Positions 1 to 62,067 of a stretch of 62,067 nucleotides of DNA are shown here, in pieces (position 1 is the first letter of the stretch; the number at the start of each line of letters is the position of its first letter). The DNA comes from an uncultured Gammaproteobacteria bacterium (GTDB lineage Bacteria; Patescibacteriota; Patescibacteriia; UBA1558; S5-K13). The position numbers and the translations under genes were made by a program. A model generated the notes under the pieces. The model had not been told where the DNA came from, made no database searches, and saw only the letters and a program-made list of their open reading frames with translations. The stretch lies in contig CAZAOE010000005.1 in the NCBI GenBank assembly GCA_964486685.1, positions 1-62,067 on the forward strand, given 5' to 3'.

Positions 1-6
1 ACCTCT

Positions 7-2046
7 ATGCAAAAAATAATCCAATTCATTAAAAACAATTATAATAAAATTTTTATTGGCTCCATTGTCCTCTATGTTTTAATAGTATTTGTTTTTTTAA
101 TTATTAAATATAATAATTTTCAATATAATGCTTTAGATTTAGGAATTTTTAATCAGGTTTTTCATAATTCAATTCATGGCAATCTTTTTTATTTTACCAT
201 TCACCCTCATTCTTATTTGGGTGACCATTTCGCCTTATTTTTAATATTTCTACTTCCTTTGTATAAATTATTTTCTTCTCCTCTGTGTTTGCTTTTTTTA
301 CAAACTCTAATTATTGCTCTTTGTGCCATACCAATCCGACTAATCGCCAAGCATGCTTTAAATAGGGGCTGGGCTCTAATAATCCCCCTTTTATGGTTAA
401 TAAATCCTTTGGTAATTAACATGAATTTTTTTGAATTTCATCTTTTGCCCTTTGGATTATTTTTGCTCTTATTTACTATATATTTTTATTTGAAAAAAAG
501 ATTTAATTTATTTATCCTTTTTACTTTATTGTCCTTAACTATTCGTGAAGATATAGCAATTGTTATCTGCATGTTTTCTATTTTGGCTTTACTTGAAAAA
601 CGAAAAGTCAAATGGATAATCTGGCCAGCCATCCTTTCTATTGGCTGGTTTGTTTTAGCCCAAAATATTATCCAAAATTTCAATCCTACTGGTGGCTACA
701 AATTTATTGCCTATTATAATTGGATAGGCGGAAATTCTCTTTTAGAAATTTTCAAAAATTATTTAATTCATCCTCTACAGACCATTGTGCATATCTTTTC
801 TCCAAATAATATTACTATGAGTTTTGCTCTTTTAATGCCCTTTGGTTTTATCCCAATTTTAAAACCCAAATATCTCTTATTAGCTTTAGGGCCTTTTTTA
901 CAATTTGCCTTAATTAAAGATTATGGCGGATATACTGTTTTAACCACCCATTATACTTGTCTTTTTTTACCGGCTCTAATAGTGGGCTTCATTTATGCTT
1001 TAAAAAAGATATATTCTCCTTTACAAATAAAGGAATCAAAATTTATAAAACTTTTAAAACACAATAAAGCTTTAATTATAATCATCATTATAATTTCTAG
1101 CTCATATTCTTTGCTTGTCCTCTCCCCTTTAGATATAAACAATAAAAATAAAGCACCCGATTATAATCAAAAAATTGACATAAAAATTAATCAAGAACTA
1201 TTAAATTATATACCTACGAATGAACCCGTGGCCGCTTCTATAGAATTTATCCCTCAATTATCTAATCGGCCCAAAGTATATACCTTGGGTTATGCTTGGC
1301 TGGGATATAAACAACTTTCCTATCTTCCCTATGAATTACCAGATGATGTAGAATATATACTCTGTGATTTTGATAATGTTTTAAATTATAATATTCAACA
1401 TATTCAAAACAAAGAGGAAACAACCTATGAAAATAGTTATTTAAATTGGCAAAAAACTTTTGCCAAAAACAATATGAGTCCTTTAAAAATTATAGATACT
1501 TATAGTGTTTGGAAATATAATCTTAATTTAGAAAAATCTACAGCAGAATACCAAAACCCACTTTATGAAATTAAAAATCTAGACGAAGAAACAAATATTA
1601 TAAACAAAAAACATCAGGACATTAATCAAGAAATAATATTTTTGGGCTGGGATAAATTAGAAAAAACTGAATTGAATCAATTAAAAACCGTTGCTACTCA
1701 AACTATGCCCTTGGCCCTATATTTTCAAAAAAAAGATAATGTGGAAATAAAAAATAATTATCAATTGCAATTAGGCCTAATTCCTAAAAACAAATCTCTT
1801 CCTGAATATACTAAAATATATCCCCTCACCTACGGATTTTATCCTAGTTCTAAATGGCAAGATAAAGAAATAATAAAAATAAATTATTGGTTTTTAATTC
1901 CCGCTGAATTTTATGCTGAAGATTTTGTTCTTAAATTAAATATCATAAATGCCCAAGGAAATTTTGTCTTGGGCTCAAATAGAACTTTGATTCGAAATTT
2001 TCCTAAAAAAGAAATTTTTCAACCAAATCTTGATATAGATTATTAA
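7..2046 (+). CDS. Polytopic membrane protein, DUF2079-like / probable GT-C fold glycosyltransferase
   Basis: Many TM helices; DLGIFNQ, LGDHF, FEFH and REDI motifs typical of DUF2079-type proteins; soluble C-terminal domain; lies next to GT2 genes. Confidence 0.7.
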   Translation: MQKIIQFIKNNYNKIFIGSIVLYVLIVFVFLIIKYNNFQYNALDLGIFNQVFHNSIHGNLFYFTIHPHSYLGDHFALFLIFLLPLYKLFSSPLCLLFLQTLIIALCAIPIRLIAKHALNRGWALIIPLLWLINPLVINMNFFEFHLLPFGLFLLLFTIYFYLKKRFNLFILFTLLSLTIREDIAIVICMFSILALLEKRKVKWIIWPAILSIGWFVLAQNIIQNFNPTGGYKFIAYYNWIGGNSLLEIFKNYLIHPLQTIVHIFSPNNITMSFALLMPFGFIPILKPKYLLLALGPFLQFALIKDYGGYTVLTTHYTCLFLPALIVGFIYALKKIYSPLQIKESKFIKLLKHNKALIIIIIIISSSYSLLVLSPLDINNKNKAPDYNQKIDIKINQELLNYIPTNEPVAASIEFIPQLSNRPKVYTLGYAWLGYKQLSYLPYELPDDVEYILCDFDNVLNYNIQHIQNKEETTYENSYLNWQKTFAKNNMSPLKIIDTYSVWKYNLNLEKSTAEYQNPLYEIKNLDEETNIINKKHQDINQEIIFLGWDKLEKTELNQLKTVATQTMPLALYFQKKDNVEIKNNYQLQLGLIPKNKSLPEYTKIYPLTYGFYPSSKWQDKEIIKINYWFLIPAEFYAEDFVLKLNIINAQGNFVLGSNRTLIRNFPKKEIFQPNLDIDY

Positions 2047-2057
2047 ATTGTTGCTCC

Positions 2058-2768
2058 TTATTTCTTTCTCTTTTTAGCAAACTTCAATTTTAAAACATTC
2101 AAAAAAAAGCCCACTGCTTCTTTAAGGCCTAATTTAGAAACTCCTTTTTGTCTATCTACAAAAGTAATCGGTATTTCTTTAATTTTAAATCCATTTTTTT
2201 CCAACAAATAAACCATTTCTTCTTGAAAAGCATAGCCATTGCTTTTTATTTTATCCAAATCTATTTTTTCAAAAACTTTTTGATGATAACATCTAAAACC
2301 GCCGGTAACATCTTTTGTTTTTAAATTAAGTAAAATTCTAGAAAAATCCATGGCTAATCTGGACATCAATTTACGACGCATATTCCAACCAATTATTCCT
2401 CCGCCAACAACTCGACGGGAACCCAGACAAGCATCATACCCTTCTCGCACACAGCGCACAAGCTCGGGAATTTTATAAGGATGGTGAGAAAAATCAGCAT
2501 CCATTTCAACAAGTAAATCCGCTCCTTTGTCCAGGGCATATTTAAAACCCGCAACATAAGCACTGCCTAAACCCATTTTCTCTGGACGCTTAATAATTTC
2601 CACTGGATAATCATTCATCATTTCTTCTACTGCTTGGGCTGTCTTGTCTGGAGAATTATCATCCACTATCAAAATTTTTAAATCTAAGACATTCAAAGCA
2701 CTAATCTTTTTAATTAGGGCCTGAATATTGTCTTTCTCATTATATGTAGGAATTACGACGTAAATCAT
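2058..2768 (-). CDS. Polyprenol-monophosphomannose synthase-like GT2 (DPM1-like)
   Basis: VIPTYNE, IVDDNSPD, MDADFSH, DVTGGFR, GYAFQEE, FVDR..G.SK motifs. Confidence 0.9.
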   Translation of the reverse strand: MIYVVIPTYNEKDNIQALIKKISALNVLDLKILIVDDNSPDKTAQAVEEMMNDYPVEIIKRPEKMGLGSAYVAGFKYALDKGADLLVEMDADFSHHPYKIPELVRCVREGYDACLGSRRVVGGGIIGWNMRRKLMSRLAMDFSRILLNLKTKDVTGGFRCYHQKVFEKIDLDKIKSNGYAFQEEMVYLLEKNGFKIKEIPITFVDRQKGVSKLGLKEAVGFFLNVLKLKFAKKRKK

Positions 2769-2847
2769 AAATTTAAATTTACGAAATGGCTACAAAATAA
2801 TTTTGTAACCATCTCCATATAAATTATATAAACTATTCTAATATAAA

Positions 2848-4443
2848 TCAATTCTCTAGGCATTTATAAATAACCGCATACTTATCTAAATATATTTTTT
2901 GAAAATTTTTGTCTTTATCTAATTCTCTTCTCAAATTATTATGTCCCATAGAAACCAAAACATATCTACTTTTTAATTCATGAACAACAAATTCATTGCT
3001 TTGCTTACTTTTTACTTGTGTAAAATCAGACCATAAATTATATTTTTCCGGATCGGCCTTATAAAAAAATGTCGGGTCTAATCCAGCCATATACTGATTA
3101 TGGTCATTATAATAAAAAAGCATAGGAAATTCATCCCAAGAACTATGAACTATAATTTCATCTTTAGCTGTATTTTTTTTCAACCAATCCATTGCTTGAG
3201 CAAACATCTTATAGTCATAACCTGTTAAAAGCTGTCCTCTGGTGCCGTTAAATCCTAAATATAAATTTATGGGAATTGTAATGCTAAAATAAATTAAAAT
3301 AATAACAAATAAAATTTTCTTTTTTCTATAAAAACTAATTAAATATTTTTTAAAATTTAAAAACTCAATCATTTGACTTAATTTTAAAGCGGAAAAAATT
3401 AAAGCCAAAGGAATAAAATATTCTACATATCTTCTGGACTTTAAAGTTAAAACAAAAAAGAAAAGCGACAAAAATAAAAACAAATGGTCTTCAATCCTAT
3501 TTTTTTTAAAGTATAAAAAATAAAAAAATATGCTTAAAAATAAAACTAAAAAAATTAAACCCGCTCCGGCCAAAAGAGAACCAAAGGTATAAGGATACCA
3601 TTCTTGTCCGACATTTAATACTTGTTGATAATTAATTACTCCGATTTCAAAAAATTGCGTCCAATAAAAAACTATATTCTTGGGAAAATAAGGATTAATA
3701 ACCAGTCCCAAAACGCAACCCACTAAACTATAAAAAAATAAATTCCAGCTACTTTTCTGCTTAATTGGTTTTAAAAACCTACCTATTGTTTGTGATAAAA
3801 ATTTTTCTATTTTTTTATGCCGATGATTTAAAAAATAAATTAGACAATATATTCCTGAAATAAAAGGCAAGAGTTGCCAGGCACCATAAGACCAGACATA
3901 TAAAAATGATAAAACAAATAAAAGCCATTTTTTATTTTCTAGTAAAAAATATATGCCTATAATTAAAAAAATTAAAGACAAAGAATTGGCTTTAACTAAA
4001 TTTATTCTAAATAAAAAAGGATTTATAAATAATAAAAGCAAACTAAAGAAAAGGGCGTATCTAACTCCTCTTTTTCTTAAAAACCAATAAATAAAAGTTA
4101 TTAATGCACTAGATAATAGAATAGTAGCAATTTTTAAACCAAAAAATGGAAAAATTGCCACCAAAGGAGCTAAAATTAAATGATATAAAAAATGATGGTC
4201 AGTAAAATAATCATTTAATATCGTATAAGGAAGCCATTTGAAATTTAAAAGGATTCCTTTCTGAGATATTAATTGGGAAATTTTAAGATGATAAAAGGCA
4301 TCTGGGTCTGTAAAAACAGATTCTTTTTGCAAATATAAAAAAACCAAAAAGCAAATCAAAAATATTAAAAAATACCCTAGATATCCTTTATTTAAAAAGT
4401 TAGTCATTTGACTAAAAAAAGATTTTCTTTTTTTCAAAAACAT
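2848..4443 (-). CDS. Polytopic membrane protein, probable GT-C (STT3/PMT-like) glycosyltransferase
   Basis: DPDAFYH after first TM, EW.P loop, RRY..Y, and C-terminal WLK..T...SWD (WWDxG-like) motif. Confidence 0.6.
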   Translation of the reverse strand: MFLKKRKSFFSQMTNFLNKGYLGYFLIFLICFLVFLYLQKESVFTDPDAFYHLKISQLISQKGILLNFKWLPYTILNDYFTDHHFLYHLILAPLVAIFPFFGLKIATILLSSALITFIYWFLRKRGVRYALFFSLLLLFINPFLFRINLVKANSLSLIFLIIGIYFLLENKKWLLFVLSFLYVWSYGAWQLLPFISGIYCLIYFLNHRHKKIEKFLSQTIGRFLKPIKQKSSWNLFFYSLVGCVLGLVINPYFPKNIVFYWTQFFEIGVINYQQVLNVGQEWYPYTFGSLLAGAGLIFLVLFLSIFFYFLYFKKNRIEDHLFLFLSLFFFVLTLKSRRYVEYFIPLALIFSALKLSQMIEFLNFKKYLISFYRKKKILFVIILIYFSITIPINLYLGFNGTRGQLLTGYDYKMFAQAMDWLKKNTAKDEIIVHSSWDEFPMLFYYNDHNQYMAGLDPTFFYKADPEKYNLWSDFTQVKSKQSNEFVVHELKSRYVLVSMGHNNLRRELDKDKNFQKIYLDKYAVIYKCLEN

Positions 4444-4674
4444 AAAAGCGCGATGCTAATATACAAATACATCCGAATGATGCGAATTAAAATTTTTGGG
4501 TAATTCGCCTGCCTGCCGGCAGGCAGGGATTAATTTGTATATTCGGATTGATTAAACAAAATTATTAAAATCTCTTAAAAAATTTATTAGCCTAAACATC
4601 TAAATTCTGATACTTTTGGGAATTAATAAGCTTTATGTTAAAATTATTATATTAATATACTTTTTAAAATACCC

Positions 4675-5406
4675 ATGGATTATAAATACAAATTTTCTAT
4701 CATCATCCCTGCTTATAATGAAAAGGATAGGATATTAGGAACCTTAAACAATATTTATAAATATTTCAAGGGGAAAAATTCTGAAATAATTATAGTAGAT
4801 GACGGCAGCACCGATAATACTGCTTCCTTTATTGAATATGAAAAGGAAAATATTGCTAATAATATAAAAACCATTAGTTATCAGCCAAATCAAGGCAAGG
4901 GTTATGCCGTCAAAACAGGAGTAGAAAAAGCTCAAGGTGAATTTATATTATTTACAGACGCAGATAATTCTACTCCCATAGAAGAATTTGCTAAATTAGA
5001 CACAGGAATTAAGCAAGGTTTTGATATTGCTATTGGCTCCCGCTATTTAAAAAATAGCGCTGTTAAAATAAAACAAAGTATTCTTAGAATCTTAATTGGG
5101 AGATTAGGAAATCTGCTCATTCAATTATTATTAGTCAAAAATATCAAAGACACTCAGTGCGGATTTAAATTATTTAAAAATAAAATTGCTAAAAACATTT
5201 TTTCTAAACAAACCATTTATGGCTGGGGTTTTGATATGGAAATATTGGTCATCGCCCAGCTTTTTAAATATAAAATTATAGAAATTCCCGTGGACTGGTA
5301 TAATTCATCAGCCAGTAAATTCAGTCCCGTTAAAGATACTCTGCAAACATTAAGCGAATTAATAAAAATAAAAATCAACTTAATCACTGGTAAATATAAA
5401 AAATGA
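4675..5406 (+). CDS. Dolichyl/polyprenyl-phosphate glucosyltransferase-like GT2
   Basis: IIPAYNE, VDDGSTD, NQGKGYAV, FTDADNSTP, DTQCGFKLF, GFDMEIL motifs. Confidence 0.9.
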   Translation: MDYKYKFSIIIPAYNEKDRILGTLNNIYKYFKGKNSEIIIVDDGSTDNTASFIEYEKENIANNIKTISYQPNQGKGYAVKTGVEKAQGEFILFTDADNSTPIEEFAKLDTGIKQGFDIAIGSRYLKNSAVKIKQSILRILIGRLGNLLIQLLLVKNIKDTQCGFKLFKNKIAKNIFSKQTIYGWGFDMEILVIAQLFKYKIIEIPVDWYNSSASKFSPVKDTLQTLSELIKIKINLITGKYKK

Positions 5407-7046
5407 CCTTTAAAGAAATTGTCAAATCCATAGATAAAAAAGAAAAATTATTCATCCTGTATTTTTCTATTTTTTTAATCCTATTGCTATTAATTCCCTA
5501 TCTTTATGGATATTTTTCTGCCCCGGAAAACACTTACTATAACCCAATCTACGGATTTTCTTCTGGAGATAAAAGCGTTTATTATTCCTATATAGAACAA
5601 ATCAAACAAGGAAATTTTTTACTTAAGGACTTATATACTTCCGAAATTCAATCTCGACAAACTTTAAACGTTCTCTGGCTCTCTCTTGGGATTTTAGCTA
5701 AAACATTTCATTTATCTCCGCCCCTGGCCTTCCTCTTGTCTCAAATATTACTTACGCCTATTCTGATATATTCTTTATACTTATTAATTTCTTTGATATT
5801 TAGTTCAAAAATTAAAAGAAAAATAGCGCTTATCTTTATATCCCTAGCTTCTGGTCTAGGTTTTATAATTAACATTTTTACCCATTCTTTTCCTCCTAAT
5901 AATTTTATGCTCTATCCTTTGGATTTATGGGTGGCAGAGGCCTTTACCTTTCCTTCTATTTTTAACTCTGCTCATTTTATAATGTCTACTACTTTAATAA
6001 TTTTAATATTTTTATTCTCTTTTTTGGCATTAGAAAAAAATAAAATAAAATATAGTATCTTTTCTGGAATTTGTGGATTAATACTTTTTAATTTTCACCC
6101 TTATCATTTAGCTACTATAATTGCCGTTTTATCCATTTATTCTTTTTTACATGCCTTAAAAAACAAAACCAGTTTATTTTATTATTTAAAACATTTATCT
6201 ATAATTCTAATTATATCTGCCCCTTCAATCTTATATCATGTTTGGCTAATGCTTAATGACCCAATTACCCTGGGAAAGGCCATGCAAAATATATGTTTAA
6301 CTCCAGTAGCTTGGGCGACAATAATAGCTTATGGATTTCTTTTAATTGGTGCTATAGCTTATACAATCATATTATTGGATAAAAAAAGGCCTTTAAAAAA
6401 TTTAGAATTGTTTTTAATCACTTGGTTTATAGTTCAATTTTTATTAATATATTTTCCCCTCAGCATTCAACGCCGACTTACTCAAGGACTTAATATACCC
6501 ATGGCTTTACTTTGTTTACTTTTGATATTTTATATCTTTAAAAAATTTCCGAAATTGAAAATAAAAACACGTTTGGATAAAATTATTCTAATTTTTCTAT
6601 TTATACTTTTATTTAATATGTCTAATGTTTGGGGTTTAATAAACTCTTCTTTAGAACAAAAAACAGAAGCTTGGAAATTTTTATATTATATAAATAAGGA
6701 AGAAAAACAAGCTATAGATTGGTTAAAAAATAATTTACAAGAACAAGACAATATTTTGTCCACCTATATACAGGCGAGTATAATTCCTGGAATTACTGGA
6801 AAATCTGTCTTTATTGGTCATAGCCACGAAACCATTAATTCTGAACGAAAATATAAACAAATGCAGTGGTTTTTTACCGATGAAAATAACGATGAATTGC
6901 ATCTTCAGTTTTTAAAACAAAATAATATTACTTATATTTTTTATGGGCCTCGCGAAAAAAAATTAGGTGCCTGGGCACCACAAAACAAAAAATACCTAGA
7001 AAAGGTATTTAGCAATGAAAAGATAGAAATTTATAAAGTTCTCTAA
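5403..7046 (+). CDS. Polytopic membrane protein, probable GT-C fold
   Basis: About 12 TM helices, D..VYYS loop, C-terminal WLK...GH..ET domain; ATGA overlap with upstream GT2. Confidence 0.55.
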   Translation: MTFKEIVKSIDKKEKLFILYFSIFLILLLLIPYLYGYFSAPENTYYNPIYGFSSGDKSVYYSYIEQIKQGNFLLKDLYTSEIQSRQTLNVLWLSLGILAKTFHLSPPLAFLLSQILLTPILIYSLYLLISLIFSSKIKRKIALIFISLASGLGFIINIFTHSFPPNNFMLYPLDLWVAEAFTFPSIFNSAHFIMSTTLIILIFLFSFLALEKNKIKYSIFSGICGLILFNFHPYHLATIIAVLSIYSFLHALKNKTSLFYYLKHLSIILIISAPSILYHVWLMLNDPITLGKAMQNICLTPVAWATIIAYGFLLIGAIAYTIILLDKKRPLKNLELFLITWFIVQFLLIYFPLSIQRRLTQGLNIPMALLCLLLIFYIFKKFPKLKIKTRLDKIILIFLFILLFNMSNVWGLINSSLEQKTEAWKFLYYINKEEKQAIDWLKNNLQEQDNILSTYIQASIIPGITGKSVFIGHSHETINSERKYKQMQWFFTDENNDELHLQFLKQNNITYIFYGPREKKLGAWAPQNKKYLEKVFSNEKIEIYKVL

Positions 7047-7047
7047 A

Positions 7048-8046
7048 TTAATTTTTCATCCTCTTCTTTAAATAATCCACCCAGGGATTTGGTTGAGGAT
7101 CTATTTTATTGTATCCAGCTAAATAATAAACCAGATAGGAAGAAATTCCTAAAATATACATGCTCTGTGACCAAATATTATCACCCCGAGGATTAATTTC
7201 AATAAAACTAATCTTTTTTTTCTGCAAAATTTCTTTCATAATTTGATAACGTTTTTGATTTCTTTTAAAATAAAGCTTTGAATTTATTAAAATATAAATA
7301 ATGTTCTTATTCAGGTCTTTAGGAAAAGACAGACCTTCAAATTGATGATGACAAATTTCTGGAATACTAAAATAAGTAGCAAAATTTTTTCCGGTCTCAT
7401 TAAGTTGATTTTGCCAAATATGGGCATTGCCGATTAAATGTTCCGCAGAAATTATAATCGGAATTTTATTTACAATTTTTTTAGCTATTTTTTCAGCTAT
7501 TTTTTTACCTTGGTAAAAATAATGGATATTACTTTTAATCTTTCGTCCGCAAAAATCTAATATCTTAAGCTCTTTAAATAAAGCAATAAAAATTGCTATT
7601 GAATAACCAATAGCAAACCGCGGATTTAAAGCATAATTATATTTGGCCTGATAAACAAATTTATTAGCTTTCATCAAAGCCAATTTTCCACCGCTACAAA
7701 TTATAAAAACTTTTAATTTTTTTCTTTGGGCCTGCTGATAACAAACTATGCTTTCTTCTGTATTACCGGAAAAGCTAGAAATGATCACTAAAGTATCTTG
7801 ATCTGCCCATTTAGGCAATTTATAATCATTAATTATTAAAATTGGAATTGATAAATGTTCTTTAAAAACCTTTCTAACTAAATCTGGACCTAAAGCCGAA
7901 CCGCCCATGCCACAAACTAAAATCTTATTTATTTTTCTAAAATTAGTCGGTAAATTAAGCTTTTTAAAATCTAAAAAAATTTGTTCAAATTGCTTAGACA
8001 TCTCTTGATAAGTTTTTAAAACTAAATCTTGGTCTTTTTTAACCAT
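7048..8046 (-). CDS. Bifunctional phosphoglucose/phosphomannose isomerase (SIS family)
   Basis: GMGGS, SFSGNTEE, SGGKL, PR, QLNETGK, PE..HH..EG motifs. Confidence 0.85.
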   Translation of the reverse strand: MVKKDQDLVLKTYQEMSKQFEQIFLDFKKLNLPTNFRKINKILVCGMGGSALGPDLVRKVFKEHLSIPILIINDYKLPKWADQDTLVIISSFSGNTEESIVCYQQAQRKKLKVFIICSGGKLALMKANKFVYQAKYNYALNPRFAIGYSIAIFIALFKELKILDFCGRKIKSNIHYFYQGKKIAEKIAKKIVNKIPIIISAEHLIGNAHIWQNQLNETGKNFATYFSIPEICHHQFEGLSFPKDLNKNIIYILINSKLYFKRNQKRYQIMKEILQKKKISFIEINPRGDNIWSQSMYILGISSYLVYYLAGYNKIDPQPNPWVDYLKKRMKN

Positions 8047-8351
8047 AATTTTAATATCTAAACTCTAAATTCTAAACTCTAAACAATTCTTAAGCTCAAA
8101 TATTTTAATATTTTAAATTTTGAGTTTTGAATTTTGAATTTGTTTAGATATTAGATATTAGGATTTAGGATTTATAATATATAATCTTAATTTTATTATA
8201 ACATAATATTGCTCATTTTCCCTTCTCTTGCTAAGATAATTATACTAAAGAACTTAAGGACCAAAGAACTTAAAAACACAAGAACAAGAAAACAATTAAT
8301 CAATTAAACTATTATACTATTAAGCTATTATCCAATTAACCTATTAATACT

Positions 8352-9083
8352 ATGTCTGGACATTCTAAGTGGGCCACCACTAAACACAAAAAAGCAATCG
8401 TTGATTCTAAAAGATCTTCTTTGTTTACTAAATTGTCTAAAATTATAAGTATTGCAGCTCGGGATGGAGATGATCCAACTATGAATTTTAAATTAAGAAT
8501 GGCCATTGATAAAGCTCGGGGGCTTTCTATGCCCAAAGATAATATAGAAAAAGCCGTGGCTCGAGGAGCTGGAACCGGAGAGAGCAAAGAATTAGAAGAA
8601 ATTATTTATGAGGGCTATGGCCCAGAAGGCATTGCCTTGATAATTGAGATAGTTACTGATAATAGAAACCGCGTGGCCTCTGAAATCAGACATATCCTCA
8701 CTAAGTATGATGGTTCTTTGGGCTCCAGTAATTCTGTACTATGGCAATTCCAAAGAAAGGGTATTATTTATTTAAAAAACGAAACTATTAACGAAGAGCA
8801 AGAATTGCAAATTATAGATGCCGGTGCTGAAGATATTCAAAAACAGGATAACAGCATCAGAATTATAACTGCTATGGAAGATTTACAAAAAATTCAAGAA
8901 AAAATCACCAAAGGTTCCGACCAAAGCAAAAGAAAAAATATTATTGAGATAGACAATGCTGAACTTGAATATATTCCCAAAAATACTATCCAACCCCAAA
9001 ATCCTGAAAAAATAGAAAAACTTTTTGCAGAATTAGATGAAAATGATGATGTCAATAATTTTTATTCTAATGCTGAACTATAA
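8352..9083 (+). CDS. yebC: YebC/PmpR family protein
   Basis: MSGHSKWATTKHKK, YEGYGP, TDNRNR, DDV.NFYSN. Confidence 0.95.
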   Translation: MSGHSKWATTKHKKAIVDSKRSSLFTKLSKIISIAARDGDDPTMNFKLRMAIDKARGLSMPKDNIEKAVARGAGTGESKELEEIIYEGYGPEGIALIIEIVTDNRNRVASEIRHILTKYDGSLGSSNSVLWQFQRKGIIYLKNETINEEQELQIIDAGAEDIQKQDNSIRIITAMEDLQKIQEKITKGSDQSKRKNIIEIDNAELEYIPKNTIQPQNPEKIEKLFAELDENDDVNNFYSNAEL

Positions 9084-9273
9084 TCAATTACCAATTATCA
9101 ATTTACAATTTTCATTAAATGAACAATTAATCAATTACCAATTTGGAATTATTTTAGAAGCTAAATCGATAATTAAAAATCAAATAATTGATAATTTATT
9201 CAAAATTGAAAATTTAAAATTTAAAATTCTACCCCGTGCTTATCAAAATAAACTAACAAAAATAACTGAATTA

Positions 9274-9771
9274 ATGTCAATAAAAAATAAAAACAAAATA
9301 ATAATGGGTATTGACCCTGGCTTAGCTACCGTGGGTTATGGTTTTATTGAGGTTGAAAAAAAAGAAGCTAAATTTATAACTTGTGGTTGCATTGAAACCA
9401 AAGCCAAAACTGATTTTAATAAAAGATTGGAAATTATAAATCAAGAATTAACGCAATTAATTAAAAAATACCAACCCGATCTTTGTGGAGTGGAACAATT
9501 ATTCTTTTGTAAAAATGTTAAAACCGCGATGAACGTTGGTCATGCCCGCGGAGTAATTATTATGACCTTAAGTCAAAATAAGGTTCCTTTTCGAGAATTC
9601 ACTCCCTTGCAGATTAAACAAACGATTACTTCTTATGGTCGGGCTGATAAAAAACAAATCGCGGAGATGGTCAAATTAACCCTTAACTTAAAACAAATAC
9701 CAAAAAAGGATGATGCCTCTGATGCCCTAGCCATAGCCCTGACTACTTTATATAGTAAAATTTATAAATAA
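9274..9771 (+). CDS. ruvC: Holliday junction resolvase RuvC
   Basis: GIDPG..TVGYG, VEQLFF, HARGV, G.ADK.Q, DD.SDALAIA; start placed at ATG 9274 because the longer ORF from 9037 reads through an intergenic repeat. Confidence 0.93.
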   Translation: MSIKNKNKIIMGIDPGLATVGYGFIEVEKKEAKFITCGCIETKAKTDFNKRLEIINQELTQLIKKYQPDLCGVEQLFFCKNVKTAMNVGHARGVIIMTLSQNKVPFREFTPLQIKQTITSYGRADKKQIAEMVKLTLNLKQIPKKDDASDALAIALTTLYSKIYK

Positions 9772-9773
9772 AG

Positions 9774-9829
9774 TTGACAAAAAATATTATATTTAGTAAA
9801 CTGAAATGAAAAAATAAATACTAAGGAGG
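9774..9829 (+). promoter_or_regulatory. sigma70 promoter plus strong SD
   Basis: TTGACA (9774)-17 bp-TAAACT (9797); AAGGAGG at 9823-9829. Confidence 0.7.
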
Positions 9830-9831
9830 AC

Positions 9832-10497
9832 ATGATGAAAGGTCCAGCTGATAAAAAATTAAGGAAAGAAATAAAGGAATCAATGAAAAGTCCAATTAAT
9901 GAAGATTTGAAACGCTTTACAATACCGACAATAATCCTGACTCTTGCTTTATTCGCTACTACTTTCTATTTCCTTAATAATTGCGATAATTGGGAAGTGG
10001 GAAAATATTCTACCCTCTTGATATTGGCTTGTATTGTGAATATTGTAATTTTTTTTCTTGGAAACTTTTTTAAAAAAAAAGTAATCCGAATAAACTCACG
10101 TAGCGCTGCTACCGCTATTAATATATTTGCTGTTTATATTGGAATTGAAATTTTAATTTCCATACTAAAAAATTGTGATCCTAATAACATGATAGATTTT
10201 TTTATTTTTTTAGGACTTGTAGGATTTTTCATATTTATTTCCACTATATCTTTGTATGGACATTTCTGTGCTTTTGATAAGTCAATCAGTCTCCTTGGAG
10301 AATGGTTGCCGAATTCTTGTAGAATCTTTCAAGAGTTTACTTTTGAGCGCATAGATTCTACCTATCAGCCATATCTACTCCATTACCCGCCTAAAATATA
10401 TTGGCAGATCGGTATTATCAAAAAAACATGTTTTATGGAGGGGGCAGTCATAGTCGTGCTTTTAATAAGCGCTCGATGGATTGTGCCACTAATTTAA
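9832..10497 (+). CDS. Hypothetical membrane protein (about 5 TM)
   Basis: 221-aa ORF with its own promoter, SD and terminator; no recognisable motif; start may be ATG 9835. Confidence 0.7.
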   Translation: MMKGPADKKLRKEIKESMKSPINEDLKRFTIPTIILTLALFATTFYFLNNCDNWEVGKYSTLLILACIVNIVIFFLGNFFKKKVIRINSRSAATAINIFAVYIGIEILISILKNCDPNNMIDFFIFLGLVGFFIFISTISLYGHFCAFDKSISLLGEWLPNSCRIFQEFTFERIDSTYQPYLLHYPPKIYWQIGIIKKTCFMEGAVIVVLLISARWIVPLI

Positions 10498-10511
10498 AAT
10501 CTATACCCACG

Positions 10512-10540
10512 ACTACCGAATTTATGTTCGGTAGTTTTTT
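10512..10540 (+). terminator. Intrinsic terminator
   Basis: ACTACCGAA/TTCGGTAGT stem followed by a T-run. Confidence 0.75.
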
Positions 10541-10559
10541 ATTAATAATTAAATAATTT

Positions 10560-10679
10560 AAAAAACAAATCGCTGAAATGGTTAAAATAACTTTAAATTT
10601 AAAACAAATACCTAAAAAAGATGACGCTTCTGATGCTTTAGCGATTGCTTTAACTACATTATATAGTAAAAAATACTAA
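10560..10679 (+). pseudogene. ruvC: Orphan duplicate of the ruvC 3' end (39 codons plus stop)
   Basis: Encodes KKQIAEMVKITLNLKQIPKKDDASDALAIALTTLYSKKY*; 37/39 aa identical to the RuvC C-terminus (9649-9771). Confidence 0.9.
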
Positions 10680-10698
10680 AACAAATTAATAAAGAAAT

Positions 10699-10721
10699 CA
10701 GCACTAAAGTGCTGTTTTTTT
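10699..10721 (+). terminator. Intrinsic terminator after the ruvC fragment
   Basis: CAGCAC-TAAA-GTGCTG followed by T7. Confidence 0.7.
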
Positions 10722-10739
10722 GATGATTATCTAACACTG

Positions 10740-10839
10740 CCCTCCTTCGCCAAAGGATTCGGAGGACTATCCTTCTATTTCCTAACGGAAATTACGGATG
10801 GCCTGTGCCATCCGAAGCTCTGCGAAGCAGAGCGAAGGA
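10740..10839. repeat. Palindromic repeat cluster at the tRNA-Gly 3' end
   Basis: CCTCCTTCGCCAAAGGATTCGGAGG hairpin, TGGCCTGTGCCATCCGAAGC, GCTCTGCGAAGCAGAGC, GCGAAGGAT; motifs shared with 48591-48697. Confidence 0.8.
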
Positions 10840-10914
10840 TGGAGCGGGTAGGGGGAATCGAACCCCCGTCTTCAGCTTGGAAAGCTGTAATAATAACCAT
10901 TATACTATACCCGC
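10840..10914 (-). tRNA. tRNA-Gly(TCC)
   Basis: GCGGGTA acceptor stem, CAGC-TTTCCAA-GCTG anticodon arm, GTTCGATTC, encoded CCA. Confidence 0.95.
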
Positions 10915-11075
10915 AAAAGTAATTTTCAATTACCCGCCTTAATTTTATTGTTTAAAATTACGGCAGGTTACCAATTATCAATTTTCAATTATAAACTTTT
11001 ATTTTGAATTTTGCGCTTTGCTCTTTTAAAGTAATATCTATTAAATCATACTTATAATTCAAAGTCAATATTTCT

Positions 11076-12246
11076 TTACAACTCAATCTCCCCTTCTAAA
11101 ACCTGTTCTTGAAAATTAAAATCTAAATCAGACCATTGAATAAATTCTGACAAAAAATATTTTGTTTCTGCTTCATCCATTAAAATATTTTGCCCGGCAA
11201 CAGATTTAAAAGGATATAAATATATTTTATAGCTAAGTTCTTGTTCTGGACTAAAGAAAGTGGATATTCCTATGCCTAACCCTTCTTGCGTGTCTGGAGA
11301 AAAATATTGGTCAAAAATAAAATTACCTAAAGAATAAAAAATCGGCTTATTTTGATAAATTTCCATGCCCTGCACAACGTGCGGATGATGCCCAATTATC
11401 ATGTCTGCCCCTTGGTCAATAAAACTATGGGCAATTTCTTGTTGTAAATTGTTCTGATAATGAGTATATTCCACTCCCCCAATGAATATTTACAATTACT
11501 AAGTCCGTATTCTTTGCTAAATCTTGAATTATTTTATTGGCCTCCTCTTGGTTAAATTTTCCATAAACCATACTAAAGCCGGCTAAACCAATTTTATAAT
11601 TGCTTAGTTCTAAAATTTTAGAACTACATTCTCCTACTTGGCGGTCAATACAGCCCGAGTAATTAAAACCTAAATTTGTTAAATTTTCTCTGGTTTCTTC
11701 TACGCCTTGCTGGCCCTGGTCACTAAAATGATTATTAGCTAAATTAAAAAAATTAAAATTGTAATTTTTTAATCCTTGAATTAATTCTGGATGAAAAGCA
11801 AAATCATAAATCATTGTTGGCGGATAATGTTCGCCTTCATTGGTTACTACTCCTTCTAAATTAGCGCTAATTAAATCCACTCCCTTAAAAAATCTGTTTT
11901 CTTGACCAGCTAATTCTTCAAAAATATAGCTTAAACCCTTTTCAGCAATTAATTCTTTAACATGGCGATCAAGCATTAAATCACCAAAAAATAAAAAATT
12001 TAAAACCTCGGGATATTTTTCCATTATTTCTTCATCGCTTTCAACAATTTCTTCTTGATTAATGTTTTTTCCTTGAACTATTTTTTCTTTTAAACTATTT
12101 TGCTCTAATTTTTGATTTTTGGCTTGTAAATAAAAACAAAGGGTTAATAAACTAACTAAAATTAAAAAAATATTTAAAACAATAAATAAACCATTATGCT
12201 CTTTTTTATTTTCCAAATTAGAATAAATATCTTTTTCTTCCTTCAT
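11076..12246 (-). pseudogene. CapA family (poly-gamma-glutamate synthesis-like metallophosphoesterase), frameshifted
   Basis: GDLML, ANLEG, LANNH..D, IHWG in frame 1; GHHPHV, YSLGNFIFDQ in frame 2; removing one G from the G5 run (C5 at 11476-11480) restores HWGVEY. Confidence 0.8.
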
Positions 12247-12459
12247 ATAATTATTTAAGCAATCATAAATTTATTTTATCATCAAAAAAGTAAAATTAAA
12301 AAGTTTTCTTTACTATTCTGCTTATCTTTGCTAAATTAAATATTACTTAATTAGTAACAAGTTAAAAGTTACAAGTTACAAGTAAATTAATAGCACTTGG
12401 AACTTGCCTGTCCTCTGAAGCCTTGGCGAAAGAGGACAACTTGAAACTATCAACTATTT

Positions 12460-13755
12460 ATGAAAATTGAAAAAAAACAACTACCTAAAAATCAAGCGGA
12501 ATTAACCATTGAAATTAAGCCCGCAGAATATCAAAATTTTTTGGAAAAAACAGCTCAAAAAATGTCTGAAAATTCAAAAATTAAGGGCTTTCGACCAGGC
12601 AAAGCGCCTTATGATTTATTAAAAGCCCAATTTGGAGAAATGAAAATTTTGGAAAATGCCTTAAACGATATTTTAACTCATTTTTATTTTGAAACTATTA
12701 AAAAAGAAAAGCTAAAACCGATTTCTTATCCACAAATAGATATTCAAAAAATGGCTGTAAATAATCCTTTAATTTTTAAAGCTACTATTAACTTAATTCC
12801 AGAAGTAAAGCTTGGTGATTTAAATAAAATTAAAATTAAGCCAAAAAAAATTGAAATCAAGGAGCAAGAAATTGATAAAGCCATAGAAACTTTAAGAGAG
12901 AATCAGGCCAAAGAAATTTTAGCTGATAAAAAAATAGCTAAAGGCGATAAAGCTGAAATAGATTTTACTGTTAAAATCGACAATGTTCCGATTGAAGATG
13001 GTAAATCCACCAATTACCCCCTTGTTATTGGTAAAGGACATATGATTCCTGGTTTTGAAGATAATTTAATTGGCAAGAAAAAAGACGAAGAAATAAAATT
13101 TAAACTTAATTTTCCTAAAGAATATCATAATAAAAATTTAGCTGGTAAAGAAGCTGACTTTGAAGTTAAAATAAAAAGCGTTTTTCAACGCGAATTGCCA
13201 GAAATAAATGACGCCTGGGCTCAAAAAACCCTAAGCTCTAAAAATCTAAATGATTTGAAAGATAAAATAAAGAAAAACTATCAAATCCAAAAAGAGCAAG
13301 AACAAGATAGGAGATTAGAAAACGAAATTATAGAAAAATTAATCCAAAATTCAGAAATAGGTGAACTTTCTGATAATTTACTTCAGCAAGAAACTCATAA
13401 AATGATTGAGGAATTAAAACAAAATATAAGCCAACAGGGTTTAAAATTTGAGGATTACTTAAAACAAATCAATAAAAAAGTAGAAGATCTGGAAAATAAT
13501 TTTAAAGAACAAGCCCAAAAAAGATTACAGGCCTCTTTAATCATGAGAAAGCTTATTGAAGAGGAAAAGATAGAGGCCTCTGACAAAGAAATCCAAAATG
13601 AAATTGAAATGGCTCAACAAATGTATGGAAATAACGAACAAATAGCTAAAACCTTAAACTCTCCAGAATATCAAGCCCAGTTAAAAATAAATCTTTTAAA
13701 CAAAAAAGTAATGGAATATCTGAAAAAGAAATGCGACCCAAATATTACAAATTAA
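12460..13755 (+). CDS. tig: Trigger factor
   Basis: GFRPGKAP ribosome-binding motif, FKBP domain (MIPGFED, FP.EYH...LAGK). Confidence 0.95.
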   Translation: MKIEKKQLPKNQAELTIEIKPAEYQNFLEKTAQKMSENSKIKGFRPGKAPYDLLKAQFGEMKILENALNDILTHFYFETIKKEKLKPISYPQIDIQKMAVNNPLIFKATINLIPEVKLGDLNKIKIKPKKIEIKEQEIDKAIETLRENQAKEILADKKIAKGDKAEIDFTVKIDNVPIEDGKSTNYPLVIGKGHMIPGFEDNLIGKKKDEEIKFKLNFPKEYHNKNLAGKEADFEVKIKSVFQRELPEINDAWAQKTLSSKNLNDLKDKIKKNYQIQKEQEQDRRLENEIIEKLIQNSEIGELSDNLLQQETHKMIEELKQNISQQGLKFEDYLKQINKKVEDLENNFKEQAQKRLQASLIMRKLIEEEKIEASDKEIQNEIEMAQQMYGNNEQIAKTLNSPEYQAQLKINLLNKKVMEYLKKKCDPNITN

Positions 13756-13760
13756 TCCCC

Positions 13761-13862
13761 GCCTGCCACGTCGAACGTGGCCTGCCATCGCCTGCCCACT
13801 CGCCATTGCTATCGCTCAGGCGATTAGCAGGCGAGATGCCGTAGACTATGGCGGGCAGGCGA
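13761..13862. repeat. Nested GC-rich palindrome cluster
   Basis: GCCACGT-CGA-ACGTGGC; outer TCGCCTGCCC/GGGCAGGCGA enclosing CTCGCC..GGCGAG and GCCGTAGACTATGGC. Confidence 0.8.
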
Positions 13863-13909
13863 ATGACCTAAATTTAAAATAATCAATGCTCTTTGGGTCA
13901 AGAAAAACC

Positions 13910-15391
13910 ATGACTAAACCTTTCAAACTTATTCTTTTCACCTTCTTAATAATAGCTGGCGCTACTCTATTTGTTATTATAAAATTCAATATAGACAATA
14001 AACCCCTTTCCTTTTCTAAAAATAATTCAAATACTATGAAAAAAATAATTAAAGAATGCACTTTGGCTGGTTCTTTTTTTCCAGCTGAAAAAGAAGAATT
14101 AAACACAATGGTTGATAATTTTTTAAACAATGCTGAAAATAAAAATTATCAAAATATTAAAGCCATAGTTGTACCGCATGCTGGACTAATTTATAGTGGA
14201 CAAACAGCGGCTTATGCATATAAACAATTAGAAAATAAAAATATAAACAAAATAATTTTAATCGGTCCGACTCATCACCAATATACTGATAAATTAACTT
14301 TTATGCATGCTGATTATTGGAACACTCCTTTGGGTGAAATAGAATTAGACAATAAATCAATTTATGAATTAGAAAAAAATCCTGATTTTACATTTTTTGA
14401 CCAGGCCTTTATAGAAGAAAATTCTTTAGAAACACAATTGCCTTTTATTAAAAAAATACTGCCTCAAGCTAAGCTTATTCCTATTGCTGTTGGCATTTTA
14501 AACAATGGACAAATTCAATCTGCCAGTGCCAGCTTATTAAACATTATAGATGAAAATACTATTTTAATAATCAGCACTGACCTTTCTCATTATCATCCAC
14601 AAGAAGAAGCTCAAAAAATTGATAAAATTTGTTTAGATTCAATTAAAAATTTAGAATTTGATTCTGAATGCGAGGCCTGCGGAGAAGTGGGTTTAAAAAT
14701 CCTTTTTCAAACGGCTCAAAAATTAAATTGGCAAGCCGAGGTTTTAGATTATAGCCATAGCGGTGAAATAACTGGCGATGTAGAAGTGGTGGGATATGCG
14801 TCAGCTATAATAACCGGGGAACTGAAGAACCTAAAAACTAAAGAACAAGAAAATAATTATTCTACGGAAGAAATGGCTTACTTATTAAAATTAGCTCGGG
14901 ATACTATTCAATATGCTTTTGAAAATAATGGTAAAATAATGCCTTTAGAAAATATTCCTGAAAAATTTAAAGAAAAAAGAGGTGTTTTTGTGACCCTACA
15001 TAAACAAGGAAAATTACGCGGTTGTATTGGTTATATTCAACCGATTGAAAAGCTTTACCAGGCTGTTCAAAATAATGTTCTTTCAGCAGCTCTTAATGAT
15101 CCTCGTTTTAATCCTTTGGAAAAAAATGAGTTAATTGACTGCGAAATTGAAATTTCTGTTCTCAGTGTTCCAGAAAAAACTACTTTAAACGAAATTCAGG
15201 AAAATATTGATGGTGTTATTTTAAAACAGGGTCTTAATCAAGCCACTTATCTACCTCAAGTTTGGGAAGATATTAATGGTCCAGCAGAATTTTATGGTTC
15301 TTTATGTATAAAAGCTGGATTACAAGCAGATTGTTATACAGACGAAGAAACTGAATTTTATAAATATCAAGCAGAGGTATTTCATGAATAA
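13910..15391 (+). CDS. Fused AmmeMemoRadiSam proteins B (MEMO-like) and A (AMMECR1), with N-terminal TM helix
   Basis: AGSFFP, VPHAG..YSG, IGP.H, STDLSHY, ACG, VGYAS (MEMO); GVFVTL..LRGCIG, DPRF.P, ATYLPQVW (AMMECR1); start uncertain (13886/13910/14036). Confidence 0.88.
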   Translation: MTKPFKLILFTFLIIAGATLFVIIKFNIDNKPLSFSKNNSNTMKKIIKECTLAGSFFPAEKEELNTMVDNFLNNAENKNYQNIKAIVVPHAGLIYSGQTAAYAYKQLENKNINKIILIGPTHHQYTDKLTFMHADYWNTPLGEIELDNKSIYELEKNPDFTFFDQAFIEENSLETQLPFIKKILPQAKLIPIAVGILNNGQIQSASASLLNIIDENTILIISTDLSHYHPQEEAQKIDKICLDSIKNLEFDSECEACGEVGLKILFQTAQKLNWQAEVLDYSHSGEITGDVEVVGYASAIITGELKNLKTKEQENNYSTEEMAYLLKLARDTIQYAFENNGKIMPLENIPEKFKEKRGVFVTLHKQGKLRGCIGYIQPIEKLYQAVQNNVLSAALNDPRFNPLEKNELIDCEIEISVLSVPEKTTLNEIQENIDGVILKQGLNQATYLPQVWEDINGPAEFYGSLCIKAGLQADCYTDEETEFYKYQAEVFHE

Positions 15392-15664
15392 CGCGATCCT
15401 AATATACTATATATTCTTAACCAGAGACCAGGTCTGCTGTATATGAAAATTACCAATTACCAATTTTCAATTTGAATTTAATTAAAAAATTTTCAATCAT
15501 CAATGTCTTACTAATTATCTACTTAAAACATTAATCGAGAGGAATTGTAAATTGAGTCATTGAGATTTAAATGAAAATTGAAAATTTCAAATTGATAATT
15601 GACTAAATTCTTCATTAAAATCACTAAACAAATTTAAATAATCTAAGTTAAATTAAAATCACCT

Positions 15665-16675
15665 ATGCGTATTCTTGGAATAGAATCTTCTTGTGACGAA
15701 AGTGCTATTGCTTTGTTAAATATAACTAAGAACAAATTTAAAATTGAAAAAAATATTGTTTCTTCGCAAATTAATATCCACAAAAAATATGGCGGAATAG
15801 TTCCAGAAGTTGCTGCTCGTCAACATGCTGAAAATTTCTTTCCTATTTTAAAACAAGCTCAAATAAATTTTAAAAAAATTGATAACATTGCTGTAACTTA
15901 TGGACCAGGATTAATTACTTCTTTAATGATTGGGGTAGAATTAGCTAAAACCTTAGCTTATATTTATCAAAAACCATTAATACCCATTAATCATATTGAA
16001 GCTCATATTTATTCTAACTGGTTAAGCCATCCTGAATTATTTAAAAAGAAAATTTTTTCGTCCTTAGCCGTGGTGGTTTCCGGTGGACATACTCAAATAT
16101 TTTTAATGAAAAATTATGGTCAATACAAATTAATTGGTCAAACTGTTGATGATGCTGTTGGTGAGGCCTATGATAAAGTAGCAAAAATTTTAAATCTTGG
16201 CTATCCAGGCGGCCCAATCATTTCTCAACGAGCTGAAAAATATCATGGTCCTGATAAATTAAAATTTCCACGTCCCATGAAAAATACTAAAGATTTTAAT
16301 ATGTCTTTTTCAGGATTAAAAACTGCCGTACTATACAAAGCCCGGGATGAAAAAAAATGGACTGATCAAAAAATTAATGAATATTGTTTTAGTTTTCAAA
16401 ATGCAGTTGTAGATGTCTTAACTCATAAAATAATTAAAGCTGCTAAAAAATATGAAGTAAAAAATATTTTATTGGGTGGCGGAGTTAGCGCTAATCAAGA
16501 ATTAAGAGCGACTTTAAAAAATAAAGCTGGTAAATTAGGAATTAAAACTTATTTTCCAGAATTAAAATATACCGGCGATAATGCCACTATGATTGCTATG
16601 GCGGGATATTTTAATAGAGCTAAGGCCAAAAAAAATTATTTTAATTTAAATGCTAATGCTAATTTAGAATTATAA
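15665..16675 (+). CDS. tsaD: t6A synthase TsaD
   Basis: ILGIESSCDE, GGIVPEVAAR.H, HIEAH, SGGHT, DDA.GEAYDK, GDN..MIA. Confidence 0.97.
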   Translation: MRILGIESSCDESAIALLNITKNKFKIEKNIVSSQINIHKKYGGIVPEVAARQHAENFFPILKQAQINFKKIDNIAVTYGPGLITSLMIGVELAKTLAYIYQKPLIPINHIEAHIYSNWLSHPELFKKKIFSSLAVVVSGGHTQIFLMKNYGQYKLIGQTVDDAVGEAYDKVAKILNLGYPGGPIISQRAEKYHGPDKLKFPRPMKNTKDFNMSFSGLKTAVLYKARDEKKWTDQKINEYCFSFQNAVVDVLTHKIIKAAKKYEVKNILLGGGVSANQELRATLKNKAGKLGIKTYFPELKYTGDNATMIAMAGYFNRAKAKKNYFNLNANANLEL

Positions 16676-16724
16676 TCTTTCCTTACCAAATAACAAAAAA
16701 TCGCTGATTCTATTATCAACGATT

Positions 16725-17276
16725 TTATTTTTTAAAATTTTCAAATGCTTTTTGAATTTCATTTCCAAAATCCAAAATATTTTTCTGCACTATTTTATTA
16801 CCGTAATCAACACAGACAAAATTACCATTTTTAGAATAACCAAAATTAAATAGATTACGAAAAACATGGGCATGAACAAGGTATCCTTCGTCAAAACTAA
16901 ATCCATTAATTGTGCTAACTATAAGCTTCTCGTATTTATCAATTTCATTTGATTTACAAGTTAGAATAACACATCTTTCCTGAATATTTAAAAATCCCAA
17001 AAAAGAAAAAAGTGTTTTAGCACAAAAACTATGATAAGTTCTTTGATAAAAAATAAATTCAGACCAGTTTTCTAGAACAGGTTCTATAATAGATTTTAGA
17101 TAAGATAAAAAATATTTTTTTATAAAATCTTCTATTGACATACCGACTCTTAATATAGTAAAAAAATCTGAAAATAATCTTCTACAAACTTTTAAAGAAT
17201 ACGATATATTGATAATTTTTATGACAAAATTATCAAAAATTAAAACAATACGCGTAGAACCCTTTAAAATTTTCAT
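16725..17276 (-). CDS. Hypothetical protein with degenerate protein-kinase-like motifs
   Basis: GSTRIV, FVIKI, ENWSE, H...NFG, VDYG; own promoter (TTGACT 17331-17 bp-TAAAAT) and AGGAGG. Confidence 0.6.
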   Translation of the reverse strand: MKILKGSTRIVLIFDNFVIKIINISYSLKVCRRLFSDFFTILRVGMSIEDFIKKYFLSYLKSIIEPVLENWSEFIFYQRTYHSFCAKTLFSFLGFLNIQERCVILTCKSNEIDKYEKLIVSTINGFSFDEGYLVHAHVFRNLFNFGYSKNGNFVCVDYGNKIVQKNILDFGNEIQKAFENFKK

Positions 17277-17374
17277 TGGTCCTCCTTTAAATTAATTGTT
17301 CAATTTTATAATATACAAATAAAAAAGTCAAACTTTGATTGCTCAAAAAGAACAAATTTGCTAATCTTTTAAAT

Positions 17375-17521
17375 ATGAAATCAATAACCTTACTAAAAAT
17401 TAATAATTTTAAATTATCATTTGCTTGGTATGATTTATGGATTGGATTTTATATTGATAAAGATAATAAAAAATTATATATTTGTTTAATACCTACTTTA
17501 TTAATTACTATAAAATACTAA
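17375..17521 (+). CDS. Small hypothetical protein (48 aa)
   Basis: ATG-started ORF with aromatic-rich AWYDLWIGFY...LYIC motif. Confidence 0.5.
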   Translation: MKSITLLKINNFKLSFAWYDLWIGFYIDKDNKKLYICLIPTLLITIKY

Positions 17522-17671
17522 TAGTTAATACCAATATACAAATATAATACCAATCATGCTAATACAATACGAATAATATATATAATCTACCTAGAAAAAC
17601 AATCTTAATCATTAGTATAATATTCGTATTATTGGTATTAATTCGTATATTAGCATTATAATCATTAGTAT

Positions 17672-18100
17672 ATGACTAAATATACTACTTATTCTCTAAA
17701 ACAAACTTTAAGCTTGGGTCAAAAAACAGCCAAATCTTTTAATACAAACATAATTGGTCTTATCGGTGAGTTGGGTTCTGGAAAAACTGCTTTTACTAAA
17801 GGTGTTGGAGAATATTTTGGTATCAAAAATATTACTAGTCCCACTTTTGTAGTTATGAAAGTGTATGAAGTTAAAAAAAATAACTCTAAAATTAAAAGAT
17901 TGGTTCATGTTGATTGTTATAGATTAAACAATTATCAGTCTTTATTAGAAATTGGTTTGGAAGAATACTTAAATGACCCCGAAAGCCTTGTTTTAATTGA
18001 GTGGGCTGATAAAATTAAAGATAAGTTGCCTAAAAATACAAAATACTTTAAATTTAAGTTAGGTGAAACCGAGGATGAGAGAGTTATAGAAATAAAATAA
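17672..18100 (+). CDS. tsaE: TsaE ATPase
   Basis: GELGSGKT, TSPTF, HVDCYRL, IEWAD. Confidence 0.95.
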   Translation: MTKYTTYSLKQTLSLGQKTAKSFNTNIIGLIGELGSGKTAFTKGVGEYFGIKNITSPTFVVMKVYEVKKNNSKIKRLVHVDCYRLNNYQSLLEIGLEEYLNDPESLVLIEWADKIKDKLPKNTKYFKFKLGETEDERVIEIK

Positions 18101-18170
18101 TCTTTTGTACTTTTAACTTGCAACTCCGAAGTCCACAGGACGAAGGGGGGTAACTTACAACTAAATTCAT

Positions 18171-20738
18171 ATGGACAAAACATACGAAGCAAAAAAATAT
18201 GAAGATGATATTTATTCAGAATGGTTAAATTCTGGATATTTTAATCCTGATAACTTGCCAAAAACAAATGGTAAAAATTTTTCAATTGTTCTTCCTCCTC
18301 CAAATGTAACCGGACAACTTCATATTGGTCATGCTGCTATGTTAGCTTATCAGGATTTAATGATCCGTTATCATCGCATGAAAGGTGATCAGGCCTTATG
18401 GCTACCCGGCATGGACCATGCTGCCATAGCTACCCAAACCGTGGTGGATAAAAAATTAAAAGTTCAAGGAATAGATAGACATCAAATTGGGCGAAAAAAG
18501 TTTTTAGCAGAGGTAGATAAATTTGTCCAAAAATCTAAAATAGTAATTAAAAAACAATTACAAAAAATGGGTTCTTCTTTGGACTGGTCGCGAGAAAGAT
18601 ATACTATGGACACTGGTTTAACTAAGGCCGTCCAAGGAGTGTTTATTAAAATGTATAATGATGGACTGATCTATAGAGGAAAAAGAGTGGTTAATTGGTG
18701 CCCACATTGTCAATCAACCTTAGCTGATGATGAAGTAGAATATAAAGAACAAAAAACCCCTTTTTATTATTTTAAATACGGTCCAGTGATAATTGGAACA
18801 GCTCGTCCGGAAACAAAATTTTCTGACAAAGTTATTATTGTTCACCCCAAAGACAAAAGATATAAAAATATAATTGGCAAAAAATTTGAAGTTGAATGGA
18901 TAGATGGCAAAATTAAAGCCCAAGTTATTGCTGACCCCATCGCTGATATGGAAATGGGCACTGGGGCTATGACTATTACTCCGGCCCATAGTTTTGCGGA
19001 TTTTGAATTAGCACAAAAATATAATTTAAAAATTGAAGAAATAATTAACAAAGCCGGAAAAATGACTTCTGCGGCCGGAAAATTGGCTGGCCTACCGGTT
19101 AAAGAGGCCCGTCAAAAAGTTGTGGAAATATTAAAGGCCAAGGGTTTAGTAAAAAAAATTGATCAGAATTATGTTCATAATCTTTCGGTTTGTTATCGTT
19201 GCGGAACACCAATTGAACCATTGCCTTCTGAACAATGGTTTATAGACGTTAATAAACCAATTAAACATAAACACAATAAAAGTTTAAAACAATTAGCTTC
19301 TGAAATAGTCAAAAAAGGTGAAATTAAGATTATTCCAGACAGATTTAATAAAACTTATTTCCAATGGATGGATAATTTAAGAGATTGGTGTATTTCTCGA
19401 CAAATCTGGTTTGGACATCGCATCCCGGTTTGGTATAACCAAACTTTAGAAGTTGAAACTGATAAAATAAAGGTTCAAAGCGAAAGCCCGGGAAAAGATT
19501 GGATTCAAGATCCCGATACTTTGGATACTTGGTTTTCTTCTTCTTTGTGGACATTTACTACTTTAGGTGGTCCGCAAGAAACTAAAGATTTAAAAAAATT
19601 TCATCCTACATCAATAATGGAAACCGGGTACGATATTTTATTTTTCTGGGTAGCTCGCATGATTTTAATGACCACTTATATTTTAGACGAAAAACCTTTT
19701 GAAAAAGTTTATTTACACGGCCTAGTAAGGGACAAGCAGGGCCGAAAAATGTCTAAGTCCCTGGGCAATGGTATTGACCCCTTAGAAATGATTGATAAAT
19801 ATGGAGCTGATGCCCTAAGATTGTCAATGATAATCGGCTCTACTCCAGGAAACGATATTACGCTTTATGATGAAAAAATCGCTGGCTTTAGAAATTTTGT
19901 TAATAAATTATGGAATATTTCCAGATTTGTATTATTAAATATTAAAAATCCAAAAATAATAGACAAACAGCCCAAACCAAAAACTTTGTTTGATAAATGG
20001 ATATTAAATAAATTAGCTGGTTTTATAGAAGATACCACAAAAAATTTAGATAATTTCAATTTTTCTATGGCTGGCAGAGCCTTAGAACAATTTACTTGGC
20101 ATGATTTTGCGGATTGGTATCTTGAAATAGCAAAGATAGAAAAAGATAAAGAAGAAATATTACTTTATTGTTTACAAACTATTTTAAAACTTTGGCATCC
20201 CTTCACTCCATATATAACGGAAGTAATTTGGAAAAATTTTAATTCCCAATTACTTATGATTTCCGAATGGCCAAAATCAAAATATAAAAAAGATCAAAAA
20301 ACAATGGATAATGTTCAAATAATACAACGTATAATTTTTGAAATTAATAAATTTAAAAATGAACACAAGCTTGATCCTGGAAAATATCTAGAATGTTTAA
20401 TTATTAGTAAAAAATATGATAAATTGGTTAATGAACAAAGTCATATTATAGAAAAATTAGCTCGTGTTAAACATATTAAAAAGGAAGAAAAATTAAAAAC
20501 GGAAATTCATCTTCCTAATATCAAAATTTACTTAAAAACAGAAACTAACCCCTCAACTTCGCTCAGGGCAAGAAAATCTAATGAAAAAGAAATTTCTAAT
20601 TTAGAAAAATACATCATCGGACTTAAGAAAAAATTATCCAATAAACAATTTATTCAAAAAGCTCCGACAGAAATAATTAAGCGAGAAAAGAAAAAACTCC
20701 AAGAAGCCGAAGAATTATTAGTTAAAATAAAAAAGTAA
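18171..20738 (+). CDS. valS: Valine--tRNA ligase
   Basis: PPPNVTG.LHIGH, DHAAIATQ, DWCISRQIWFGH, KMSKSLGN. Confidence 0.97.
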   Translation: MDKTYEAKKYEDDIYSEWLNSGYFNPDNLPKTNGKNFSIVLPPPNVTGQLHIGHAAMLAYQDLMIRYHRMKGDQALWLPGMDHAAIATQTVVDKKLKVQGIDRHQIGRKKFLAEVDKFVQKSKIVIKKQLQKMGSSLDWSRERYTMDTGLTKAVQGVFIKMYNDGLIYRGKRVVNWCPHCQSTLADDEVEYKEQKTPFYYFKYGPVIIGTARPETKFSDKVIIVHPKDKRYKNIIGKKFEVEWIDGKIKAQVIADPIADMEMGTGAMTITPAHSFADFELAQKYNLKIEEIINKAGKMTSAAGKLAGLPVKEARQKVVEILKAKGLVKKIDQNYVHNLSVCYRCGTPIEPLPSEQWFIDVNKPIKHKHNKSLKQLASEIVKKGEIKIIPDRFNKTYFQWMDNLRDWCISRQIWFGHRIPVWYNQTLEVETDKIKVQSESPGKDWIQDPDTLDTWFSSSLWTFTTLGGPQETKDLKKFHPTSIMETGYDILFFWVARMILMTTYILDEKPFEKVYLHGLVRDKQGRKMSKSLGNGIDPLEMIDKYGADALRLSMIIGSTPGNDITLYDEKIAGFRNFVNKLWNISRFVLLNIKNPKIIDKQPKPKTLFDKWILNKLAGFIEDTTKNLDNFNFSMAGRALEQFTWHDFADWYLEIAKIEKDKEEILLYCLQTILKLWHPFTPYITEVIWKNFNSQLLMISEWPKSKYKKDQKTMDNVQIIQRIIFEINKFKNEHKLDPGKYLECLIISKKYDKLVNEQSHIIEKLARVKHIKKEEKLKTEIHLPNIKIYLKTETNPSTSLRARKSNEKEISNLEKYIIGLKKKLSNKQFIQKAPTEIIKREKKKLQEAEELLVKIKK

Positions 20739-20743
20739 ACCCT

Positions 20744-20772
20744 TTGACAAACCCTCTAAAATAGTATAAAAT
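20744..20772 (+). promoter_or_regulatory. sigma70 promoter of rpmF
   Basis: TTGACA-17 bp-TAAAAT. Confidence 0.7.
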
Positions 20773-20834
20773 CTGGTTATGCTTATAATAGCCATTAATC
20801 TATTATCCTATTAATCAATTAAACTATTAATTTC

Positions 20835-21086
20835 ATGTCCGTACCTAAAAAACATAAAACTTCTTCCGCCAGAAATAGAGGCCGCTCTCATCAGGCCCTG
20901 AAAAAAAAGCAAGTTACCAAATGTCCTAAATGTAAAAAACCCATATTGCCTCATCGGGTTTGCAAAAATTGTGGTTACTATCATGGTGAAGAAGTTATCA
21001 AGATTAAAACAAAACTAGACAAAAAACAAGCTAAGGCAGAAAAGAAAAAAGCCAAAAAAGAAGAAGAAAAGGAAGCAAAGCAATAA
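20835..21086 (+). CDS. rpmF: 50S ribosomal protein L32
   Basis: MSVPKK.TS, CxxC...PHRVCxxCGYY zinc ribbon; K/E-rich tail. Confidence 0.95.
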   Translation: MSVPKKHKTSSARNRGRSHQALKKKQVTKCPKCKKPILPHRVCKNCGYYHGEEVIKIKTKLDKKQAKAEKKKAKKEEEKEAKQ

Positions 21087-21262
21087 GGCCTTGTTTCTTT
21101 TTTTTAAAGCGATACAAATATAACTAATATACGAATTATTAGTATTTAATTAGTATATTAGCATCATCTCATTCGTATCATTAATATCAACAATTTCGTT
21201 AAAATCTACTAAACCAATCTTAAGCATAAGTTATATATAAAAAATTTAACCCAAAAACGAAC

Positions 21263-21721
21263 ATGCAAAAAAGGCACGTGGCCAGAATAATTATCTTACA
21301 AACCCTGTTTGCTTGGGATTTTAATGGCACCCAAGAAAATCCTGAACATATATTAGAATATACTAAAAAAGAATTTACTCCTGCTGTTGATGATGAGGGC
21401 TTTGCAATGGATTCTTTGAAAGGAATTATCAAAAATTTTAAAGAATTAAATGATTTAATAATCAAATATGCTCCGGAATGGCCATTAAAACAAATAAATA
21501 TTGTTGATAGAAATATTTTAAGAATTGGCATTTATGAATTAAAACATAACAACAATATTCCTCCCAAGGTAGCGATTAATGAAGCCATAGAACTAGCTAA
21601 AAATTATGGAGGAGATAATAGCAGTAAATTTATCAATGGGGTTTTGGGCACAATATATAAAGAAATTACTGGTGAAGAGTTTATTATAGAAAAATCCGAG
21701 GATGATGAAAATTTAAAATAA
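21263..21721 (+). CDS. nusB: Transcription antitermination factor NusB
   Basis: [26 protein letters not shown]. Confidence 0.95.
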
Positions 21722-22470
21722 TGCTAAAATATAAATATAAGATAAAAAATAATATGCTTAAAAAAACTGGCTCAAACAAAGATAAAACACCCCAATTTGC
21801 CAAAAAAATAAATATCCAATTTAAAAATCCCGACCTCTTAAAACAAGCCTTTGTGCATAGGTCTTTTTTAAATGAACATCCTAATTTTAAATTAAATAAT
21901 AACGAAAGGTTGGAATTTTTAGGAGATGCTGTTTTAGAACTTATCTCCACGGAATTTTTATTCAACGAATTTCCTAAAAGACCAGAGGGTGATTTAACAA
22001 ATATCCGAGCCAGTTTAGTTGATTCTAAAAGCCTTACTAATACAGCAGAACTATTAGATATTGAAAAATACTTATTTTTAAGCCATGGGGAGTCCAAAGA
22101 AAAAAATACCAAAGCCCGTAAATATATTTTAGCTAATTGTGTAGAGGCCGTAATTGGAGCCATCTACTTAGACCAAGGATATAAAAAAACTGAAAAATTT
22201 ATTAAAAAATATATTTTGTCCCGAGCTCAAAAAATAGTAGAAAATGAATTGTATTTAGATCCTAAAACTAAATTTCAAGAAAAAGCTCAAGAATTATATA
22301 ATATTACTCCCTATTATAAATTAATTGACGAAAAAGGACCGGACCATAAAAAAATATTTACCGTTGGTTTATATATAGAAAAAAAATTAGTTACTAAAGG
22401 CGTGGGCAGCTCTAAACAAGAAGCTGAAGTTAATGCTGCCGCCAAAGGTTTAAAAAATAAAAATTGGTAA
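21721..22470 (+). CDS. rnc: Ribonuclease III
   Basis: NERLEFLGDAVL signature and dsRBD (GPDH..F, SKQEAE); start may be 21754. Confidence 0.97.
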   Translation: MLKYKYKIKNNMLKKTGSNKDKTPQFAKKINIQFKNPDLLKQAFVHRSFLNEHPNFKLNNNERLEFLGDAVLELISTEFLFNEFPKRPEGDLTNIRASLVDSKSLTNTAELLDIEKYLFLSHGESKEKNTKARKYILANCVEAVIGAIYLDQGYKKTEKFIKKYILSRAQKIVENELYLDPKTKFQEKAQELYNITPYYKLIDEKGPDHKKIFTVGLYIEKKLVTKGVGSSKQEAEVNAAAKGLKNKNW

Positions 22471-22637
22471 TGCGATGCCAATATACTAATACATGCTAAT
22501 TATATGAATACTAAGATAATTGCTATAATTAGTATACTGGCTTTTTTCATTTTTCAATATAATTATTAGTGTTAAATTAGTATAATTAGTATTAATTCGT
22601 ACCTGCCTGCCGGCAGGCAGATATTAGAATCGATAAA

Positions 22638-25256
22638 ATGTTTTTAAAAAAAATTGAAATCCATGGTTTTAAATCCTTTGCTAATAAAACCGAATTGCAA
22701 TTTGATCAAAACCTAACTACTATAGTTGGACCAAATGGTTCGGGAAAATCCAACATTGCTGATGCCATTCGTTGGGCCACTGGCGAGCAAAGCCAAAAAC
22801 TTCTTCGCACCAAAAAAGCTGAAGAAGTTATTTTTGCTGGGTCAGATCACAAAAACCGCCTAGGTATGGCTGAGGTTAATCTTTATATAGACAATTCTCA
22901 AGGCAAAATACCAATTGATTTTAAAGAAGTGGTAATTACTCGTCGAGTTTATCGAACCGGGGAAAGCGAATATATTATTAATAAATCTAAAGTTCGACTA
23001 GCGGATATCCAATTGCTTTTAGCTCGAGCTAATTTTGGACAGCATAATTATTCTATTATTGGTCAAGGAATGATTGATTCTATTTTAACCCAATCATCTG
23101 AAAGTCGAAAAGGTTTTTTTGACGAGGCCACTGGAGTTAAGGTCTATCAAATTAAAAAAGAAAAAGCTCAACACAAATATTCTAATACACAAAATAATTT
23201 ACAACAAAGCAAAGCCATTATTAAAGAAATTTTCCCACGTTTAAAATATTTAACTAGGCAGGTTAATAAATTAGCTAAACGACAAGAGATTAAAAAACAC
23301 TTAATTAAATTACAAAATGATTATTATGGATTTTTAATTTCCGAAATCAATCAAAAAATCAAGCATACTGAAGAAAAAATGAAAGGCAAGAATAAACATA
23401 AAACTGATTTAGAGGAGCAAATGAAAAAAATTCAAGACAAATTATATGCCGAAGAAAATAAAAACTCTTATGCTGACGAATTTAATAAAATTCAAACTGA
23501 ATATAATGATTTAATTAATCAAAAAAATAAATTGACTCATGATAAAATTGTTTATCAAGGAAAATTAGATTTAGAATTTTCTGGTTCTGGAAATAATATC
23601 AACTGGATTACAAATCAAAAAAATGAATTAGAAGAAGAATATCATAATAATCAAAAAGAGTTAAAAAAATTAAAAGAAAAATTAATAAATATTCAGCAAG
23701 ATTTAAATACTAAAACCGAAAAACAAGACGAATTTTTGAAAAAAATTAAAAATATTCAAGAAGAACTAGAAAGCCAAATTAAATCCGCTGGTCCGGAATT
23801 AGAATCTGATAATTTAAAACTTAAAATTAAAAAACTTAATTCTATTATCAAAAAATTAATAGAAAATATTGATAAAATAGAGAAAAAAGAGCTGAAAAAA
23901 GAAATTTATTTTATTGGCAAAGAAATAGAATATTTAGATAAAGAAATTAATAAAGAACAGAATGACAATAATTATCAAGAATTACAAAATAAATTTCAAA
24001 AATATTTAATAACCAAGGACTCTTATGTTAATGAAATATACGAATTAAAAAATAAAAAGAATCTTTTAGAAAATAAAATTGAAAATATAGAAAAAAAACA
24101 AATCAATCTGGAAAGTAAATTGGAAAAACTAAAATTAGAAATAAAAATGTCTACCTCTACCGATAAATCAGAAACTGAAAAGGAAATAAATAAAATGATT
24201 GATAGTTTGAATGAAAAAATAAAAGATACTGACCAAAAAATTTCCTCAGTCCAAGAAAAAATAGATGATTTAGATAAAAAAAATAAAGAGGAAAGAAGGG
24301 GTTTATTTCAAATGCAAAGAGAATCGCAAAAAATACAAAACGATTTAAATCAAATTAATTCTGAAATTCAAGATATTAATATTGAATTAGCTAAAGAACA
24401 AACTCATCATGAGGATTTAGAAAGGGAAATTGAATATGAAGAGCTTAAAAAAGAAAACTTAAATCTACAGATAGAGAATTTAGAAAAAAATGAAATATTT
24501 AATAAAATTAATAAGTTTAAAAGGCAATTGAGTCAAATCGGCGGGATAGAAGACGATATTGAAGATGAACATCAAGAAGTAAAAAATAAATTTGAATTTT
24601 TAGAAAAACAGATCGAAGATTTAGAAAAAGCCTCTAAAAATTTAAAGGAAATGATTGATGATCTAAACGAAAAAATAGAAGAAAAATTCTATTCCAATTT
24701 TAAAAAAATTAATGAAACCTTTAATAAATATTTTCAAATATTATTTAATGGCGGACACGCTAATTTAACAATTAAAAAAGAAAGTATTAAGAAAAAAGAA
24801 CTGACAGATTCTGAAAATATAGAAAATGAAGCAGAAAAAGAAATAGAAACAGAGACAGAAGCAGAAATTAATAAAACCTATGAAGGCCGAGCAGAAAAAA
24901 TCAGTGATATTATAATTTCAGTCAAATTACCCGGTAAAAAACAGGCCAATATGACCTATCTTTCTGGCGGAGAAAAGGCCCTTACTTCTATCGCCTTAAT
25001 TTGTTCTATTATATATAATAATCCCTCTCCTTTTGTGGTTTTAGATGAAGTAGATGCCGCTTTAGATGAGGCTAATTCCGAAAAATTCGCAGAAATAATA
25101 GAAAATTTAAAAAATAAAACTCAATTTATTTGTATCAGCCACAATCGAGCCACTATGTATAGAGCCGACACTCTTTATGGAGTAACCATGGATAATGAAA
25201 GTGTTTCTAAACTTCTTTCTTTAAATTTTAAAGAAGCTCAAAAATATACCGATTAA
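22638..25256 (+). CDS. smc: SMC family chromosome segregation ATPase (short, 872 aa)
   Basis: GFKSF, GPNGSGKSN, QG, LSGGEK, LDEVDAALD, ISH; coiled coil between the head halves. Confidence 0.9.
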   Translation: MFLKKIEIHGFKSFANKTELQFDQNLTTIVGPNGSGKSNIADAIRWATGEQSQKLLRTKKAEEVIFAGSDHKNRLGMAEVNLYIDNSQGKIPIDFKEVVITRRVYRTGESEYIINKSKVRLADIQLLLARANFGQHNYSIIGQGMIDSILTQSSESRKGFFDEATGVKVYQIKKEKAQHKYSNTQNNLQQSKAIIKEIFPRLKYLTRQVNKLAKRQEIKKHLIKLQNDYYGFLISEINQKIKHTEEKMKGKNKHKTDLEEQMKKIQDKLYAEENKNSYADEFNKIQTEYNDLINQKNKLTHDKIVYQGKLDLEFSGSGNNINWITNQKNELEEEYHNNQKELKKLKEKLINIQQDLNTKTEKQDEFLKKIKNIQEELESQIKSAGPELESDNLKLKIKKLNSIIKKLIENIDKIEKKELKKEIYFIGKEIEYLDKEINKEQNDNNYQELQNKFQKYLITKDSYVNEIYELKNKKNLLENKIENIEKKQINLESKLEKLKLEIKMSTSTDKSETEKEINKMIDSLNEKIKDTDQKISSVQEKIDDLDKKNKEERRGLFQMQRESQKIQNDLNQINSEIQDINIELAKEQTHHEDLEREIEYEELKKENLNLQIENLEKNEIFNKINKFKRQLSQIGGIEDDIEDEHQEVKNKFEFLEKQIEDLEKASKNLKEMIDDLNEKIEEKFYSNFKKINETFNKYFQILFNGGHANLTIKKESIKKKELTDSENIENEAEKEIETETEAEINKTYEGRAEKISDIIISVKLPGKKQANMTYLSGGEKALTSIALICSIIYNNPSPFVVLDEVDAALDEANSEKFAEIIENLKNKTQFICISHNRATMYRADTLYGVTMDNESVSKLLSLNFKEAQKYTD

Positions 25257-25289
25257 TCCCGTAAGACAATTCATCAAACGGGATTAATA

Positions 25290-25318
25290 TTGACAAAAGC
25301 AAATAAAAACCCTATTAT
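25290..25318 (+). promoter_or_regulatory. sigma70 promoter of rpsP
   Basis: TTGACA-17 bp-TATTAT. Confidence 0.7.
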
Positions 25319-25367
25319 ATAAAAACGAAACGTCATTACGCTTTTTTTATTATTAAAAATTTATAAC

Positions 25368-26129
25368 ATGTTAACTATTAGATTCAAAAGAGTTGGAAGA
25401 AAAAAAATTCCTATCTATCGAATAGTTTTAATGGAAAAACATAAAGATCCTTGGGCTGATTATAAAGAAAAGCTCGGATTTTATAATCCTAAAACTAAAG
25501 AAATAGAATTAAACGCGGAAAGAATAAAATATTGGATATCAGTTGGGGCTCAACCCTCTAATACTGTCCATAATTTATTAGTAAATAATGGAGTGATTGA
25601 AGGTGAAAAAAAGAAAGCCGTCAAAATCAGTAAAAAAAGACTGGCCCGGGAGAAAAAGAAAAAAGAAGCCACAGAAAAAGAAACTAAAACTAAGCAAGCA
25701 AAAACCGATCAAGCTAATTCTAAAGAAAAAGTAGAAACTAAAGAAGTAACAAAAACCACAGAAAGTCCTAAAGAAGAAACTAAGGATGAGGGGTCCCAAG
25801 ATAAGAAACCTGAAGCAGAAAAACCTGAAGATAAAAAAGTAAAAGAAGAGGTTAAGGAAGTTAAAAAGGATATCGAAGAAGTAAAAACAGAAATTAAACC
25901 TGAAAAAAAAGAAAAGATTAAAAAACAAGCAAAGCCCACAGAAACCCCAAAAGAAGAACCTATGGCTGAAGAAAAAAAAGAACAAAAACCTATCAAAGAA
26001 AAGAAAGAATCATCCTCCACTGCTATGCCTGCTGGCAAACAGGAAGCTACGGATGACAAGAAAACCAAAGAAGATAAGGTTAAAGATGAACCTAAGAAAG
26101 TTAAAGAAAAAAGTCCTGAGGAAAAATAA
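25368..26129 (+). CDS. rpsP: 30S ribosomal protein S16 with long K/E-rich C-terminal extension
   Basis: IRF.R.G.K..P.YRIV, LG.YNP, YW...GAQPS.TV in the first ~80 aa. Confidence 0.93.
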   Translation: MLTIRFKRVGRKKIPIYRIVLMEKHKDPWADYKEKLGFYNPKTKEIELNAERIKYWISVGAQPSNTVHNLLVNNGVIEGEKKKAVKISKKRLAREKKKKEATEKETKTKQAKTDQANSKEKVETKEVTKTTESPKEETKDEGSQDKKPEAEKPEDKKVKEEVKEVKKDIEEVKTEIKPEKKEKIKKQAKPTETPKEEPMAEEKKEQKPIKEKKESSSTAMPAGKQEATDDKKTKEDKVKDEPKKVKEKSPEEK

Positions 26130-26247
26130 TTAAAAATTGAGTCATTCCTGCCTTCGCCCCTCGATAAACTCAGGGCTACGGCAGGCAGGTAAAATTCATT
26201 TTAAATTGAAAATTTAGCAAATTTTAATTTTATTAAAATTCGCGTAT

Positions 26248-26322
26248 GCGGGTATCGTATAGTGGCTATTACACGGCCTTGCCAAGGCTGAGAGAGGGGT
26301 CCGATTCCCCTTACCCGCTCCA
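26248..26322 (+). tRNA. tRNA-Gly(GCC)
   Basis: GCGGGTA/TACCCGC acceptor stem, CGGCC-TTGCCAA-GGCTG anticodon arm, T-loop variant TCCGATT, encoded CCA. Confidence 0.93.
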
Positions 26323-26612
26323 TGAACTATTCGTCAAGCTCAGTAAACTATTCACTTCGTTCAAGTTTACTGCAGGTCGCTTGACTCAAGTTCATGGCGC
26401 GGCCATCAGTGCTATCTACAACATTGTTCAACGAATAGTTCATGTGGTGAACCCGAATGGAATGAGTGGTTTACCACTATCTCACTTTATTCGCTCAGGT
26501 TTATGGCGCTGCCACATATAAACCTATCAGAACGAATGGTTTATGTAGTGAACCCGAACGACTTGCAGTAAACCCGAACGAAACAAAGTGAAGAGAGTGG
26601 TTTACTGAGGGA
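26321..26612. repeat. Composite inverted-repeat array between tRNA-Gly and the GIY-YIG gene
   Basis: CATGAACTATTCGT (26321-26334)/ACGAATAGTTCATG (26431-26444); CTCAGTAAAC..GTTTACTGCA.GTCG (26339-26379) inverted at 26559-26609; three GT(G/A)AACCCGAA units. Confidence 0.85.
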
Positions 26613-26656
26613 GTGGTTCACTGTTATTACATACATAAAAATTAAAGAAAAGCGAT

Positions 26657-26917
26657 ATGACATTTTATTTTGTTTATATTTTATTTAGTTTAAAAGACAA
26701 AAAATTGTATATCGGTTTTACAAATAATCTCAAAAGTAGATATTCAAAACACAAAAATGGTAAAGTTAAATCAACTTGCAATAGAAGACCTTTGAAATTG
26801 ATTTTTTATGAGGCCTATTTAAATAAGTATGATGCTTTAAGAAGAGAAAGATATTTTAAAACCAATAAAGGTAAAACTACTTTGCGACAAATGTTAAAGA
26901 ATTTTTTGGAAGAATAA
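26657..26917 (+). CDS. Small standalone GIY-YIG endonuclease
   Basis: FVYIL..LYIGFT.NL..R...H..G, RP..L..YE, A..RE..K motifs. Confidence 0.9.
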   Translation: MTFYFVYILFSLKDKKLYIGFTNNLKSRYSKHKNGKVKSTCNRRPLKLIFYEAYLNKYDALRRERYFKTNKGKTTLRQMLKNFLEE

Positions 26918-27087
26918 TTATCAAAAAACCAGCGCTGAAATGCTGATTTTTTATTTAAAAAAATAAAAAGGCGCTAAATAAATAACGCCTAAAAAATTAC
27001 CAATTTTTATTGTCAATAAAATATTCAAGAAAAAAAGAAGCTCTATTGTAGAGCCCCTAAACTTAACATCCGTGATCAAACCTAATT

Positions 27088-27255
27088 TTACGGTTTGTCG
27101 TGGATTGTGATTCCACCAGGAAGTCGGGTGGTCACGACGTAGTCATTTTCACCAGGACCAAAAGGATGAATATGCGTATCTCCTCCTCCTGGTAGGGGCA
27201 CAGAACTTTTTTTAATAATGTTCTGCTGCCATTGGGTGGTTCCGTTGTTATCCAT
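27088..27255 (-). CDS. Small hypothetical protein (55 aa)
   Basis: AAGGAGG 6 nt before ATG 27255; TTGACA/TG-TATATT promoter; downstream GCTCTA/TAGAGC hairpin. Confidence 0.65.
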   Translation of the reverse strand: MDNNGTTQWQQNIIKKSSVPLPGGGDTHIHPFGPGENDYVVTTRLPGGITIHDKP

Positions 27256-27316
27256 GATAATCCTCCTTAGGATTTGATACTTTAAATATAACAATTAGCT
27301 AAAATTTGTCAAATTT

Positions 27317-27835
27317 CTAAATCAAATGCCCCACCTCCCAGAACAAAGCTACCCATAAAGCAAATTTAACGCAGAACTGCAGGGCCACGCGGATATGCTT
27401 TATTTTTTGTGGAAAATAATATTCTAAAAATAATAAAAATATAAAAAACAATTCTCCCAAAATAAACAATTTAATAATTTCTAATTTATTGCCAATTAAA
27501 TTTAAAACTAAAATATATAAAACTATATGGTTAATCCGATCGCTGATATGATCAAAGTATTTACCGCTTAAAGTAGCCATATTTCTATATCTAGCCACTG
27601 CGCCATCTAATAAATCCATAAAATACACTACAAAAAATATACTCACCTGCCACCAAGCAGGATTAAAAACTGCCAAAGGTATCCATAACAAGACAATAAT
27701 CAAACGAAATAAAGTTATGTGATTAGGAATAATTTGTGGCGATAAACGCTTAGTAATAAAAAATAAGACCTCGTCTTTTTTAAAACGAAGAGTATTGTGA
27801 GAATCGCTTAAATGCAAACCAATTTTGTTAAGCAT
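27317..27835 (-). CDS. CDP-alcohol phosphatidyltransferase family
   Basis: PNHIT..R and D.LDGAVAR....T.SG..FD...D signature. Confidence 0.85.
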   Translation of the reverse strand: MLNKIGLHLSDSHNTLRFKKDEVLFFITKRLSPQIIPNHITLFRLIIVLLWIPLAVFNPAWWQVSIFFVVYFMDLLDGAVARYRNMATLSGKYFDHISDRINHIVLYILVLNLIGNKLEIIKLFILGELFFIFLLFLEYYFPQKIKHIRVALQFCVKFALWVALFWEVGHLI

Positions 27836-27844
27836 GGATTATTT

Positions 27845-28858
27845 TTATTTATTAAATAAACTTTTAGCTAAATTCCAATATTCTGGATTTCCATTAATTT
27901 TTCTTAAATACCACCACTCAGCGCCCCAAAGATAGGCCTGATTTAAATCAGTATTAATTGCATATTGAAGATTTGCTTTAAATTGTTTTAAATCAAAAGA
28001 TTTATTGGACTCTGTGGCTGGTAAATCAGCTAAGGTGCCATTAGGAACCCAGGGCTCGGCCTGAAGCTCACTAATAATAATATCCTCTTTTTTTATACCC
28101 AATAAATTGGCCTTAAATCTATAAAACCAAGATGGCAGAGGATAGCGAAAATAGCCAAACCATTTATTCCAAACCACTCTATATATAGTAGTGCCCAAGA
28201 TATCCGCCAAACCCGCTTCTCTTCGCCAACTACTTAATTCTCCCGAAGCAGATATAAGTATTTTTCTGTCATCTAAACTTTTAACTAAATCAACTTCTTT
28301 TCGTAAAAAATTTTCATCGCCATCTGGACAAACGCCAAAACTATTTAATAAGGGTTCATTTTCTATCTGCCAAATAATAATTTCCTCGTGGTCTTTATAT
28401 TGATTTACGGCTTGAGCTATCATTTCTAAGCTCTCTTCTTCTATTTCTTCTTTCTTTAAATCTTTTAACCATTGCGGAGAATGGCATTCTGGCCAGCGAG
28501 GCAGACGCCAGCCAATAGTAGCAATAAATTTGACTCCTTGCTTTTTTCCTTCTCTAAAAAGATAGTCATAATCATTAAAATCAAAATGGTTATCTTTAAT
28601 TTCCACATCATCCCAATAAATTGGTATGCGAATATATTTAACCCCTAAATCATTAATAATGGCTTGATAGGTCTCTTTCCAATCTAAACCAATCTCATCA
28701 CAAAATTTTCTAGAAAAAGTAATCCCCCAGTAATTTTTATTGGCCTGACTTAAATCAATATTAGGCGGATCATGTTTAGCGAATTTTAAAAACCATAAAG
28801 CCCCTCCTATAATTAGGATTGTTATTAACCAAATTATCATTTTTTTAAACCTTCCCAT
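27845..28858 (-). CDS. Membrane-anchored glycoside hydrolase, GH-A clan-like
   Basis: N-terminal TM; RIP.YW..E, QIENEP (acid/base), ISELQAEPW (nucleophile). Confidence 0.7.
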   Translation of the reverse strand: MGRFKKMIIWLITILIIGGALWFLKFAKHDPPNIDLSQANKNYWGITFSRKFCDEIGLDWKETYQAIINDLGVKYIRIPIYWDDVEIKDNHFDFNDYDYLFREGKKQGVKFIATIGWRLPRWPECHSPQWLKDLKKEEIEEESLEMIAQAVNQYKDHEEIIIWQIENEPLLNSFGVCPDGDENFLRKEVDLVKSLDDRKILISASGELSSWRREAGLADILGTTIYRVVWNKWFGYFRYPLPSWFYRFKANLLGIKKEDIIISELQAEPWVPNGTLADLPATESNKSFDLKQFKANLQYAINTDLNQAYLWGAEWWYLRKINGNPEYWNLAKSLFNK

Positions 28859-29053
28859 TTTAAATTTTAAAAATTATATATTTAAATAAAATTAACTAAT
28901 TGCTAGAAATTAATAAGTGTAAAATGCGATACTAATAATCGATGCCAATATAGCGATACCAATATACTAATCTCATGCGAATAATACGAATATACTAATT
29001 ATTAGTATTAATTTGTATATTAGTATCATCCAATTCGTATCATTAGTATATAA

Positions 29054-29986
29054 TTAATAAATAAAATATAAACCTAAACCTATTAATATAATAGCAATTA
29101 TTTTTTGAATAATTATGGAGCGAGATATATTTTCCTTAATTGCCTTAGGTCTAAATACCGTTATAATGGCTCCTAAAATTAATAAAAAAACATATTGTAC
29201 ACCCTGTAGAGCATTAACTAAAACTACTGAGCCCAAAGCAATGGCATAATTCTGTAAAAAAGACCCCATGGCCGCTAAGCCCTGATTTCCTAAAAATAAA
29301 AACCTGCCCTTATCTTTTGCTAAACTCTTAATACTCTTAAAAATATCTTGACGTTGTTTTTTGTTAATCAATAAAAATAAAACTGCTATAAAAGTTCCTA
29401 ATCTTATCCAAATAAAGCCACTCATAAAACCTTGCTGACTGTATAAATATTTAGAACCAATAAAAAATAAGGAAAAAAATAAAGCTGACATTATAGCCGT
29501 AATTATTCCTTTTTTGGGATCATCCTTGGTCAGACCAAACCAATGGGCAAACTTATTCCAAATATTTTTTTTATCTGGTATCCAAGAAATAATAATAGTT
29601 CCAATTAATAAAAGGGCTATAGCTAACCATTGTCGGGGCGCAAATCTCTCTCCTAAAAAAACTACTGAAAAGAAAATAGTAAATAAAGGTATGGTCCCGC
29701 CAATTAAAGTAATTATTTTTGAAGTGTCTCCATCTTTTAAGGCCCTGTATAAAAATAAAAGCGCTGGTGGAAAAAGAGCCCCAATAATTAAACTTAAAAT
29801 AAATAATAAAAATCCCGGCCAGACCAAAAACCAAGGAGCTAAAAATAAAGCTAATAAACTTAAAACGCCCACTAAAAATGTATAGACCTTATAATTAGGA
29901 ATTACATTGCCTAATAAAAATTTATCAGCCAAATTAACAATGGCTAAAAACAAATAAGCCAAAACTGCGATTAAAATAAAAGACAT
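29054..29986 (-). CDS. EamA/DMT family transporter
   Basis: About 10 TM in two repeats; P.FT..FS..FLGE motif. Confidence 0.75.
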   Translation of the reverse strand: MSFILIAVLAYLFLAIVNLADKFLLGNVIPNYKVYTFLVGVLSLLALFLAPWFLVWPGFLLFILSLIIGALFPPALLFLYRALKDGDTSKIITLIGGTIPLFTIFFSVVFLGERFAPRQWLAIALLLIGTIIISWIPDKKNIWNKFAHWFGLTKDDPKKGIITAIMSALFFSLFFIGSKYLYSQQGFMSGFIWIRLGTFIAVLFLLINKKQRQDIFKSIKSLAKDKGRFLFLGNQGLAAMGSFLQNYAIALGSVVLVNALQGVQYVFLLILGAIITVFRPKAIKENISRSIIIQKIIAIILIGLGLYFIY

Positions 29987-30007
29987 AGGGTTTTAGTTAG
30001 TAGTTAA

Positions 30008-30070
30008 CCTGCCTTCGCCTGCCGTAGCCCCCCACTTTTTTCAAAAAGTGGGGGGCTACGGCAAGGCAGG
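30008..30070. repeat. Nested palindrome
   Basis: Perfect stem TGCCGTAGCCCCCCACTTTTT/AAAAAGTGGGGGGCTACGGCA inside CCTGCCTT..AAGGCAGG; flanked by TAGTT(A/G/C)G units. Confidence 0.85.
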
Positions 30071-30106
30071 TAGTTGGTAGTTCGTAGTTTTATTACCAAT
30101 TACTAA

Positions 30107-31375
30107 TTAAATTGATTCAATAATTTCCTTCAAATATTTCATCTTTTTAGAATTAAAATCCTCGGCAGTGATGGAATTGGCGGCAGAAAGGGCATTAGCG
30201 GCCTTAGATTTATCTTTCTGATACTTTCCAGGGTAATTTGCTTCTAAACTACCATTAGGAAAAATATATAAATTATATTTTTTTAAATTTTCAATTCGCT
30301 TGTCTCCTTTTAATTTTATATTTAAATGATTTATTAGCTCTTCCAAATAATAACCTTTTAAGGCATCCCTATCTAAAATAATTAAAAATGGAATCTTAAA
30401 AATTTTTAATAAATCTGCATATATATTTGTATTGGACTTACCATAAGCTTGAATAACCTTAATTTCTTTATTTCCTTTATAAAATTTCTTTATTAGGCCT
30501 TGAATTATTAATTTGTCAGAAATTCCTTCAACTAAAAGTACCTTGTCAGCCAAAAACATTTCCAAATTATCAGCATTTAATTCTTTTATTAATTTATCGT
30601 AATTAAAACTTCCTTTTTCTAAAACATAAGCATTTGTATTGCCGCGCTCTTTATTGATTCTAAATAAGTGTAGAAGTGTGGCCGGAGTTATGAACAAAGG
30701 CGAATGTGTTGTAAAAATGATTTGCCCAGCATTAGCATTTTCCATGGCCCATAAAAGTTTTTTAATTAAAGCCGGGTGTAAATGAGTTTCTGGCTCGTCA
30801 ATCATCACTACTGTATAATCTGGATGAAAAATATATAAAAGCATGGTGAAAATCCTACCGAAACCAGAACCCAAATAATCCATAGTTACCCTTCTTTGAC
30901 CCTCATAAAGTCCTTCTTTCTGATATTTAATATCCATAGCATTTTCCGTAAGAGTAATTTTTGGAAAATGATTTTTTAAATGTTTCTTAAATTTATGTAA
31001 ACTTTCCGGATAATCAAATAAGCTTTTATAATCTTTTTCTATTTGTTGATAATCAACAAAAGCCCCCTCATTTAATCTCTTAATCTTTGCTCTTAGTTTT
31101 TTTAGAAAAGTTGGGGTAGATAAATTTCTTTGACCATTCTTTAAAGATAAAATAAATTCCTGACCTTGATGTTCACCTTCAATAAAAACATCAGCTTGGG
31201 GATAAAAAAGATTGGATTTATCTAAATTTTTATTAAAAGCATATTCTAAAGCATCTAAAATATTTGACTTGCCACAATTATTTTGCCCAATTAAAATATT
31301 AATCGGCAATAAGTCCAAAACCATCGGTTTTTTAATACTCTTATATTGATTTATTTTTATTTTTTTTATAAACAT
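30107..31375 (-). CDS. OLD-family ATP-dependent nuclease (ABC ATPase plus TOPRIM)
   Basis: GQNNCGKS, LGSG, IDEPETHLHP, TTHS, LLVEG.SD, LDRD, LE..Y. Confidence 0.8.
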   Translation of the reverse strand: MFIKKIKINQYKSIKKPMVLDLLPINILIGQNNCGKSNILDALEYAFNKNLDKSNLFYPQADVFIEGEHQGQEFILSLKNGQRNLSTPTFLKKLRAKIKRLNEGAFVDYQQIEKDYKSLFDYPESLHKFKKHLKNHFPKITLTENAMDIKYQKEGLYEGQRRVTMDYLGSGFGRIFTMLLYIFHPDYTVVMIDEPETHLHPALIKKLLWAMENANAGQIIFTTHSPLFITPATLLHLFRINKERGNTNAYVLEKGSFNYDKLIKELNADNLEMFLADKVLLVEGISDKLIIQGLIKKFYKGNKEIKVIQAYGKSNTNIYADLLKIFKIPFLIILDRDALKGYYLEELINHLNIKLKGDKRIENLKKYNLYIFPNGSLEANYPGKYQKDKSKAANALSAANSITAEDFNSKKMKYLKEIIESI

Positions 31376-31467
31376 ATTTGTCGATGTTAATATACGAATT
31401 GTACTAATTATACAAATGGATTATACGAATGATACAAATAAAATCTACTAATATTCGTATACTAATA

Positions 31468-32796
31468 TTATAATAAGTGGACATCCTTAATCTCACTAAA
31501 CCTGCCTTCTAAAACTAAATTTTCAATATGATAAGTGCCTAATTTGGGAGCATCTAAAAAACCTTCCATGGCGGCCTCAGCTAACCAGCCCGACTCTAAC
31601 CAATCAAAAAGCCATTCATTTACATATTTAGGATTTTTACTATCTACTCCACCCCCAATAGCCAATAACCATCTACGATTATAATGTTCTTGAGAACCAA
31701 TGGGCCGAGACATAATGATTGGAATTCCCAAGCCACAATAAAAACTTAATTCCGAGGGCTTGGTCCATAAAATGTCCGTTGTTTTTAAGGCCTGATTGAA
31801 TTTTTTAAAATATTCCATCTTATCTTCTGCATAAAGTATTTCCACTCCCGGACAATTATCAATTTTATTTTCTTTCAAATATTTTTCATAATATAAATAA
31901 ACATCGTTCCTATTACCAGCTACTAATATTAATTTTAATTTATCTTTTCTAATATGTTCACTTAAGCTTTCCAAAATAGTTACTCCTAATTCTCTTTGGG
32001 CACCAGCTCCACCAACAGCAAACATAATTGTAACTGGATGTTCATTTCTCTTAATCTCTTCCACTGGACATAAATATATTTCAATTAATTTAGCATATTT
32101 TTTTCGATAAATACCCTGAGGATCTAAATTATATAAACGAGATTTTAAATCAGCTTTTAAAATTTCCATATCTGGCCCACCAATATTTTCTTTAGGCAAA
32201 GGAAATCCCGTAAAATAAATATTTTTTGATTTCACTCCATATAATTCTAACCTTTCTTTAACTCTTTTATTAGGAACTAAATATTTAATTCTGCTTTTCT
32301 GCGGATCATAAGGAGCCCAGGCCCGAGCCACATCAGCATCACAAATCACACAATATATCTCTCCTTGATATCCATAATATTCAGCAAAATAAGCTGGTAC
32401 AAAAAATGTTGTTATCAAGGGCAAGGGTTTTTTATTTAATTCCTTTATTAAGCGTTTACCTAATCCATGTTTAACCTGGCTAAAAAAATATTTTTGTTGA
32501 TAGGAATTTTTTGATAAATCTCTTTTAGGATAAAATGGTTCTATTTTTTGCATATCATCCATAATATTAAAAGCTAATTTGCCAATAATTGGAAAATCTT
32601 TATAGCGCGAAATGATTTCATACCATTTTCTACCACCCTGCCAGGTTTTTCTTTCTTTGCGACTAATGCCTGGGTATTTATTAGCATTAATAATAGAAGC
32701 TTCAAAAGCAATTGACAAAAGCGGGTAGGCCGCTCTTTGATGGCCATATCCCATATCCACTGCCACCACATAGGCCTTTTTTTCTTGATCAGTCAT
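31468..32796 (-). CDS. Conserved hypothetical, GT-B (MGDG synthase/GT28-like) fold
   Basis: MGYGH.RAA, TGFP, GGAG, TKP.ELS, P.G.QE..N motifs. Confidence 0.6.
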   Translation of the reverse strand: MTDQEKKAYVVAVDMGYGHQRAAYPLLSIAFEASIINANKYPGISRKERKTWQGGRKWYEIISRYKDFPIIGKLAFNIMDDMQKIEPFYPKRDLSKNSYQQKYFFSQVKHGLGKRLIKELNKKPLPLITTFFVPAYFAEYYGYQGEIYCVICDADVARAWAPYDPQKSRIKYLVPNKRVKERLELYGVKSKNIYFTGFPLPKENIGGPDMEILKADLKSRLYNLDPQGIYRKKYAKLIEIYLCPVEEIKRNEHPVTIMFAVGGAGAQRELGVTILESLSEHIRKDKLKLILVAGNRNDVYLYYEKYLKENKIDNCPGVEILYAEDKMEYFKKFNQALKTTDILWTKPSELSFYCGLGIPIIMSRPIGSQEHYNRRWLLAIGGGVDSKNPKYVNEWLFDWLESGWLAEAAMEGFLDAPKLGTYHIENLVLEGRFSEIKDVHLL

Positions 32797-32814
32797 ATAT
32801 TTATTTTTTATTGA

Positions 32815-35046
32815 TTATTGATTTGAATTAGCAATTGGTAAAGTAAAACTAAAAATTGTCCCTTCTCCAACAACTGATTTTTCTAATTTTAATTCACCCT
32901 GGCTAGCATCAATAATTCGATTAGAAATATATAATCCCAAACCAGTCCCATCGGGATTTATCTTTTTAGAATCAACTCCGCGACTAAATTTAACAAATAA
33001 ACGATCTTTATCACTGGCCTTAATTCCCACCCCGGTATCTTGAATAAAAATCTTTAAATATTCTCGAGCGTCCTTTTTTATTTTAGCAAAAGAAACCGTA
33101 ATTTTTCCTTTTTGAGTATAGGCAATAGCATTATCTAATAAATTAGAAATCACGTGCACAATTTTCTGATCATCAACTAAAACTAAGGGTAGTTTAAAAT
33201 CTGGTTTTTTAAAAACAATTTTTAAATCTGTTTTATTATTTAATTTAAAATCTTCTTTTTCCGTGATGATTTCTTGAATAATTTTAAACAAATCAAGGGC
33301 CTTAAGATTTAATTTAATATCTGAACCTTCTAATTCAAAGGCATCCCAAAAATCTAAAATAATATTGCTCATTCTTTTTAAACCATGTCCAGCTATTTTT
33401 ACTCCTTCTTTTAAAGTTAAATTTTTCTCGTTCATCATTGAAAAAGCATTTTTCATAATTGACAAGGGGGTATTTAATTGATGATGAACAATTCTCAAAA
33501 AATCACTTTTCATGGCCAATAATTCTTCTAAATGTTCTTTTTGTTTTAAAATATCTTTGGTTTGTTCATCAACTTTTTCTTGTAAGCTTTTGTTAAAATC
33601 ATCTAATTTATCTTTTTGTTCTCTAACTTTTTTATACAAACGAGCATTTTCAATGGCAATCGCGGCTTGTTTAGACATGGTATTTAATAAATCAAGATCT
33701 TCTTTAGTGTAAGCATTGCCAGAAAGTTTTGATCCCAAAATAATCATTCCAATTAGTTTTTTACCGCTAGATAATGGCAAACAGAGTGAAGCCCTAATGT
33801 TCTTCATGTGTTCATAAATCTTTAGAAAACTATTTTTTTCTTCTTCTGTTTTAGAATCTCTGGCTAAAAAAATTAATTCTTCTCTAACTAAAAGTTTAGG
33901 ATTTTCCTCTAAATATTTATTTAAAAAATTATCTCGAACAAAAGAAATATCTTTTTGTTTATTAAAGCCAATAACTTTAGCTACTTGATAGTAATTAAAA
34001 TTAGCTAAATGATTAATTAAAAGCACTCCTGCCCGATTTAACTGCATAATTTCTTTAATACTGTCAACAATTAAACTAACAATTTTATCCAAATCAATAT
34101 GATAATTTAATTCTTCTGTTAATTTGCTAATTGTTTCTTGATAATTATATAGGGAAGCAAATAAATACCTATTAGCAAGAATTCTCAATATTTTATTTAA
34201 TCTATAAAATACAAAAACAAACAAAGGAGCCAATGCTAAACTGGTAATATAGGCCGCTGAAGAAAAAACACCCCCAAAAACAAAATTATAAAACCAAATT
34301 ATAAAATAAAATGCCCCATAAGTAAAAGTAGCGATACCTAGATATATAAAAATTTTTCTAGCCACAATACGAACATCCATTAAACGATAACGAATCATGG
34401 CATAGAACAAAATAAAAACATATAAAGAAATAATAAAATTTCCTATTGGTGGTATGGGTATCTTATACCACAAGAAAAAATTAGTAGCTCCACCACAAAA
34501 ACCAATTAATGTTCCTATAATTATATATTTTATTTGCTGTCGCCTTATCCCAACTTCTCGAGAATAATTTTTCCATAATTCAAAGCACCCATAACCTATC
34601 AAACCAAGATAAGAAGCTAGTAAATAAACCGAATATAAATAACCTGGTTGTGGCCAATATTGAAAAAGAAAAACCTCTCCCACGTCTTTAACAAAGATAT
34701 TAGAAAAACTAAAAATAATAAATATAGAAGTTAAAATATAACCAAATACTAAAATAATTATTTTTCTCTTGTCTTTTAATAATCCCAAAAAGGCCATTAT
34801 CCAATGTAGATAAAAAATTGGAATCAGAGTTGACCCCAAAGAAAGTAACCTAGTATAAAGCAGGGCTGAACTATAATTATTAGAAATTTGCCATAAAAAA
34901 TAAAAAATTGACCAAAAGAAAATTGATATACTAAGTAAAGAAAAACTAATATTAACAGAATTTCTTTTATTTTTAAAAAATACAAAAGTTCCCAATACAA
35001 TACTGGTAATAGCGTTAATTAGGGCTGATATAGCGTAAAAATTCAT
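32815..35046 (-). CDS. Sensor histidine kinase with N-terminal 7TM-type region, GAF, HisKA and HATPase
   Basis: TM-rich N-terminus ending YAMIRYRLMD; GAF (LCLPL...AIAIENARLY); H-box HQLNTPLS; NLLDNA, DTG.GI, GTGLGL, G.GT.F. Confidence 0.9.
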   Translation of the reverse strand: MNFYAISALINAITSIVLGTFVFFKNKRNSVNISFSLLSISIFFWSIFYFLWQISNNYSSALLYTRLLSLGSTLIPIFYLHWIMAFLGLLKDKRKIIILVFGYILTSIFIIFSFSNIFVKDVGEVFLFQYWPQPGYLYSVYLLASYLGLIGYGCFELWKNYSREVGIRRQQIKYIIIGTLIGFCGGATNFFLWYKIPIPPIGNFIISLYVFILFYAMIRYRLMDVRIVARKIFIYLGIATFTYGAFYFIIWFYNFVFGGVFSSAAYITSLALAPLFVFVFYRLNKILRILANRYLFASLYNYQETISKLTEELNYHIDLDKIVSLIVDSIKEIMQLNRAGVLLINHLANFNYYQVAKVIGFNKQKDISFVRDNFLNKYLEENPKLLVREELIFLARDSKTEEEKNSFLKIYEHMKNIRASLCLPLSSGKKLIGMIILGSKLSGNAYTKEDLDLLNTMSKQAAIAIENARLYKKVREQKDKLDDFNKSLQEKVDEQTKDILKQKEHLEELLAMKSDFLRIVHHQLNTPLSIMKNAFSMMNEKNLTLKEGVKIAGHGLKRMSNIILDFWDAFELEGSDIKLNLKALDLFKIIQEIITEKEDFKLNNKTDLKIVFKKPDFKLPLVLVDDQKIVHVISNLLDNAIAYTQKGKITVSFAKIKKDAREYLKIFIQDTGVGIKASDKDRLFVKFSRGVDSKKINPDGTGLGLYISNRIIDASQGELKLEKSVVGEGTIFSFTLPIANSNQ

Positions 35047-35122
35047 ATAATCAAAAAAATAAACCCGAGTTAATGTTACTTATAATATAACATTTTTCCC
35101 GGGTTTTTGCACTATTGGTTCA

Positions 35123-36019
35123 TTATGTTTTTTGAGCTATCACTAGGCCGTGAATTTTAAGTGGTTCATAAACCAATTTAAAATCACTAAAGCCAGACTT
35201 TTCAATAATCTCTGACAATTCTTTGGGTTTGCGATAAACCATTGGCCAATTAATCACTTGGGTCACAAAATTTCTTTCTATATTAGGAGCAATATTACAA
35301 GTTAAAAAAATTCCTTCTTCTCCCAGTGATTCATAGATTCTTTGAATTAAACGGATGGCTAATTTATTTTCGATATAATCTAAAAGTCCAAGCATCTCAA
35401 TTATTTGCGGTTTGAAATCAGAAGCAATTTTAACAATTTTTAGAATATTAGATTTTCTAATATCAATTTGATCAATAACTCCGTTCTCCTCTGCTAAACC
35501 GCGAGCGTAATTTAAGGCTTCCTGGTCAATATCTACTAAAAGCGTTTTAACTATTAACCCTTGGCTTTTGAATTCAGACATAATTTCAATTACTGCTTGA
35601 GCTGAACCACAGGCCAAAGATATTAAACGTACTTCCTTGCGATTAGCAAATTTTTGAATAGCTTTTCGAACTTCTTTCTTAACCAACTTATATCTATTTC
35701 GAATAGCCTGGCAATTTTGAATTGACCACCAAAAATGATCAACTCTTCCACTAATTCCTTTTTTAGCATTAAAGGGGTGGTTATAAATAATATCAAGGGC
35801 TTTCCAAGATGCCGCTCCTTCTTTAACTTTTCTAGTCCATTTTCCTAATCCATCAAACCAAAAACTATTAATTTTTGGTTTAGGTTTCCCAAGTGCTCTA
35901 TAAATAGCTTTTTTAATAGCAATATAAAAAGTTAAAAACCAAAAGAAAGGCAAGCTCAAAACATAGGGCCAGCGTTTCTTTTCAAACTTGTCTTCTAGCT
36001 TAATCAATTTCTCTTTCAC
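35123..36019 (-). CDS. Class I SAM-dependent methyltransferase, PhcB/YnbC-C-terminal-like
   Basis: LDIIY, QAIRNR, SLACGS, VDID..AL, GLLDY, W.MVYR...EL; GTG start with GGAGG. Confidence 0.75.
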   Translation of the reverse strand: MKEKLIKLEDKFEKKRWPYVLSLPFFWFLTFYIAIKKAIYRALGKPKPKINSFWFDGLGKWTRKVKEGAASWKALDIIYNHPFNAKKGISGRVDHFWWSIQNCQAIRNRYKLVKKEVRKAIQKFANRKEVRLISLACGSAQAVIEIMSEFKSQGLIVKTLLVDIDQEALNYARGLAEENGVIDQIDIRKSNILKIVKIASDFKPQIIEMLGLLDYIENKLAIRLIQRIYESLGEEGIFLTCNIAPNIERNFVTQVINWPMVYRKPKELSEIIEKSGFSDFKLVYEPLKIHGLVIAQKT

Positions 36020-36057
36020 TTGCTTCCTCCAAATATATTTTTTTATTATTTTAAATT

Positions 36058-37758
36058 TTAATCTGCTACTTTAAAAACTTCATCTATTGAAGTAATCCCA
36101 TCCTTAGCTTTTAATAAACCATCCTGGACCATGGTAATCATACCGTTTTTCTGAGCTAAGTCCTGAATAGTGTATTCAGATATTTTTTCATCTAAAATTA
36201 TTTTTTCAATCTCTGGACTCATATTAAAAATTTCATAAATACCTATTCGGCCTTTATAGCCTAAACCATAACACTTATCACAACCCTGGCCTTTATAAAA
36301 TTTGATATTAGCCAAATCTTGTTCATCTATTTTAAAATCTGAATCTTCTGGAATGGCCTTTAATATTTTAATTATCTCATCCATTTTTTCTTTGGCTGAT
36401 TCATCTTCTATTTTACAATGTGGACAAATCCGACGCACTAATCTTTGAGCAATAATAGAATTTAAAGCTGGGGCCAATAAAAAATTTTTTACACCCATGG
36501 CTAAAAAACGCGGAATAGCCGCAGCCGCTGAATTAGTATGTAAAGTAGAAATAACTAAATGTCCAGTTAAAGCAGCATTAATAGCAACATCAGCTGTTTC
36601 CAAATCCCTGATTTCCCCAACCATAACTATGTCTGGATCTTGCCTTAATATAGATTTTAGACCTGAGGCAAAAGAATAATCCTTATCTTTTTTAACTTGT
36701 GATTGATTAATTCCTGCTAAACGATATTCAATTGGGTCTTCTAAAGTAATAATTTTATTTTCTGAAGAATTTAATTTTTTTAGAATTGCATAAAGAGTGG
36801 TGGTTTTACCACTGCCCGTAGGACCAGTAGTAATAATCATTCCATTGGGCCGTTTAATCTGCTTTTCTAGGCCCTCAAAAGCACTACCTCTGATTCCTAA
36901 GCTATCAAATTCTAAACTAGTGGCTGAAGATTTCAAAAGTCGCATTACTACACTCTCGCCATATTTTGTTGGGATAGTAGAAACTCGAACGTCAATATCT
37001 TCTTGCGATAAATGAATAGTAAAACGACCATCTTGGGGCTTATCGCTAACATTAATTTTTAAACCAGATATTAATTTAATTCTAGCAACTATTCTTCGCC
37101 ACAATTTATTATCTAAAGCACTAACTAAATGTAAAATTCCATCTACTCTTAATCTAATTTTAATATCTTTTTCTTCGGCTTCAATATGAATATCTGATGC
37201 CTCAATCTGAATTGCCACCGCAATAATAGCTACAATTATTTCTGATACATCAGAAATTTTCAGTAAGTCTTTAATTTTATCAAAAGTTAAATTTTTTTGT
37301 TGATATTTCTTTAAATCTTTTTCTGCAATGTCCACTCCTTCTTTAATTTCTATAATTCTAGGCAAATTATCGTATAATTTTAAAGCATGTTTTAAGCTTA
37401 ACTCCGAAATTAAAAATAAATTGGGCTGAATACCTTTTTCCTGACTTAATTTATCTATAAATTTTCTAAATTCTGACTGATTAGGATCAACTGTTCCAAT
37501 CTTCATTTCCTTATCTGTTAAATAAAAACAAACTCCTTGTATTTTTTTAGCTACTGTCAAAGATATTAAAGCAAGGGCCCCTGGATTTATAGGAAAGCCC
37601 TTTAAATTTATATAACCTAAATTCAAAACCCTGGCCTGAATTTCGGTTTCTTCTTCTTTATTATCTTGTTTTATTTGGCTAAGTTTATTTTTTAATTTAT
37701 TTGCATCTTCTGATTTTTCCTCTGAATCAGCAAACAAGTCATTAATATTTTGATTCAT
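36058..37758 (-). CDS. pilB: GspE/PilB type IV pilus assembly ATPase
   Basis: ASDIHIE, PQDGRF, GPTGSGKTTTLY, EDPIE, LRQDPD..MVGEIRD, TGHLV.STLH, Cys4. Confidence 0.88.
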   Translation of the reverse strand: MNQNINDLFADSEEKSEDANKLKNKLSQIKQDNKEEETEIQARVLNLGYINLKGFPINPGALALISLTVAKKIQGVCFYLTDKEMKIGTVDPNQSEFRKFIDKLSQEKGIQPNLFLISELSLKHALKLYDNLPRIIEIKEGVDIAEKDLKKYQQKNLTFDKIKDLLKISDVSEIIVAIIAVAIQIEASDIHIEAEEKDIKIRLRVDGILHLVSALDNKLWRRIVARIKLISGLKINVSDKPQDGRFTIHLSQEDIDVRVSTIPTKYGESVVMRLLKSSATSLEFDSLGIRGSAFEGLEKQIKRPNGMIITTGPTGSGKTTTLYAILKKLNSSENKIITLEDPIEYRLAGINQSQVKKDKDYSFASGLKSILRQDPDIVMVGEIRDLETADVAINAALTGHLVISTLHTNSAAAAIPRFLAMGVKNFLLAPALNSIIAQRLVRRICPHCKIEDESAKEKMDEIIKILKAIPEDSDFKIDEQDLANIKFYKGQGCDKCYGLGYKGRIGIYEIFNMSPEIEKIILDEKISEYTIQDLAQKNGMITMVQDGLLKAKDGITSIDEVFKVAD

Positions 37759-37838
37759 TAACTTAAATATTTATCCCGCATCTAATTTTAAAATCCGAGC
37801 GAGAAATGAATTTAATTTATTAAATTAGATCTATGGCT

Positions 37839-38930
37839 TTATTTTTTATTTTTTGGCCTACCTATTCTTCTTTTAACTTTCCTTGTTCTGGATTTGTCGA
37901 AGGATGCTATTTTTTTAGACCTTGGTGTCGTATTAATATCTTTGACCTTAGCAACCTGAGCAGAAGACCTAGTATAATTAGACAAAGAAGAAATAATTCT
38001 GACTAATTTACTATACCTTTTTCCAGAAGTTAATTTTTTAAACAATAATGTCCAGCTAGATATTTGAAAAACTGAAATCCAGGCCCCAATAAGAGTATAA
38101 ATTATAACTAAAGGTAAAACCTTAAACAAAATTAAACCTAAAGCAAAATTCTTAAAAGAATAAAAAGTTAATAAATCTATTCTTAAAAATGGCCCGACAA
38201 TAATTATAGTTATAATTAATAGTACAAAACCAACAATAAAACTAATAATTGTTAGGGCCAGAGTCATTTCAACACTAATCAACCAATTTGTTCTAAAAAG
38301 GTCCCAGGCCTTAGAAATAGAATCTTTAAAATTTTCTTTTTTGATAACTACAAAATTAATAGCATATTTCATTATAAAAGATATAATAATAGCTATTGGT
38401 AAAAATATAATCCAAATAATTATACTAAATAGACTAGCTAACTTACTTCCTGAAAATACAATAATAGTTAAAATTGGAATTAAAATAACGAATAATAACA
38501 AGCCCACCAATACTCTTGATAATATATTTAATCCCAAAACTTTAATAAAATATTTTTGAGCTTCTTGAAAAATTAGCTTAAAACTAACTTTTTTATTTTC
38601 TGATATCAGATAAGTGGCATAAATAATTGCTGTTTGAGAAATTACTACTAACCAAGCAACTAATAAAAAAATTATTAAAAATATCAATAATAATAAAAGT
38701 CCTGAAATTATAACATCAAAACTAGGGGCTCCTTTAAATAAAGCTAAAAATAGTGGACTATTCCACAGACCTAAACTAGTTTTTTGTATTGAAGAAAACG
38801 AATTAAAAAATATTTGCATTTCCCCAGTATTTGCTACCCAAACTGCGAAAAATCCAAATATCCAAAGTAATTTATATTTTTTAGCAATTTTCCAGGCCTC
38901 TTTTAAAATAACACGATATAATGGTTCCAT
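37839..38930 (-). CDS. Hypothetical polytopic membrane protein with basic tail
   Basis: LWIFGFF motif, about 6-7 TM helices, RRxGRP tail. Confidence 0.7.
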   Translation of the reverse strand: MEPLYRVILKEAWKIAKKYKLLWIFGFFAVWVANTGEMQIFFNSFSSIQKTSLGLWNSPLFLALFKGAPSFDVIISGLLLLLIFLIIFLLVAWLVVISQTAIIYATYLISENKKVSFKLIFQEAQKYFIKVLGLNILSRVLVGLLLFVILIPILTIIVFSGSKLASLFSIIIWIIFLPIAIIISFIMKYAINFVVIKKENFKDSISKAWDLFRTNWLISVEMTLALTIISFIVGFVLLIITIIIVGPFLRIDLLTFYSFKNFALGLILFKVLPLVIIYTLIGAWISVFQISSWTLLFKKLTSGKRYSKLVRIISSLSNYTRSSAQVAKVKDINTTPRSKKIASFDKSRTRKVKRRIGRPKNKK

Positions 38931-39151
38931 AATTTTGTTTTTATTCCCACACCTAAATTAAATAGATAGATGCAAGTTTTATTATTTATTATTTATTCCA
39001 ACGCCTAATTAAATTAAGTATAGGAATTTTTTATTATTTACCCCAGTGCCTATTCTTTAAAAGGTCCGAGGGATTTATATTAAAATTTATTTAAAACAAT
39101 AATTACCATAAAAACATGGTCTATCATTATTATACTAAAAAATCAATAAAT

Positions 39152-39187
39152 AAAAAAGGTCAAATGATAAACAATCCTTGACCTTTT
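39152..39187 (-). terminator. Intrinsic terminator of ftsH
   Basis: AAAAGGTCAA/TTGACCTTTT stem. Confidence 0.65.
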
Positions 39188-39203
39188 AAAATATAATTTT
39201 TTA

Positions 39204-41078
39204 TTAAATTTGCTTTTGTTCAATCCTCTCAATTTTTGTTGAGGTTTTTAATAATTTTTCAAAGGCCTCTTTCTCAATAGTTTCTTTCTTTAAAAGTTCT
39301 TGAGCAATTTTATCTAATTTAGTTTTATTTTTTTCAATAACTTCCCTGGCTCTATTATGACAAAAATCAATCAGGGACTTTATTTCTAAATCTATTTCTT
39401 CAGACATTTTTTCACTATAATCTTTTTTATCATGAATTTCTTTTCCTAAAAATATTAAGCTCTCGCTTTTTCCAAAAGTTCTATAGCCCAATTTTTCATT
39501 CATTCCAAATTTAGTAATCATTTTTTTTGCTAACTCTGTAACTTGATTTAAATCTGAACTAGCTCCATTAGTAATCTCGCCAAATATCAATTTCTCGGCC
39601 ACTAAGCCACCCAACATCATAGCAATATCATCAATAAATTCTGAGCGAGTGTTTAAATGTTTATCTTCTTCGGGAATATTCATAGTATAGCCAGCAGCCA
39701 TACCTCGAGAAATAATTGAAACCTTATGAATTGGGTCACAATGTAGGAGTAAATGACCAACTAAAGCATGACCAGCTTCATGATAAGCAGTAATCTTTTT
39801 TTCTCTTTCAGAAAGAATATGACTTTTTCTTTCTGGCCCTAACATTACCTTTTCAATACTTTCTAAAATATCTTGTTGGCTAATTCTTTTTTTATTACTT
39901 CTGGCCGATAAAATAGCCGCCTCATTTAAAACATTTTTTAAATCTGCTCCTGTAAAACCTGGGGTTCTTTGAGCAACTAATTTTAAACTTACGTCTTTTT
40001 CCAATGGTTTATTATTAGCATGAATTTCCAGTATGGCCTGGCGGTCTTTAATGTCTGGCTTATCTATTACTATTCTGCGGTCAAAACGGCCTGGTCTTAA
40101 AAGAGCTGGGTCTAAAACATCGGGCCGATTAGTAGCCGCCACAACAATTACATTAGTTTGATTATCAAAACCATCCATTTCTACTAATATTTGATTTAAA
40201 GTTTGTTCTCTTTCATCATGTGAACCACCCAAACCAGCGCCTCTTTGGCGACCCACAGCATCAATCTCATCAATAAAAACAATACAAGGAGCGCTTTTTT
40301 TGGCTTTTTTAAATAAATCTCGTACTCGAGATGCTCCAACCCCGACAAACATTTCTACAAATTCAGAACCAGATATATGAAAAAATGGCACCTCGGCTTC
40401 TCCAGCTATTGCTCTGGCTAATAATGTTTTACCAGTACCTGGAGCACCTAAAAGTAAGGCCCCCTTAGGAATTTCTGCTCCTAATTTGGTAAATTTTTGA
40501 GGATCCTTTAAAAAATCTACTATCTCATATAATTCTTCTTTGGCTTCTTTAGCGCCAGCCACATCTTTAAAAGTAACCTTTTTCTTTTTATTATCGGCTT
40601 GCCGGGCTCCAGATTGTCCAAAACTTAGGGCCTTGGAATTGGCTCCCTGAACTTTTTTAAACATAAACCAAATTAGCATTCCAATCAAAAGAAATGGAAA
40701 TAAAAATGGCAACATAGTAATTAGCCAATAGCCCAAGCCAGACTCATCTTTAATTTCTACATCTATTCTTTCTAAGGCCTCTGGTTGAACACCTAAATTT
40801 ACTAAAGTTTGAATTAAAGATTCTTCTTTTTCCTTCTGGCCCTTTTTAATTTCTCCATCACTCATTTCTACTGAAAGCTTCTCTCCAATAATTTCAATTT
40901 TTACAACTTCCCCAGTCTTAATCTGATTACTTAATTGAATTAAAGTAATGTCTTCCGACTTTTTATTATCAAATTCAAAAAAACTAAATAATCCACCCAA
41001 GGCAATAATTACCACAAAAAATATTAAAAAACTTTTTAGGCCTTTATTATTTAAGCCCTTATTTAAACTTTTATTCAT
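39204..41078 (-). CDS. ftsH: ATP-dependent zinc metalloprotease FtsH
   Basis: 2 TM helices, [25 protein letters not shown]. Confidence 0.97.
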
Positions 41079-41119
41079 ATATATTGATTATACTAGTATT
41101 GATAATATAATACCAATAA

Positions 41120-42589
41120 TTATTTTTTAACTTTGGATTTCTTAACTTTAGATTCTTTGGTCTTTAATTTTTTCTCTTTGCCTTGGTCCTCTTCACTTTG
41201 GTCGAGGTCTTTGACAAGACCTTTGGTGGTTTTTTTACCCTTCTTAATTTCTTCCTCATTCGCTAAAACTTTGGAGGACAGCTGTTTTTTAGTTTCTTGT
41301 TTTTCTGTTCCTTCGTTCTTTGGTCCTCCCTGCGCTGAAGCTTTGGGAGGTAAATCTTTTATTTCTTTGTCCTTTAGTTCTTTTGTTTCTTTGTCCTCTG
41401 GTTCCTTTGTTTCCTTGTCCTCTGGTTCCTTTGTTTCCTTGTCCTCTGTAGCTTTAGCGAAAGAGGATTTGTCCTTTGGTTCCTTAGTTTTTTTGGAACC
41501 TTTTAAAGAAAGTCCTAAACGATGTTCTCTAGTATCTAAATTTATAATTGTAAATTTGTATTCTTCTCCAATATTAACTACGTCTTCTGGACTATTAATA
41601 ATATTAGAACTCAACTCTGAAATATGGGCTAAGCCATGAATATCTTTATCTAATTCTACAAAGGCCCCAAAAGGATTTATTTTTAAAACCTTTCCCTTAA
41701 CCGTTGCTCCAACCTGATATCTTTTTTCAATATCCTTCCAAGGATCTAATATTAATCTTTTAATACTCAAAGAAATCCTACCCCCGTCAACAGAAATAAT
41801 TTCGGCCTTAACTTTGTCTCCAACTTTTACCACATCATTAGGGTCATCTATTCTTTGCCAAGCCAATTCAGAAATATGTACTAAGCCCTCTAAGTTATCA
41901 CCAAACTCTACAAAGGCCCCAAAATTTGCCACTCCAGTAATTCTGCCTGCTATAATTTTACCAACCTTATATTCTTCTAAAGTTTTCTTTTGATCTTCGG
42001 CCCAAGCGGCCTTTTGAGAAACAATTAATTTTAATTCTTTTTCATCAACATCAATCACCACTACTTTAAAATCCTGCCCTAAAAAACTTTTTAAATGTCC
42101 TAAAATTTTACTTTTATCACCACCTTCAACTCGCGGATAATACTTAGTAGTTAATTGCGAAACAGGCAAAAAACCCATTACATTGCCAACCTTTACCATT
42201 AATCCACCTTTATTAGCATCTATAACTTTAACATCTACTACTTCTTCTTCTTTCATTAATTTTTCTAGATTTTCCCAGGCCTGTTGATGGCCAGCATATC
42301 TAAATGATAGCTCCATCATTCCTTTTTCATTATCCAATTCTATAACAGTGGCTACGGCCTTGTCGCCAATTTTAAAATTTCCACCGCTTTCAGATTCATC
42401 ATAAATTTCCCCTCCTCTTACTAACCCTGAAGCAATGCCTTTATAATCTAAAACCACCTCATTTTTTCCAATAGAAATAACCTGACATTCAATTAAATCA
42501 CCAATTTGCGGTAATTTAATTTCGTCATGGCTTGCTAAAATTTTTCCAAAAGCAGTTTTGCTTTTATCTTTAATGTCTTGTGTACTCAT
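41120..42589 (-). CDS. rpsA: 30S ribosomal protein S1 (4 S1 domains) with repeat-derived tail
   Basis: NKGGL, FLP.SQL, FGAFV twice, GL.HISEL twice; start at ATG 42589; tail includes 24-bp tandem repeat EDKETKEP. Confidence 0.9.
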   Translation of the reverse strand: MSTQDIKDKSKTAFGKILASHDEIKLPQIGDLIECQVISIGKNEVVLDYKGIASGLVRGGEIYDESESGGNFKIGDKAVATVIELDNEKGMMELSFRYAGHQQAWENLEKLMKEEEVVDVKVIDANKGGLMVKVGNVMGFLPVSQLTTKYYPRVEGGDKSKILGHLKSFLGQDFKVVVIDVDEKELKLIVSQKAAWAEDQKKTLEEYKVGKIIAGRITGVANFGAFVEFGDNLEGLVHISELAWQRIDDPNDVVKVGDKVKAEIISVDGGRISLSIKRLILDPWKDIEKRYQVGATVKGKVLKINPFGAFVELDKDIHGLAHISELSSNIINSPEDVVNIGEEYKFTIINLDTREHRLGLSLKGSKKTKEPKDKSSFAKATEDKETKEPEDKETKEPEDKETKELKDKEIKDLPPKASAQGGPKNEGTEKQETKKQLSSKVLANEEEIKKGKKTTKGLVKDLDQSEEDQGKEKKLKTKESKVKKSKVKK

Positions 42590-43070
42590 ATTAATTATAA
42601 ATTTAAATTTACAATTTTCATTTCTCAATTTTCATTTAATAATCAATATTACAATGCTCAATTCTCAAAATTTGTTAATGGTAATTTAAAATTAAATCAT
42701 TGTAAATTAAATTCAAATTGAAAATTTATAATTGAAAATTAAAAAAAGACCTTTTAATTATTAATTGCCTGCATTAACTGGTCTAAAGCCAATCCAGGTT
42801 TCTATATATTAGTATATAATCAGAAAAAAAGCAAGAGTTAGCCATAGTTATAGGCCTTAAGCCGTAAGATATTTTAGAAAACAATCTAACTCCTCAACAA
42901 GCTCAAGGTCCACGACAATTTAACAATTTAACAGTTTAACAATTTAATTCTAATTTACAAAAAAATAGAATAAGGGTAAGATTAAAATATAATAATTCCT
43001 TTATTTAAAATTTAAAGGTCAACAAGTTCGGATATAAGAAGTTAGATGAAATAATTATTTTTTAATTTTT

Positions 43071-43592
43071 ATGTGGAAGACATCCTCATCGAAAGAAATT
43101 TTTAATCATCCCCGCTTAACCCTAATTGAAGACGAGGTAATTTTGCCTAATGGTGTTCAAATAACATATCTAAAATATAAAGACGATGGCGGTTGTTGTG
43201 CAACAATTATTGCTAAAAATGATGATGGCAAAATTCTGATACAATGAGAGTATTCTTATCCAACAAACCAAAAACTTTTTCAATTTCCAGGTGGTGCAGT
43301 TCCAGCGGGTGAAAAACCGGAAATTGGTGCCAACAGAGAACTTATGGAAGAGATGGGTCTTAAAGCAGACCACCTTAAGCTACTAGGAAGCTATTTAATA
43401 AACAATAGGCGTTCAGCAATGAAAATGTTTGTCTATTTGGCCACTGACTTGATAGAAGAATCACTTAATGCTGATCCGGAGGAAAATATAGAAAGTTTTT
43501 GGTTTTCAGAAGATGAGATAGTGAGGATGATTAAAAATGGAGACATAATTAATATTCATTCACTAGCGTCGTGGTGCCTGTATAAAAATTAA
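43071..43592 (+). pseudogene. NUDIX hydrolase (ADP-ribose pyrophosphatase-like) with in-frame TGA
   Basis: 174-codon frame from ATG 43071; TGA at 43245-43247 (IQ*EY); Nudix box PGG....GE.PE.GA.REL.EEMG. Confidence 0.85.
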
Positions 43593-43710
43593 AAAGAATT
43601 CGCGAGGAAAGTCATGAGGAAACTATTAAACGCATTAAATGGAGTCTTCCTGTTATATCTATGATGACAGAGGAAAGATTTATTAGTAAATAATATTTTG
43701 TGGTTACATC

Positions 43711-43756
43711 GCCTAACACGGAATATCTGGTTCCGCTATCGCTCCGCCCAAATTCT
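43711..43756 (+). other. attC-like left half (R'' core plus L boxes)
   Basis: GCCTAAC (RYYYAAC) 17 nt after a stop codon; imperfect GAATATCTGG/CCAAATTC stem; GTTAGAT (GTTRRRY) at 43041 precedes the NUDIX gene. Confidence 0.5.
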
Positions 43757-43794
43757 CTCCATAATTTTATTTATAAACTAATAATTTATTAAAT

Positions 43795-44886
43795 ATGAAA
43801 TCATCACTATTAAAAACATTTGGCATATCAAAACTGCTTCCTAAAACCGGGAAGCCAGCTTCTACACCAGGAACTATAAAATATTTAGGCAAAAAAAGAG
43901 AGGCCCCTGTGAAAATGCACATTCTTGATTACAATGAAACCAATTTTACAGAAAAAGAAATCAGCTCTATAGCCGAAAGTTTGCCTTTTAAAGAAAGCCC
44001 GAGCGTTACCTGGCTCAATATCACGGGTGTGCATGATGAAAAAATCATCCACGAAATCGGTGAAAAATTTAATATTCACCCGCTGGTGCTTGAAGATATT
44101 GCCAATACAACCCAGCGACCAAAAATAGAAGAATATGATAATTATTTATTTGTTATAGTTAAAATGGCTTACTTCAAAGAAGAAACCAAAGAAATAGTGT
44201 TTGAACAAGTAAGTATTATTATTGGAAAAGATTATCTAATCTCGCTCCAAGAAAAAGAGGGTGATATTTTGGAAGGATTGCGTGAACGTATTCGTAATAG
44301 CAAGGGCAAAATAAGAAAATTGGGGAGTGATTATCTCCTGTATGGAATTATAGATGCAATTGTTGACCATTATTTTTCCGTCCTGGAATATATTGGAGAA
44401 GAAATTGAAAACATGGAAGGTGGGCTGATGAAATCAGCAAATCAAGAATTACTCAATAAAATTTATGTACTCAAACAAGAACTTGTATTTTTACGTAAAT
44501 CAATCTGGCCAATGAGGGAAGTTATAAGTATTCTTCAAAGGGCCGAGCATGAACTAATAAACCAAGACACTTCAATTTATTTACGTGATGTGTATGACCA
44601 TACCATCCAGGTGGTAGAAACCGTGGAAACATTTCGCGATATGACATCAGGAATGCTTGACCTATACCTATCCACTGTTAGCAACAAAATGAATGAAGTT
44701 ATGAAGGTGCTAACCATTTTTGCAGCAATTTTTATACCACTAACTTTTATTGCCGGTGTTTATGGAATGAATTTTGAATTTATGCCAGAACTAAAATTAA
44801 GGATAGCTTATCCTATCTGGTGGGTAGCCGTTATAATATTAACTGTTGGAATGATTATTTATTTTAAAAAGAAAAAGTGGATGTAA
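43795..44886 (+). CDS. corA: Magnesium/cobalt transporter CorA
   Basis: HPL.LEDI, QRPK.E, MNEVMK.LT, YGMNF..MPEL, KKKW. Confidence 0.95.
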   Translation: MKSSLLKTFGISKLLPKTGKPASTPGTIKYLGKKREAPVKMHILDYNETNFTEKEISSIAESLPFKESPSVTWLNITGVHDEKIIHEIGEKFNIHPLVLEDIANTTQRPKIEEYDNYLFVIVKMAYFKEETKEIVFEQVSIIIGKDYLISLQEKEGDILEGLRERIRNSKGKIRKLGSDYLLYGIIDAIVDHYFSVLEYIGEEIENMEGGLMKSANQELLNKIYVLKQELVFLRKSIWPMREVISILQRAEHELINQDTSIYLRDVYDHTIQVVETVETFRDMTSGMLDLYLSTVSNKMNEVMKVLTIFAAIFIPLTFIAGVYGMNFEFMPELKLRIAYPIWWVAVIILTVGMIIYFKKKKWM

Positions 44887-45007
44887 TATTTTTTATTAAA
44901 AAAAATAGAATAAGGGTAAGATTAAAATACTTTCTACTTTCTCCTTTTACCTTGCCTGCCCTCCGAAGCTCGAAGAGCGAAGGGGGGTAACTTTTAACTG
45001 ATTTACC

Positions 45008-45709
45008 ATGACTAAAAAAGCCATTATTAAAAAAACTGAAAATTACGTTAAAAAATGCATGCAAAATCTACCGCCCAATATTCACGACTATAAGCATGTA
45101 GATCGGGTTCGTAAATGGGCCGTTAAAATAGCTAGGGCCGAAAAAAAAGATGTTTTTTTGGCCGAGATGGCTGCTCTCTTACACGACGTTGGCCGTGCTA
45201 AAGAAAAACCGCCTAAAATTTTACACGCAGATATTGGAGCTAAAATGGCTTATAATTTTTTAACTAAAAATTTATCCCCACACCTTAAGAAAGGTGATGG
45301 GGACAAATTAGTTTCTAAAAAAGAAGTTGAACAAATTGCTTATGCTGTAGCTTGCCATGGCCGAGGTGGCAAAGGATGGTTAGTAGAAATCTTACAGGAC
45401 GCTGATAAAATGGATGCTTTTGGTTTAATGGGTGTAATCCGAACTGCCCAGCATGCTTTTAAACTTCCAGAGTATAATGAAAAAAACATTTTAGGCCAAA
45501 CTAAATGGAAAAAGAATCAGTCCACTCAAATTTTAAAAACTAAAAAACATGTTGGTAAAACAATTATAGAAAATCTAAATTACATTATTAGTTGGGATAA
45601 TAATTTACATACTAAAACCGCTAAAAAATTAGCCAAACCCTTTGTTGATTATCTCAAACAAGGCCGAAAATTATTTATTAAACAAATTAATATTAATTCC
45701 CACACCTAA
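45008..45709 (+). CDS. HD domain phosphohydrolase
   Basis: HD..H..RV, AALLHD, H, DADKMDA.G..G..R. Confidence 0.85.
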   Translation: MTKKAIIKKTENYVKKCMQNLPPNIHDYKHVDRVRKWAVKIARAEKKDVFLAEMAALLHDVGRAKEKPPKILHADIGAKMAYNFLTKNLSPHLKKGDGDKLVSKKEVEQIAYAVACHGRGGKGWLVEILQDADKMDAFGLMGVIRTAQHAFKLPEYNEKNILGQTKWKKNQSTQILKTKKHVGKTIIENLNYIISWDNNLHTKTAKKLAKPFVDYLKQGRKLFIKQININSHT

Positions 45710-45751
45710 TTATTTTTAAATTAGTGTTGGGATAAAATAAAATTTTAAACT

Positions 45752-45783
45752 AAAAAAGGTAGCTAAATTAATTTACTACCTTT
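45752..45783. terminator. Terminator between convergent genes
   Basis: AAAGGTAG/CTACCTTT stem with A-run. Confidence 0.6.
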
Positions 45784-46471
45784 AAAATTTTTCTATAATT
45801 TCTTTGGCCTCGGTCAAAGATTTTACAATCTTTAACCTTGGCAAACCGGCTTGCAAAAAATCTTTTTCTTCAGATGCTCCAGAAACCATTCCAATAAAAT
45901 CAATTGGGAACTTGTCAGCCGAAACAAGATCATACTTCACGGTATCTCCAACATATAACATTTCATCTTGGAAAATAGAAAACTCTTTAGCATACTCAAC
46001 TATCAAAGAAAACACCCGATGGTCTGGTTTTAAAAATTTACAATCCTCAGCACCTTGGATAAAAGAAAAAATCTTCTTATCAATGCCAGCAAAATCTAAA
46101 TAGTTTAAAATTGAAAAAACTTTTTTAGATTCTCTAACCCTTGATGAGAGAATAACAATTTTAATTCCTTTTTCCACTAATTCAAGCAGAACTTTCTTGG
46201 CGTCTGGAAAAAAGTTATACCTCATTTCCGATTTGCTAAGCTGGGAATACCGCTCAATAAAAGCATTCTTTTCTCTTTCTGGCCAATTACATTTTTGGGC
46301 CAAAAAATCAACTAATTTTAACCAAGAATTTCCCCAGTCCTGTTTCAATAATTCCAGTGTTGGAATTTTAATTCCTAATTCTCTGGCCAATTTTTGATGG
46401 TTTTGCATTCCTTCCTTTGTTGAATTAAGTAAGGTGCCATCAAGATCAAAAATCACCATTTTAATTTTCAT
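45782..46471 (-). CDS. HAD-superfamily hydrolase
   Basis: FDLDGTL, LSS, KP, YVGD...D. Confidence 0.88.
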   Translation of the reverse strand: MKIKMVIFDLDGTLLNSTKEGMQNHQKLARELGIKIPTLELLKQDWGNSWLKLVDFLAQKCNWPEREKNAFIERYSQLSKSEMRYNFFPDAKKVLLELVEKGIKIVILSSRVRESKKVFSILNYLDFAGIDKKIFSFIQGAEDCKFLKPDHRVFSLIVEYAKEFSIFQDEMLYVGDTVKYDLVSADKFPIDFIGMVSGASEEKDFLQAGLPRLKIVKSLTEAKEIIEKF

Positions 46472-46923
46472 TCTACCAACTCCTCTTCTTTTCTGATCAT
46501 CTCTCTTACTACTTCCAGGACCTTCTTTGGGATTATTGAAAAACCGTCAATATATTGATGATGAGTATTGGCGATATAATCGTCAAAATCCTCATCTATT
46601 TCTTTAAGTTTCTCTTGAAAACCATCTTCTTGATAATCATCTTCAGTGTCAGTAATTGATATAAACAATATTGGGCAATTCAACTTCTCCTCGTGTTCTT
46701 TAAAAAGTTCCAACCCTATTCTCCATCCAGACCGATGTTTTTCATCTAAATTATGAATCACATCAACATGATAAATAATGAGGTCTGGTTTGCTTAAAAA
46801 ATCAAAAGCATCAAGATATTCAAATAACTCCACTTCAAAACCATATAATTTAAAATATTCCTTCCAGGTTTCGGGTCGATTGATTTCTTCCCAGATTATT
46901 ACTATCTTTTTATTGTTTTCCAT
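46468..46923 (-). CDS. Atypical receiver (REC)-like domain protein
   Basis: KIVII, PDLII, G.EL, PILFIS pattern; canonical Asp replaced (LIIYH); own promoter TTGACA-17 bp-TATTCT and GGAGG. Confidence 0.55.
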   Translation of the reverse strand: MENNKKIVIIWEEINRPETWKEYFKLYGFEVELFEYLDAFDFLSKPDLIIYHVDVIHNLDEKHRSGWRIGLELFKEHEEKLNCPILFISITDTEDDYQEDGFQEKLKEIDEDFDDYIANTHHQYIDGFSIIPKKVLEVVREMIRKEEELVE

Positions 46924-47031
46924 CTATCCTCCAACTTTTTTATATTTTTTATTTTAGAACCAAATAGAATAACATTGATATTTTAAAATGTCAAACAAAA
47001 AAGGCAGTAATTAAACTGCCTTGATTCAAAA

Positions 47032-47424
47032 TTATTTTTTTAAATCCAAAATCCTTTCTATAACTTCTACAATATAATCAAATTCTATATTAGAAGACAG
47101 TGCTACGAAATCTCCATCTCTGCTTTCTAAATTCAGTTCTGATTCCATTTCATTATCCGATGTTACAAACAACACTGGACAAAAAGATCTGTTTTTATTT
47201 TTTAAATAGAAATTTAATACCTTATCCGAAAATACTATATTTGTAGCCAAACCATCAATAATTATAATTAACAAATTTAGCCCGGTACCATACTGGTAGA
47301 CATCTCTAAAATCATCTAAAGTATAAAATACTTCACTTTCTATCGTAAGCTCATCAAAATTCAATAAATGGCCTTGAATAATTTTGATTTCATCAATGTC
47401 TTCCCCTAAAATAGCAATTTTCAT
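47032..47424 (-). CDS. Atypical receiver (REC)-like domain protein
   Basis: MKIAILGED, LLIIIIDG, PVLFVTS, ...VIERIL; abuts the plsC stop codon. Confidence 0.55.
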   Translation of the reverse strand: MKIAILGEDIDEIKIIQGHLLNFDELTIESEVFYTLDDFRDVYQYGTGLNLLIIIIDGLATNIVFSDKVLNFYLKNKNRSFCPVLFVTSDNEMESELNLESRDGDFVALSSNIEFDYIVEVIERILDLKK

Positions 47425-48177
47425 TTATGCCTCCCAATATTTAGAAACAATCGTGTTTCTAGTTTTCTCTTTTACTTTTTTAGTTGCCCTTATCTTTTCT
47501 TTGATAGGTAAGGATTTTCTAAAAAAAATTTCTTCATCCAGAAAATCTTTAATTGGATCTAAAAACTCAACAGTAACTTTTCCGGAGTTAATTAGTTTCT
47601 TATTTGTCTTATTATAGATGAAATAACTACCCTTAATTACAACCGGAATAATAACAGCTCCAACTTCATAAGCAATAATAAAGGGACCTCTTTTAAAACG
47701 CGATATTTTATTATCATATCCGCTAGTTCCTTCAGCAAACATGACAACATTAATTCCTTGTTCTAGTGCTTTTTCTATTTTTTCATATGTCTCTTCATCG
47801 GGATTTTTTCTGTCCACGGGTATATTTCCACTTCGTCCTAAAATCCAACCAAAAATCGCTACTTTAAGTAATTCTATTTTAAAAACAATACGAAAAGCTA
47901 TTTTTAATACAAAAACAATAATCGGAGTATCAAAATAAGACATATGGTTGGAAACCAAAATTGCCCCTTGCAAATTTTTTAACTTTTCTAAACCCTTAAC
48001 CTCAACTTCTATTCCACAAAATTCTAAAATAATTCTACTCCAAATAAGACTAAAGGATTGATAAAGTTCCGGTCCTTTTTTCTTACCGCCAATTAGTAAA
48101 AAAAATCCCGCCACCAAAGAGATTGAAGCACTCCATAAAGCTATGAAAATTATCCTTATCAAACTAATGGCATTCAT
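47425..48177 (-). CDS. plsC: 1-acyl-sn-glycerol-3-phosphate acyltransferase
   Basis: NH.SYFD (HX4D), VDR, FAEGT, FK.GPF, IIPV. Confidence 0.88.
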   Translation of the reverse strand: MNAISLIRIIFIALWSASISLVAGFFLLIGGKKKGPELYQSFSLIWSRIILEFCGIEVEVKGLEKLKNLQGAILVSNHMSYFDTPIIVFVLKIAFRIVFKIELLKVAIFGWILGRSGNIPVDRKNPDEETYEKIEKALEQGINVVMFAEGTSGYDNKISRFKRGPFIIAYEVGAVIIPVVIKGSYFIYNKTNKKLINSGKVTVEFLDPIKDFLDEEIFFRKSLPIKEKIRATKKVKEKTRNTIVSKYWEA

Positions 48178-48390
48178 CTCGCCTCCTGCGCCATAAACTT
48201 GAATGAAACGAATAGTTTATGGCTATATTTTTTATTTTTCAATATCTTAATTTAATACTAATTTTAAAATAAGTCAACAAAAAATGCCCTTAAGGGCAAA
48301 TACTTTAAAAAAATAACAAACAACAAATTCCTAATAACAAATAATTTAAAATTTAGTCTGAGATTTGAAATTTGGAATTTAAACTACTTA

Positions 48391-48467
48391 TGGTGCGTCT
48401 ACCTGGACTTGAACCAGGGACCTCGACTTTATAAGAGTCGCGCTCTAACCAGCTGAGCTATAGACGC
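48391..48467 (-). tRNA. tRNA-Ile(TAT)
   Basis: GCGTCTA/TAGACGC acceptor stem, AGCTCAGCTGGTTAGAGC D-arm, CGACT-CTTATAA-AGTCG anticodon arm, GTTCAAGTC, ACCA. Confidence 0.92.
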
Positions 48468-48590
48468 AAAATTAATTTTCAATTTTCAATTTCGAATAAA
48501 TTTCTAATGATTTAATCTTTAATTAATTTAAAATTTTTAAATTTTAAATTCAATTAAAATTTGTAATTTATAATTTATAATTTGAATAAA

Positions 48591-48697
48591 TGGCCGTGCC
48601 ATCCGAAGCGCAAATTAAATATTAATATTTTAAAATATATTATCAATGTCCTCCTTCATATAAAACTACGGAGGACATCCTTCGCTTGCGCGAAGGA
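48591..48697. repeat. Palindromic repeat cluster at the tRNA-Val 3' end
   Basis: TGGCCGTGCCATCCGAAGC, GTCCTCC..GGAGGAC, ATCCTTCGC-TTGC-GCGAAGGAT. Confidence 0.8.
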
Positions 48698-48774
48698 TGG
48701 TGGGCATGCTCGGATTTGAACCGAGGACCTCTACGATGTCAACGTAGCACTCTAACCAACTGAGCTACATGCCC
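48698..48774 (-). tRNA. tRNA-Val(GAC)
   Basis: GGGCATG acceptor stem, CTACG-TTGACAT-CGTAG anticodon arm, GTTCAAATC, ACCA. Confidence 0.95.
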
Positions 48775-48842
48775 ACAAATTAATTTTCAATTATAAAAAG
48801 CTATTAAAAGTATAGCTTAAAAAATAATATTTGTTAATTGTT

Positions 48843-49010
48843 ACCCCGCACCAGCCCCGCTCTGCCTGCCTACCCGCCCTCATTTTACGAAGTAAAATTA
48901 TGACGGGCAGGCAGGCCGAATTTTGCTCCGGCATAGACAGGGGGGGCGATGCGGGGTTTTGCTCCTGCATTGTATTGACAGAAGCCCTCAGCTCCTGCTG
49001 AAGGAGCTTC
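48843..49010. repeat. Multiply nested palindromes
   Basis: ACCCCGCA..TGCGGGGT outer; GCCTGCC..GGCAGGC; CCCG.C..ATTTT/AAAAT..GACGGG inner; GAAGC..GCTTC with AGCTCC/GGAGCT. Confidence 0.8.
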
Positions 49011-50145
49011 ACTTATGCTTTTTTATATTGTCCTTAATTAAGTTTAAAATTTTATATTTAACCTCTTCTGGAAAACCACTAATTTCAAAATTTAATAAAT
49101 CTTCATCACCAGATATTTTTAATTTATCCTTTAATTCCTGAATTAAATCAAAAGAATTATGTTTTTCATTGGAATGAACATAAACCTGAATTAAATCGGA
49201 TTTTTTAATCTTAAACAAAACAATAACTTCTGCTTGCGAGGCCTTAGAAATAAGCTCTTCTATTAAATCATTTATCTCCAAATCCTCTTCTTCGCTATCA
49301 AATTTTAGGGCCGACCAGGCCAATTTATTTTCTTCGTCATAATTCAATTCTGATAAAATTTGTCCCCATAATCTCAACATAGAAATTGATTTAGTTTGAT
49401 ATAAATTTTCAATAACTTTTTCTCTATTAGCCCCTAAATCTATTAATCTACTAGCTATATTTAGGGCCCTGGAGGTGACTTTTTTATTACTAAAACCCTT
49501 GGTAGAAGAAATTAATCCCGCCAAAAGACAAGTGGCGATGTTTCCAGTAATAGATAAATTATTTCTGACAAAAAAATTGAAAATCTGCTCTGACAAAGAA
49601 CCTCCGCTTACATCTACAAAATTAACTTGACCATATCTTTCGTTCCCGGCTTGATTACTGATATTAATAATCGGTGTTTCATGAAAAAAATCTGGATGGT
49701 CAGAAAAAATTTCCCCCAATGATTTCAAATCTGTCCCATTAAAAACTATAATCAAATCATAAGAATTTTTATAAAATGCTCTAATATGGTCTAAAGAAAT
49801 CTCATTGGGACTAGAATTCACTAATACATTTAAACGAGTGTTTGTTTGAGTATAATCAATATTGCTAATTTGGGTCATACTAGTATCAATGGAAATAACT
49901 AATCTTCGCAAATGATCAAATTTTAATTTAGCCTTTTCTAAATTAGGAAGAAAGCTATATATTTTTTTCGGCTTTTGCGGTAGAATGAAATCAATATTAT
50001 CACCCTTAGCTTGGCTGATTAAATAATTATAAAAAGCCAAAAGAGAGGTTAAGCAATCTCCATTATAATTAACTGGGGCTAAAAGCAATATATTTTTGCT
50101 ATTATTTATCAATTGATAAATTTGTTGATTTGTACTTAATGTCAT
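49009..50145 (-). CDS. Degenerate DHH-family phosphoesterase-like protein
   Basis: DHH fold pattern (GD...S.LA, N..YG.VN, AT.LL.G....T..F, LWG..L) but DHH and GGGH motifs are absent. Confidence 0.7.
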   Translation of the reverse strand: MTLSTNQQIYQLINNSKNILLLAPVNYNGDCLTSLLAFYNYLISQAKGDNIDFILPQKPKKIYSFLPNLEKAKLKFDHLRRLVISIDTSMTQISNIDYTQTNTRLNVLVNSSPNEISLDHIRAFYKNSYDLIIVFNGTDLKSLGEIFSDHPDFFHETPIINISNQAGNERYGQVNFVDVSGGSLSEQIFNFFVRNNLSITGNIATCLLAGLISSTKGFSNKKVTSRALNIASRLIDLGANREKVIENLYQTKSISMLRLWGQILSELNYDEENKLAWSALKFDSEEEDLEINDLIEELISKASQAEVIVLFKIKKSDLIQVYVHSNEKHNSFDLIQELKDKLKISGDEDLLNFEISGFPEEVKYKILNLIKDNIKKHK

Positions 50146-50322
50146 ATTATTTTAATTACCAATTTAAAATTTACAATTTTCATTTAATAACCAATATAAC
50201 AATATACAATAATCAATATATTTTATCCGAATTTTTAATAAAAGATTATTGATCATTGAAGTATTGAAAATTAAATGTAAATTGAAAATTGGTAATTTCT
50301 AATTAAAAAAGGATATTATAGC

Positions 50323-50384
50323 AATATAGAAAATATTCTCCCTCCTGTCAATAGCTTGACTTAAATGTTTAAAAATAATAGAAT
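50323..50384. promoter_or_regulatory. Back-to-back sigma70 promoters
   Basis: + strand TTGACT (50356)-17 bp-TAGAAT; - strand TTGACA (50351)-17 bp-TATATT. Confidence 0.65.
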
Positions 50385-50410
50385 GGATAATTCATTATAT
50401 AAATAATTTT

Positions 50411-52390
50411 ATGAATGTTACCGAATTAGCCCGAAAATTAAAAACTCCCACAAATGAACTCTTGGAAATATTACCAGAGCTCGGTTTTGATATTGGAGCT
50501 AAGGCAATTAAGATAGATGATTCTTTAATTGATAAAATCATTACAGCACATAACAACTATAAAAAAAAGGAGAAAATGAGAGCCGAGGATGAAGAAATAC
50601 AAGAAATCAAGATTGAAGATCAGGATAAAAAAGAAATTAGTCCTGATAAAATATTAGAAATTGGCAATGAAATTATTGTTCGAGACATGGCTGAAAAAAT
50701 GAAATTTCCAATTAATAAAGTTATGGCCGAATTAATGAAAAACGGAATCATGGTTTCATTAAATTCTTCTATTGATTTTGAAACGGCTACTATTATAGCT
50801 GAAGATTTAGGATTTGAAGTAAAAAAAATATCTTCTGAAAAAAAAGAAAAAGAAATTGAAGAAGAAAAAATGGAAAAATTAAAAAATCTTCTCTCCCAAA
50901 ATAAAAATCTAAAAACCAAGCCACCAGTGGTAGTTGTCATGGGACACGTTGACCATGGTAAAACTAAATTATTAGATACAATTAGAAAAACAAACGTTAT
51001 TGATACTGAGGCTGGCAATATAACCCAGCATATTGGAGCTTATCAAGTTGAGTGTAGTGGTAAGCTTATTACTTTTTTAGATACTCCCGGACACGAGGCC
51101 TTTAAGGCCATGCGCTCTCGCGGAACAAAGATTGCTGACGTGGGCATAATAGTTATAGCTGCCGATGAAGGATTAAAACCCCAAACCATTGAATCAATTG
51201 AATTGCTCCAAAAAGAAAAACTTCCTTTTTTAATTGCCATTAATAAAATAGATAAAGACGAGGCTGATATAGAAAAAATTAAAAAAGAGTTATCAGAATT
51301 AAATTTAACTCCCGAAGATTGGGGTGGAAAAACAATTTGTGTAGAAATATCTGCTAAACAAAACATTAATATAGATGGCTTATTAGAAATGGTTAATTTA
51401 ATGGCTGATCTGGAAAATTTACAGGCCGATGCGGGTCGCCAGGCCATTGGAACCATAATTGAATCTCATGTTGACAAAAATCAGGGCCCAGTAGCATCAG
51501 TTTTAATTCAAACTGGTACTTTAAAATTACAAGACGAATTTAGTGCTGGCCATACTTTTGGGAAAGTAAAAGCCATGATAAATTATGCTGGACAAAATAT
51601 CAAAGAAGCTCCGCCCTCTACTCCTGTTAGAATCCTTGGTTTTAAAGATGCTCCGGCAGTAGGAGACATCTTTAGCGCCGAAATTTCTGCTCAAGAATTA
51701 AAAACTATTAAAAAAAATAAGTCTAAAAGACCAATTAACAAACAACAAAAAACTAATTCCCAAAAATCTGACGAAGAAGAAAAAATTAAATCTCTTAATA
51801 TTATTCTGAAAACAGATGTAATCGGATCCCAAGGGGCCATAGAAGAATCTTTGGCTAAAATAATAAGGGAAGATTTAAAGATAAAAATAATCAAAAAGGG
51901 ATTAGGAAGCATAACCGATAAAGATGTTTTGGATGCCGAAGCCACCAAGGCCCTCTTAATTGGATTTCATGTCCAAATAGATCCCAATGCCGAAATGTTG
52001 AGCAAGGAGAAGAGCATTGAAATTAAAAATTACCAAATAATTTATAAACTCTTGGAAGACGTAGAAGAAAAAATAAATAAAATGTCTTCTGAAAAAATTA
52101 TTCGTAAACAAACAGGAGAATTAAAGGTCTTGGCAATTTTTAAAACCCTTAAAAACAAATCCATATTAGGTGGAAAAGTAATTAAAGGTCAAATAGAAAA
52201 AGGAAATATTGCTAAAATAATTAGAGCCAAAGAATGTATTGCTCGCGGAAAAATAAATAATCTCCAAAGCGGGAAAGAGAATGTTCAAGAAGTTGTAACC
52301 GGCCAAGAATGTGGAATAGAATTTGAAGGAGAAACTATTATAGAACCAGGAGATGTTTTAGAGGCCTATAAAGAAATTAAAAAACAATAA
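50411..52390 (+). CDS. infB: Translation initiation factor IF-2
   Basis: GHVDHGKT, ITQHIGAY, DTPGHEAF, NKID, ECGI. Confidence 0.97.
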   Translation: MNVTELARKLKTPTNELLEILPELGFDIGAKAIKIDDSLIDKIITAHNNYKKKEKMRAEDEEIQEIKIEDQDKKEISPDKILEIGNEIIVRDMAEKMKFPINKVMAELMKNGIMVSLNSSIDFETATIIAEDLGFEVKKISSEKKEKEIEEEKMEKLKNLLSQNKNLKTKPPVVVVMGHVDHGKTKLLDTIRKTNVIDTEAGNITQHIGAYQVECSGKLITFLDTPGHEAFKAMRSRGTKIADVGIIVIAADEGLKPQTIESIELLQKEKLPFLIAINKIDKDEADIEKIKKELSELNLTPEDWGGKTICVEISAKQNINIDGLLEMVNLMADLENLQADAGRQAIGTIIESHVDKNQGPVASVLIQTGTLKLQDEFSAGHTFGKVKAMINYAGQNIKEAPPSTPVRILGFKDAPAVGDIFSAEISAQELKTIKKNKSKRPINKQQKTNSQKSDEEEKIKSLNIILKTDVIGSQGAIEESLAKIIREDLKIKIIKKGLGSITDKDVLDAEATKALLIGFHVQIDPNAEMLSKEKSIEIKNYQIIYKLLEDVEEKINKMSSEKIIRKQTGELKVLAIFKTLKNKSILGGKVIKGQIEKGNIAKIIRAKECIARGKINNLQSGKENVQEVVTGQECGIEFEGETIIEPGDVLEAYKEIKKQ

Positions 52391-52577
52391 AACGATGCCA
52401 ATATAGCGATACCAATATACGAATGGCATACGAATTATACTAATATGCTAATCATTAGTATTTAATTAGTATATTAGTATTAAACCATTAGTATCATCAG
52501 TATTAGTATATTACCCGCCATAATTTTATAAAAATTAAGGCGGGATTAGTATCATTTAATTCGTATCATTAGTATTT

Positions 52578-52919
52578 ATGAGCAAAAGAACAGAACAAGT
52601 AGCCAGTGAACTAACTCATCAATTATCAGAAATAATAAATAAAGACATTGAAATACCAAAAGATTGTTTAGTTACTATTATTAAAACCGAAATAAGTCCT
52701 GATTTGAAAATAGCTAAAATATTTATATCTGTTTTGCCTGAAAATAAAAATGGAACAGCGTTGGCATATTTTAAAAAAACATCAAATTTTATCCAAAGGA
52801 AATTAGGACAAAAATTAAAATTCTATACTACTCCTCAACTTAAATTTTTTATTGATGAGGGAGAAATGAAAAGAAGAAAAATAAATAAGATCTTAGAAAA
52901 AATTAAAGAAAATGCTTAA
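52578..52919 (+). CDS. rbfA: Ribosome-binding factor A
   Basis: SPDLK.AK.FIS, P.L.F..D; follows infB. Confidence 0.9.
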   Translation: MSKRTEQVASELTHQLSEIINKDIEIPKDCLVTIIKTEISPDLKIAKIFISVLPENKNGTALAYFKKTSNFIQRKLGQKLKFYTTPQLKFFIDEGEMKRRKINKILEKIKENA

Positions 52920-53880
52920 TAAAGAAATAGAAAAATTATTAGATTGTATTAAAAAATCTAATCATATACTTTTAGTAACCCATAGAACTCCTGATGGTGA
53001 TGCTCTTGGTTCTCTTTTAGCTATGCAGAAAATTTTATCATCTTTAAATAAAAATAATACTTCTTTTTGCATAGACAGACCTGCAGAAAATTTTAATTAC
53101 CTTGAAGGCATTAATAAAATAGAGTATCAAGTTAAAAACTTAAAAAATAATTATGATTTAGGTATATTATTAGATTGTGGTGATTTAAAAATGACAAAAA
53201 TTGTTGAAAAAATTAAAAATATTAATTTTAAATTTGGTTTAGTTAATATTGACCATCACTATACTAATCCTCAATATGGAGATATAAATATTGTAATCCC
53301 CCAGGCCTCATCAACTGCAGAAATTATTTATCAAATAATGAGAATAGCTAATATAAAAATAGAGGCCTCTGTGGCGACAGCGCTTTTAACAGGCATAATC
53401 ACTGATACTGGAAATTTTGCTTATCGTTCAACAACTAAACAAGCCATAGATACCGCCTCTAAATTATTAAGTATTGGAGCTGATTTTTCTGACATTACTA
53501 AAGCAAATGTCTATAATAAAACCATAGAAATTTTAAAATTATGGGGGATAGTTTTAAAAAAAATATCCTTCAACAAAGAATTAGCTATGGTAACAACTGG
53601 TATTTTTAAAAAGGACTTGGATGATTTAGGATTAAATCAAGAAGATAGTGAAGGAATCTCCAATTATTTAAATAATCTTTCCTCTAAAATTAGATTTAGC
53701 CTATTGTTAAAACAATATGAAGCTGATAAAGTAAAGGGTAGTTTAAGAACCACTCGTGATGATATTGATGTAGCCAAAATTGCCCAGGCCTTTGGTGGGG
53801 GCGGGCATAAAAAGGCCGCCGGCTTTGAAACCTCTGGAAAATTAGTTTTTAACAACGGATACTGGAAAATAAATCAATAA
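52912..53880 (+). CDS. nrnA: DHH/DHHA1 oligoribonuclease/PAP phosphatase NrnA
   Basis: H..PDGDA.GS, IDHH, DTG.F, SLR, GGGH..AAG. Confidence 0.9.
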   Translation: MLNKEIEKLLDCIKKSNHILLVTHRTPDGDALGSLLAMQKILSSLNKNNTSFCIDRPAENFNYLEGINKIEYQVKNLKNNYDLGILLDCGDLKMTKIVEKIKNINFKFGLVNIDHHYTNPQYGDINIVIPQASSTAEIIYQIMRIANIKIEASVATALLTGIITDTGNFAYRSTTKQAIDTASKLLSIGADFSDITKANVYNKTIEILKLWGIVLKKISFNKELAMVTTGIFKKDLDDLGLNQEDSEGISNYLNNLSSKIRFSLLLKQYEADKVKGSLRTTRDDIDVAKIAQAFGGGGHKKAAGFETSGKLVFNNGYWKINQ

Positions 53881-53945
53881 TTAGTACTTAATAATTGATA
53901 ATTGGGACTACTAACTACCAGCTACTAACTACTAACTAAAAACCT

Positions 53946-54521
53946 ATGTTTTTAATACCAACTGTAATCGAAAAATCCAGTAAAGGTGAGCGAGCTTATG
54001 ATATATATTCTAGATTATTAAAAGAAAGAATAATTTTTTTGGGCTCACCCATCAATGGAGCCGTGGCTAATACTATAATTGCCCAACTTCTATTTTTAGA
54101 ATCTGAAAATAATAAAAAGGATATTAAGCTTTATATTAATTGTCCGGGAGGAAGCGTTACTGACGGTTTGGCAATTTATGACACCATGCAATATATTAAA
54201 TGTGATGTTTCTACTATTGCTGTCGGCATGGCCGCTTCCATGGCTGCTGTGCTTTTATCGGCTGGAGCAAAAAGAAAAAGATTTGTCTTACCCAGCTCTG
54301 AAATCCTTTTACATCAAGTAATGGGCGGGGCCGAGGGGCAAGCCGCAGATATTAAAATCAAGGCCGAACAAATTTTAAAAATAAAAGATAAATTAAATAA
54401 AATTTTAGCCAAACACACTGGACAGGATATTAAAAAAATAGAAAGAGATTCTGATCGTGATTATTATTTAACTGCTACTGATGCTGTAAAATATGGATTA
54501 GTAGACAAAATGATTAAATAA
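53946..54521 (+). CDS. clpP: ATP-dependent Clp protease proteolytic subunit
   Basis: [29 protein letters not shown]. Confidence 0.97.
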
Positions 54522-54583
54522 TTGTGGACTTGAAAAAAATCTTTCAATATGCTAATGTGTTTAACATAAGAATTAATAAATAA

Positions 54584-54795
54584 TTTTGCTAGAGAATTAC
54601 GATTTAGTGGAAAACTGCCGCAAATTCCCAAATTCAGATTTTTACCATAAATATGCTTAAAATCTTTAAATTACCTAACTTAAATAAAAAAATTTTAGAA
54701 ATCAAAAAAGAACCCTTACTAAAGTTTTCTATTTTGACTATCTAAAAAACCAACTCCTTTTAAAGAATTTGACTTTTTCTAAATTCTCTACAAAA
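54584..54795 (+). ncRNA. Candidate structured RNA / rny leader
   Basis: TTTTG(C)TAGAGAATT pairs with AATTCTCTACAAAA; internal stems; AT-rich, so support is weak. Confidence 0.3.
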
Positions 54796-54815
54796 ATATA
54801 TAGAAAGTTAAAAAA

Positions 54816-56342
54816 ATGCCAGAATCAGTAACATATTTTATATCACTGATTGTTTTAGCTCTTGGTTTTTTCTTGGGTTATGCTTTTAGAAAAAGAGTGG
54901 GGGCCAACTCTGCTAATAGCGCGGAAAAAAAAGCTGAGGAAATTATAGAAAAAGCTAAAGAAAAACATCAGGATATATTATTAAAAAGCAAAGAAAAAGC
55001 GATTTATATAATTGACGAGGCTAAAAAGGAGGGGCAAGAACGTCGTCAAGAACTTAATCATAAACAAAAACGAATTGAAGAGAGAGAGTCCTTATTTGAT
55101 AAAAAGCTTCTTAACTTAGAAAGTAAACAACAGGGTTTGATAGAGAAAACCGAAAGAATAGAAAAATTGAAAGAAGAAATCAAAAAAATTCAAGAAATGC
55201 AAACGGAAAGATTAGAAAAAATCTCTAAAATGTCTAAAGATGAGGCCAAGGAATTGCTTCTAGAAAAAACTGAAAACAATATTAAAGATGAATTAGTAGC
55301 GCGCATCAAAAAATTAGAACAAGAATCAAACGAAGAATTAGAAAAAAGAGCCCGCGATCTTTTGTCAGTGGTCATTCAAAGATGTGACATTTCTCATGCC
55401 GCCGAAAATACTACCACTACTGTCCAAATACCTTCTGATGAAATGAAGGGAAGAATCATTGGCCGAGAAGGAAGAAATATTAGAACCATAGAAAAACTAA
55501 CTGGAGTAGAAATAATTATTGACGATACTCCAGATGTTATTGTTATCTCTGGATTTAGTCCTATCCGCAGACATTTAGCTAAAAGAGCTTTAGATAAATT
55601 AATTTTAGATGGCCGTATTCATCCTGGAAGGATTGAAGAAACAATAGAAGAATCAAAAAAAGAATTAGCTCTGGATATTAAAAAAGCTGGCGAAGAAGCC
55701 ATCTATGAAGTAGGAATTCCAGCCGTTGATTCTAAATTAACTCAATTATTAGGTCGGCTAAAATATCGTACTTCTTATGGACAAAACCAACTTAAACATT
55801 CTTTAGAAGTGGCCCTCTTATCTGGTTTATTGGCAGAAGAATTAGGGGCAGATGTTGCTGTGGCTAAAAAAGGTGGCTTATTCCACGATATTGGTAAAGC
55901 CATAGACCATGAAATTAAAGGAACTCATCCAGAAATTGGTTATGATATTTTAAAAAAATTTGAAATGAGTGAAGAGATTGCTCTTTGTGCCAAAACTCAT
56001 CACGATGATAAACTACCCACTTTAGAGGCTGTAATTGTTAAAGTAGCTGATGCTATATCTGGAGCCAGACCCGGAGCCAGAAAAGATACTTATGAAAACT
56101 TCTTACAAAGATTAGATGAATTAGAAAAAATTACCAATTCTTTTGCTGGAGTAGAAAAATCTTATGCTATCCAAGCTGGGAGAGAAGTTCGTATTTTTGT
56201 AAGACCAGAAGAAATTGATGACTTAAAAGCTATAAAATTAGCCAAAGAAATAGCTGATAAAATAGAAGAAGAATTAAAATATCCCGGAGAAATAAAAGTA
56301 AATGTAATTAGGGAAACTAGAATTACTGAATACGCTAGATAG
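54816..56342 (+). CDS. rny: Ribonuclease Y
   Basis: N-terminal TM, coiled coil, KH (KGRIIGREGRNI), HD (HDIGK), SYAIQAGREVR. Confidence 0.97.
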   Translation: MPESVTYFISLIVLALGFFLGYAFRKRVGANSANSAEKKAEEIIEKAKEKHQDILLKSKEKAIYIIDEAKKEGQERRQELNHKQKRIEERESLFDKKLLNLESKQQGLIEKTERIEKLKEEIKKIQEMQTERLEKISKMSKDEAKELLLEKTENNIKDELVARIKKLEQESNEELEKRARDLLSVVIQRCDISHAAENTTTTVQIPSDEMKGRIIGREGRNIRTIEKLTGVEIIIDDTPDVIVISGFSPIRRHLAKRALDKLILDGRIHPGRIEETIEESKKELALDIKKAGEEAIYEVGIPAVDSKLTQLLGRLKYRTSYGQNQLKHSLEVALLSGLLAEELGADVAVAKKGGLFHDIGKAIDHEIKGTHPEIGYDILKKFEMSEEIALCAKTHHDDKLPTLEAVIVKVADAISGARPGARKDTYENFLQRLDELEKITNSFAGVEKSYAIQAGREVRIFVRPEEIDDLKAIKLAKEIADKIEEELKYPGEIKVNVIRETRITEYAR

Positions 56343-56575
56343 AATTTAGAATGATGAATTACGAATTTTGATTAAACCCCATCACCCTTTACTTTAAAAA
56401 TTTGATATCTTAATTTTATTATATAATTTTTTTGAAATAATTCTTTGATAATATTTTGTAAAAAAGGTGATGGGGTAAATTTCTAATTATTTAATTTCAA
56501 ATTAATTCATAATTCTAAAATTTAAAATTCATAATTTAATCGAAATTAAAAATTAAAAATTCAAAACTTAATTCT

Positions 56576-57367
56576 ATGCTTAAAATTTTATTCTTAGGTG
56601 ATGTTATGGGCAGTATTGGACGAAAAGCCATTACTAAAATTTTGCCTGTTCTAAAAAAAGAATACAAACCCAATCTAATTGCTATTAATGCTGAAAATCT
56701 TGCTCACGGAAAAGGCATAACTGAAAAAACTCTAGAGCAGATGAAAGAAGCTGGGGTTGATTTTTTCAGTTCTGGAAATCATGTTTATTCTAAAAATAAT
56801 ACCGACCAAATATTTACATCTGGAAAATTTAATATTATCGCTCCAGCCAATGACCCCAGGACTTTAAAAAATTATGGTTATAAAGTGCTTAAAATTGGCA
56901 AAAAAACCCTAATCATGCTAAACTTATTGGGTAAAACTTTTATAGACGAAAAAAATATTAAATGCCCTTTTAAAACTTTTGATAAATTATATAAAGAATT
57001 TCAAAAATATCAGCCCGACTATATAATTTTGGATTTTCATGCTGAAGCCACTAGTGAAAAAGTTGCCCTGGGTCATTATGTAGATGGAAGAATAAATGCC
57101 TTATTAGGCACCCATACCCATGTTCAAACTAATGATGCCAGAACTCTACCCAAAGGTACGGCTTATATAACAGACCTGGGCATGGTTGGGGCTAAAGAAT
57201 CTGTAATTGGTATTAGAAAAGATATCATTATAGATAAATTTCTTAATGATTCTAAAATCATTTTTGATATTCCTAAAACTGGAAAAGCAATAATTAATGG
57301 TGTTTTACTTGAAATTAATAAAAAAAGTAGTAAAATAAAGGTAATACAAAAAGAAATTACAATTTAA
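56576..57367 (+). CDS. ymdB: YmdB-type metallophosphoesterase
   Basis: GDV.G..G, NAEN, GNH, DFHAEATSEK, GTHTHVQT, TD.GM.G. Confidence 0.92.
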   Translation: MLKILFLGDVMGSIGRKAITKILPVLKKEYKPNLIAINAENLAHGKGITEKTLEQMKEAGVDFFSSGNHVYSKNNTDQIFTSGKFNIIAPANDPRTLKNYGYKVLKIGKKTLIMLNLLGKTFIDEKNIKCPFKTFDKLYKEFQKYQPDYIILDFHAEATSEKVALGHYVDGRINALLGTHTHVQTNDARTLPKGTAYITDLGMVGAKESVIGIRKDIIIDKFLNDSKIIFDIPKTGKAIINGVLLEINKKSSKIKVIQKEITI

Positions 57368-57419
57368 ACTAAAATAAATAAATTTTCGGGCTTAAGCTCG
57401 GAAGAAAGGATCAAAAATT

Positions 57420-57701
57420 ATGAACAAAATGGAACTCATTGATGCCATTGCTGCCAAAAGCGACTTAACTAAGAAAGATGCTGAAAATGCAGTTAATGCA
57501 TTAGAAGCAGTTATAATCAGCACCCTACAATCAGATGAGAAGGTTACTTTAACTGGTTTTGGAACATTTGAAGCCAGAAAAATGAAAGCCAGAGCTGGTG
57601 TTAATCCACAAACTGGTGCTAAAATCCAAATTGCTGCAACTACAGTACCTAAATTTAAAGCTGGTAAATCTTTTAAAGACGCCATTAAGGGCAAAAGATA
57701 A
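57420..57701 (+). CDS. hup: DNA-binding protein HU
   Basis: MNK.ELI, GFGTF, G.NPQTG, PKFKAGK. Confidence 0.95.
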   Translation: MNKMELIDAIAAKSDLTKKDAENAVNALEAVIISTLQSDEKVTLTGFGTFEARKMKARAGVNPQTGAKIQIAATTVPKFKAGKSFKDAIKGKR

Positions 57702-57719
57702 TTATCTTAAGATAATATA

Positions 57720-57749
57720 AAAACAGGCCTCACGAGGGGCTTGTTTTTT
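57720..57749 (+). terminator. Bidirectional intrinsic terminator
   Basis: AAAACAGGCCTC/GGGGCTTGTTTT stem. Confidence 0.7.
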
Positions 57750-57766
57750 GTTATTAAAAATTTATA

Positions 57767-58555
57767 CTATTTTAATATAATCCCTAGCTTTTTATTTTGA
57801 TTAGGGCTTTGAAAATCATAATCCCAATCTGCAATGGCCTGCCATAAAATATCTGGACTATAAACATAATTTTCACCTTTACGCGTTCCCGGGTCATTAG
57901 TAATTATTAAACCATCCTTAGTAAAGCCCTTTACAATTAACATGTGGTACAAAGGACCAGGTTGTTTAAAATTAGGATTACCTAATTCACGACCCGCACA
58001 AGGTAAAATTAAAGGATAACCAGTTTTAATTATTTCTTTAATCTCTTTAATAGATTCTAAATGGATAAGCTCTGCATTGAGATTTAAAAATTCCTTAGCC
58101 ATCTGAACAGTAGTGCTGGCTGACAAATCAAAATGCCCGCCATAATTCTCTAATTGCCAATCCACCATATCCCCAATATCTTCTAAAGCCGAGGCAATAC
58201 TAATCGCTTGATCATTTAAAAATGCCTGCACCATTAAAATTGAGGCCTCTTCACAACCTTCTTTATAAGGTTCCTCCCATTTTTGATCTGGCGATTGAAT
58301 CGTAAAAGGTACGGCTAAATTTATTTCTAAAATTTCTAATTTATCTTCTGCGACCTCTTTGGTTTTTATTTCCTGTTCTTCTGTTTCTGGGTTCTTCTGT
58401 TTCTCAACAACATCTTCAAACTTGATCTCTTCTGGTAATTCTATTTTTTCTGGCTCTGAAAAATATTCTTTAATCATTACTCGATTATTATAAAAAACAA
58501 AGCCTAAAATAATTAGGACCAACAAAAACAAATATATTTTAAAATCTTTTTTCAT
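57767..58555 (-). CDS. Membrane-anchored C39-like peptidase
   Basis: N-terminal TM; VPF..Q.P, GCEEAS, YHML...G, NDPG. Confidence 0.75.
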
Positions 58556-58941
58556 TCTAATTTATTATTCAAATATCTTCGACAAAATTCAATAACATTT
58601 GATGCTAAAGAATAATTTTTATAATCTTTTATCGGTAACCAAATAACCTTACTGTGTTCTGGCTCATTAGCCCGCGGTTCTCCTTTTACTATCTCTGCTA
58701 AAAAAATATGGGCGATAAAATTTTGACCATCTTTTTCAAATTCTATATTAGTTAGATATTTTATCAATTTTACTTCACACGCAATTTCTTCTCGAGCTTC
58801 CCGAATAGCTGCTTCTATTAAACTTTCCCCTTCTTCAACGTGACCACCGGGAAATTCATAATGTTGATCTTTGATTTTATAAAGTAATAATAATTTTTCA
58901 TCTTGAATAATTGCTGGGCCTGATAATAATATTTTTTCCAT
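58552..58941 (-). CDS. NUDIX hydrolase
   Basis: PGG.VE.GE....AA.RE..EE. Confidence 0.88.
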
Positions 58942-58942
58942 A

Positions 58943-60235
58943 CTATTTTATCTCTTTTAATAACTCCTTAATCACTACTCTTTCATCCCAAGCAATCTTT
59001 CTGCCGCCAGCAACACAAATATACTGTTCTGCTCCTTTACCGGTTAAGAGCACTAAATCATCGGCTCGAGCTAATTTTAGGGCCTTTTTGATAGCTTCTC
59101 GTCTATTCTCCATTTTAAACAAATCTTTATCTAATATTTTTCCCTTTTCAATTGCCCCTTGAGCTACATTATTTATAATCTCCATTGGGTCATCATCATA
59201 AGGATCTTCATTGGTAACAATTACTATATCAGCTTTTTGGCCAGCCATTTGTCCTAAAATTGGTTGGCGAGATTTATCTCTCCCACCTCCACAAGAACCA
59301 AGCACATGAATTAATCTATTATAATGAAATAAATCTAAGGTTTTATAAAGTTGTTTTAAGCTCTCAATTTCCGGAGCATAATCTACTAAAATTCTAATTC
59401 CTTTTTTATTTTGAATAAATTCCATTCTGCCTGGGGTGCCTTCAAAATCCTGTAAATATTCACTCATTTTTTTTAAACTTAAACCCTGGGTAGAACAAAC
59501 CGCCAAAGCAGTTAAAATATTGTAAACATTAAATTCGCCTAATATATTTATTATAAAATCAATGTCCTGGACTTTAAACTTAGTACTAAAATCTTCCACT
59601 CTAATGTCCTGGGCCTGAAAATCGCTATCATTATTTATTGAAAAACTAAATTTCTGGTTTGCTTGATTATTAAAAAATTCTGTAAAATATTCATCGTCTT
59701 TATTAGCAATAATAACCTTTTCTGCTCCTACTTTTTTCTTGCACTTAGATAAATTTTTAAATAATTCTAATTTGGCCTGCTTATAGTTTTCAAATCCACC
59801 ATGAGATTCTAAGTGCTCAGGAGTTAAATTTGTAAAAACCGCTAGATCATAATCAATTCCTAAATGCCGGTATTGTTTAATTCCTTCAGAAGAAGTTTCA
59901 ATGATAGCATAATCACATTTCTCCTTGACCATACGCTTTAGTATTTTTTGTAAAGCTAAACGGCCCAACATGGTCATTTTTTTATTATTCAACCATTCTT
60001 GTTCATTAATTTTAAAACCAACTGTTGAAGTATAGCCAACCCTATAACCACCCTTTTCTAACAAAAAAGAAATCAAATTTACTACCGTGGACTTACCATT
60101 GGTGCCGGTCACTCCAATTACCTTTAACTTTCGAGAGGGGTAACCATATAAAAAAGCACCCAATAAAGATAATACTTTGTGGTAGAAACTTAAAATAAAC
60201 TGCGGAATAATTTTTTTTAATAGTTTTTTTAACAT
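58943..60235 (-). CDS. murE: UDP-MurNAc-tripeptide ligase MurE
   Basis: [38 protein letters not shown]; ATG start chosen (TTG 60250 is an alternative). Confidence 0.9.
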
Positions 60236-60250
60236 AAAGAAGTTTACCAA

Positions 60251-61228
60251 CTAAATAAACTTTTTTAAAACCTTATACAAGCTATATATCTTCTGATTAT
60301 AAACTAAATCAAATGTTCCGGGTAATTTTTTTTCCTCACCTCCAAAACCCTTTTTAAAACGAGTAAAACCAGCCCACTTATGTTTTGGCTGATCCACCGG
60401 GGAAATTCCCCAAAAATCATAAAGTTGATAGCCCTGGGACTTGGCCCATTCAATTTGCTCCCACTGTAATAAATGAGGAGCCATTAAATTTCTCTTCTGA
60501 TTAGCCGAAGCACCATGTAAATAGGTTACGGTATCGCCAAAACTAACCACAATATTGGCCGCTAAAACATCTTGCTCGTGTTTGGCAATCCATAAATTAA
60601 AATTTTCTAAAGCCAACATTTGGGCATAATATTTTTTATGATGAGCCGTAAAATCATTGCGTGCTGACGTTTTGGAAATTAAGCTGAAAAAAATATCTCT
60701 AGCCAATTCTTTGTCTTGAATTAACTCTATTTTTACTCCCTTTTTTTGGGCTAATTTAATATTATAACGAGTTTTCTGATGCAGTTGGGCTGATAATTCT
60801 TTTTCTAACTTAGTTAAATCTAATAATAAAGTTCGGCTGGGCTGAAAATCTTTAACTTGCTTAATATTTTCTAAATCAAAATTAAAAATAGGTTCAAAAC
60901 GAAAAAATACTTCACCCATTTCTTTGGTTTCAATGCTTAGGTCGCGAATGGCCTTTAAAATTAATTTTAAATATTTATTTTTATCCTGAACTTGATCAGC
61001 AATAATTGGTCCCCGGGCTAAATACAAATAACTATAATTTAAAAACAATTTTTTTTGGGTAATGGAAGCTATAGCTAAAATTTCATCTTTTTCTATATAA
61101 CCAATTTGCCAAATTTTATTACCCATGTCTTTCTGAAATTTATTCCAAGCAGAACTCTGCAAAAATTGCGAATATTTTTGCCCACTTATAAAATTATCTA
61201 ACTCTTGATTATTTAATTCTTTAATCAT
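60251..61228 (-). CDS. FemABX-family lipid II aminoacyltransferase
   Basis: FLQS..W, RGP, KTRYNI..A.K.GV, YLHGAS, YDFWG, FK.GFGG. Confidence 0.88.
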   Translation of the reverse strand: MIKELNNQELDNFISGQKYSQFLQSSAWNKFQKDMGNKIWQIGYIEKDEILAIASITQKKLFLNYSYLYLARGPIIADQVQDKNKYLKLILKAIRDLSIETKEMGEVFFRFEPIFNFDLENIKQVKDFQPSRTLLLDLTKLEKELSAQLHQKTRYNIKLAQKKGVKIELIQDKELARDIFFSLISKTSARNDFTAHHKKYYAQMLALENFNLWIAKHEQDVLAANIVVSFGDTVTYLHGASANQKRNLMAPHLLQWEQIEWAKSQGYQLYDFWGISPVDQPKHKWAGFTRFKKGFGGEEKKLPGTFDLVYNQKIYSLYKVLKKFI

Positions 61229-61797
61229 TTTTTTAATAACTTTAGGGCTGCTTTAATTTTATCAGACACATTTTCTAAATCTTTAGGAATTTTATTATAA
61301 ACATTTCTAATTTCATCATCTGAAAAACCTAAAACGCTTAAAGCCGAAAAAATCTCATCTAATTGGCTACTTGCCCCTACTTCTTCTTGATTAGCTAATG
61401 CCCCAAACTTACTCTTCAGCTCTACAATAATTCTCTCCGCGGTCTTTTTACCAATTCCAGAAACCTTTTGAAACATTTCTGCATTCCCACTTATAATCGC
61501 CTCTTTTAAATTTGAGACGTCAGCAATTGACATTACATTTAAGGCCGATTTAGGGCCCACTCCCGAAACAGAAATCAATAATTTAAAAAATTCCCGACCA
61601 GCCAAATCTGTAAAGCCATATAATTCTTGAGCGTCTTCTCTTTGTTGGTGATAAATGTAAAAACTGACCTCTTCATCTAACTTAGCTTTAAACAAAATCT
61701 TTTCTGGTAAAAAAATCTCATAGCCAACATCTTTGACCACTAAAATAACATACTTTTCGGTCTTATTAATAATTTTTCCTTTTAAATAAGCAATCAT
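61225..61797 (-). CDS. ruvA: Holliday junction branch migration protein RuvA
   Basis: MIAYL.G, VGY, RED..ELYGF, VSGVGPK, GIGKKTAERI..EL, AL..LGF. Confidence 0.96.
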   Translation of the reverse strand: MIAYLKGKIINKTEKYVILVVKDVGYEIFLPEKILFKAKLDEEVSFYIYHQQREDAQELYGFTDLAGREFFKLLISVSGVGPKSALNVMSIADVSNLKEAIISGNAEMFQKVSGIGKKTAERIIVELKSKFGALANQEEVGASSQLDEIFSALSVLGFSDDEIRNVYNKIPKDLENVSDKIKAALKLLKK

Positions 61798-62067
61798 GGG
61801 CTTAGTATAAAGTATAAAGTTTCCACCAGGGGCGGACCTCCTCCAGGGGCGGACACAACGCCTCTGGCGGAAAAAGGTTAAAGTACTTTATTCTTTATAC
61901 TTTTACCTTTCTACTATATATTATCTTAAGTTGAAATAAGAAGCAATCTATCCCTCACCTTTTCAAAAATTAATTTGCTCTGTTCTTATTAAAAAACTTT
62001 AAAGGTGGGGGGATGAAGAAGATGAGATACATAGGTAACACTCTAAATTTACCAAAATCATTAATTT

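Follow-up and report, generated by a model that had tools for sequence, protein, structure and literature searches.

The window, which is the whole stretch of 62,067 nucleotides analysed here, derives from the 1.09 Mb genome of an uncultured lake bacterium of the Patescibacteria (30% GC, assembly 95% complete). Most of the arrays of 7-8 bp units in its spacers were found to be the arms of dispersed, lineage-specific palindromic elements, which are non-coding and about 100-220 bp long. The arm units are CAATTNN in Family A, ATACNAAT in Family B and AATT-type in Family C. Synteny was compared with the congener G003, whose genes are ~86% identical. Family A elements lie at 9059-9257 (CAATTNN arms), 15447-15641, 42591-42745 and 50152-50311; the first falls within a block aligned to G003 (match G003:C10:24729-24843) and is therefore shared, and the last is window-only, being absent in G003. 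Family B elements occupy 17523-17671, ending at the start codon of tsaE, 21105-21192 (a short copy), 22471-22632, 28894-29053 and 52391-52577, whose end lies 2 nt ahead of the start codon of rbfA. In G003, the first two are replaced by a 28-bp AGCTGAT/AGCTAAA array and by AACTTTC heptamers, respectively. The element at 28894-29053 is window-only and has a 9-bp direct repeat at its ends, the one candidate target duplication at the junctions of the AT-rich elements. The elements at 22471 and 52391 carry inserts, namely a 20-bp palindrome with its last base changed (22602-22621) and the hairpin CCCGCC..GGCGGG (52514-52544); G003 has the former element without the insert, and the latter shorter and without the hairpin. 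Family B-type units also form the inverted ATACNAAT/ATTNGTAT arms at 4449-4550, which carry the 20-bp palindrome (4508-4527; arms without palindrome in G003), and a mostly single-oriented run at 31382-31467. The Family C element at 56343-56561, with AATT-type arms around a CCCCATCACC..GGTGATGGGG hairpin, is mostly missing in G003.

The remaining spacers hold other arrays and GC-rich hairpins. At 8050-8178, TCTAAAC..TTTAGAT arrays are nested around TCAAAAT..ATTTTGA and are absent from the orthologous G003 spacer. The AGTTACA and AACTTG arrays at 12353-12452 contain a 30-bp GC hairpin (12407-12436), and G003 keeps the arrays cleanly without it. GC hairpins with a GAA/GAA internal loop are surrounded by short ACTT-type units at 18107-18160 (hairpin 18124-18148; content unrelated in G003) and by TACTTTC and TAACTTT units at 44929-45000 (hairpin 44953-44988). 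TAGTTNN units stand either side of a composite GC hairpin (30008-30072) at 29995-30090, AATTTNN arrays fill the spacer between tRNA-Ile and tRNA-Val (48470-48590), a CTAACTA heptamer array lies at 53905-53940, and AGTATAA and TACTTT units enclose a GC-rich hairpin (61821-61872) at 61805-61915. A hairpin CCCGCC..GGCAGG with an AT-rich inner stem (10933-10967) adjoins tRNA-Gly(TCC) and a CAATTNT array, a composite of nested CCTGCC-type hairpins was located at 13756-13865, and another CCTGCC-type hairpin lies upstream of tRNA-Gly(GCC) (26147-26189). Downstream of a tRNA-Gly, after nested hairpins, a small single-domain GIY-YIG gene is encoded on the plus strand (26651-26878; Pfam GIY-YIG, 57.5 bits).

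The periodicity of the spacers was determined in 687 intergenic regions of at least 60 bp against 20 dinucleotide shuffles. The lag-7 match was 0.342 compared with 0.306±0.001 in the shuffles (z 32), and lags 8 and 14 resulted in z values of 22 and 19.5; coding DNA displayed 3-periodicity only. Within regions, 22,191 direct and 18,447 inverted 6-mer pairs were counted (15,788±218 and 13,116±197 in shuffled sequence). Intergenic TRF arrays with periods of 7, 8 and 14 numbered 253, 120 and 85 versus 18.0, 28 and 10.7 in shuffled DNA, an intergenic enrichment of tandem 7-nt units like that of STRR-like heptanucleotide repeats, and 36% of intergenic bases were similar to some other spacer. The unit periodicity and inverted symmetry proposed in the first-pass annotation therefore exceed the shuffled background, and the 28-mer at 28940-28967 is indeed identical to that at 52393-52420. 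The inverted arms, with forward units on the left and reverse-complement units on the right, were confirmed at 12 of the 19 arrays listed there (17520, 21108, 22471, 28926, 52393, 9083, 15447, 42600, 50153, 8050, 12355 and 61805). Among the others, array 4449 has a single unit per side, 31382 has 7 forward units and 1 reverse, 48470 has forward units only, 29995 is direct on both sides, 53905 has a single orientation, and 18107 and 44929 are weak.

BLAST against the own genome detected 50 loci of Family A (30 full length), 27 of Family B (11 full) and 18 of Family C (4 full), the copies of each being 65-85% identical over 140-225 bp, with a conserved core but a varying number of units. All eight elements tested, among them those at 8050 (z -4.2), 12353 (z -4.4), 15447, 17523, 21105 and 50152 (z -4.3), folded into long hairpins with z values from -2.2 to -4.4, and 0-3 of the 200 shuffles per element folded equally well. 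Family A matches were present in 7 of 41 related genomes (G000 38, G003 16, G001 5), and beyond the own genome only the nearest congener exceeded a few, mostly partial, matches. Eleven window loci had syntenic sequence in G003, of which 5 were shared and 6 were window-only or replaced; the predicted presence/absence variation between orthologous spacers was thus found. Most of the window arrays can be assigned to non-coding families that are dispersed, retain conserved non-repetitive cores and vary in presence against the congener, so the earlier view that they are not AT noise holds. As is typical of MITEs, these elements are small and non-coding with inverted arms and have many dispersed copies sharing cores. 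The idea that full-length copies might enclose a small gene found no match in the own genome: the core pairs lay 67-451 bp apart (one 24.6 kb), none enclosed a single gene, and this non-exhaustive search of the 95% complete assembly yielded no autonomous relative with the same ends. No matching transposase for the AT-rich families was detected among the few Pfam families searched.

The arrays could instead have arisen in place by polymerase slippage in steps of 7 nt, strand-switching or hairpin selection producing the inverted arms with no transposition. The diversity of the units is in line with this reading (106 canonical units among 351 period-7 arrays), as are the varying unit numbers of family copies, the differing orthologous spacers of the congeners (CTATTAA vs AGCTGAT upstream of yebC, ATTAGTAT vs AGCTGAT upstream of tsaE) and lag-7 z values above 4.5 with unrelated units in 9 of 37 Patescibacteria genome samples. 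Passages of two articles (PMC4679880, PMC4692102) likewise report that, among the long simple repeats of prokaryotes, heptamers are the most common, and propose slippage as their cause. However, the non-repetitive cores and ends common to the copies of Families A, B and C extend over 140-225 bp and recur at up to 50 sites, more than slippage alone can produce, and whole elements come or go as blocks. Slippage without transposition is accordingly considered unlikely as the whole explanation. Local slippage explains the 106 units and the locus-specific arrays (8050, for example) no less well than transposition does.

A function in cis was also weighed, in which the arrays would act as intercistronic RNA hairpins (processing, stability or termination) or as 5'-leader arrays recruiting single-strand-binding proteins (S1 or cold-shock proteins, for example) in place of Shine-Dalgarno sequences. 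The families are enriched between co-oriented genes (A 40/46, B 22/26, C 14/17 vs 66% expected), their hairpins are stable, a Shine-Dalgarno-like motif was found at only 132 of 1035 crude gene starts, and 85 and 106 of 381 arrays lie within 12 nt of stop and start codons, respectively. A similar cis-function has been proposed for TAACTGA repeats in the abstract of PMC4679880. Yet a start-codon bias was absent (p 0.27) and the arrays are quickly replaced or lost between genomes with ~86% identical genes, which makes this alternative improbable, more so than slippage.

All ten GC-rich hairpins listed in the first-pass annotation were found where it had placed them, and their treatment as a second class of element is supported by clean indels and nested insertions. 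Genome-wide, 59 CCTGCC..GGCAGG loci were counted, nested composites included, and the hairpins are nested in other repeats as well; copies of a 500-bp repeat differ in a 46-bp CCTGCC-type member, which some contain and another lacks. The 30-bp (12407) and 20-bp (22602) indels relative to G003 are clean and without target duplication, and G003 has its own independent 19-bp palindrome copy, also without duplication, in the opposite arm of the 22471 element; as this comparison is pairwise without an outgroup, the indels may be read as gain or loss alike. The ten listed hairpins all touch arrays by eye, but the genome-wide association of palindromes with arrays was not above random intergenic placement. 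An array was within 20 bp of 13 of 50 CCTGCC loci (13.1 expected), dispersed AT-rich repeats flanked 19 of 50 (14.6±3.2 expected), and of three measures of flank periodicity at these loci only one was nominally raised, to a level also attained in 17 of 500 random sets. Heptamer periodicity and palindrome were positively coupled in 6 of 13 genome pairs compared within families (Spearman -0.14). The proposal that arrays serve as landing sites was therefore not upheld, either in the own genome or across genomes.

With at most 1 mismatch allowed, 114 of the 401 Patescibacteria genomes sampled contained the 20-bp perfect palindrome of 4508 and 22602, and with at most 2 allowed, 24 of 41 relatives did; its reversed-sequence control was found in none of the genomes. 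Viral stretches with the palindrome numbered 35 and metagenome stretches at least 120, on contigs of 29-71% GC, and its identity spans phyla letter for letter. The 166 unique sites have sharp boundaries and no target consensus. In other genomes, examples were seen at tRNA fragments and tRNA gene copies.

Movement of the GC palindromes as REP/REPIN-type elements by RAYT, a Y1 HUH transposase, is suggested by an IS200-type gene (C44, 142 bits) and a RAYT-like ORF (C3:29246-29746, HUH motif) in the own genome, and by the insertions without target duplication. Nevertheless, the suggested link failed in co-occurrence: Y1_Tnp was detected in 14 of the 24 relatives with the palindrome and in 10 of the 17 without it, and genomes with 51 (G001) and 19 (G024) palindrome copies have none. 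The hairpin flanking the RAYT-like ORF also differs from the 20-bp palindrome, and the 20-bp unit starts with CCTG without a GTAG or CGTC head and has no consensus at adjacent positions; this mechanism is regarded as highly improbable. Least credible of all is an origin of the heptamer arrays as footprints, in which repeated rounds of hairpin insertion and excision would have left 7-bp target duplications. The heptamers on the two sides of the palindrome agree at 5 or more of 7 positions at 24 of 166 sites (2.4 expected), the strongest flank lag is 7 and striking cases occur in a 67% GC viral contig, but random non-coding positions of the same contigs give the same lag-7 peak, the filled and empty sites (22602, G003) differ by the element alone and the cross-genome coupling described above is absent.

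The suggested connection with GIY-YIG genes gained support, as the palindrome co-occurs with and often abuts small genes of this kind. In the own genome, four ORFs of 66-98 aa, one of them the window gene at 26651-26878, consist of a GIY-YIG domain only; the best solved relative was 1zg2 (UPF0213, E 6e-6), and none of the NCBIfam models reached its cut-off. The palindrome was present in 108 of 270 GIY-positive and 6 of 131 GIY-negative genomes of the phylum (odds ratio 13.9, p 8e-16; 401 genomes, hand-tallied), all five GIY-negative relatives have 0 palindrome copies (Fisher 0.008), and the family-level Spearman correlation was 0.57; these genome-wide associations are uncorrected for phylogeny. 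Within families the link was weak: the gene was missing in 4 of 13 palindrome-free and 0 of 13 palindrome-rich genomes, and its copies were more numerous in 9 of 13 pairs. Several palindrome-free genomes carry 7-8 GIY-YIG genes. Eleven loci contained palindrome and gene together, and 9 of their 14 palindromes were within 300 bp of the GIY-YIG gene compared with 24% of random positions; the gene density in palindrome-bearing loci was not raised overall (10.9 vs 8.5 per Mb). The 20-bp palindrome adjoins none of the four GIY-YIG genes of the own genome, where only CCTGCC-type relatives were found within 500 bp, at 2 of the 4.

On balance, we favour the explanation that two independent selfish hairpin-forming repeat classes overlie each other in the intergenic spacers. 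The AT-rich layer is dispersed, has hairpin potential and turns over rapidly in presence and absence. Its elements would have been copied to tens of sites in a MITE-like manner, presumably by transposition, after which the arms may grow, shrink and diverge via slippage of the 7-8-bp units; the locus-specific heptamer arrays would have the same slippage origin. The GC-rich layer combines precise indels, nesting, cross-phylum identity, and co-occurrence and adjacency with GIY-YIG genes. It would consist of discrete 20-110 bp hairpins, of the CCTGCC...GGCAGG superfamily and others, that are gained or lost precisely without target duplication and insert into arrays, into one another and into further repeats, and in other genomes into copies of tRNA genes. 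Probably, a clade of small Ssn-kind GIY-YIG nucleases, often located at tRNA genes, has the 20-bp palindrome as its cognate hairpin, which the nuclease may recognise or move. The layers would coincide since spacers are the only place where either is tolerated, and not by one targeting the other.

MITEs and Correia, RPE, REP and BIME elements are short non-coding inverted-repeat elements that occupy tens of sites between co-oriented genes, are polymorphic and form hairpins. Unlike in these, the arms described here are degenerate tandem heptamers of variable number, and neither a clear target duplication nor a parent insertion sequence was found. In cyanobacteria, according to Elhai et al. (Genome Res 2008), STRR heptamers in spacers reportedly host palindromic mobile SDR of ~20-27 nt, which are said to nest in other repeats too. 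The likeness lies in spacer heptamers hosting small palindromic, nesting elements; the phylum and the sequences are different, the arrays here are inverted arms of dispersed elements, and testing revealed no preference of the small element for arrays. A passage of PMC5861425 cites such STRR/SDR work, and elements of the MITE/Correia/RPE/REP/BIME type are named in parts of PMC4692102 and PMC3733652. Sections of PMC4692102 describe intergenic heptamer arrays of Xanthomonas (GGGAATC) and Nostoc (GGGGA(C/T)T) that lie predominantly between co-oriented genes, frequently in convergent, stem-loop-capable pairs, 70-75 per genome, with lengths varying between close relatives. The position, the convergent stem-loop pairs and the length variation resemble the present arrays; in those accounts a single G-rich unit is used per genome, whereas here many AT-rich units and families with conserved cores occur.

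A close comparison is also with the Ssn nucleases, whose NTS/SRM hairpin repeats were described by Chenal et al. (Nat Commun 2025, PMC11893778). There, Ssn is a single-domain GIY-YIG protein of ~94 aa assigned to CDD cd10448 that cleaves ssDNA site-specifically near a hairpin. The published SRM pattern is unmatched here (1 match in the genome vs 0-1 in five shuffles), and the present hairpin, a perfect 20-bp palindrome, lacks an oriented upstream tag. Its sequence is the same in different phyla, whereas the Ssn repeat, as described there, co-diverges with its host, and the genes here lie at tRNA genes or fragments. Judged from sequence, the systems are alike in a small single-domain GIY-YIG gene, in a scattered 20-50-nt hairpin repeat that often flanks the gene and co-occurs with it across genomes, and in a wide distribution.

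In the spacers of the window a dense two-layer repeat landscape was found, which the first-pass annotation had truly described: AT-rich arrays with inverted 7-8-bp unit arms form one layer and GC-rich hairpins the other. Every coordinate of that finding was correct on rechecking, and the 28-mer at 28940 was the same as that at 52393. The inverted arms held for 12 of the 19 claimed arrays, with forward units on the left and reverse-complement units on the right. The array at 4449 has a single unit on each side, those at 31382, 48470, 29995 and 53905 have one orientation, and 18107 and 44929 are weak. Both the claimed unit periodicity and the inverted symmetry exceeded the shuffled background. 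The genome-wide lag-7 match was 0.342 versus 0.306 ± 0.001 (z 32, 687 spacers) with harmonics at 14-15 and 21, and coding DNA had period 3 only; within-spacer 6-mer pairs, direct and inverted, were about 40% in excess. TRF detected 253 period-7 arrays in intergenic DNA versus 18 after shuffling, and 106 different canonical heptamers occurred among the arrays. All eight folded elements were long imperfect hairpins, beating nearly all shuffles. The lag-7 periodicity was widespread, exceeding z 4.5 in 9 of the 37 genome samples, some of them of 45-48% GC.

The source assembly, G000 (1.09 Mb, 51 contigs, 30% GC), of which the window is the complete contig C5, was placed in the Patescibacteria from its IF-2 relatives. 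The closest genome was that of the congener G003 (locus L001), with an IF-2 protein identity of 91% and a gene nucleotide identity of about 86%. Gene positions were taken from a crude longest-ORF caller, with which "intergenic" takes in some missed genes and leaves out over-extended starts. A GGAG/GAGG/AGGA motif was found within 20 nt upstream of only 132 of the 1035 crude gene starts of the whole genome, and Rfam resulted in four tRNAs and nothing else. In the coding part of the window, one gene (30107-31375, minus strand) combines AAA_21/AAA_15 ATPase and OLD-like TOPRIM domains, a defence-type nuclease architecture, and a 24-bp tandem repeat lies within a coding region (41358-41448; 3.8 copies, 92% matches).

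The arrays had been proposed to be related elements, and BLAST of the window spacers against their own genome assigned most of them to dispersed families. Family A (query 50152-50308) had 50 loci, 30 of full length; Family B (17526-17671) 27 and 11; Family C (56343-56561) 18 and 4, respectively. The consensus arms, about eight CAATNNN units in Family A and ATACNAAT units in Family B, flank short conserved cores, the centre and the number of terminal units being variable. Altogether, 36% of the intergenic bases resembled at least one other spacer. Family A was nearly limited to G000 (38 matches) and G003 (16 matches), and nothing beyond short partial matches was found in 34 of 41 relatives. The elements lay mostly between co-oriented genes (A 40/46, B 22/26, C 14/17, versus 66% expected), with arrays at either end of these spacers that often abut stop and start codons. 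No family copy enclosing a gene was detected in the search for candidate autonomous elements. In the contigs of four public runs the joints were noisy at 85% likeness, with no clean skip of any element; the RNA contigs, which cover 26106-26411 and start near 30059, were uninformative on function.

The window was aligned with the syntenic G003 contigs to follow turnover. Presence/absence variation of the arrays was evident among 11 compared sites, of which five were shared (4449, 9083, 12355, 22471 and part of 52393) and six were window-only or replaced; each difference may be an insertion in one genome or a loss in the other, and the junctions gave no defined target duplication. The six comprise 8050-8175, 17523-17671, 21108-21190, 50153-50311, most of 56343-56520, and 28894-29053, which has a 9-bp direct repeat at its bounds. 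Different heptamers often occupy the equivalent spacers of G003. Its AGCTGAT/AGCTAAA arrays at L038:9900-9962 and L040:3346-3379 immediately precede the yebC and tsaE orthologues at their start codons, and the window arrays before these genes are unrelated to them.

In the GC-rich layer, a genome scan for CCTGCC...GGCAGG resulted in 59 loci, about 19 of which were copies of a perfect 20-bp palindrome or of variants differing from it by one base; the other classes were a family of about 46 bp and a 42-bp family. Composites with one GC hairpin inside another also occur, as at 13762-13859. The 46-bp hairpin is present in some copies of a 500-bp dispersed repeat and missing from another. The comparison with G003 showed two clean differences: one of 30 bp, the hairpin at 12407-12436 within a conserved array, and one of 20 bp, the palindrome at 22602. 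G003 has its own 19-bp palindrome copy in the opposite arm of the element that carries 22602, and no target duplication was found at any of these three sites. The repeat copies with and without the insert, together with the clean G003 differences, indicate that the GC-rich hairpins are inserted or removed as units. The dispersed repeat itself is non-coding, has about 8-10 copies of 77-99% identity (C7:3641-4176, C16:20019-20534, C1:80008-80541, C4:61335-61767 and, likewise outside the window, G000:C6:31956-32469) and terminates several contigs. A GAA/GAA symmetric internal loop was common to GC-rich hairpins with differing stems; its roughly five GC-rich copies, three nearly identical, are at 10810-10840, 18124-18148 and 44961-44985 of the window and at C14:8647-8671 and C34:5144-5168. 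GC islands were enriched near tRNAs (39 versus 22.4 ± 4.8), and the CCTGCC loci were not (5 versus 3.1). A GC hairpin precedes each of the adjoining tRNA-Ile (anticodon TAT, 48391-48467) and tRNA-Val genes.

The arrays had also been regarded as landing sites for the GC-rich palindromes. All ten hairpins on which this was based touch arrays by eye, but the preference disappeared genome-wide, where contact with arrays was that of random spacer placement. Three tests gave random or near-random values: a TRF array lay within 20 bp of 13 of 50 hairpin loci (13.1 expected), dispersed AT-rich repeats flanked 19 of 50 (14.6 ± 3.2), and of three flank periodicity measures one was nominal (reached by 17 of 500 random sets) and two were not. 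At 166 unique palindrome sites, lag 7 was the strongest flank lag, with near-identical heptamers on both sides at 24, and random non-coding positions of the palindrome-bearing contigs behaved the same. A role of the heptamers as 7-bp target duplications was rejected on the filled/empty sites and same-contig controls. A coupling of heptamer periodicity to the palindrome, hinted by 8 genomes, was rejected with 13 within-family pairs (6 positive) and a Spearman coefficient of -0.14 over 37 genomes.

The palindrome was present in 24 of 41 relatives (up to 2 mismatches) and in 114 of 401 sampled phylum genomes (up to 1 mismatch), with zero matches of the reversed control sequence in both sets. It was also found in 35 viral and at least 120 metagenome stretches, the contigs of which range from 29 to 71% GC. 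Complementarity at the 166 unique sites did not extend past the 20th base, and the flanks had no target consensus. Some copies lie inside tRNA copies, in the D-loop, the variable loop or the anticodon loop; those in viral-contig tRNA genes (L046:8616, L069:2284, L076:515) include one in a tRNA-Met-like gene, in its variable loop, and one in the D-loop of a different tRNA. In the literature that was searchable no paper contained the palindrome sequence, and among the matches listed none links Patescibacteria or CPR to terms for MITE, REP or palindromic elements.

As the mover of the palindrome, a RAYT/Y1 transposase, a gene type named in the first-pass annotation, was rejected, since Y1 did not co-occur with it (14 of 24 palindrome-bearing versus 10 of 17 palindrome-free genomes). 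A RAYT-like 166-aa ORF (Y1_Tnp, 35 bits, HUH motif) at C3:29246-29746 has CAAGGGGTTGCAACCCCTTG hairpin copies both at its 3' end and some 100 bp further downstream. No TnpB was found in the genome. The GIY-YIG suggestion gained support from co-occurrence and adjacency, the signal being weak within families. Of the 41 relatives, 36 have homologues; the remaining five carry zero palindromes. In the phylum sample, the palindrome was detected in 108 of 270 genomes with a GIY-YIG gene versus 6 of 131 without, by a hand tally that ignores phylogeny. At 11 loci with both, 9 of 14 palindromes lay within 300 bp of the gene versus 24% for random positions, usually 20-60 bp before or 30-150 bp after it; by arithmetic from this result, 8 were within 150 bp versus about 0.9 expected. 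Since many palindrome-free genomes hold several such genes, a small GIY-YIG gene may be required but not sufficient, or one clade alone may matter. Four small GIY-YIG genes were found in G000. The one in the window (26651-26878) follows tRNA-Gly and a cluster of nested hairpins. Inverted CACCCTGTTAAATA motifs flank the genes at C6:13220-13429 and C17:23949-24161, and a 39-bp hairpin made of the same motif interrupts the C6 copy.

Patescibacteria genomes are held to be streamlined, whereas here about one third of the spacer DNA is repeat-derived, with a turnover faster than that of genes. Such repeats break assemblies and mislead start-codon calling. The G003 contigs terminate at them. The window termini (62010-62067 and 1-55) have exact 53-58-bp overlaps with other contig ends (C9, C17, C7, C36, C25, C33, C23, C20; C15), a pattern resembling overlaps of the assembly graph at repeats.

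The most promising part is the reading of the palindrome as similar to Ssn, the small GIY-YIG nucleases paired with hairpin repeats (SRM). It is possible, and considered here with more doubt than confidence, that the palindrome and its CCTGCC relatives are miniature mobile elements moved in trans by small candidate GIY-YIG single-strand nucleases at tRNA genes. Such a nuclease-hairpin pair would cross phyla and phages unchanged and could enter arrays, the loops of tRNAs and other hairpins, with no target duplication; the AT-rich heptamer-arm elements may be a second hairpin class on the same single-strand route. If the GIY-YIG link is true, the newly described Ssn nuclease-hairpin systems would be extended to a conserved cross-phylum hairpin, with a candidate mechanism for hairpin spread, which the Ssn paper leaves open (PMC11893778). 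The published SRM search pattern was not enriched in this genome. The heptamer-arm palindromes resemble known Xanthomonas and cyanobacterial kinds, and the small mobile GC hairpins resemble the SDR (small dispersed repeats of cyanobacteria), REP or Ssn types.

Follow-up and report, generated by a model that had tools for sequence, protein, structure and literature searches.

The question raised by this locus is why a stand-alone nuclease gene and a dense array of palindromes should lie directly behind a glycine tRNA gene. The locus belongs to a lake bacterium (genome G000; Patescibacteria, 1.09 Mb) and was analysed within a window of 62,067 nucleotides. The module is anchored by tRNA-Gly(GCC) at 26248-26322 on the forward strand, which was called by ARAGORN and by Rfam (RF00005 tRNA, 53.9 bits) and whose encoded CCA occupies 26320-26322. 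The CCA leads into about 310 bp of nested palindromes, then into a stand-alone gene for an 86-aa GIY-YIG protein (26657-26917, +) of the UPF0213 type with the catalytic domain only. A terminator-like hairpin with a T-run (26930-26953, +; hairpin and T-run called at 26930-26945) closes the tRNA/palindrome/GIY-YIG unit. The initial annotation had listed tRNA, inverted repeats, 86-aa GIY-YIG gene and hairpin, and the positions of all of them were confirmed. It was also right in denying an integrase and an att duplication. No integrase-like ORF was found in 24000-29500 (ORF list, with four neighbouring ORFs put to Pfam), and comparison of the tRNA end revealed no direct duplication of it at the window locus. 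In both respects the locus differs from the tRNA elements of tyrosine integrases. Our best explanation, held with about even confidence, is that the locus is a single member of a family of selfish DNA modules which take up residence within and next to tRNA genes and whose nuclease would act on the palindromes.

The array behind the tRNA is made of repeated units. The first family-A unit (26320-26405, +) begins with the tRNA's own CCA. Its outer stem is CCATGAACT...AGTTCATGG, its loop holds a nested second unit, CAGTAAAC...GTTTACTG, and its closing motif is TGG-C-NNN-GCCA. A unit of the same kind is found 3' of tRNA-Gly(CCC) on contig C17 of the same genome. Tandem and nested family-A units continue at 26431-26630 (+) with ACGAATAGTTCATG, three GTRAACCCGAA...GGTTYAC hairpins and a second GTTTATGG-C-NNN-GCCA; this stretch also supplies the right-hand arms for the large inverted repeats. 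The motif GTRAACCCGAA was counted six times as written and never as its reverse complement. The inverted pair 26321-26334/26431-26444 is complementary at 14 of 14 positions. The larger inverted repeat consists of two adjoining pairs, 26356-26379/26559-26582 (24 nt, 88%) and 26339-26358/26590-26609 (20 nt, 85%), and an extra pair, 26315-26328/26389-26402 (14 nt, 93%), takes in the final tRNA bases. The claim of a 290-bp nested repeat holds with regard to the nested palindromes, but they form an array of nested and tandem units from a superfamily that spans phyla rather than one structure. Similar units occur elsewhere in the window. A solo family-A unit in canonical orientation was found at 48191-48222 (-), 14 bp upstream of plsC (47425-48177, -; PlsC-type acyltransferase, Pfam PF01553, E 9e-27). 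It had been described by its position upstream of plsC, which is correct; it lies also within the trailer of tRNA-Ile(TAT) (48391-48467, -), 170-200 bp downstream of that gene. A family-B palindrome, CCATCCTTCG...CGGATGG-C-NNNN-GCCATCC, occupies 10795-10842 (-) and begins at the CCA of tRNA-Gly(TCC) (10840-10914, -), and a palindromic trailer of family-B type (48591-48700, -) begins at the CCA of tRNA-Val(GAC) (48698-48774, -).

The orthologous rpsP/tRNA-Gly(GCC) locus was compared among congeners. G003 and G004 carry family-A palindromes and a GIY-YIG gene 83% identical to that of the window. In G001 and G002 the tRNA CCA is followed directly by a hairpin and a T-run, and the motif 3' of this terminator recurs behind the GIY-YIG gene in G003. 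Three genomes (G000, G003 and G004) thus have an occupied site and two (G001 and G002) an empty one. Because the orthologous site is empty in two congeners, the block behind tRNA-Gly(GCC) is an insertion, and it is polymorphic within the genus. The copy number of the nuclease gene is variable: the congeners hold 0 (G002), 6, 7 and 17 (G003) GIY-YIG matches, which is far from the fixed synteny that the initial annotation had named as an argument against a mobile element. At least one match was present in 27 of 31 relatives. The palindromes turn over rapidly between congeners: eight same-anticodon tRNAs have trailers of family A, B or D in G000 as well as in G003, and in only 2 of the 8 is the family the same.

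The 86-aa ORF matched Pfam PF01541 with 58.2 bits (cut-off 22.6, E 1.1e-15) over residues 4-73. Its PDB matches were 1zg2 (UPF0213 protein BH0048, E 8e-6) and 1ywl (EF2693, E 2e-3), which it resembles in size and, by sequence, in fold family; the depositor names of these structures assign no function. Small stand-alone UPF0213-type GIY-YIG proteins, including YhbQ of E. coli and YazA of B. subtilis, are common in bacterial genomes, with structures solved and function unassigned. In the searchable literature no link of this family to tRNA genes or palindromes was found. The active site is conserved. Across 102 copies (median length 86 aa, range 78-106), Y7, G20, R28, H32, T40, E64 and K68 are found without exception, and Y18 and E52 in 98%; the catalytic roles we take to be those of the Tyr of GIY, the Tyr-x-Gly of YIG, the Arg, the His and the metal-binding Glu. 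From this conservation the nuclease looks functional. Some GIY-YIG copies among the relatives contain stop codons, and G000 has four GIY-YIG genes, with five matches, two of them being pieces of one broken gene on contig C6.

The nuclease gene is strongly linked to tRNA genes. Among 80 GIY-YIG loci from GTDB species genomes, a tRNA gene lies within 500 bp upstream in 37 and downstream in 19, always on the same strand. Therefore 56 of the 80 homologous loci, which come from many phyla, have a co-oriented tRNA, 24 have none, and an opposite-strand tRNA within 500 bp was seen in 0 of 80. By chance, as estimated in G000, a tRNA would be expected on the same strand in 1.7% of cases and on the opposite strand in 1.6%. 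In G003, 10 of the 17 copies are within 300 bp of a co-oriented tRNA, as read from the coordinates. The module is thus targeted to tRNA genes with strict co-orientation, and homologous genes in many phyla are flanked by palindromes, in keeping with the element proposed at the outset. Partial tRNA duplications occur around such cassettes in relatives, where the 1.5-kb flanks that were inspected were free of integrases. In 6 of 37 cases, all in one subgroup, the tRNA 3' end was directly repeated past the palindrome (shuffles: mean 1.5, maximum 5).

Presence or absence at an otherwise conserved site is a mark of homing genes, and it is seen at rpsP/tRNA-Gly(GCC). A separate DNA-binding domain is another such mark; with a domain at residues 4-73 of 86 aa, the protein has no DNA-binding domain beside the GIY-YIG domain and in this departs from the homing endonucleases that have been characterised. 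Seg proteins, at about 200 aa or more, have a separate DNA-binding domain. The window protein has 86 aa with the catalytic domain only, is encoded by bacterial chromosomes (Patescibacteria and others) rather than phage, and belongs to a family that is coupled to clade-specific palindromes and reaches up to 17 copies per 1-Mb genome. According to the report on SegB of T4-like phages (PMC2330249), that GIY-YIG gene lies in a tRNA gene cluster, its product cleaves the tRNA-region DNA of alleles without the gene, and the gene is inherited preferentially through this cleavage. The likeness to our locus is in a selfish GIY-YIG gene among tRNA genes whose presence varies between relatives. The same precedent favours another explanation, in which two independent selfish residents share one safe haven. 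The GIY-YIG gene would then be free-standing and homing-like and would target tRNA genes as SegB does, while the unrelated palindromes would be mobile repeats, repair scars or remnants of decayed cassettes that are tolerated behind tRNAs. We consider this explanation possible though unlikely. The numbers can be read in its favour: G000 has 21 trailers of family A, B or D against 4 GIY-YIG genes, and many palindromic trailers have no GIY-YIG gene nearby. That the repeats are dispersed and far exceed the nuclease genes in number also supports the reading given in the initial annotation. Family B adjoins a GIY-YIG gene only occasionally, with two cases seen, both in G004, and this together with the excess of palindromes weighs against the selfish module. 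On the other side, at the orthologous locus described above the palindromes and the nuclease are jointly present or jointly absent in 5/5 congeners.

The covariation of nuclease and repeats bears directly on the two-resident explanation. GC-rich 80-nt trailers were counted in eight genomes. In genomes free of GIY-YIG genes they amounted to 2/37 (G002), 2/39 (G022) and 0/38 (G023), and in genomes with GIY-YIG matches to 6/37 (G027, 3 matches), 17/42 (G000, 5), 12/34 (G018, 8), 24/40 (G017, 9) and 22/37 (G003, 17). The copy numbers covary, with a Spearman rho of 0.93 over the eight genomes, uncorrected for relatedness; a correlation of this kind was among the checks put forward in the initial annotation. 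With strict A and B patterns the rho was 0.54 over 31 genomes, again uncorrected for relatedness. The 9 of the 31 relatives in which these strict patterns match are all GIY-positive; as 27 of the 31 have GIY-YIG genes in any case, presence or absence alone is weak evidence. Different kinds of selfish DNA often abound in the same genomes, so that a correlation would arise with two residents as well, and the covariation could come from shared ancestry or from the permissiveness of some genomes to junk DNA. The identity of the repeats was examined on a tree of 102 proteins (89 columns, strong support on just 12 of 99 inner branches). The flank class required 40 changes on this tree, against 57.9 +/- 2.5 in 1000 shuffles (minimum 50). 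GIY-YIG clades therefore covary with palindrome families, in agreement with the co-phylogeny that had been suggested as a test. The 'CCA-NNN-ACC' cases belong to the window's clade in 17 of 20 instances, and within this clade they span tRNAs Gly, Asn, Gln, Ser, Tyr, Pro, Lys and Met. Distinct clades pair with family-D palindromes, with CCCGCC palindromes inserted in the D-loop and with the terminal inverted repeat (TIR) YACCCYGTTAAAT. That nuclease clades follow palindrome families across tRNAs and taxa argues against two independent residents and for the selfish module.

The position of the palindromes at the CCA raises a further explanation, namely that they work as RNA. Trailers opening at the CCA with family A, B or D number 21/44 in G000, 18/37 in G003 and 0/37 in G002, and 11 of 40 CCATRAAC sites begin exactly at a tRNA CCA. 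The hairpins would then be 3'-trailer structures that pair with the CCA in processing, protection or termination, and the small GIY-YIG protein would be a processing ribonuclease or the product of a gene under hairpin control. A possible twist is addiction, in which tRNAs with such trailers would need the nuclease. We regard an RNA-level function as improbable. It would fit the units that begin exactly at the CCA in strictly the orientation of the tRNA, and the family-B palindromes, whose stems covary and whose internal loop is conserved. Contigs from two RNA libraries (26106-26411 and 26234-26406) bridge the tRNA 3' end and the trailer and cover the palindromes, although DNA can be present in such libraries; no contig covered rpsP, the 5' portion of the GIY-YIG gene or two small stretches of the trailer, which is uninformative. 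Yet a congener and two other relatives have plain terminators in place of such trailers. Therefore, palindromic trailers are dispensable for tRNA maturation. The transcribed strand showed neither an excess of G·U pairs nor greater stability, which speaks against selection on the hairpins at the RNA level. Over 49 palindromes, 20 G·U pairs were counted along the tRNA strand against 14 for its antisense, and the better-folding strand was the antisense in 26, the sense in 12 and neither in 11. The window array (26320-26630, 311 nt) was predicted to fold with -111.5 kcal/mol on the + strand (z -6.8 versus shuffles) and -102.0 kcal/mol on the - strand (z -6.1). The palindromes are of a strand-symmetric, DNA type, without strand or G·U bias. 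In the Rfam scan of 25500-27500 (E up to 10) the tRNA was the only family above threshold and nine other matches were far below their gathering scores, which also rules out a known ribozyme or sRNA. To our knowledge, there is no GIY-YIG ribonuclease.

One subfamily of the module is located away from tRNAs, which is again not expected of tRNA trailers. The TIR YACCCYGTTAAAT...ATTTAACRGGGTR bounds GIY-YIG genes on contigs C17 and C6 of G000 and at loci L006 and L007, that is, in three different families of the order. The same TIR forms about 15 solo palindromes of about 45 bp with conserved loops in G000, where one of them interrupts a GIY-YIG paralog. One solo copy has a 12-nt flanking direct repeat, as judged by eye. 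A single inverted repeat that bounds the nuclease gene in three families and also stands solo is difficult to reconcile with two unrelated residents. This subfamily resembles MITEs, in that short non-coding inverted-repeat units share their ends with a longer coding element. In contrast to MITEs there is no DDE transposase: the TIR and palindrome units contain no transposase gene, and the sole gene between the inverted repeats encodes the 80-90-aa GIY-YIG nuclease. The palindromes might instead be REP-like or retro-elements moved by another enzyme, with the GIY-YIG gene as a bystander. The candidates are a Y1 HUH transposase/RAYT or a reverse transcriptase priming on tRNA CCA ends. Hairpins next to a short motif of fixed sequence are indeed used by REP/RAYT and IS200/IS605 systems, and G000 has two Y1_Tnp matches (C44, E 6e-42; C3, E 1e-8) and three RVT_1 matches. 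The distribution of these genes makes either enzyme an unlikely driver. Y1_Tnp was not found in G001 or in G003, where 18/37 trailers are of family A, B or D, and the Y1 genes of G000 are flanked by different hairpins. RVT_1 is present in the trailer-less G022 and was not found in the trailer-bearing G004 (80% complete) and G027. The explanation by another enzyme is thus very improbable.

In the selfish module that we favour, the first part would be the GC-rich palindromic units, which start at the tRNA CCA and end with TGG-C-NNN-GCCA. Such an end would regenerate a CCA for the addition of further units, as suggested by the nested and tandem arrays. The second part would be the minimal UPF0213-type GIY-YIG endonuclease gene, always oriented like the tRNA, whose read-through transcription probably provides for its expression. 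Co-transcription is uncertain because a terminator separates the palindromes from the nuclease gene in several relatives. The target of the nuclease is presumed to be DNA, either the palindrome specific to its clade, in hairpin or cruciform form, or a tRNA flank that is still unoccupied. Repair of the break would place copies of the cassette, or of the short palindromes, in other tRNA genes, much as for homing endonuclease genes, and the short palindromes would be non-autonomous passengers, comparable with REPs and their RAYT or MITEs and their transposase. We infer both the cleavage of palindromes or empty sites and the mode of copying. Of the autonomous element proposed in the initial annotation, mobility, tRNA targeting and nuclease/repeat covariation are borne out, and the right boundary of the cassette at the window locus could not be defined.

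A close parallel is the REP/RAYT system (REPtron), together with the palindrome-associated IS200/IS605 elements. Here, too, a small nuclease gene lies between palindromes of its own, which far outnumber it and whose type covaries with the nuclease clade, and the hairpin adjoins a short invariant motif, in this case CCA. A REPtron is recognised by a Y1 gene flanked by cognate REPs, whereas a GIY-YIG gene takes that place in the module. In addition, the repeats are anchored at tRNA ends in nested arrays, and the nuclease is multi-copy and variable, while that of the REPtron is single-copy and domesticated. The excess of palindromes over the clade-matched nuclease shows resemblance to REPtrons, not membership. 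We tentatively propose, as a suggestion that may well fail, an undescribed class of prokaryotic mobile elements in which the UPF0213 GIY-YIG protein, with its catalytic domain alone, is the dedicated enzyme of clade-specific tRNA-homing palindromes. With the same reserve, the homing sites may be the CCA end, the T-loop or the D-loop, and the system may be the GIY-YIG counterpart of REP/RAYT and IS200/IS605. This kind of element is apparently widespread and undescribed; in a search of mainly open-access papers, no publication was found in which small GIY-YIG genes of bacteria are connected with tRNA genes or with MITE- or REP-like palindromes.

If the proposal is true, a third nuclease type would stand beside HUH and DDE enzymes in spreading short palindromic repeats in prokaryotes, and a large family of 'hypothetical' small nucleases would gain a function. 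On the present data, UPF0213-type genes, at least in Patescibacteria and several other phyla, are mobile, selfish and tRNA-associated and are coupled to palindromes of their own. The module would also explain why tRNA clusters in many Patescibacteria are pushed apart and decorated with GC-rich hairpins, and how tRNA loci are remodelled in reduced genomes. The hypothesis can be reduced to an 86-aa enzyme and a hairpin substrate of 22-45 bp, and a very small structure- or sequence-specific nuclease could be a useful tool. As a practical caution, what looks like a GC-rich 'structured RNA' behind a tRNA in an AT-rich metagenome-assembled genome may be mobile DNA and not functional RNA.

Palindromes beside tRNA genes have a counterpart in fungal mitochondria. 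The PstI palindromes of Neurospora mitochondria reportedly flank tRNA genes (Yin, Heckman and RajBhandary, 1981). We know of no dedicated nuclease gene that accompanies the fungal mitochondrial palindromes. The GC clusters of yeast mitochondria (PMC4478555) are a further case of GC-rich palindromes. The fungal palindromes are like those studied here in being GC-rich, mobile, tRNA-adjacent and mutually nested in a small AT-rich genome; they differ in residing in an organelle, and their sequence families are unrelated. A palindrome of another kind stands on the other side of tRNA-Gly(GCC). The spacer between the rpsP stop codon and the tRNA contains, at 26146-26192, a GC-rich palindrome with CCTGCC...GGCAGG arms and an inner hairpin. 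G001 and G002 lack it between rpsP and the tRNA, and in G003 and G004 this spacer holds palindromes of other types. The 26146-26192 palindrome represents a separate dispersed repeat family, with matches at dispersed sites in G003 and G004.

The tRNA-Gly(GCC) gene of the window (26248–26322, + strand) encodes its CCA and belongs to a genome (G000) of 1.09 Mb with 51 contigs and 30% G+C. Directly from the CCA, GC-rich DNA packed with self-complementary stretches extends from 26320 to about 26630, and both strands fold more stably than shuffles, by about 6–7 standard deviations. One inverted-repeat pair (26315–26328/26389–26402) includes the last bases of the tRNA. A GIY-YIG open reading frame of 86 aa (26657–26917), which consists of the catalytic domain alone, and a terminator-like hairpin (26930–26945) follow. 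The presence of this module, noticed in the initial annotation, was confirmed. The 14-bp inverted repeat described there is perfect, and the larger one was recovered as two adjoining pairs at 85–88%. The 290-bp nested repeat is present, but it is an array of family units rather than a single repeat. The solo unit at 48191–48222 is also real. The unit precedes a PlsC-type acyltransferase gene by 14 bp and, in the same orientation as tRNA-Ile(TAT), lies 170–200 nt downstream of that tRNA. The TAT (UAU) anticodon of this tRNA-Ile (48391–48467, − strand) was likewise called in G002, G003, G022, G023 and G017, and is therefore a regular feature of the group and not an error.

The upstream neighbour of the module is the gene for ribosomal protein S16 (25368–26129, + strand). 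Its product has 253 aa, with the Pfam domain at residues 8–64 and a long tail rich in Lys and Glu as the remainder. The downstream neighbour, on the opposite strand, is a CDP-alcohol phosphatidyltransferase gene. A small open reading frame at 27088–27252 (− strand) has 54 aa from an ATG behind a strong AAGGAGG, or 68 aa from an upstream TTG. It had no match in a Pfam search, and the RNA-library contigs are the deepest of the region there (depth 8 and 31). In a DNA comparison with the congener G003 its stretch was unmatched and the adjacent gene was matched.

The 130 nt behind each of the 46 tRNAs of G000 were inspected. In many of these trailers a hairpin stands right at the CCA; its 5' arm takes in the CCA, its 3' arm ends with TGG, and C-NNN-GCCA follows. 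Three families were distinguished: A (CCA-TRAACY...RGTTYA-TGG), B (CCA-TYCTTCG...CGRA-TGG) and D (long hairpins beginning YTCGAYTC). Judged by first bases, they occupy the trailers of 21 of 44 tRNAs (A 11, B 8, D 2). Eleven of the 40 CCATRAAC sites in the genome begin exactly at a tRNA CCA. A second A-type unit, GTRAACCCGAA, has six sites, all on the written strand, and five of them lie 94–246 nt behind a tRNA. In the window array the first A unit holds another unit nested in its loop, and the basic A unit without it is found behind tRNA-Gly(CCC) on contig C17. As GCCA closes each unit, the CCA is regenerated at its 3' end, which would let arrays grow through repeated insertion.

Further trailers of G000 carry a duplicated 3' part of the tRNA 50–100 nt behind the gene (C10 ~8031+, C11 ~714−, C26 ~7027+, C6 ~8210+, C7 ~13353+ and C30 ~8201−), and three of these parts are preceded by the shared motif GTGAGAATCTTTAYCC. 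They look like small insertions into tRNA genes with the 3' end restored. AT-rich short repeats of the type TAATAGTTTAATTG are one more repeat family. They stand in tandem behind several tRNAs, namely tRNA-Thr(GGT) on C4, tRNA-Arg(TCT) on C12, tRNA-Glu on C6/C7 and tRNA-Asp on C15, and also beside solo palindromes of the inverted-repeat type described below.

Comparison with congeners indicated that the palindromic trailers are insertions and not part of tRNA biology. In G002, a genome of the same genus (97% complete, 6 contigs), none of the 37 tRNAs examined (41 tRNA matches) had a CCA-inclusive palindrome of at least 7 nt, against 9 of 42 in G000, and none of the 37 trailers opened with family A, B or D. 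Its tRNAs run into plain hairpin-plus-T-run terminators or into the next tRNA. At the orthologous site after rpsP, such a terminator follows tRNA-Gly(GCC) immediately in G001 and G002; family-A palindromes and a GIY-YIG gene with 83% identity to that of the window are found in G003 and G004. The motif flanking the terminator of the empty sites sits after the nuclease gene in G003. The rpsP–tRNA spacer follows this pattern too: it is AT-rich and short where the site is empty (G001 and G002), and in G000, G003 and G004 it is taken up by three different palindromes. Eight tRNAs matched by anticodon carry A, B or D in both G000 and G003, and the family is the same in only two of them, which implies rapid turnover.

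The GIY-YIG gene family itself is mobile and linked to tRNAs. The window protein has matches in 27 of 31 related genomes with 0 to 17 copies per genome (0, 6, 7 and 17 within the genus), and stop codons interrupt several copies. A co-oriented tRNA adjoins the gene in 9 of the 11 best loci, the window's own left out. A separate scan with one genome per GTDB species kept 80 loci. Their source genomes are Patescibacteria or carry labels such as Omnitrophota, Bacteroidia, Saprospiraceae and Planctomycetales; L053 and L054 among these loci repeat the G003 and G004 sites L003 and L002. A tRNA lies within 500 bp upstream in 37 loci and downstream in 19, always on the same strand, and no opposite-strand tRNA was found within 500 bp in the 80. 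The proposed enrichment of tRNAs beside homologs thus appeared: 56 of 80 loci have a same-strand tRNA within this distance, against 1.7% of random 260-bp windows in G000, and none has an opposite-strand one, against 1.6%. The 24 loci with no tRNA within 500 bp include seven with less than 300 bp of upstream sequence. In G003, as read from coordinates, 10 of 17 matches have a co-oriented tRNA no more than 300 bp away.

The expected palindromes beside homologs were also found: in other phyla the stretch from tRNA to nuclease gene starts at the CCA with a hairpin CCA-NNN-ACC...GGT-NNN-TGG and continues with C-NNN-GCCA. Family A of G000 belongs to this superfamily. In 6 of 37 cases, against a mean of 1.5 and a maximum of 5 in shuffles, the tRNA's own 3' end is directly repeated in the 8 nt that follow TGG. 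This hints at duplication on insertion in one subgroup; the window locus shows no such copy. A nuclease gene that stands just upstream of a tRNA is preceded by a 5' fragment of that same tRNA, with a GC-rich palindrome breaking its T-loop or D-loop. At two loci (L011 and L012) a duplicated tRNA 3' end lies behind the nuclease gene.

Paralogs in G000 carry different repeats. That on C27 stands behind tRNA-Ala and about 230 bp of family-D palindrome, in the same layout as the module of the window. Those on C17 and C6 lie between the two arms of an inverted repeat, YACCCYGTTAAAT...ATTTAACRGGGTR, which also encloses GIY-YIG genes at L006 and L007, from two further families of the order. The C6 copy (13220–13510) is broken by a 35–39-bp solo palindrome of its own bounding repeat, which can be read as the disruption of a nuclease gene by a repeat of its own kind. 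As a solo palindrome of some 45 bp, in two conserved loop types, this repeat occurs about 15 times in G000. Such a set is what an autonomous element with non-autonomous derivatives would give. A maximum likelihood tree was built from 102 distinct GIY-YIG proteins out of all the DNA collected, and the flank class was assigned for 97, the other five lacking upstream sequence. The flank class is clustered on the tree, with 40 changes versus 57.9 ± 2.5 in 1000 label shuffles (minimum 50). The copies bounded by the inverted repeat form a single clade (support 99), and the family-D copies, beside tRNAs Ala, Ile, Met and Arg, a separate one (support 99). CCCGCC/D-loop copies, beside tRNAs Lys, Pro and Met, cluster as well. 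Of the 20 CCA-NNN-ACC cases, 17 fall in the window's clade (45 rows, support 92), across at least eight tRNA species. A test of co-phylogeny had been proposed; the result is an association of nuclease clade and repeat family and not a proof of co-evolution, because the tree rests on 89 alignment columns, strong support is limited to 12 of its 99 inner branches and related sequences share labels.

The proposed correlation with repeat number was obtained. A trailer was called GC-rich when its first 80 nt had at least 38% G+C; tRNAs followed by another tRNA within 80 nt were excluded, and the count covers tRNAs from up to 30 loci per genome that have 100 nt or more of sequence behind them. GC-rich trailers numbered 2/37, 2/39 and 0/38 in G002, G022 and G023, which have no GIY-YIG match, 6/37 in G027 (3 matches), 17/42 in G000 (5), 12/34 in G018 (8), 24/40 in G017 (9; at its background of 44% G+C the threshold is less discriminating) and 22/37 in G003 (17). 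Three within-family contrasts (f1, f6 and f7) are included. Spearman's rho was 0.93 over these eight genomes and 0.54 for strict A+B patterns over 31 genomes, both uncorrected for relatedness. Tightly spaced tRNA pairs number 13–15 in GIY-free genomes, 0–8 in GIY-rich ones and 13 in G027. Y1_Tnp or RVT_1 enzymes are unlikely as alternative drivers of the palindromes. The hairpins flanking the Y1_Tnp genes of G000 differ from the palindrome families, and no Y1_Tnp was found in G003 or G001. RVT_1 genes do not follow the trailers either, as they are present in G022, which has none of them, and were not found in G027 or in G004 (an assembly only 80% complete), which both have trailers.

The CCA-inclusive palindromes are near-perfect in Watson-Crick pairing, as expected of young or DNA-level elements. 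Among 49 of them, G·U pairs are not enriched on the tRNA strand (20, versus 14 on the antisense), and the better-folding strand is antisense in 26, sense in 12 and tied in 11. Contigs from two RNA libraries, in which DNA is possible, run on from the tRNA 3' end into the trailer. They also cover the palindromes and, of the nuclease gene, the 3' part; this is compatible with co-transcription. The protein is a stand-alone GIY-YIG domain of the UPF0213 group (PDB 1zg2 and 1ywl), and no model claimed it in an NCBIfam search. Y7, G20, R28, H32, T40, E64 and K68 are invariant in 102 copies of 78–106 aa, and Y18 and E52 are 98% conserved; judged by these residues, most copies are probably active nucleases. 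Since the protein is too short to fit a DNA-binding domain, its specificity would have to lie in the catalytic domain, in oligomerisation on a palindrome or in the structure of the DNA.

Free-standing GIY-YIG homing endonuclease genes such as T4 segB, REP/RAYT systems and MITEs are among the closest known relatives of the module in kind, together with the mitochondrial GC-rich palindromes that adjoin tRNA genes. In its working the module resembles a blend of homing endonuclease genes and REP/RAYT, but it misses the defining features of each: it lacks a DNA-binding domain, an HUH enzyme and a DDE transposase. The gene segB sits in a tRNA cluster, according to the available part of its description (PMC2330249). 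A literature search gave no paper linking small bacterial GIY-YIG genes with tRNA genes or such palindromes; in the available part of one report a GIY-YIG domain protein is only listed among genes exchanged by Patescibacteria (PMC12455944). The module was rated a new variant of homing-endonuclease-like selfish gene, with a fair chance of being a new class of palindrome-propagating element. The initial interpretation, a candidate autonomous element whose nuclease would act on the palindromes as RAYT does on REPs, was partly supported, namely for insertion, mobility, tRNA linkage and clade–repeat association; an enzymatic action of the nuclease on the palindromes is proposed.

G000 also contains three RVT_1 reverse-transcriptase genes (C24:3235–3936, C2:65086–65715 and C7:14982–15593) and two Y1 (IS200-like) transposase genes (C3:29246–29750 and C44:97–528). 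The C3 gene encodes 200 aa, and a CAAGGGGTTGCARCCCCTTG hairpin stands twice behind it. Relatives of similar length (about 200 aa) occur as single copies in many related genomes. The gene and its hairpin are candidates for a RAYT and its REP.

Follow-up and report, generated by a model that had tools for sequence, protein, structure and literature searches.

The reduced, AT-rich genome analyzed here has very probably been colonized by many families of GC-rich palindromes, the copies of which inside genes are kept in frame and would be read through as short peptides in protein tails, linkers, and loops. The window, the whole stretch of 62,067 nucleotides that was analyzed, is contig C5 of a 51-contig metagenome assembly (G000) of 1.09 Mb and 30% GC, whose relatives are titled Parcubacteria or Patescibacteria, and the host is of Parcubacteria type within the candidate phyla radiation. 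A preliminary description of this DNA had proposed that the tails and loops of proteins acquire new peptide sequence from several repeat families, in the manner of Rickettsia palindromic elements, and the proposal is supported: the alignable peptides are indels relative to orthologs, the same DNA units are found between genes, and two predicted structures have the inserts in low-confidence loops.

Genome-wide, 723 GC-rich hairpins were found, giving 44 clusters of short GC-rich palindromes with repeat units of ∼20–45 nt, in each of which a loop separates a 5′ arm rich in pyrimidines from a 3′ arm rich in purines. Approximately half of the hairpins (366 of 723) are located outside ORFs, within 15% of the genome, and the density between genes falls from 3.65 per kb in convergent to 2.17 in tandem and 1.33 in divergent arrangements. 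In ORFs of at least 150 codons, GC-rich hairpins number 278 with 6-bp, 49 with 7-bp, and 8 with 8-bp stems, as compared with means of 138.3, 14.1, and 1.1 in ten codon shuffles of the same ORFs, which is a two- to seven-fold excess. Coding copies would add 8–15 residues to their hosts, which include the tails of S1, S5, S16, L3, L15, and NusA, as well as tRNA synthetases and other housekeeping genes, with no functional kinship among the host proteins. The GC content of the inserts is 0.4–0.8. A search of the whole window against Rfam at gathering thresholds returned four tRNAs only, with the hairpins matching no family.

The tail of ribosomal protein S1 contains the following elements.

41120-42628, minus strand: rpsA, Pfam S1
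41438..41467, minus strand: rpsA-tail hairpin 1 (hairpin 41442-41467), core family, 30 nt encoding SSFAKATEDK
41355..41448, minus strand: tandem 24-nt units encoding KETKEPED three times, separating hairpin 1 from hairpin 2; family D3 of direct repeats, with 85-89% identity among copies
41311..41382, minus strand: 72-nt module with hairpin 2 (41325-41350, PPKASAQGG), common to several protein tails
41253..41280, minus strand: rpsA-tail hairpin 3, core on the opposite strand, LSSKVLANEE
41186..41223, minus strand: 38-nt module (KGLVKDLDQSEED), common to other tails

The three family copies previously claimed for this tail were recovered as hairpins 1–3, with 89% identity over 28 nt to intergenic copies; hairpin 1 matches both intergenic 12409-12436 and C10 6527-6554 at this level, and hairpin 3 the latter. 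A search with the 19-nt core of the family gave 20 hits in the genome, two of them in the rpsA tail, and hairpins 1 and 3 differ from this core by one and two mismatches, respectively. Hairpin 1 is a clean 30-nt gap in the ortholog of the closest relative, G003. Beyond it the tails are unalignable, and insertion could consequently be established for one of the three S1 hairpins only; none of the S1 tails of 11 relatives contains the hairpin peptides.

The larger modules are shared between tails of different proteins. The 72-nt module is 97.2% identical to the NusA tail (C17 2439-2510), shares 63 nt at 93.7% identity with the L3 tail (C34 4927-4989), is related (92%) to an intergenic hairpin at C1 26886-26909, and also occurs outside ORFs at C3 5553. 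The 38-nt module is 92% identical to the L15 tail (C1 7669-7706) and 87% identical to the NusA tail (C17 2317-2347), and 27 nt of it match C11 11535-11561 at 93%. In five relatives, the modules of G000 are missing from the tails of NusA, L3, L15, and S5, and the relatives' tails are already Lys/Glu-rich in all cases. When the 45-residue module of the L3 tail was searched against global protein sequences, with longer proteins allowed, only the L3 of this genome passed E ≤ 0.001 among 102 candidates, a result that is uninformative because such short matches never reach significance among 5.8 billion sequences.

Insertions are also found within structured domains, of which that in the HD-domain gene is accompanied by an intergenic repeat with matching arms.

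45272..45304, plus strand: in-frame 33-nt insertion in the HD-domain gene, LSPHLKKGDGD, of the 'CCCCACAC...GTGTGGGG' family
56376..56475, no strand assigned: intergenic inverted repeat with arms matching those of the HD-gene hairpin, CCCCATCACC at 56377-56386 and AGGTGATGGGG at 56465-56475

In G003, a gap of exactly 33 nt stands in place of the HD-gene hairpin, which is missing from 38 of 39 homologs, and its family comprises 19 copies, 11 of them in ORFs. The match between this gene and arms at 56376/56478, as put forward in the preliminary description, was found again, with the 3′ arm AGGTGATGGGG recurring alongside CCCCATCACC. In the AlphaFold model of the HD protein the insert is predicted to form a coil between helices 73-87 and 104-115, with residues 91-100 having a mean pLDDT of 65, and in the model of RsmA the insert likewise sits in coil at the lowest internal pLDDT. 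Both models place the inserts in low-confidence loops. The second hairpin of RsmA is not a pure insertion, as its loop is variable across all homologs and exceeds the usual length by only ∼2–4 residues.

Four further coding sites were located in the window.

8907..8933, plus strand: yebC insertion TKGSDQSKR
20547..20570, plus strand: valS insertion NPSTSLRA, in the linker ahead of the C-terminal arm
26010..26057, plus strand: core-family hairpin in the tail of S16 (rpsP), in which a second hairpin, SSSTAMPAGKQEATDD, may be nested
37882..37905, minus strand: insertion SFDKSRTR (8 residues) in the membrane-protein gene 37839-38930, 5-bp stem only

The valS insert lies between Pfam Anticodon_1 (608-738) and Val_tRNA-synt_C (804-853) and is missing in three of the four aligned relatives (G002, G004, and G005), with G003 being longer there; a 32-nt match of 87.5% exists at C19 4147-4178 (E 0.006), but the proposed likeness to 26157 and 42891 was not among BLAST hits at E ≤ 5. 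The 3′ half of the rpsP repeat belongs to the family (19 nt at 94.7% identity with the PheT copy, E 0.039), but the "decayed 20-mer" said to interrupt it was not significant by BLAST, and the nesting of a second hairpin in this tail is putative. The S16 tails are unalignable, although that of G004 has SSSAKAMDDKK. SFDKSRTR is missing in all five relatives, being a gap relative to G003, but segment 37875-37912 had no significant second copy by BLAST against the genome (best E 0.35). The yebC peptide is missing in four of five relatives, with G003 having an 18-residue version at the same site; the DNA likeness claimed between yebC and rpsA is no better than expected by chance (E 0.43 over 17 nt), and no significant second copy of the yebC segment was found by BLAST against the genome. 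A peptide in PheRS-β is likewise an indel relative to relatives. Every alignable peptide (S1 hairpin 1, HD, PheRS-β, ValRS, YebC, and the 37839 gene) is an indel, the opposite of the gap-free ortholog alignment that the preliminary description had set against its own claim.

It could be argued that the tail peptides arose only by recombination or gene conversion among Lys/Glu-rich low-complexity tails, without any hairpin insertion. The identical segments shared by tails (72 nt at 97% and 63 nt at 94%) do extend past the palindrome into Lys/Glu-coding flanks, the tails contain tandem units, and Lys/Glu-rich tails are present in all relatives. Against this, the units are also intergenic, S1 hairpin 1 is a clean 30-nt gap, and isolated exact insertions are found in structured domains distant from any tail (HD, PheRS-β, RsmA, MnmA, and thymidylate kinase). 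Recombination probably adds to the spread between tails but cannot explain everything, and as the sole source of these peptides it is unlikely.

When G000 was compared with 389 kb of G003, the long ORFs were found to differ by 47 indels of 12 nt or more, with GC-rich hairpins accounting for many of them in both genomes; copies have been gained or lost in both genomes since their divergence. GC-rich insertions of at least 15 nt at coding sites were found in open frames in 14 cases in G000 and 10 in G003, with only one breaking the frame, and frames of at least 150 codons thus stay open in 24 of 25 insertions. Clean inserts measure 24, 30, 33, 33, 33, and 42 nt. In the CCCCAC family, one reading phase is used by 10 of 11 coding copies, and a length of 27 nt is found in 9 of 12 coding as compared with 3 of 18 intergenic copies (Fisher p = 0.0024) when the looser list of the family is counted. 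In a stricter census requiring 8/9 arm matches, the length bias is not significant (p = 0.14), with only four coding rows being kept because coding copies have more stem mismatches. The bias could also mark a sub-family rather than selection, as 27-nt copies dominate in G001 and G004 as well.

These constraints bear on whether the hairpins in genes are translated at all. In Magnusiomyces mitochondria, byp elements are described as GC-rich hairpins in coding regions that are retained in the mRNA and skipped by the ribosome (Lang et al. 2014, via PMC8811140), and GC-rich hairpin inserts within the coding regions of an AT-rich genome are, by that description, just what byp elements are; the hairpins studied here might similarly be hopped over, or removed from the RNA. 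Inserts of the byp type, however, break the frame or contain stops and are hopped over, and bypass would impose no constraint on frame, phase, or length, whereas 24 of 25 frames are open, a single phase is used in 10 of 11 copies, and clean inserts have lengths of 24–42 nt, which favors translation and, as far as byp elements are described, sets the present hairpins apart from them. In addition, RNA-library contigs were found without any joint, one of which covers 41281-41420 with zero differences and hairpin 2 uncut, although this is weak evidence as such libraries may contain DNA; no RNA-library contig covered rpsA hairpins 1 and 3 or the HD insertion, and these sites are uninformative. It is thus very unlikely that the hairpins go untranslated, and from the preserved reading frames we infer that coding hairpins are read through as peptide.

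The core found in S1 hairpins 1 and 3 extends well beyond this genome. Of 41 genomes from the order, 34 contain the core TTCGCTAAAGCTTCGG, as compared with 6 hits in total in the controls, and the core is flanked by 6-bp stems that vary in sequence. At least five flanking pairs are formed in 30 of 70 core copies, as compared with a mean of 6.2 after the flanks were re-dealt, and these 30 copies contain 20 different 6-bp stems, which argues that the stems co-vary to keep pairing. Depending on the gene, the core is read on either strand to yield unrelated peptides, FAKATE as opposed to KVLANE and AEALAKA. Of 20 copies sampled in G008 and G036, 8 fall within open frames of 150 codons or more, among them genes for radical-SAM, Memo-AMMECR1, and PFOR proteins. 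All three intergenic copies that had been reported in the window, at 10740, 12410, and 48648, were found again.

10740..10767, no strand assigned: intergenic core-family copy
12410..12437, no strand assigned: intergenic core-family copy
48648..48676, no strand assigned: intergenic copy with the stem kept and the core decayed (cluster 20), adjoining a tRNA gene

Recurring peptides such as KSPHLKKGGGDK, SSFAKATED, and PPKASAQGG could instead be short linear motifs under selection at the protein level, for example as binding or modification sites, with the palindromy of the DNA being incidental, and the dominance of one reading phase and the filling of the same sites in different lineages are compatible with this. 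The same DNA, however, is common outside genes, its stems co-vary to hold pairing, its two core strands give unrelated peptides, and its hosts are functionally unrelated, all of which leave a protein-level motif highly improbable. It is possible, although doubtful, that the core hairpin is an element of ancient origin, selfish or functional and defined by its structure, that belongs to the whole order and combines a variable 6-bp pyrimidine/purine stem with a TAAA loop, a GC clamp, and a symmetric internal loop reading TTC/TTC on one strand and GAA/GAA on the other, that it propagates through recognition of its conserved core rather than of its ends, and that it is a main source of lineage-specific extensions and loop insertions in ribosomal and housekeeping proteins.

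An assembly or binning artefact, in which repeat-driven chimeric joins place insertions that are absent from the real genes, is conceivable for a 51-contig metagenome assembly in which short repeats can misjoin contigs, but is hardly credible given that the inserts are far below read length and the frames open, that ten other public assemblies contain 99% of sampled words of 40000-46000 (these may be source samples), that the PheRS-β, ValRS, and YebC sites are also occupied by inserts in the separate genome G003, and that database homologs have inserts at the HD and RsmA sites. The assemblies sharing this DNA are lake-water metagenomes, possibly the source.

The colonization by palindrome families may be pictured as follows. 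Intergenic copies, densest downstream of genes, would probably serve as transcript-end hairpins in a terminator-like role, as do REP elements. Gene-borne copies would persist only where the frame is kept, no stop codon is introduced, and the place is tolerant, such as the disordered Lys/Glu-rich tails of S1, S5, S16, L3, L15, and NusA, inter-domain linkers, and surface loops. The C-rich arm would supply Ser and Pro and the G-rich arm Gly, Asp, Glu, and Arg, residues that fit loops. Within tails, units appear to nest, to expand in tandem (as in a 12-nt ATSF unit), and to be copied from tail to tail. Our best guess for the spread is a single-strand hairpin route, perhaps via one of two Y1 (IS200/RAYT-like) transposases, together with recombination between tails. 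Two Y1_Tnp genes are present in the genome, at C44:97-456 and C3:29246-29746, the latter followed at the 3′ end by a hairpin in two copies; this hairpin lies outside the families found in genes, to which no transposase could be linked. The 14 clean junctions revealed no consistent target-site duplication or target motif, duplications being absent or variable in length, and GTAG/CTAC within 6 nt of an end was not enriched (21 of 366 hairpins as compared with 27.6 ± 4.6 at random places).

By analogy, the coding hairpins are closest to Rickettsia palindromic elements, intragenic REPs, and yeast mitochondrial GC clusters. Rickettsia palindromic elements are described as units of ∼150 bp (100–150 bp), each specifying a conserved peptide some tens of residues long, inserted in frame in fold-compatible places of many unrelated housekeeping genes, with no dedicated transposase known in that account (PMC10969869, on Ogata et al. 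2000). Palindromic families, a reduced genome, in-frame copies in unrelated genes, and absence from orthologs are common to both; compared by description, the units found here are ∼5 times smaller (24–45 nt, 8–15 residues), and they differ further in being GC-rich in a 30% GC genome, in forming 44 clusters with nested and composite tail modules, and in having a candidate-phyla-radiation host. REPs are given as imperfect palindromes of 20–40 bp in high copy, mostly 3′ of genes, with some wholly within ORFs and coding (Di Nocera et al. 2013, PMC3733652). On that description they share with the present families the many small, mostly extragenic palindromes downstream of genes and the RAYT-type Y1 genes in the genome; here, however, the GTAG tag is unenriched, no RAYT is tied to the gene-borne families, the loop and core are conserved while the stem varies, and the hosts prominently include translation factors and ribosomal proteins. 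Yeast mitochondrial GC clusters are reported as mostly intergenic, with optional in-frame insertions in var1 that explain differences in protein size (PMC8811140), and to that extent are alike in being GC-rich palindromes of an AT-rich genome with in-frame copies in ribosomal proteins (here the S1, S5, L3, and L15 tails). The present copies differ from them in residing on a bacterial chromosome, in having many host genes, and in lacking AG/TAG terminal repeats and, at the 14 junctions, a consistent duplication. MITEs are IS-derived and have terminal inverted repeats and a target-site duplication of fixed length; here the whole unit is one hairpin, with no fixed-length duplication at the junctions.

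A full-text literature search, with most subscription journals outside it, returned no description of such elements in these bacteria, which is no proof of their being unpublished. The finding reaches a new part of the bacterial tree, with much smaller units and an order-wide element of conserved core and co-varying stems, and offers a concrete, testable source for the oddly extended housekeeping proteins of tiny-genome candidate-phyla-radiation bacteria. There are also consequences for annotation and phylogenomics, as alignments of ribosomal proteins from these lineages will include repeat-derived, non-homologous segments. If the order-wide core element is real, new protein sequence would still be arising de novo in these organisms out of hairpins that were non-coding.

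The genome to which the window belongs (G000) comprises 1,093,105 bases in 51 contigs at 30.0% G+C, with an estimated completeness of 95%, and the window is its contig C5. A scan for perfect 6-bp stems with at least four G/C and loops of 3–30 nt, with overlapping matches merged, revealed 723 hairpins, of which 331 lie within ORFs, 366 outside ORFs (15% of the genome) and 26 across an ORF end. BLAST placed them in 44 clusters, the biggest having 29, 28, and 19 members, and in nearly all the 5′ arm is C-rich and the 3′ arm G-rich. The 752 ORFs with 150 or more codons contain 278, 49, and 8 hairpins with 6-, 7-, and 8-bp stems, respectively, compared with 138.3 ± 12.8, 14.1 ± 3.9, and 1.1 ± 0.8 in ten codon shuffles. 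Intergenic density falls from convergent (3.65 per kb) to tandem (2.17) to divergent (1.33) gene pairs, the pattern described for REP elements in the excerpted text of PMC3733652. The repeats are real and numerous in G000.

GC-rich hairpins at 10795–10842, 48590–48611, and 48679–48696 directly adjoin tRNA genes, and several such hairpins carry at their tip the heptamer GCGAAGC, a very stable DNA mini-hairpin. A degenerate direct-repeat block (26330–26640) follows the tRNA gene at 26248–26319, and beyond it lies a small ORF (26657–26917), putatively GIY-YIG-like by eye. At 48836–48960, a very GC-rich composite palindrome of ∼120 nt overlaps a small, probably spurious ORF (48791–49012). AT-rich intergenic repeats form two sets, one of AATTACCAATT type and one of ATACCAATATAC/TTAGTATATTAG type.

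10843–10914, 48394–48467, and 48701–48774: tRNA genes beside hairpins
9086–9142, 15448–15504, 42606–42662, and 50154–50210, also 21112–21187, 28937–29049, and 52390–52575: AT-rich intergenic repeats (families D1, D2, D7, D9–D11)

The preliminary description held that palindromic repeats are translated in frame within essential proteins, making new tail and loop peptides. The genes concerned, assigned by Pfam, and the hairpins of the rpsA tail are as follows.

41120–42628, minus strand: ribosomal protein S1 (rpsA)
41442–41467: rpsA-tail hairpin 1, encoding SSFAKATED
41325–41350: rpsA-tail hairpin 2, encoding PPKASAQGG
41253–41280: rpsA-tail hairpin 3, encoding LSSKVLANEE
25368–26129: S16
18171–20738: ValRS
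45008–45709: HD-domain protein
8352–9083: YebC

Alignment with orthologs supported this, showing indels at S1 hairpin 1 and at the HD, PheRS-β, ValRS, YebC, and 37839-gene peptides, each absent from relatives to the extent given by gene below, and predicted structures place the HD and RsmA inserts in low-confidence coil. Compared with the closest relative, G003, the HD-gene hairpin (45272–45304, LSPHLKKGDGD) amounts to an insertion of exactly 33 nt, and it is missing from 38 of 39 homologs, the sole exception (P0009, 66% identical) carrying KSPHFKKSGGD at that very position. The AlphaFold model (mean pLDDT 89.9) shows the insert as a coil between helices 73–87 and 104–115, with the lowest internal confidence (65) at residues 91–100. 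PheRS-β of G000 carries STFTSSSAKATEDKKASADRQT, at a site where the G003 counterpart is longer and contains four ATSF units, G004 has a different insert (L023, PheT), and G002 and G005 have nothing. NPSTSLRA of ValRS is missing in G002, G004, and G005, TKGSDQSKR of YebC in four of five relatives, and SFDKSRTR of the 37839 gene in all five. In RsmA (model mean pLDDT 88.0; both sites low-confidence coil), five of 42 homologs have site 1 occupied, no two by the same hairpin-like peptide, and site 2 is a loop variable in all homologs. The HD, RsmA site 1, and PheT sites are thus filled by different hairpin peptides in different lineages, which points either to repeated insertion into favoured sites or to old inserts that evolve fast.

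The G002 ValRS frame (C1:73020–76106; L028/L029) has 1038 residues, with ∼190 extra between query residues 425 and 442 that could be an inserted domain or intein, and G000 LeuRS (C15:11484–15104; 1206 residues) reads by eye as having a large internal extra region.

The family of the HD insertion, termed CCCCAC, has 19 copies in G000, 11 of them in ORFs. Its other hosts include, by Pfam, a GT2 glycosyltransferase, RNase H, PrmC, thymidylate kinase, MnmA, RsmA, and an RluD-type pseudouridine synthase (seven hosts), and, by eye, a putative MiaB-MiaA fusion. The reading phase is the same, (K/S)SP(H/Q/R)...G.GD, in all but one of the 11 coding copies, and the distance from C-run to G-run is 27 nt in 9 of 12 coding versus 3 of 18 intergenic rows (p = 0.0024). 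The strict pattern occurs at 14 places in G000, 5 in G001, 6 in G004, 1 in G003, and 0 in G002, and at most 1 in 36 other relatives, with 1 match in the control. A 784-residue protein at C3:61085–63439 in G000 resembles a MiaB-MiaA fusion by eye.

All three repeats claimed for the rpsA tail were located, and hairpins 1 and 3 resemble intergenic copies (89% over 28 nt). These two are among 20 matches in G000 (11 intergenic, 9 within ORFs) to the 19-nt core TTCGCTAAAGCTWCGGAGG with at most three mismatches. Hairpin 1 corresponds to a clean 30-nt gap in G003 S1 (81% identical), the remaining tail being unalignable, and the tail peptides were found in none of 11 S1 proteins of relatives, although all 11 have Lys/Glu-rich tails. 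An RNA-library contig covering 41281–41420 with no difference and no joint weakly supports hairpin 2 staying in the transcript, as such libraries can contain DNA. The 72 nt at 41311–41382 are 97.2% identical to the NusA tail (C17) and, over 63 nt, 93.7% to the L3 tail (C34), and 38 nt at 41186–41223 are 92% identical to the L15 tail (C1). A further module, SSSATSFATSFAK.SEVKKATEDKE, is common to S5, L15, L3, and a desulfoferrodoxin, and in it an outer hairpin (TCCTCT...AGAGGA) encloses an inner one (ACTTCC-core-GGAAGT), accompanied by a 12-nt tandem unit. Five relatives lack these modules in the tails of NusA, L3, L15, and S5; G000 L15 exceeds theirs by 65–105 residues and S5 by 39–49. Because the identity reaches past the palindromes, copying between tails by recombination appears likely from these alignments.

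Five G000 proteins (C1:43040–53694; C15:24406–27482) share WMTSGGNEE after a hydrophobic stretch and are probably a paralogous small membrane or pilin-like family.

Of 41 genomes from the order, 34 contain the 19-nt core, among them G003 (30), G000 (20), G019 (15), and G008 (14), with six matches in all for the reversed core. Among 70 copies of a 14-nt core on G000 and G003 contigs, 30 have at least five contiguous flanking pairs (exactly six in 20 of these), whereas re-dealt flanks gave a mean of 6.2 and a maximum of 11 such copies. The 30 paired copies include 20 different 6-bp stems; thus, the core is conserved and the stems co-vary. Of 20 copies sampled from G008 (another genus) and G036 (another family), eight fall within open frames at least 150 codons long and translate as xAEALAKAx or STSAKASAD. 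The copy is internal in three of four checked G008 frames (a radical-SAM protein, a Memo-AMMECR1 linker, and a PFOR subunit) and at codons 9–15 in the fourth; one G036 copy is upstream of the called start.

At 14 clean junctions, neither a target duplication nor a target word recurred consistently, and hairpins showed no enrichment of the GTAG tag. Two Y1 transposase genes are present in G000, and no link was found from either to the hairpin families within genes.

C44:97–456: IS200-like TnpA (Y1 transposase), hairpins on both sides
C3:29246–29746: RAYT-like Y1 transposase gene, two copies of CAAGGGGTTGCAACCCCTTG at the 3′ end

Full-text literature searches returned nothing relevant on such elements in these bacteria. 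As portrayed in excerpts of the respective sources, Rickettsia palindromic elements (PMC10969869), intragenic REPs (PMC3733652), and the var1 GC clusters of yeast mitochondria (PMC8811140) behave like the G000 elements, but the latter fall outside the size criterion of the first, show no enrichment of the GTAG tag of the second, and have neither the organellar host nor the consistent terminal repeats of the third.

Alignment of G000 with 388,859 bases of G003 (nine contigs; 289,520 aligned columns) revealed 98 indels that span 12 nt or more. Of the 47 located in ORFs with 150 or more codons, 31 are multiples of three, and several others are split gaps of one event. Many are GC-rich hairpins, found in both genomes; one CCCCAC-family copy is in G003, without a counterpart in G000. 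For insertions of at least 15 nt with a GC fraction of at least 0.4, open frames of 150 or more codons hold 14 of the 18 in G000 and 10 of the 15 in G003, and just one insertion disrupts a frame open in the other genome. Ribosomal bypass, described in the excerpted PMC8811140 for GC clusters of Magnusiomyces, would not need the frame to be kept, whereas its retention is as expected from selection on a translated insert.
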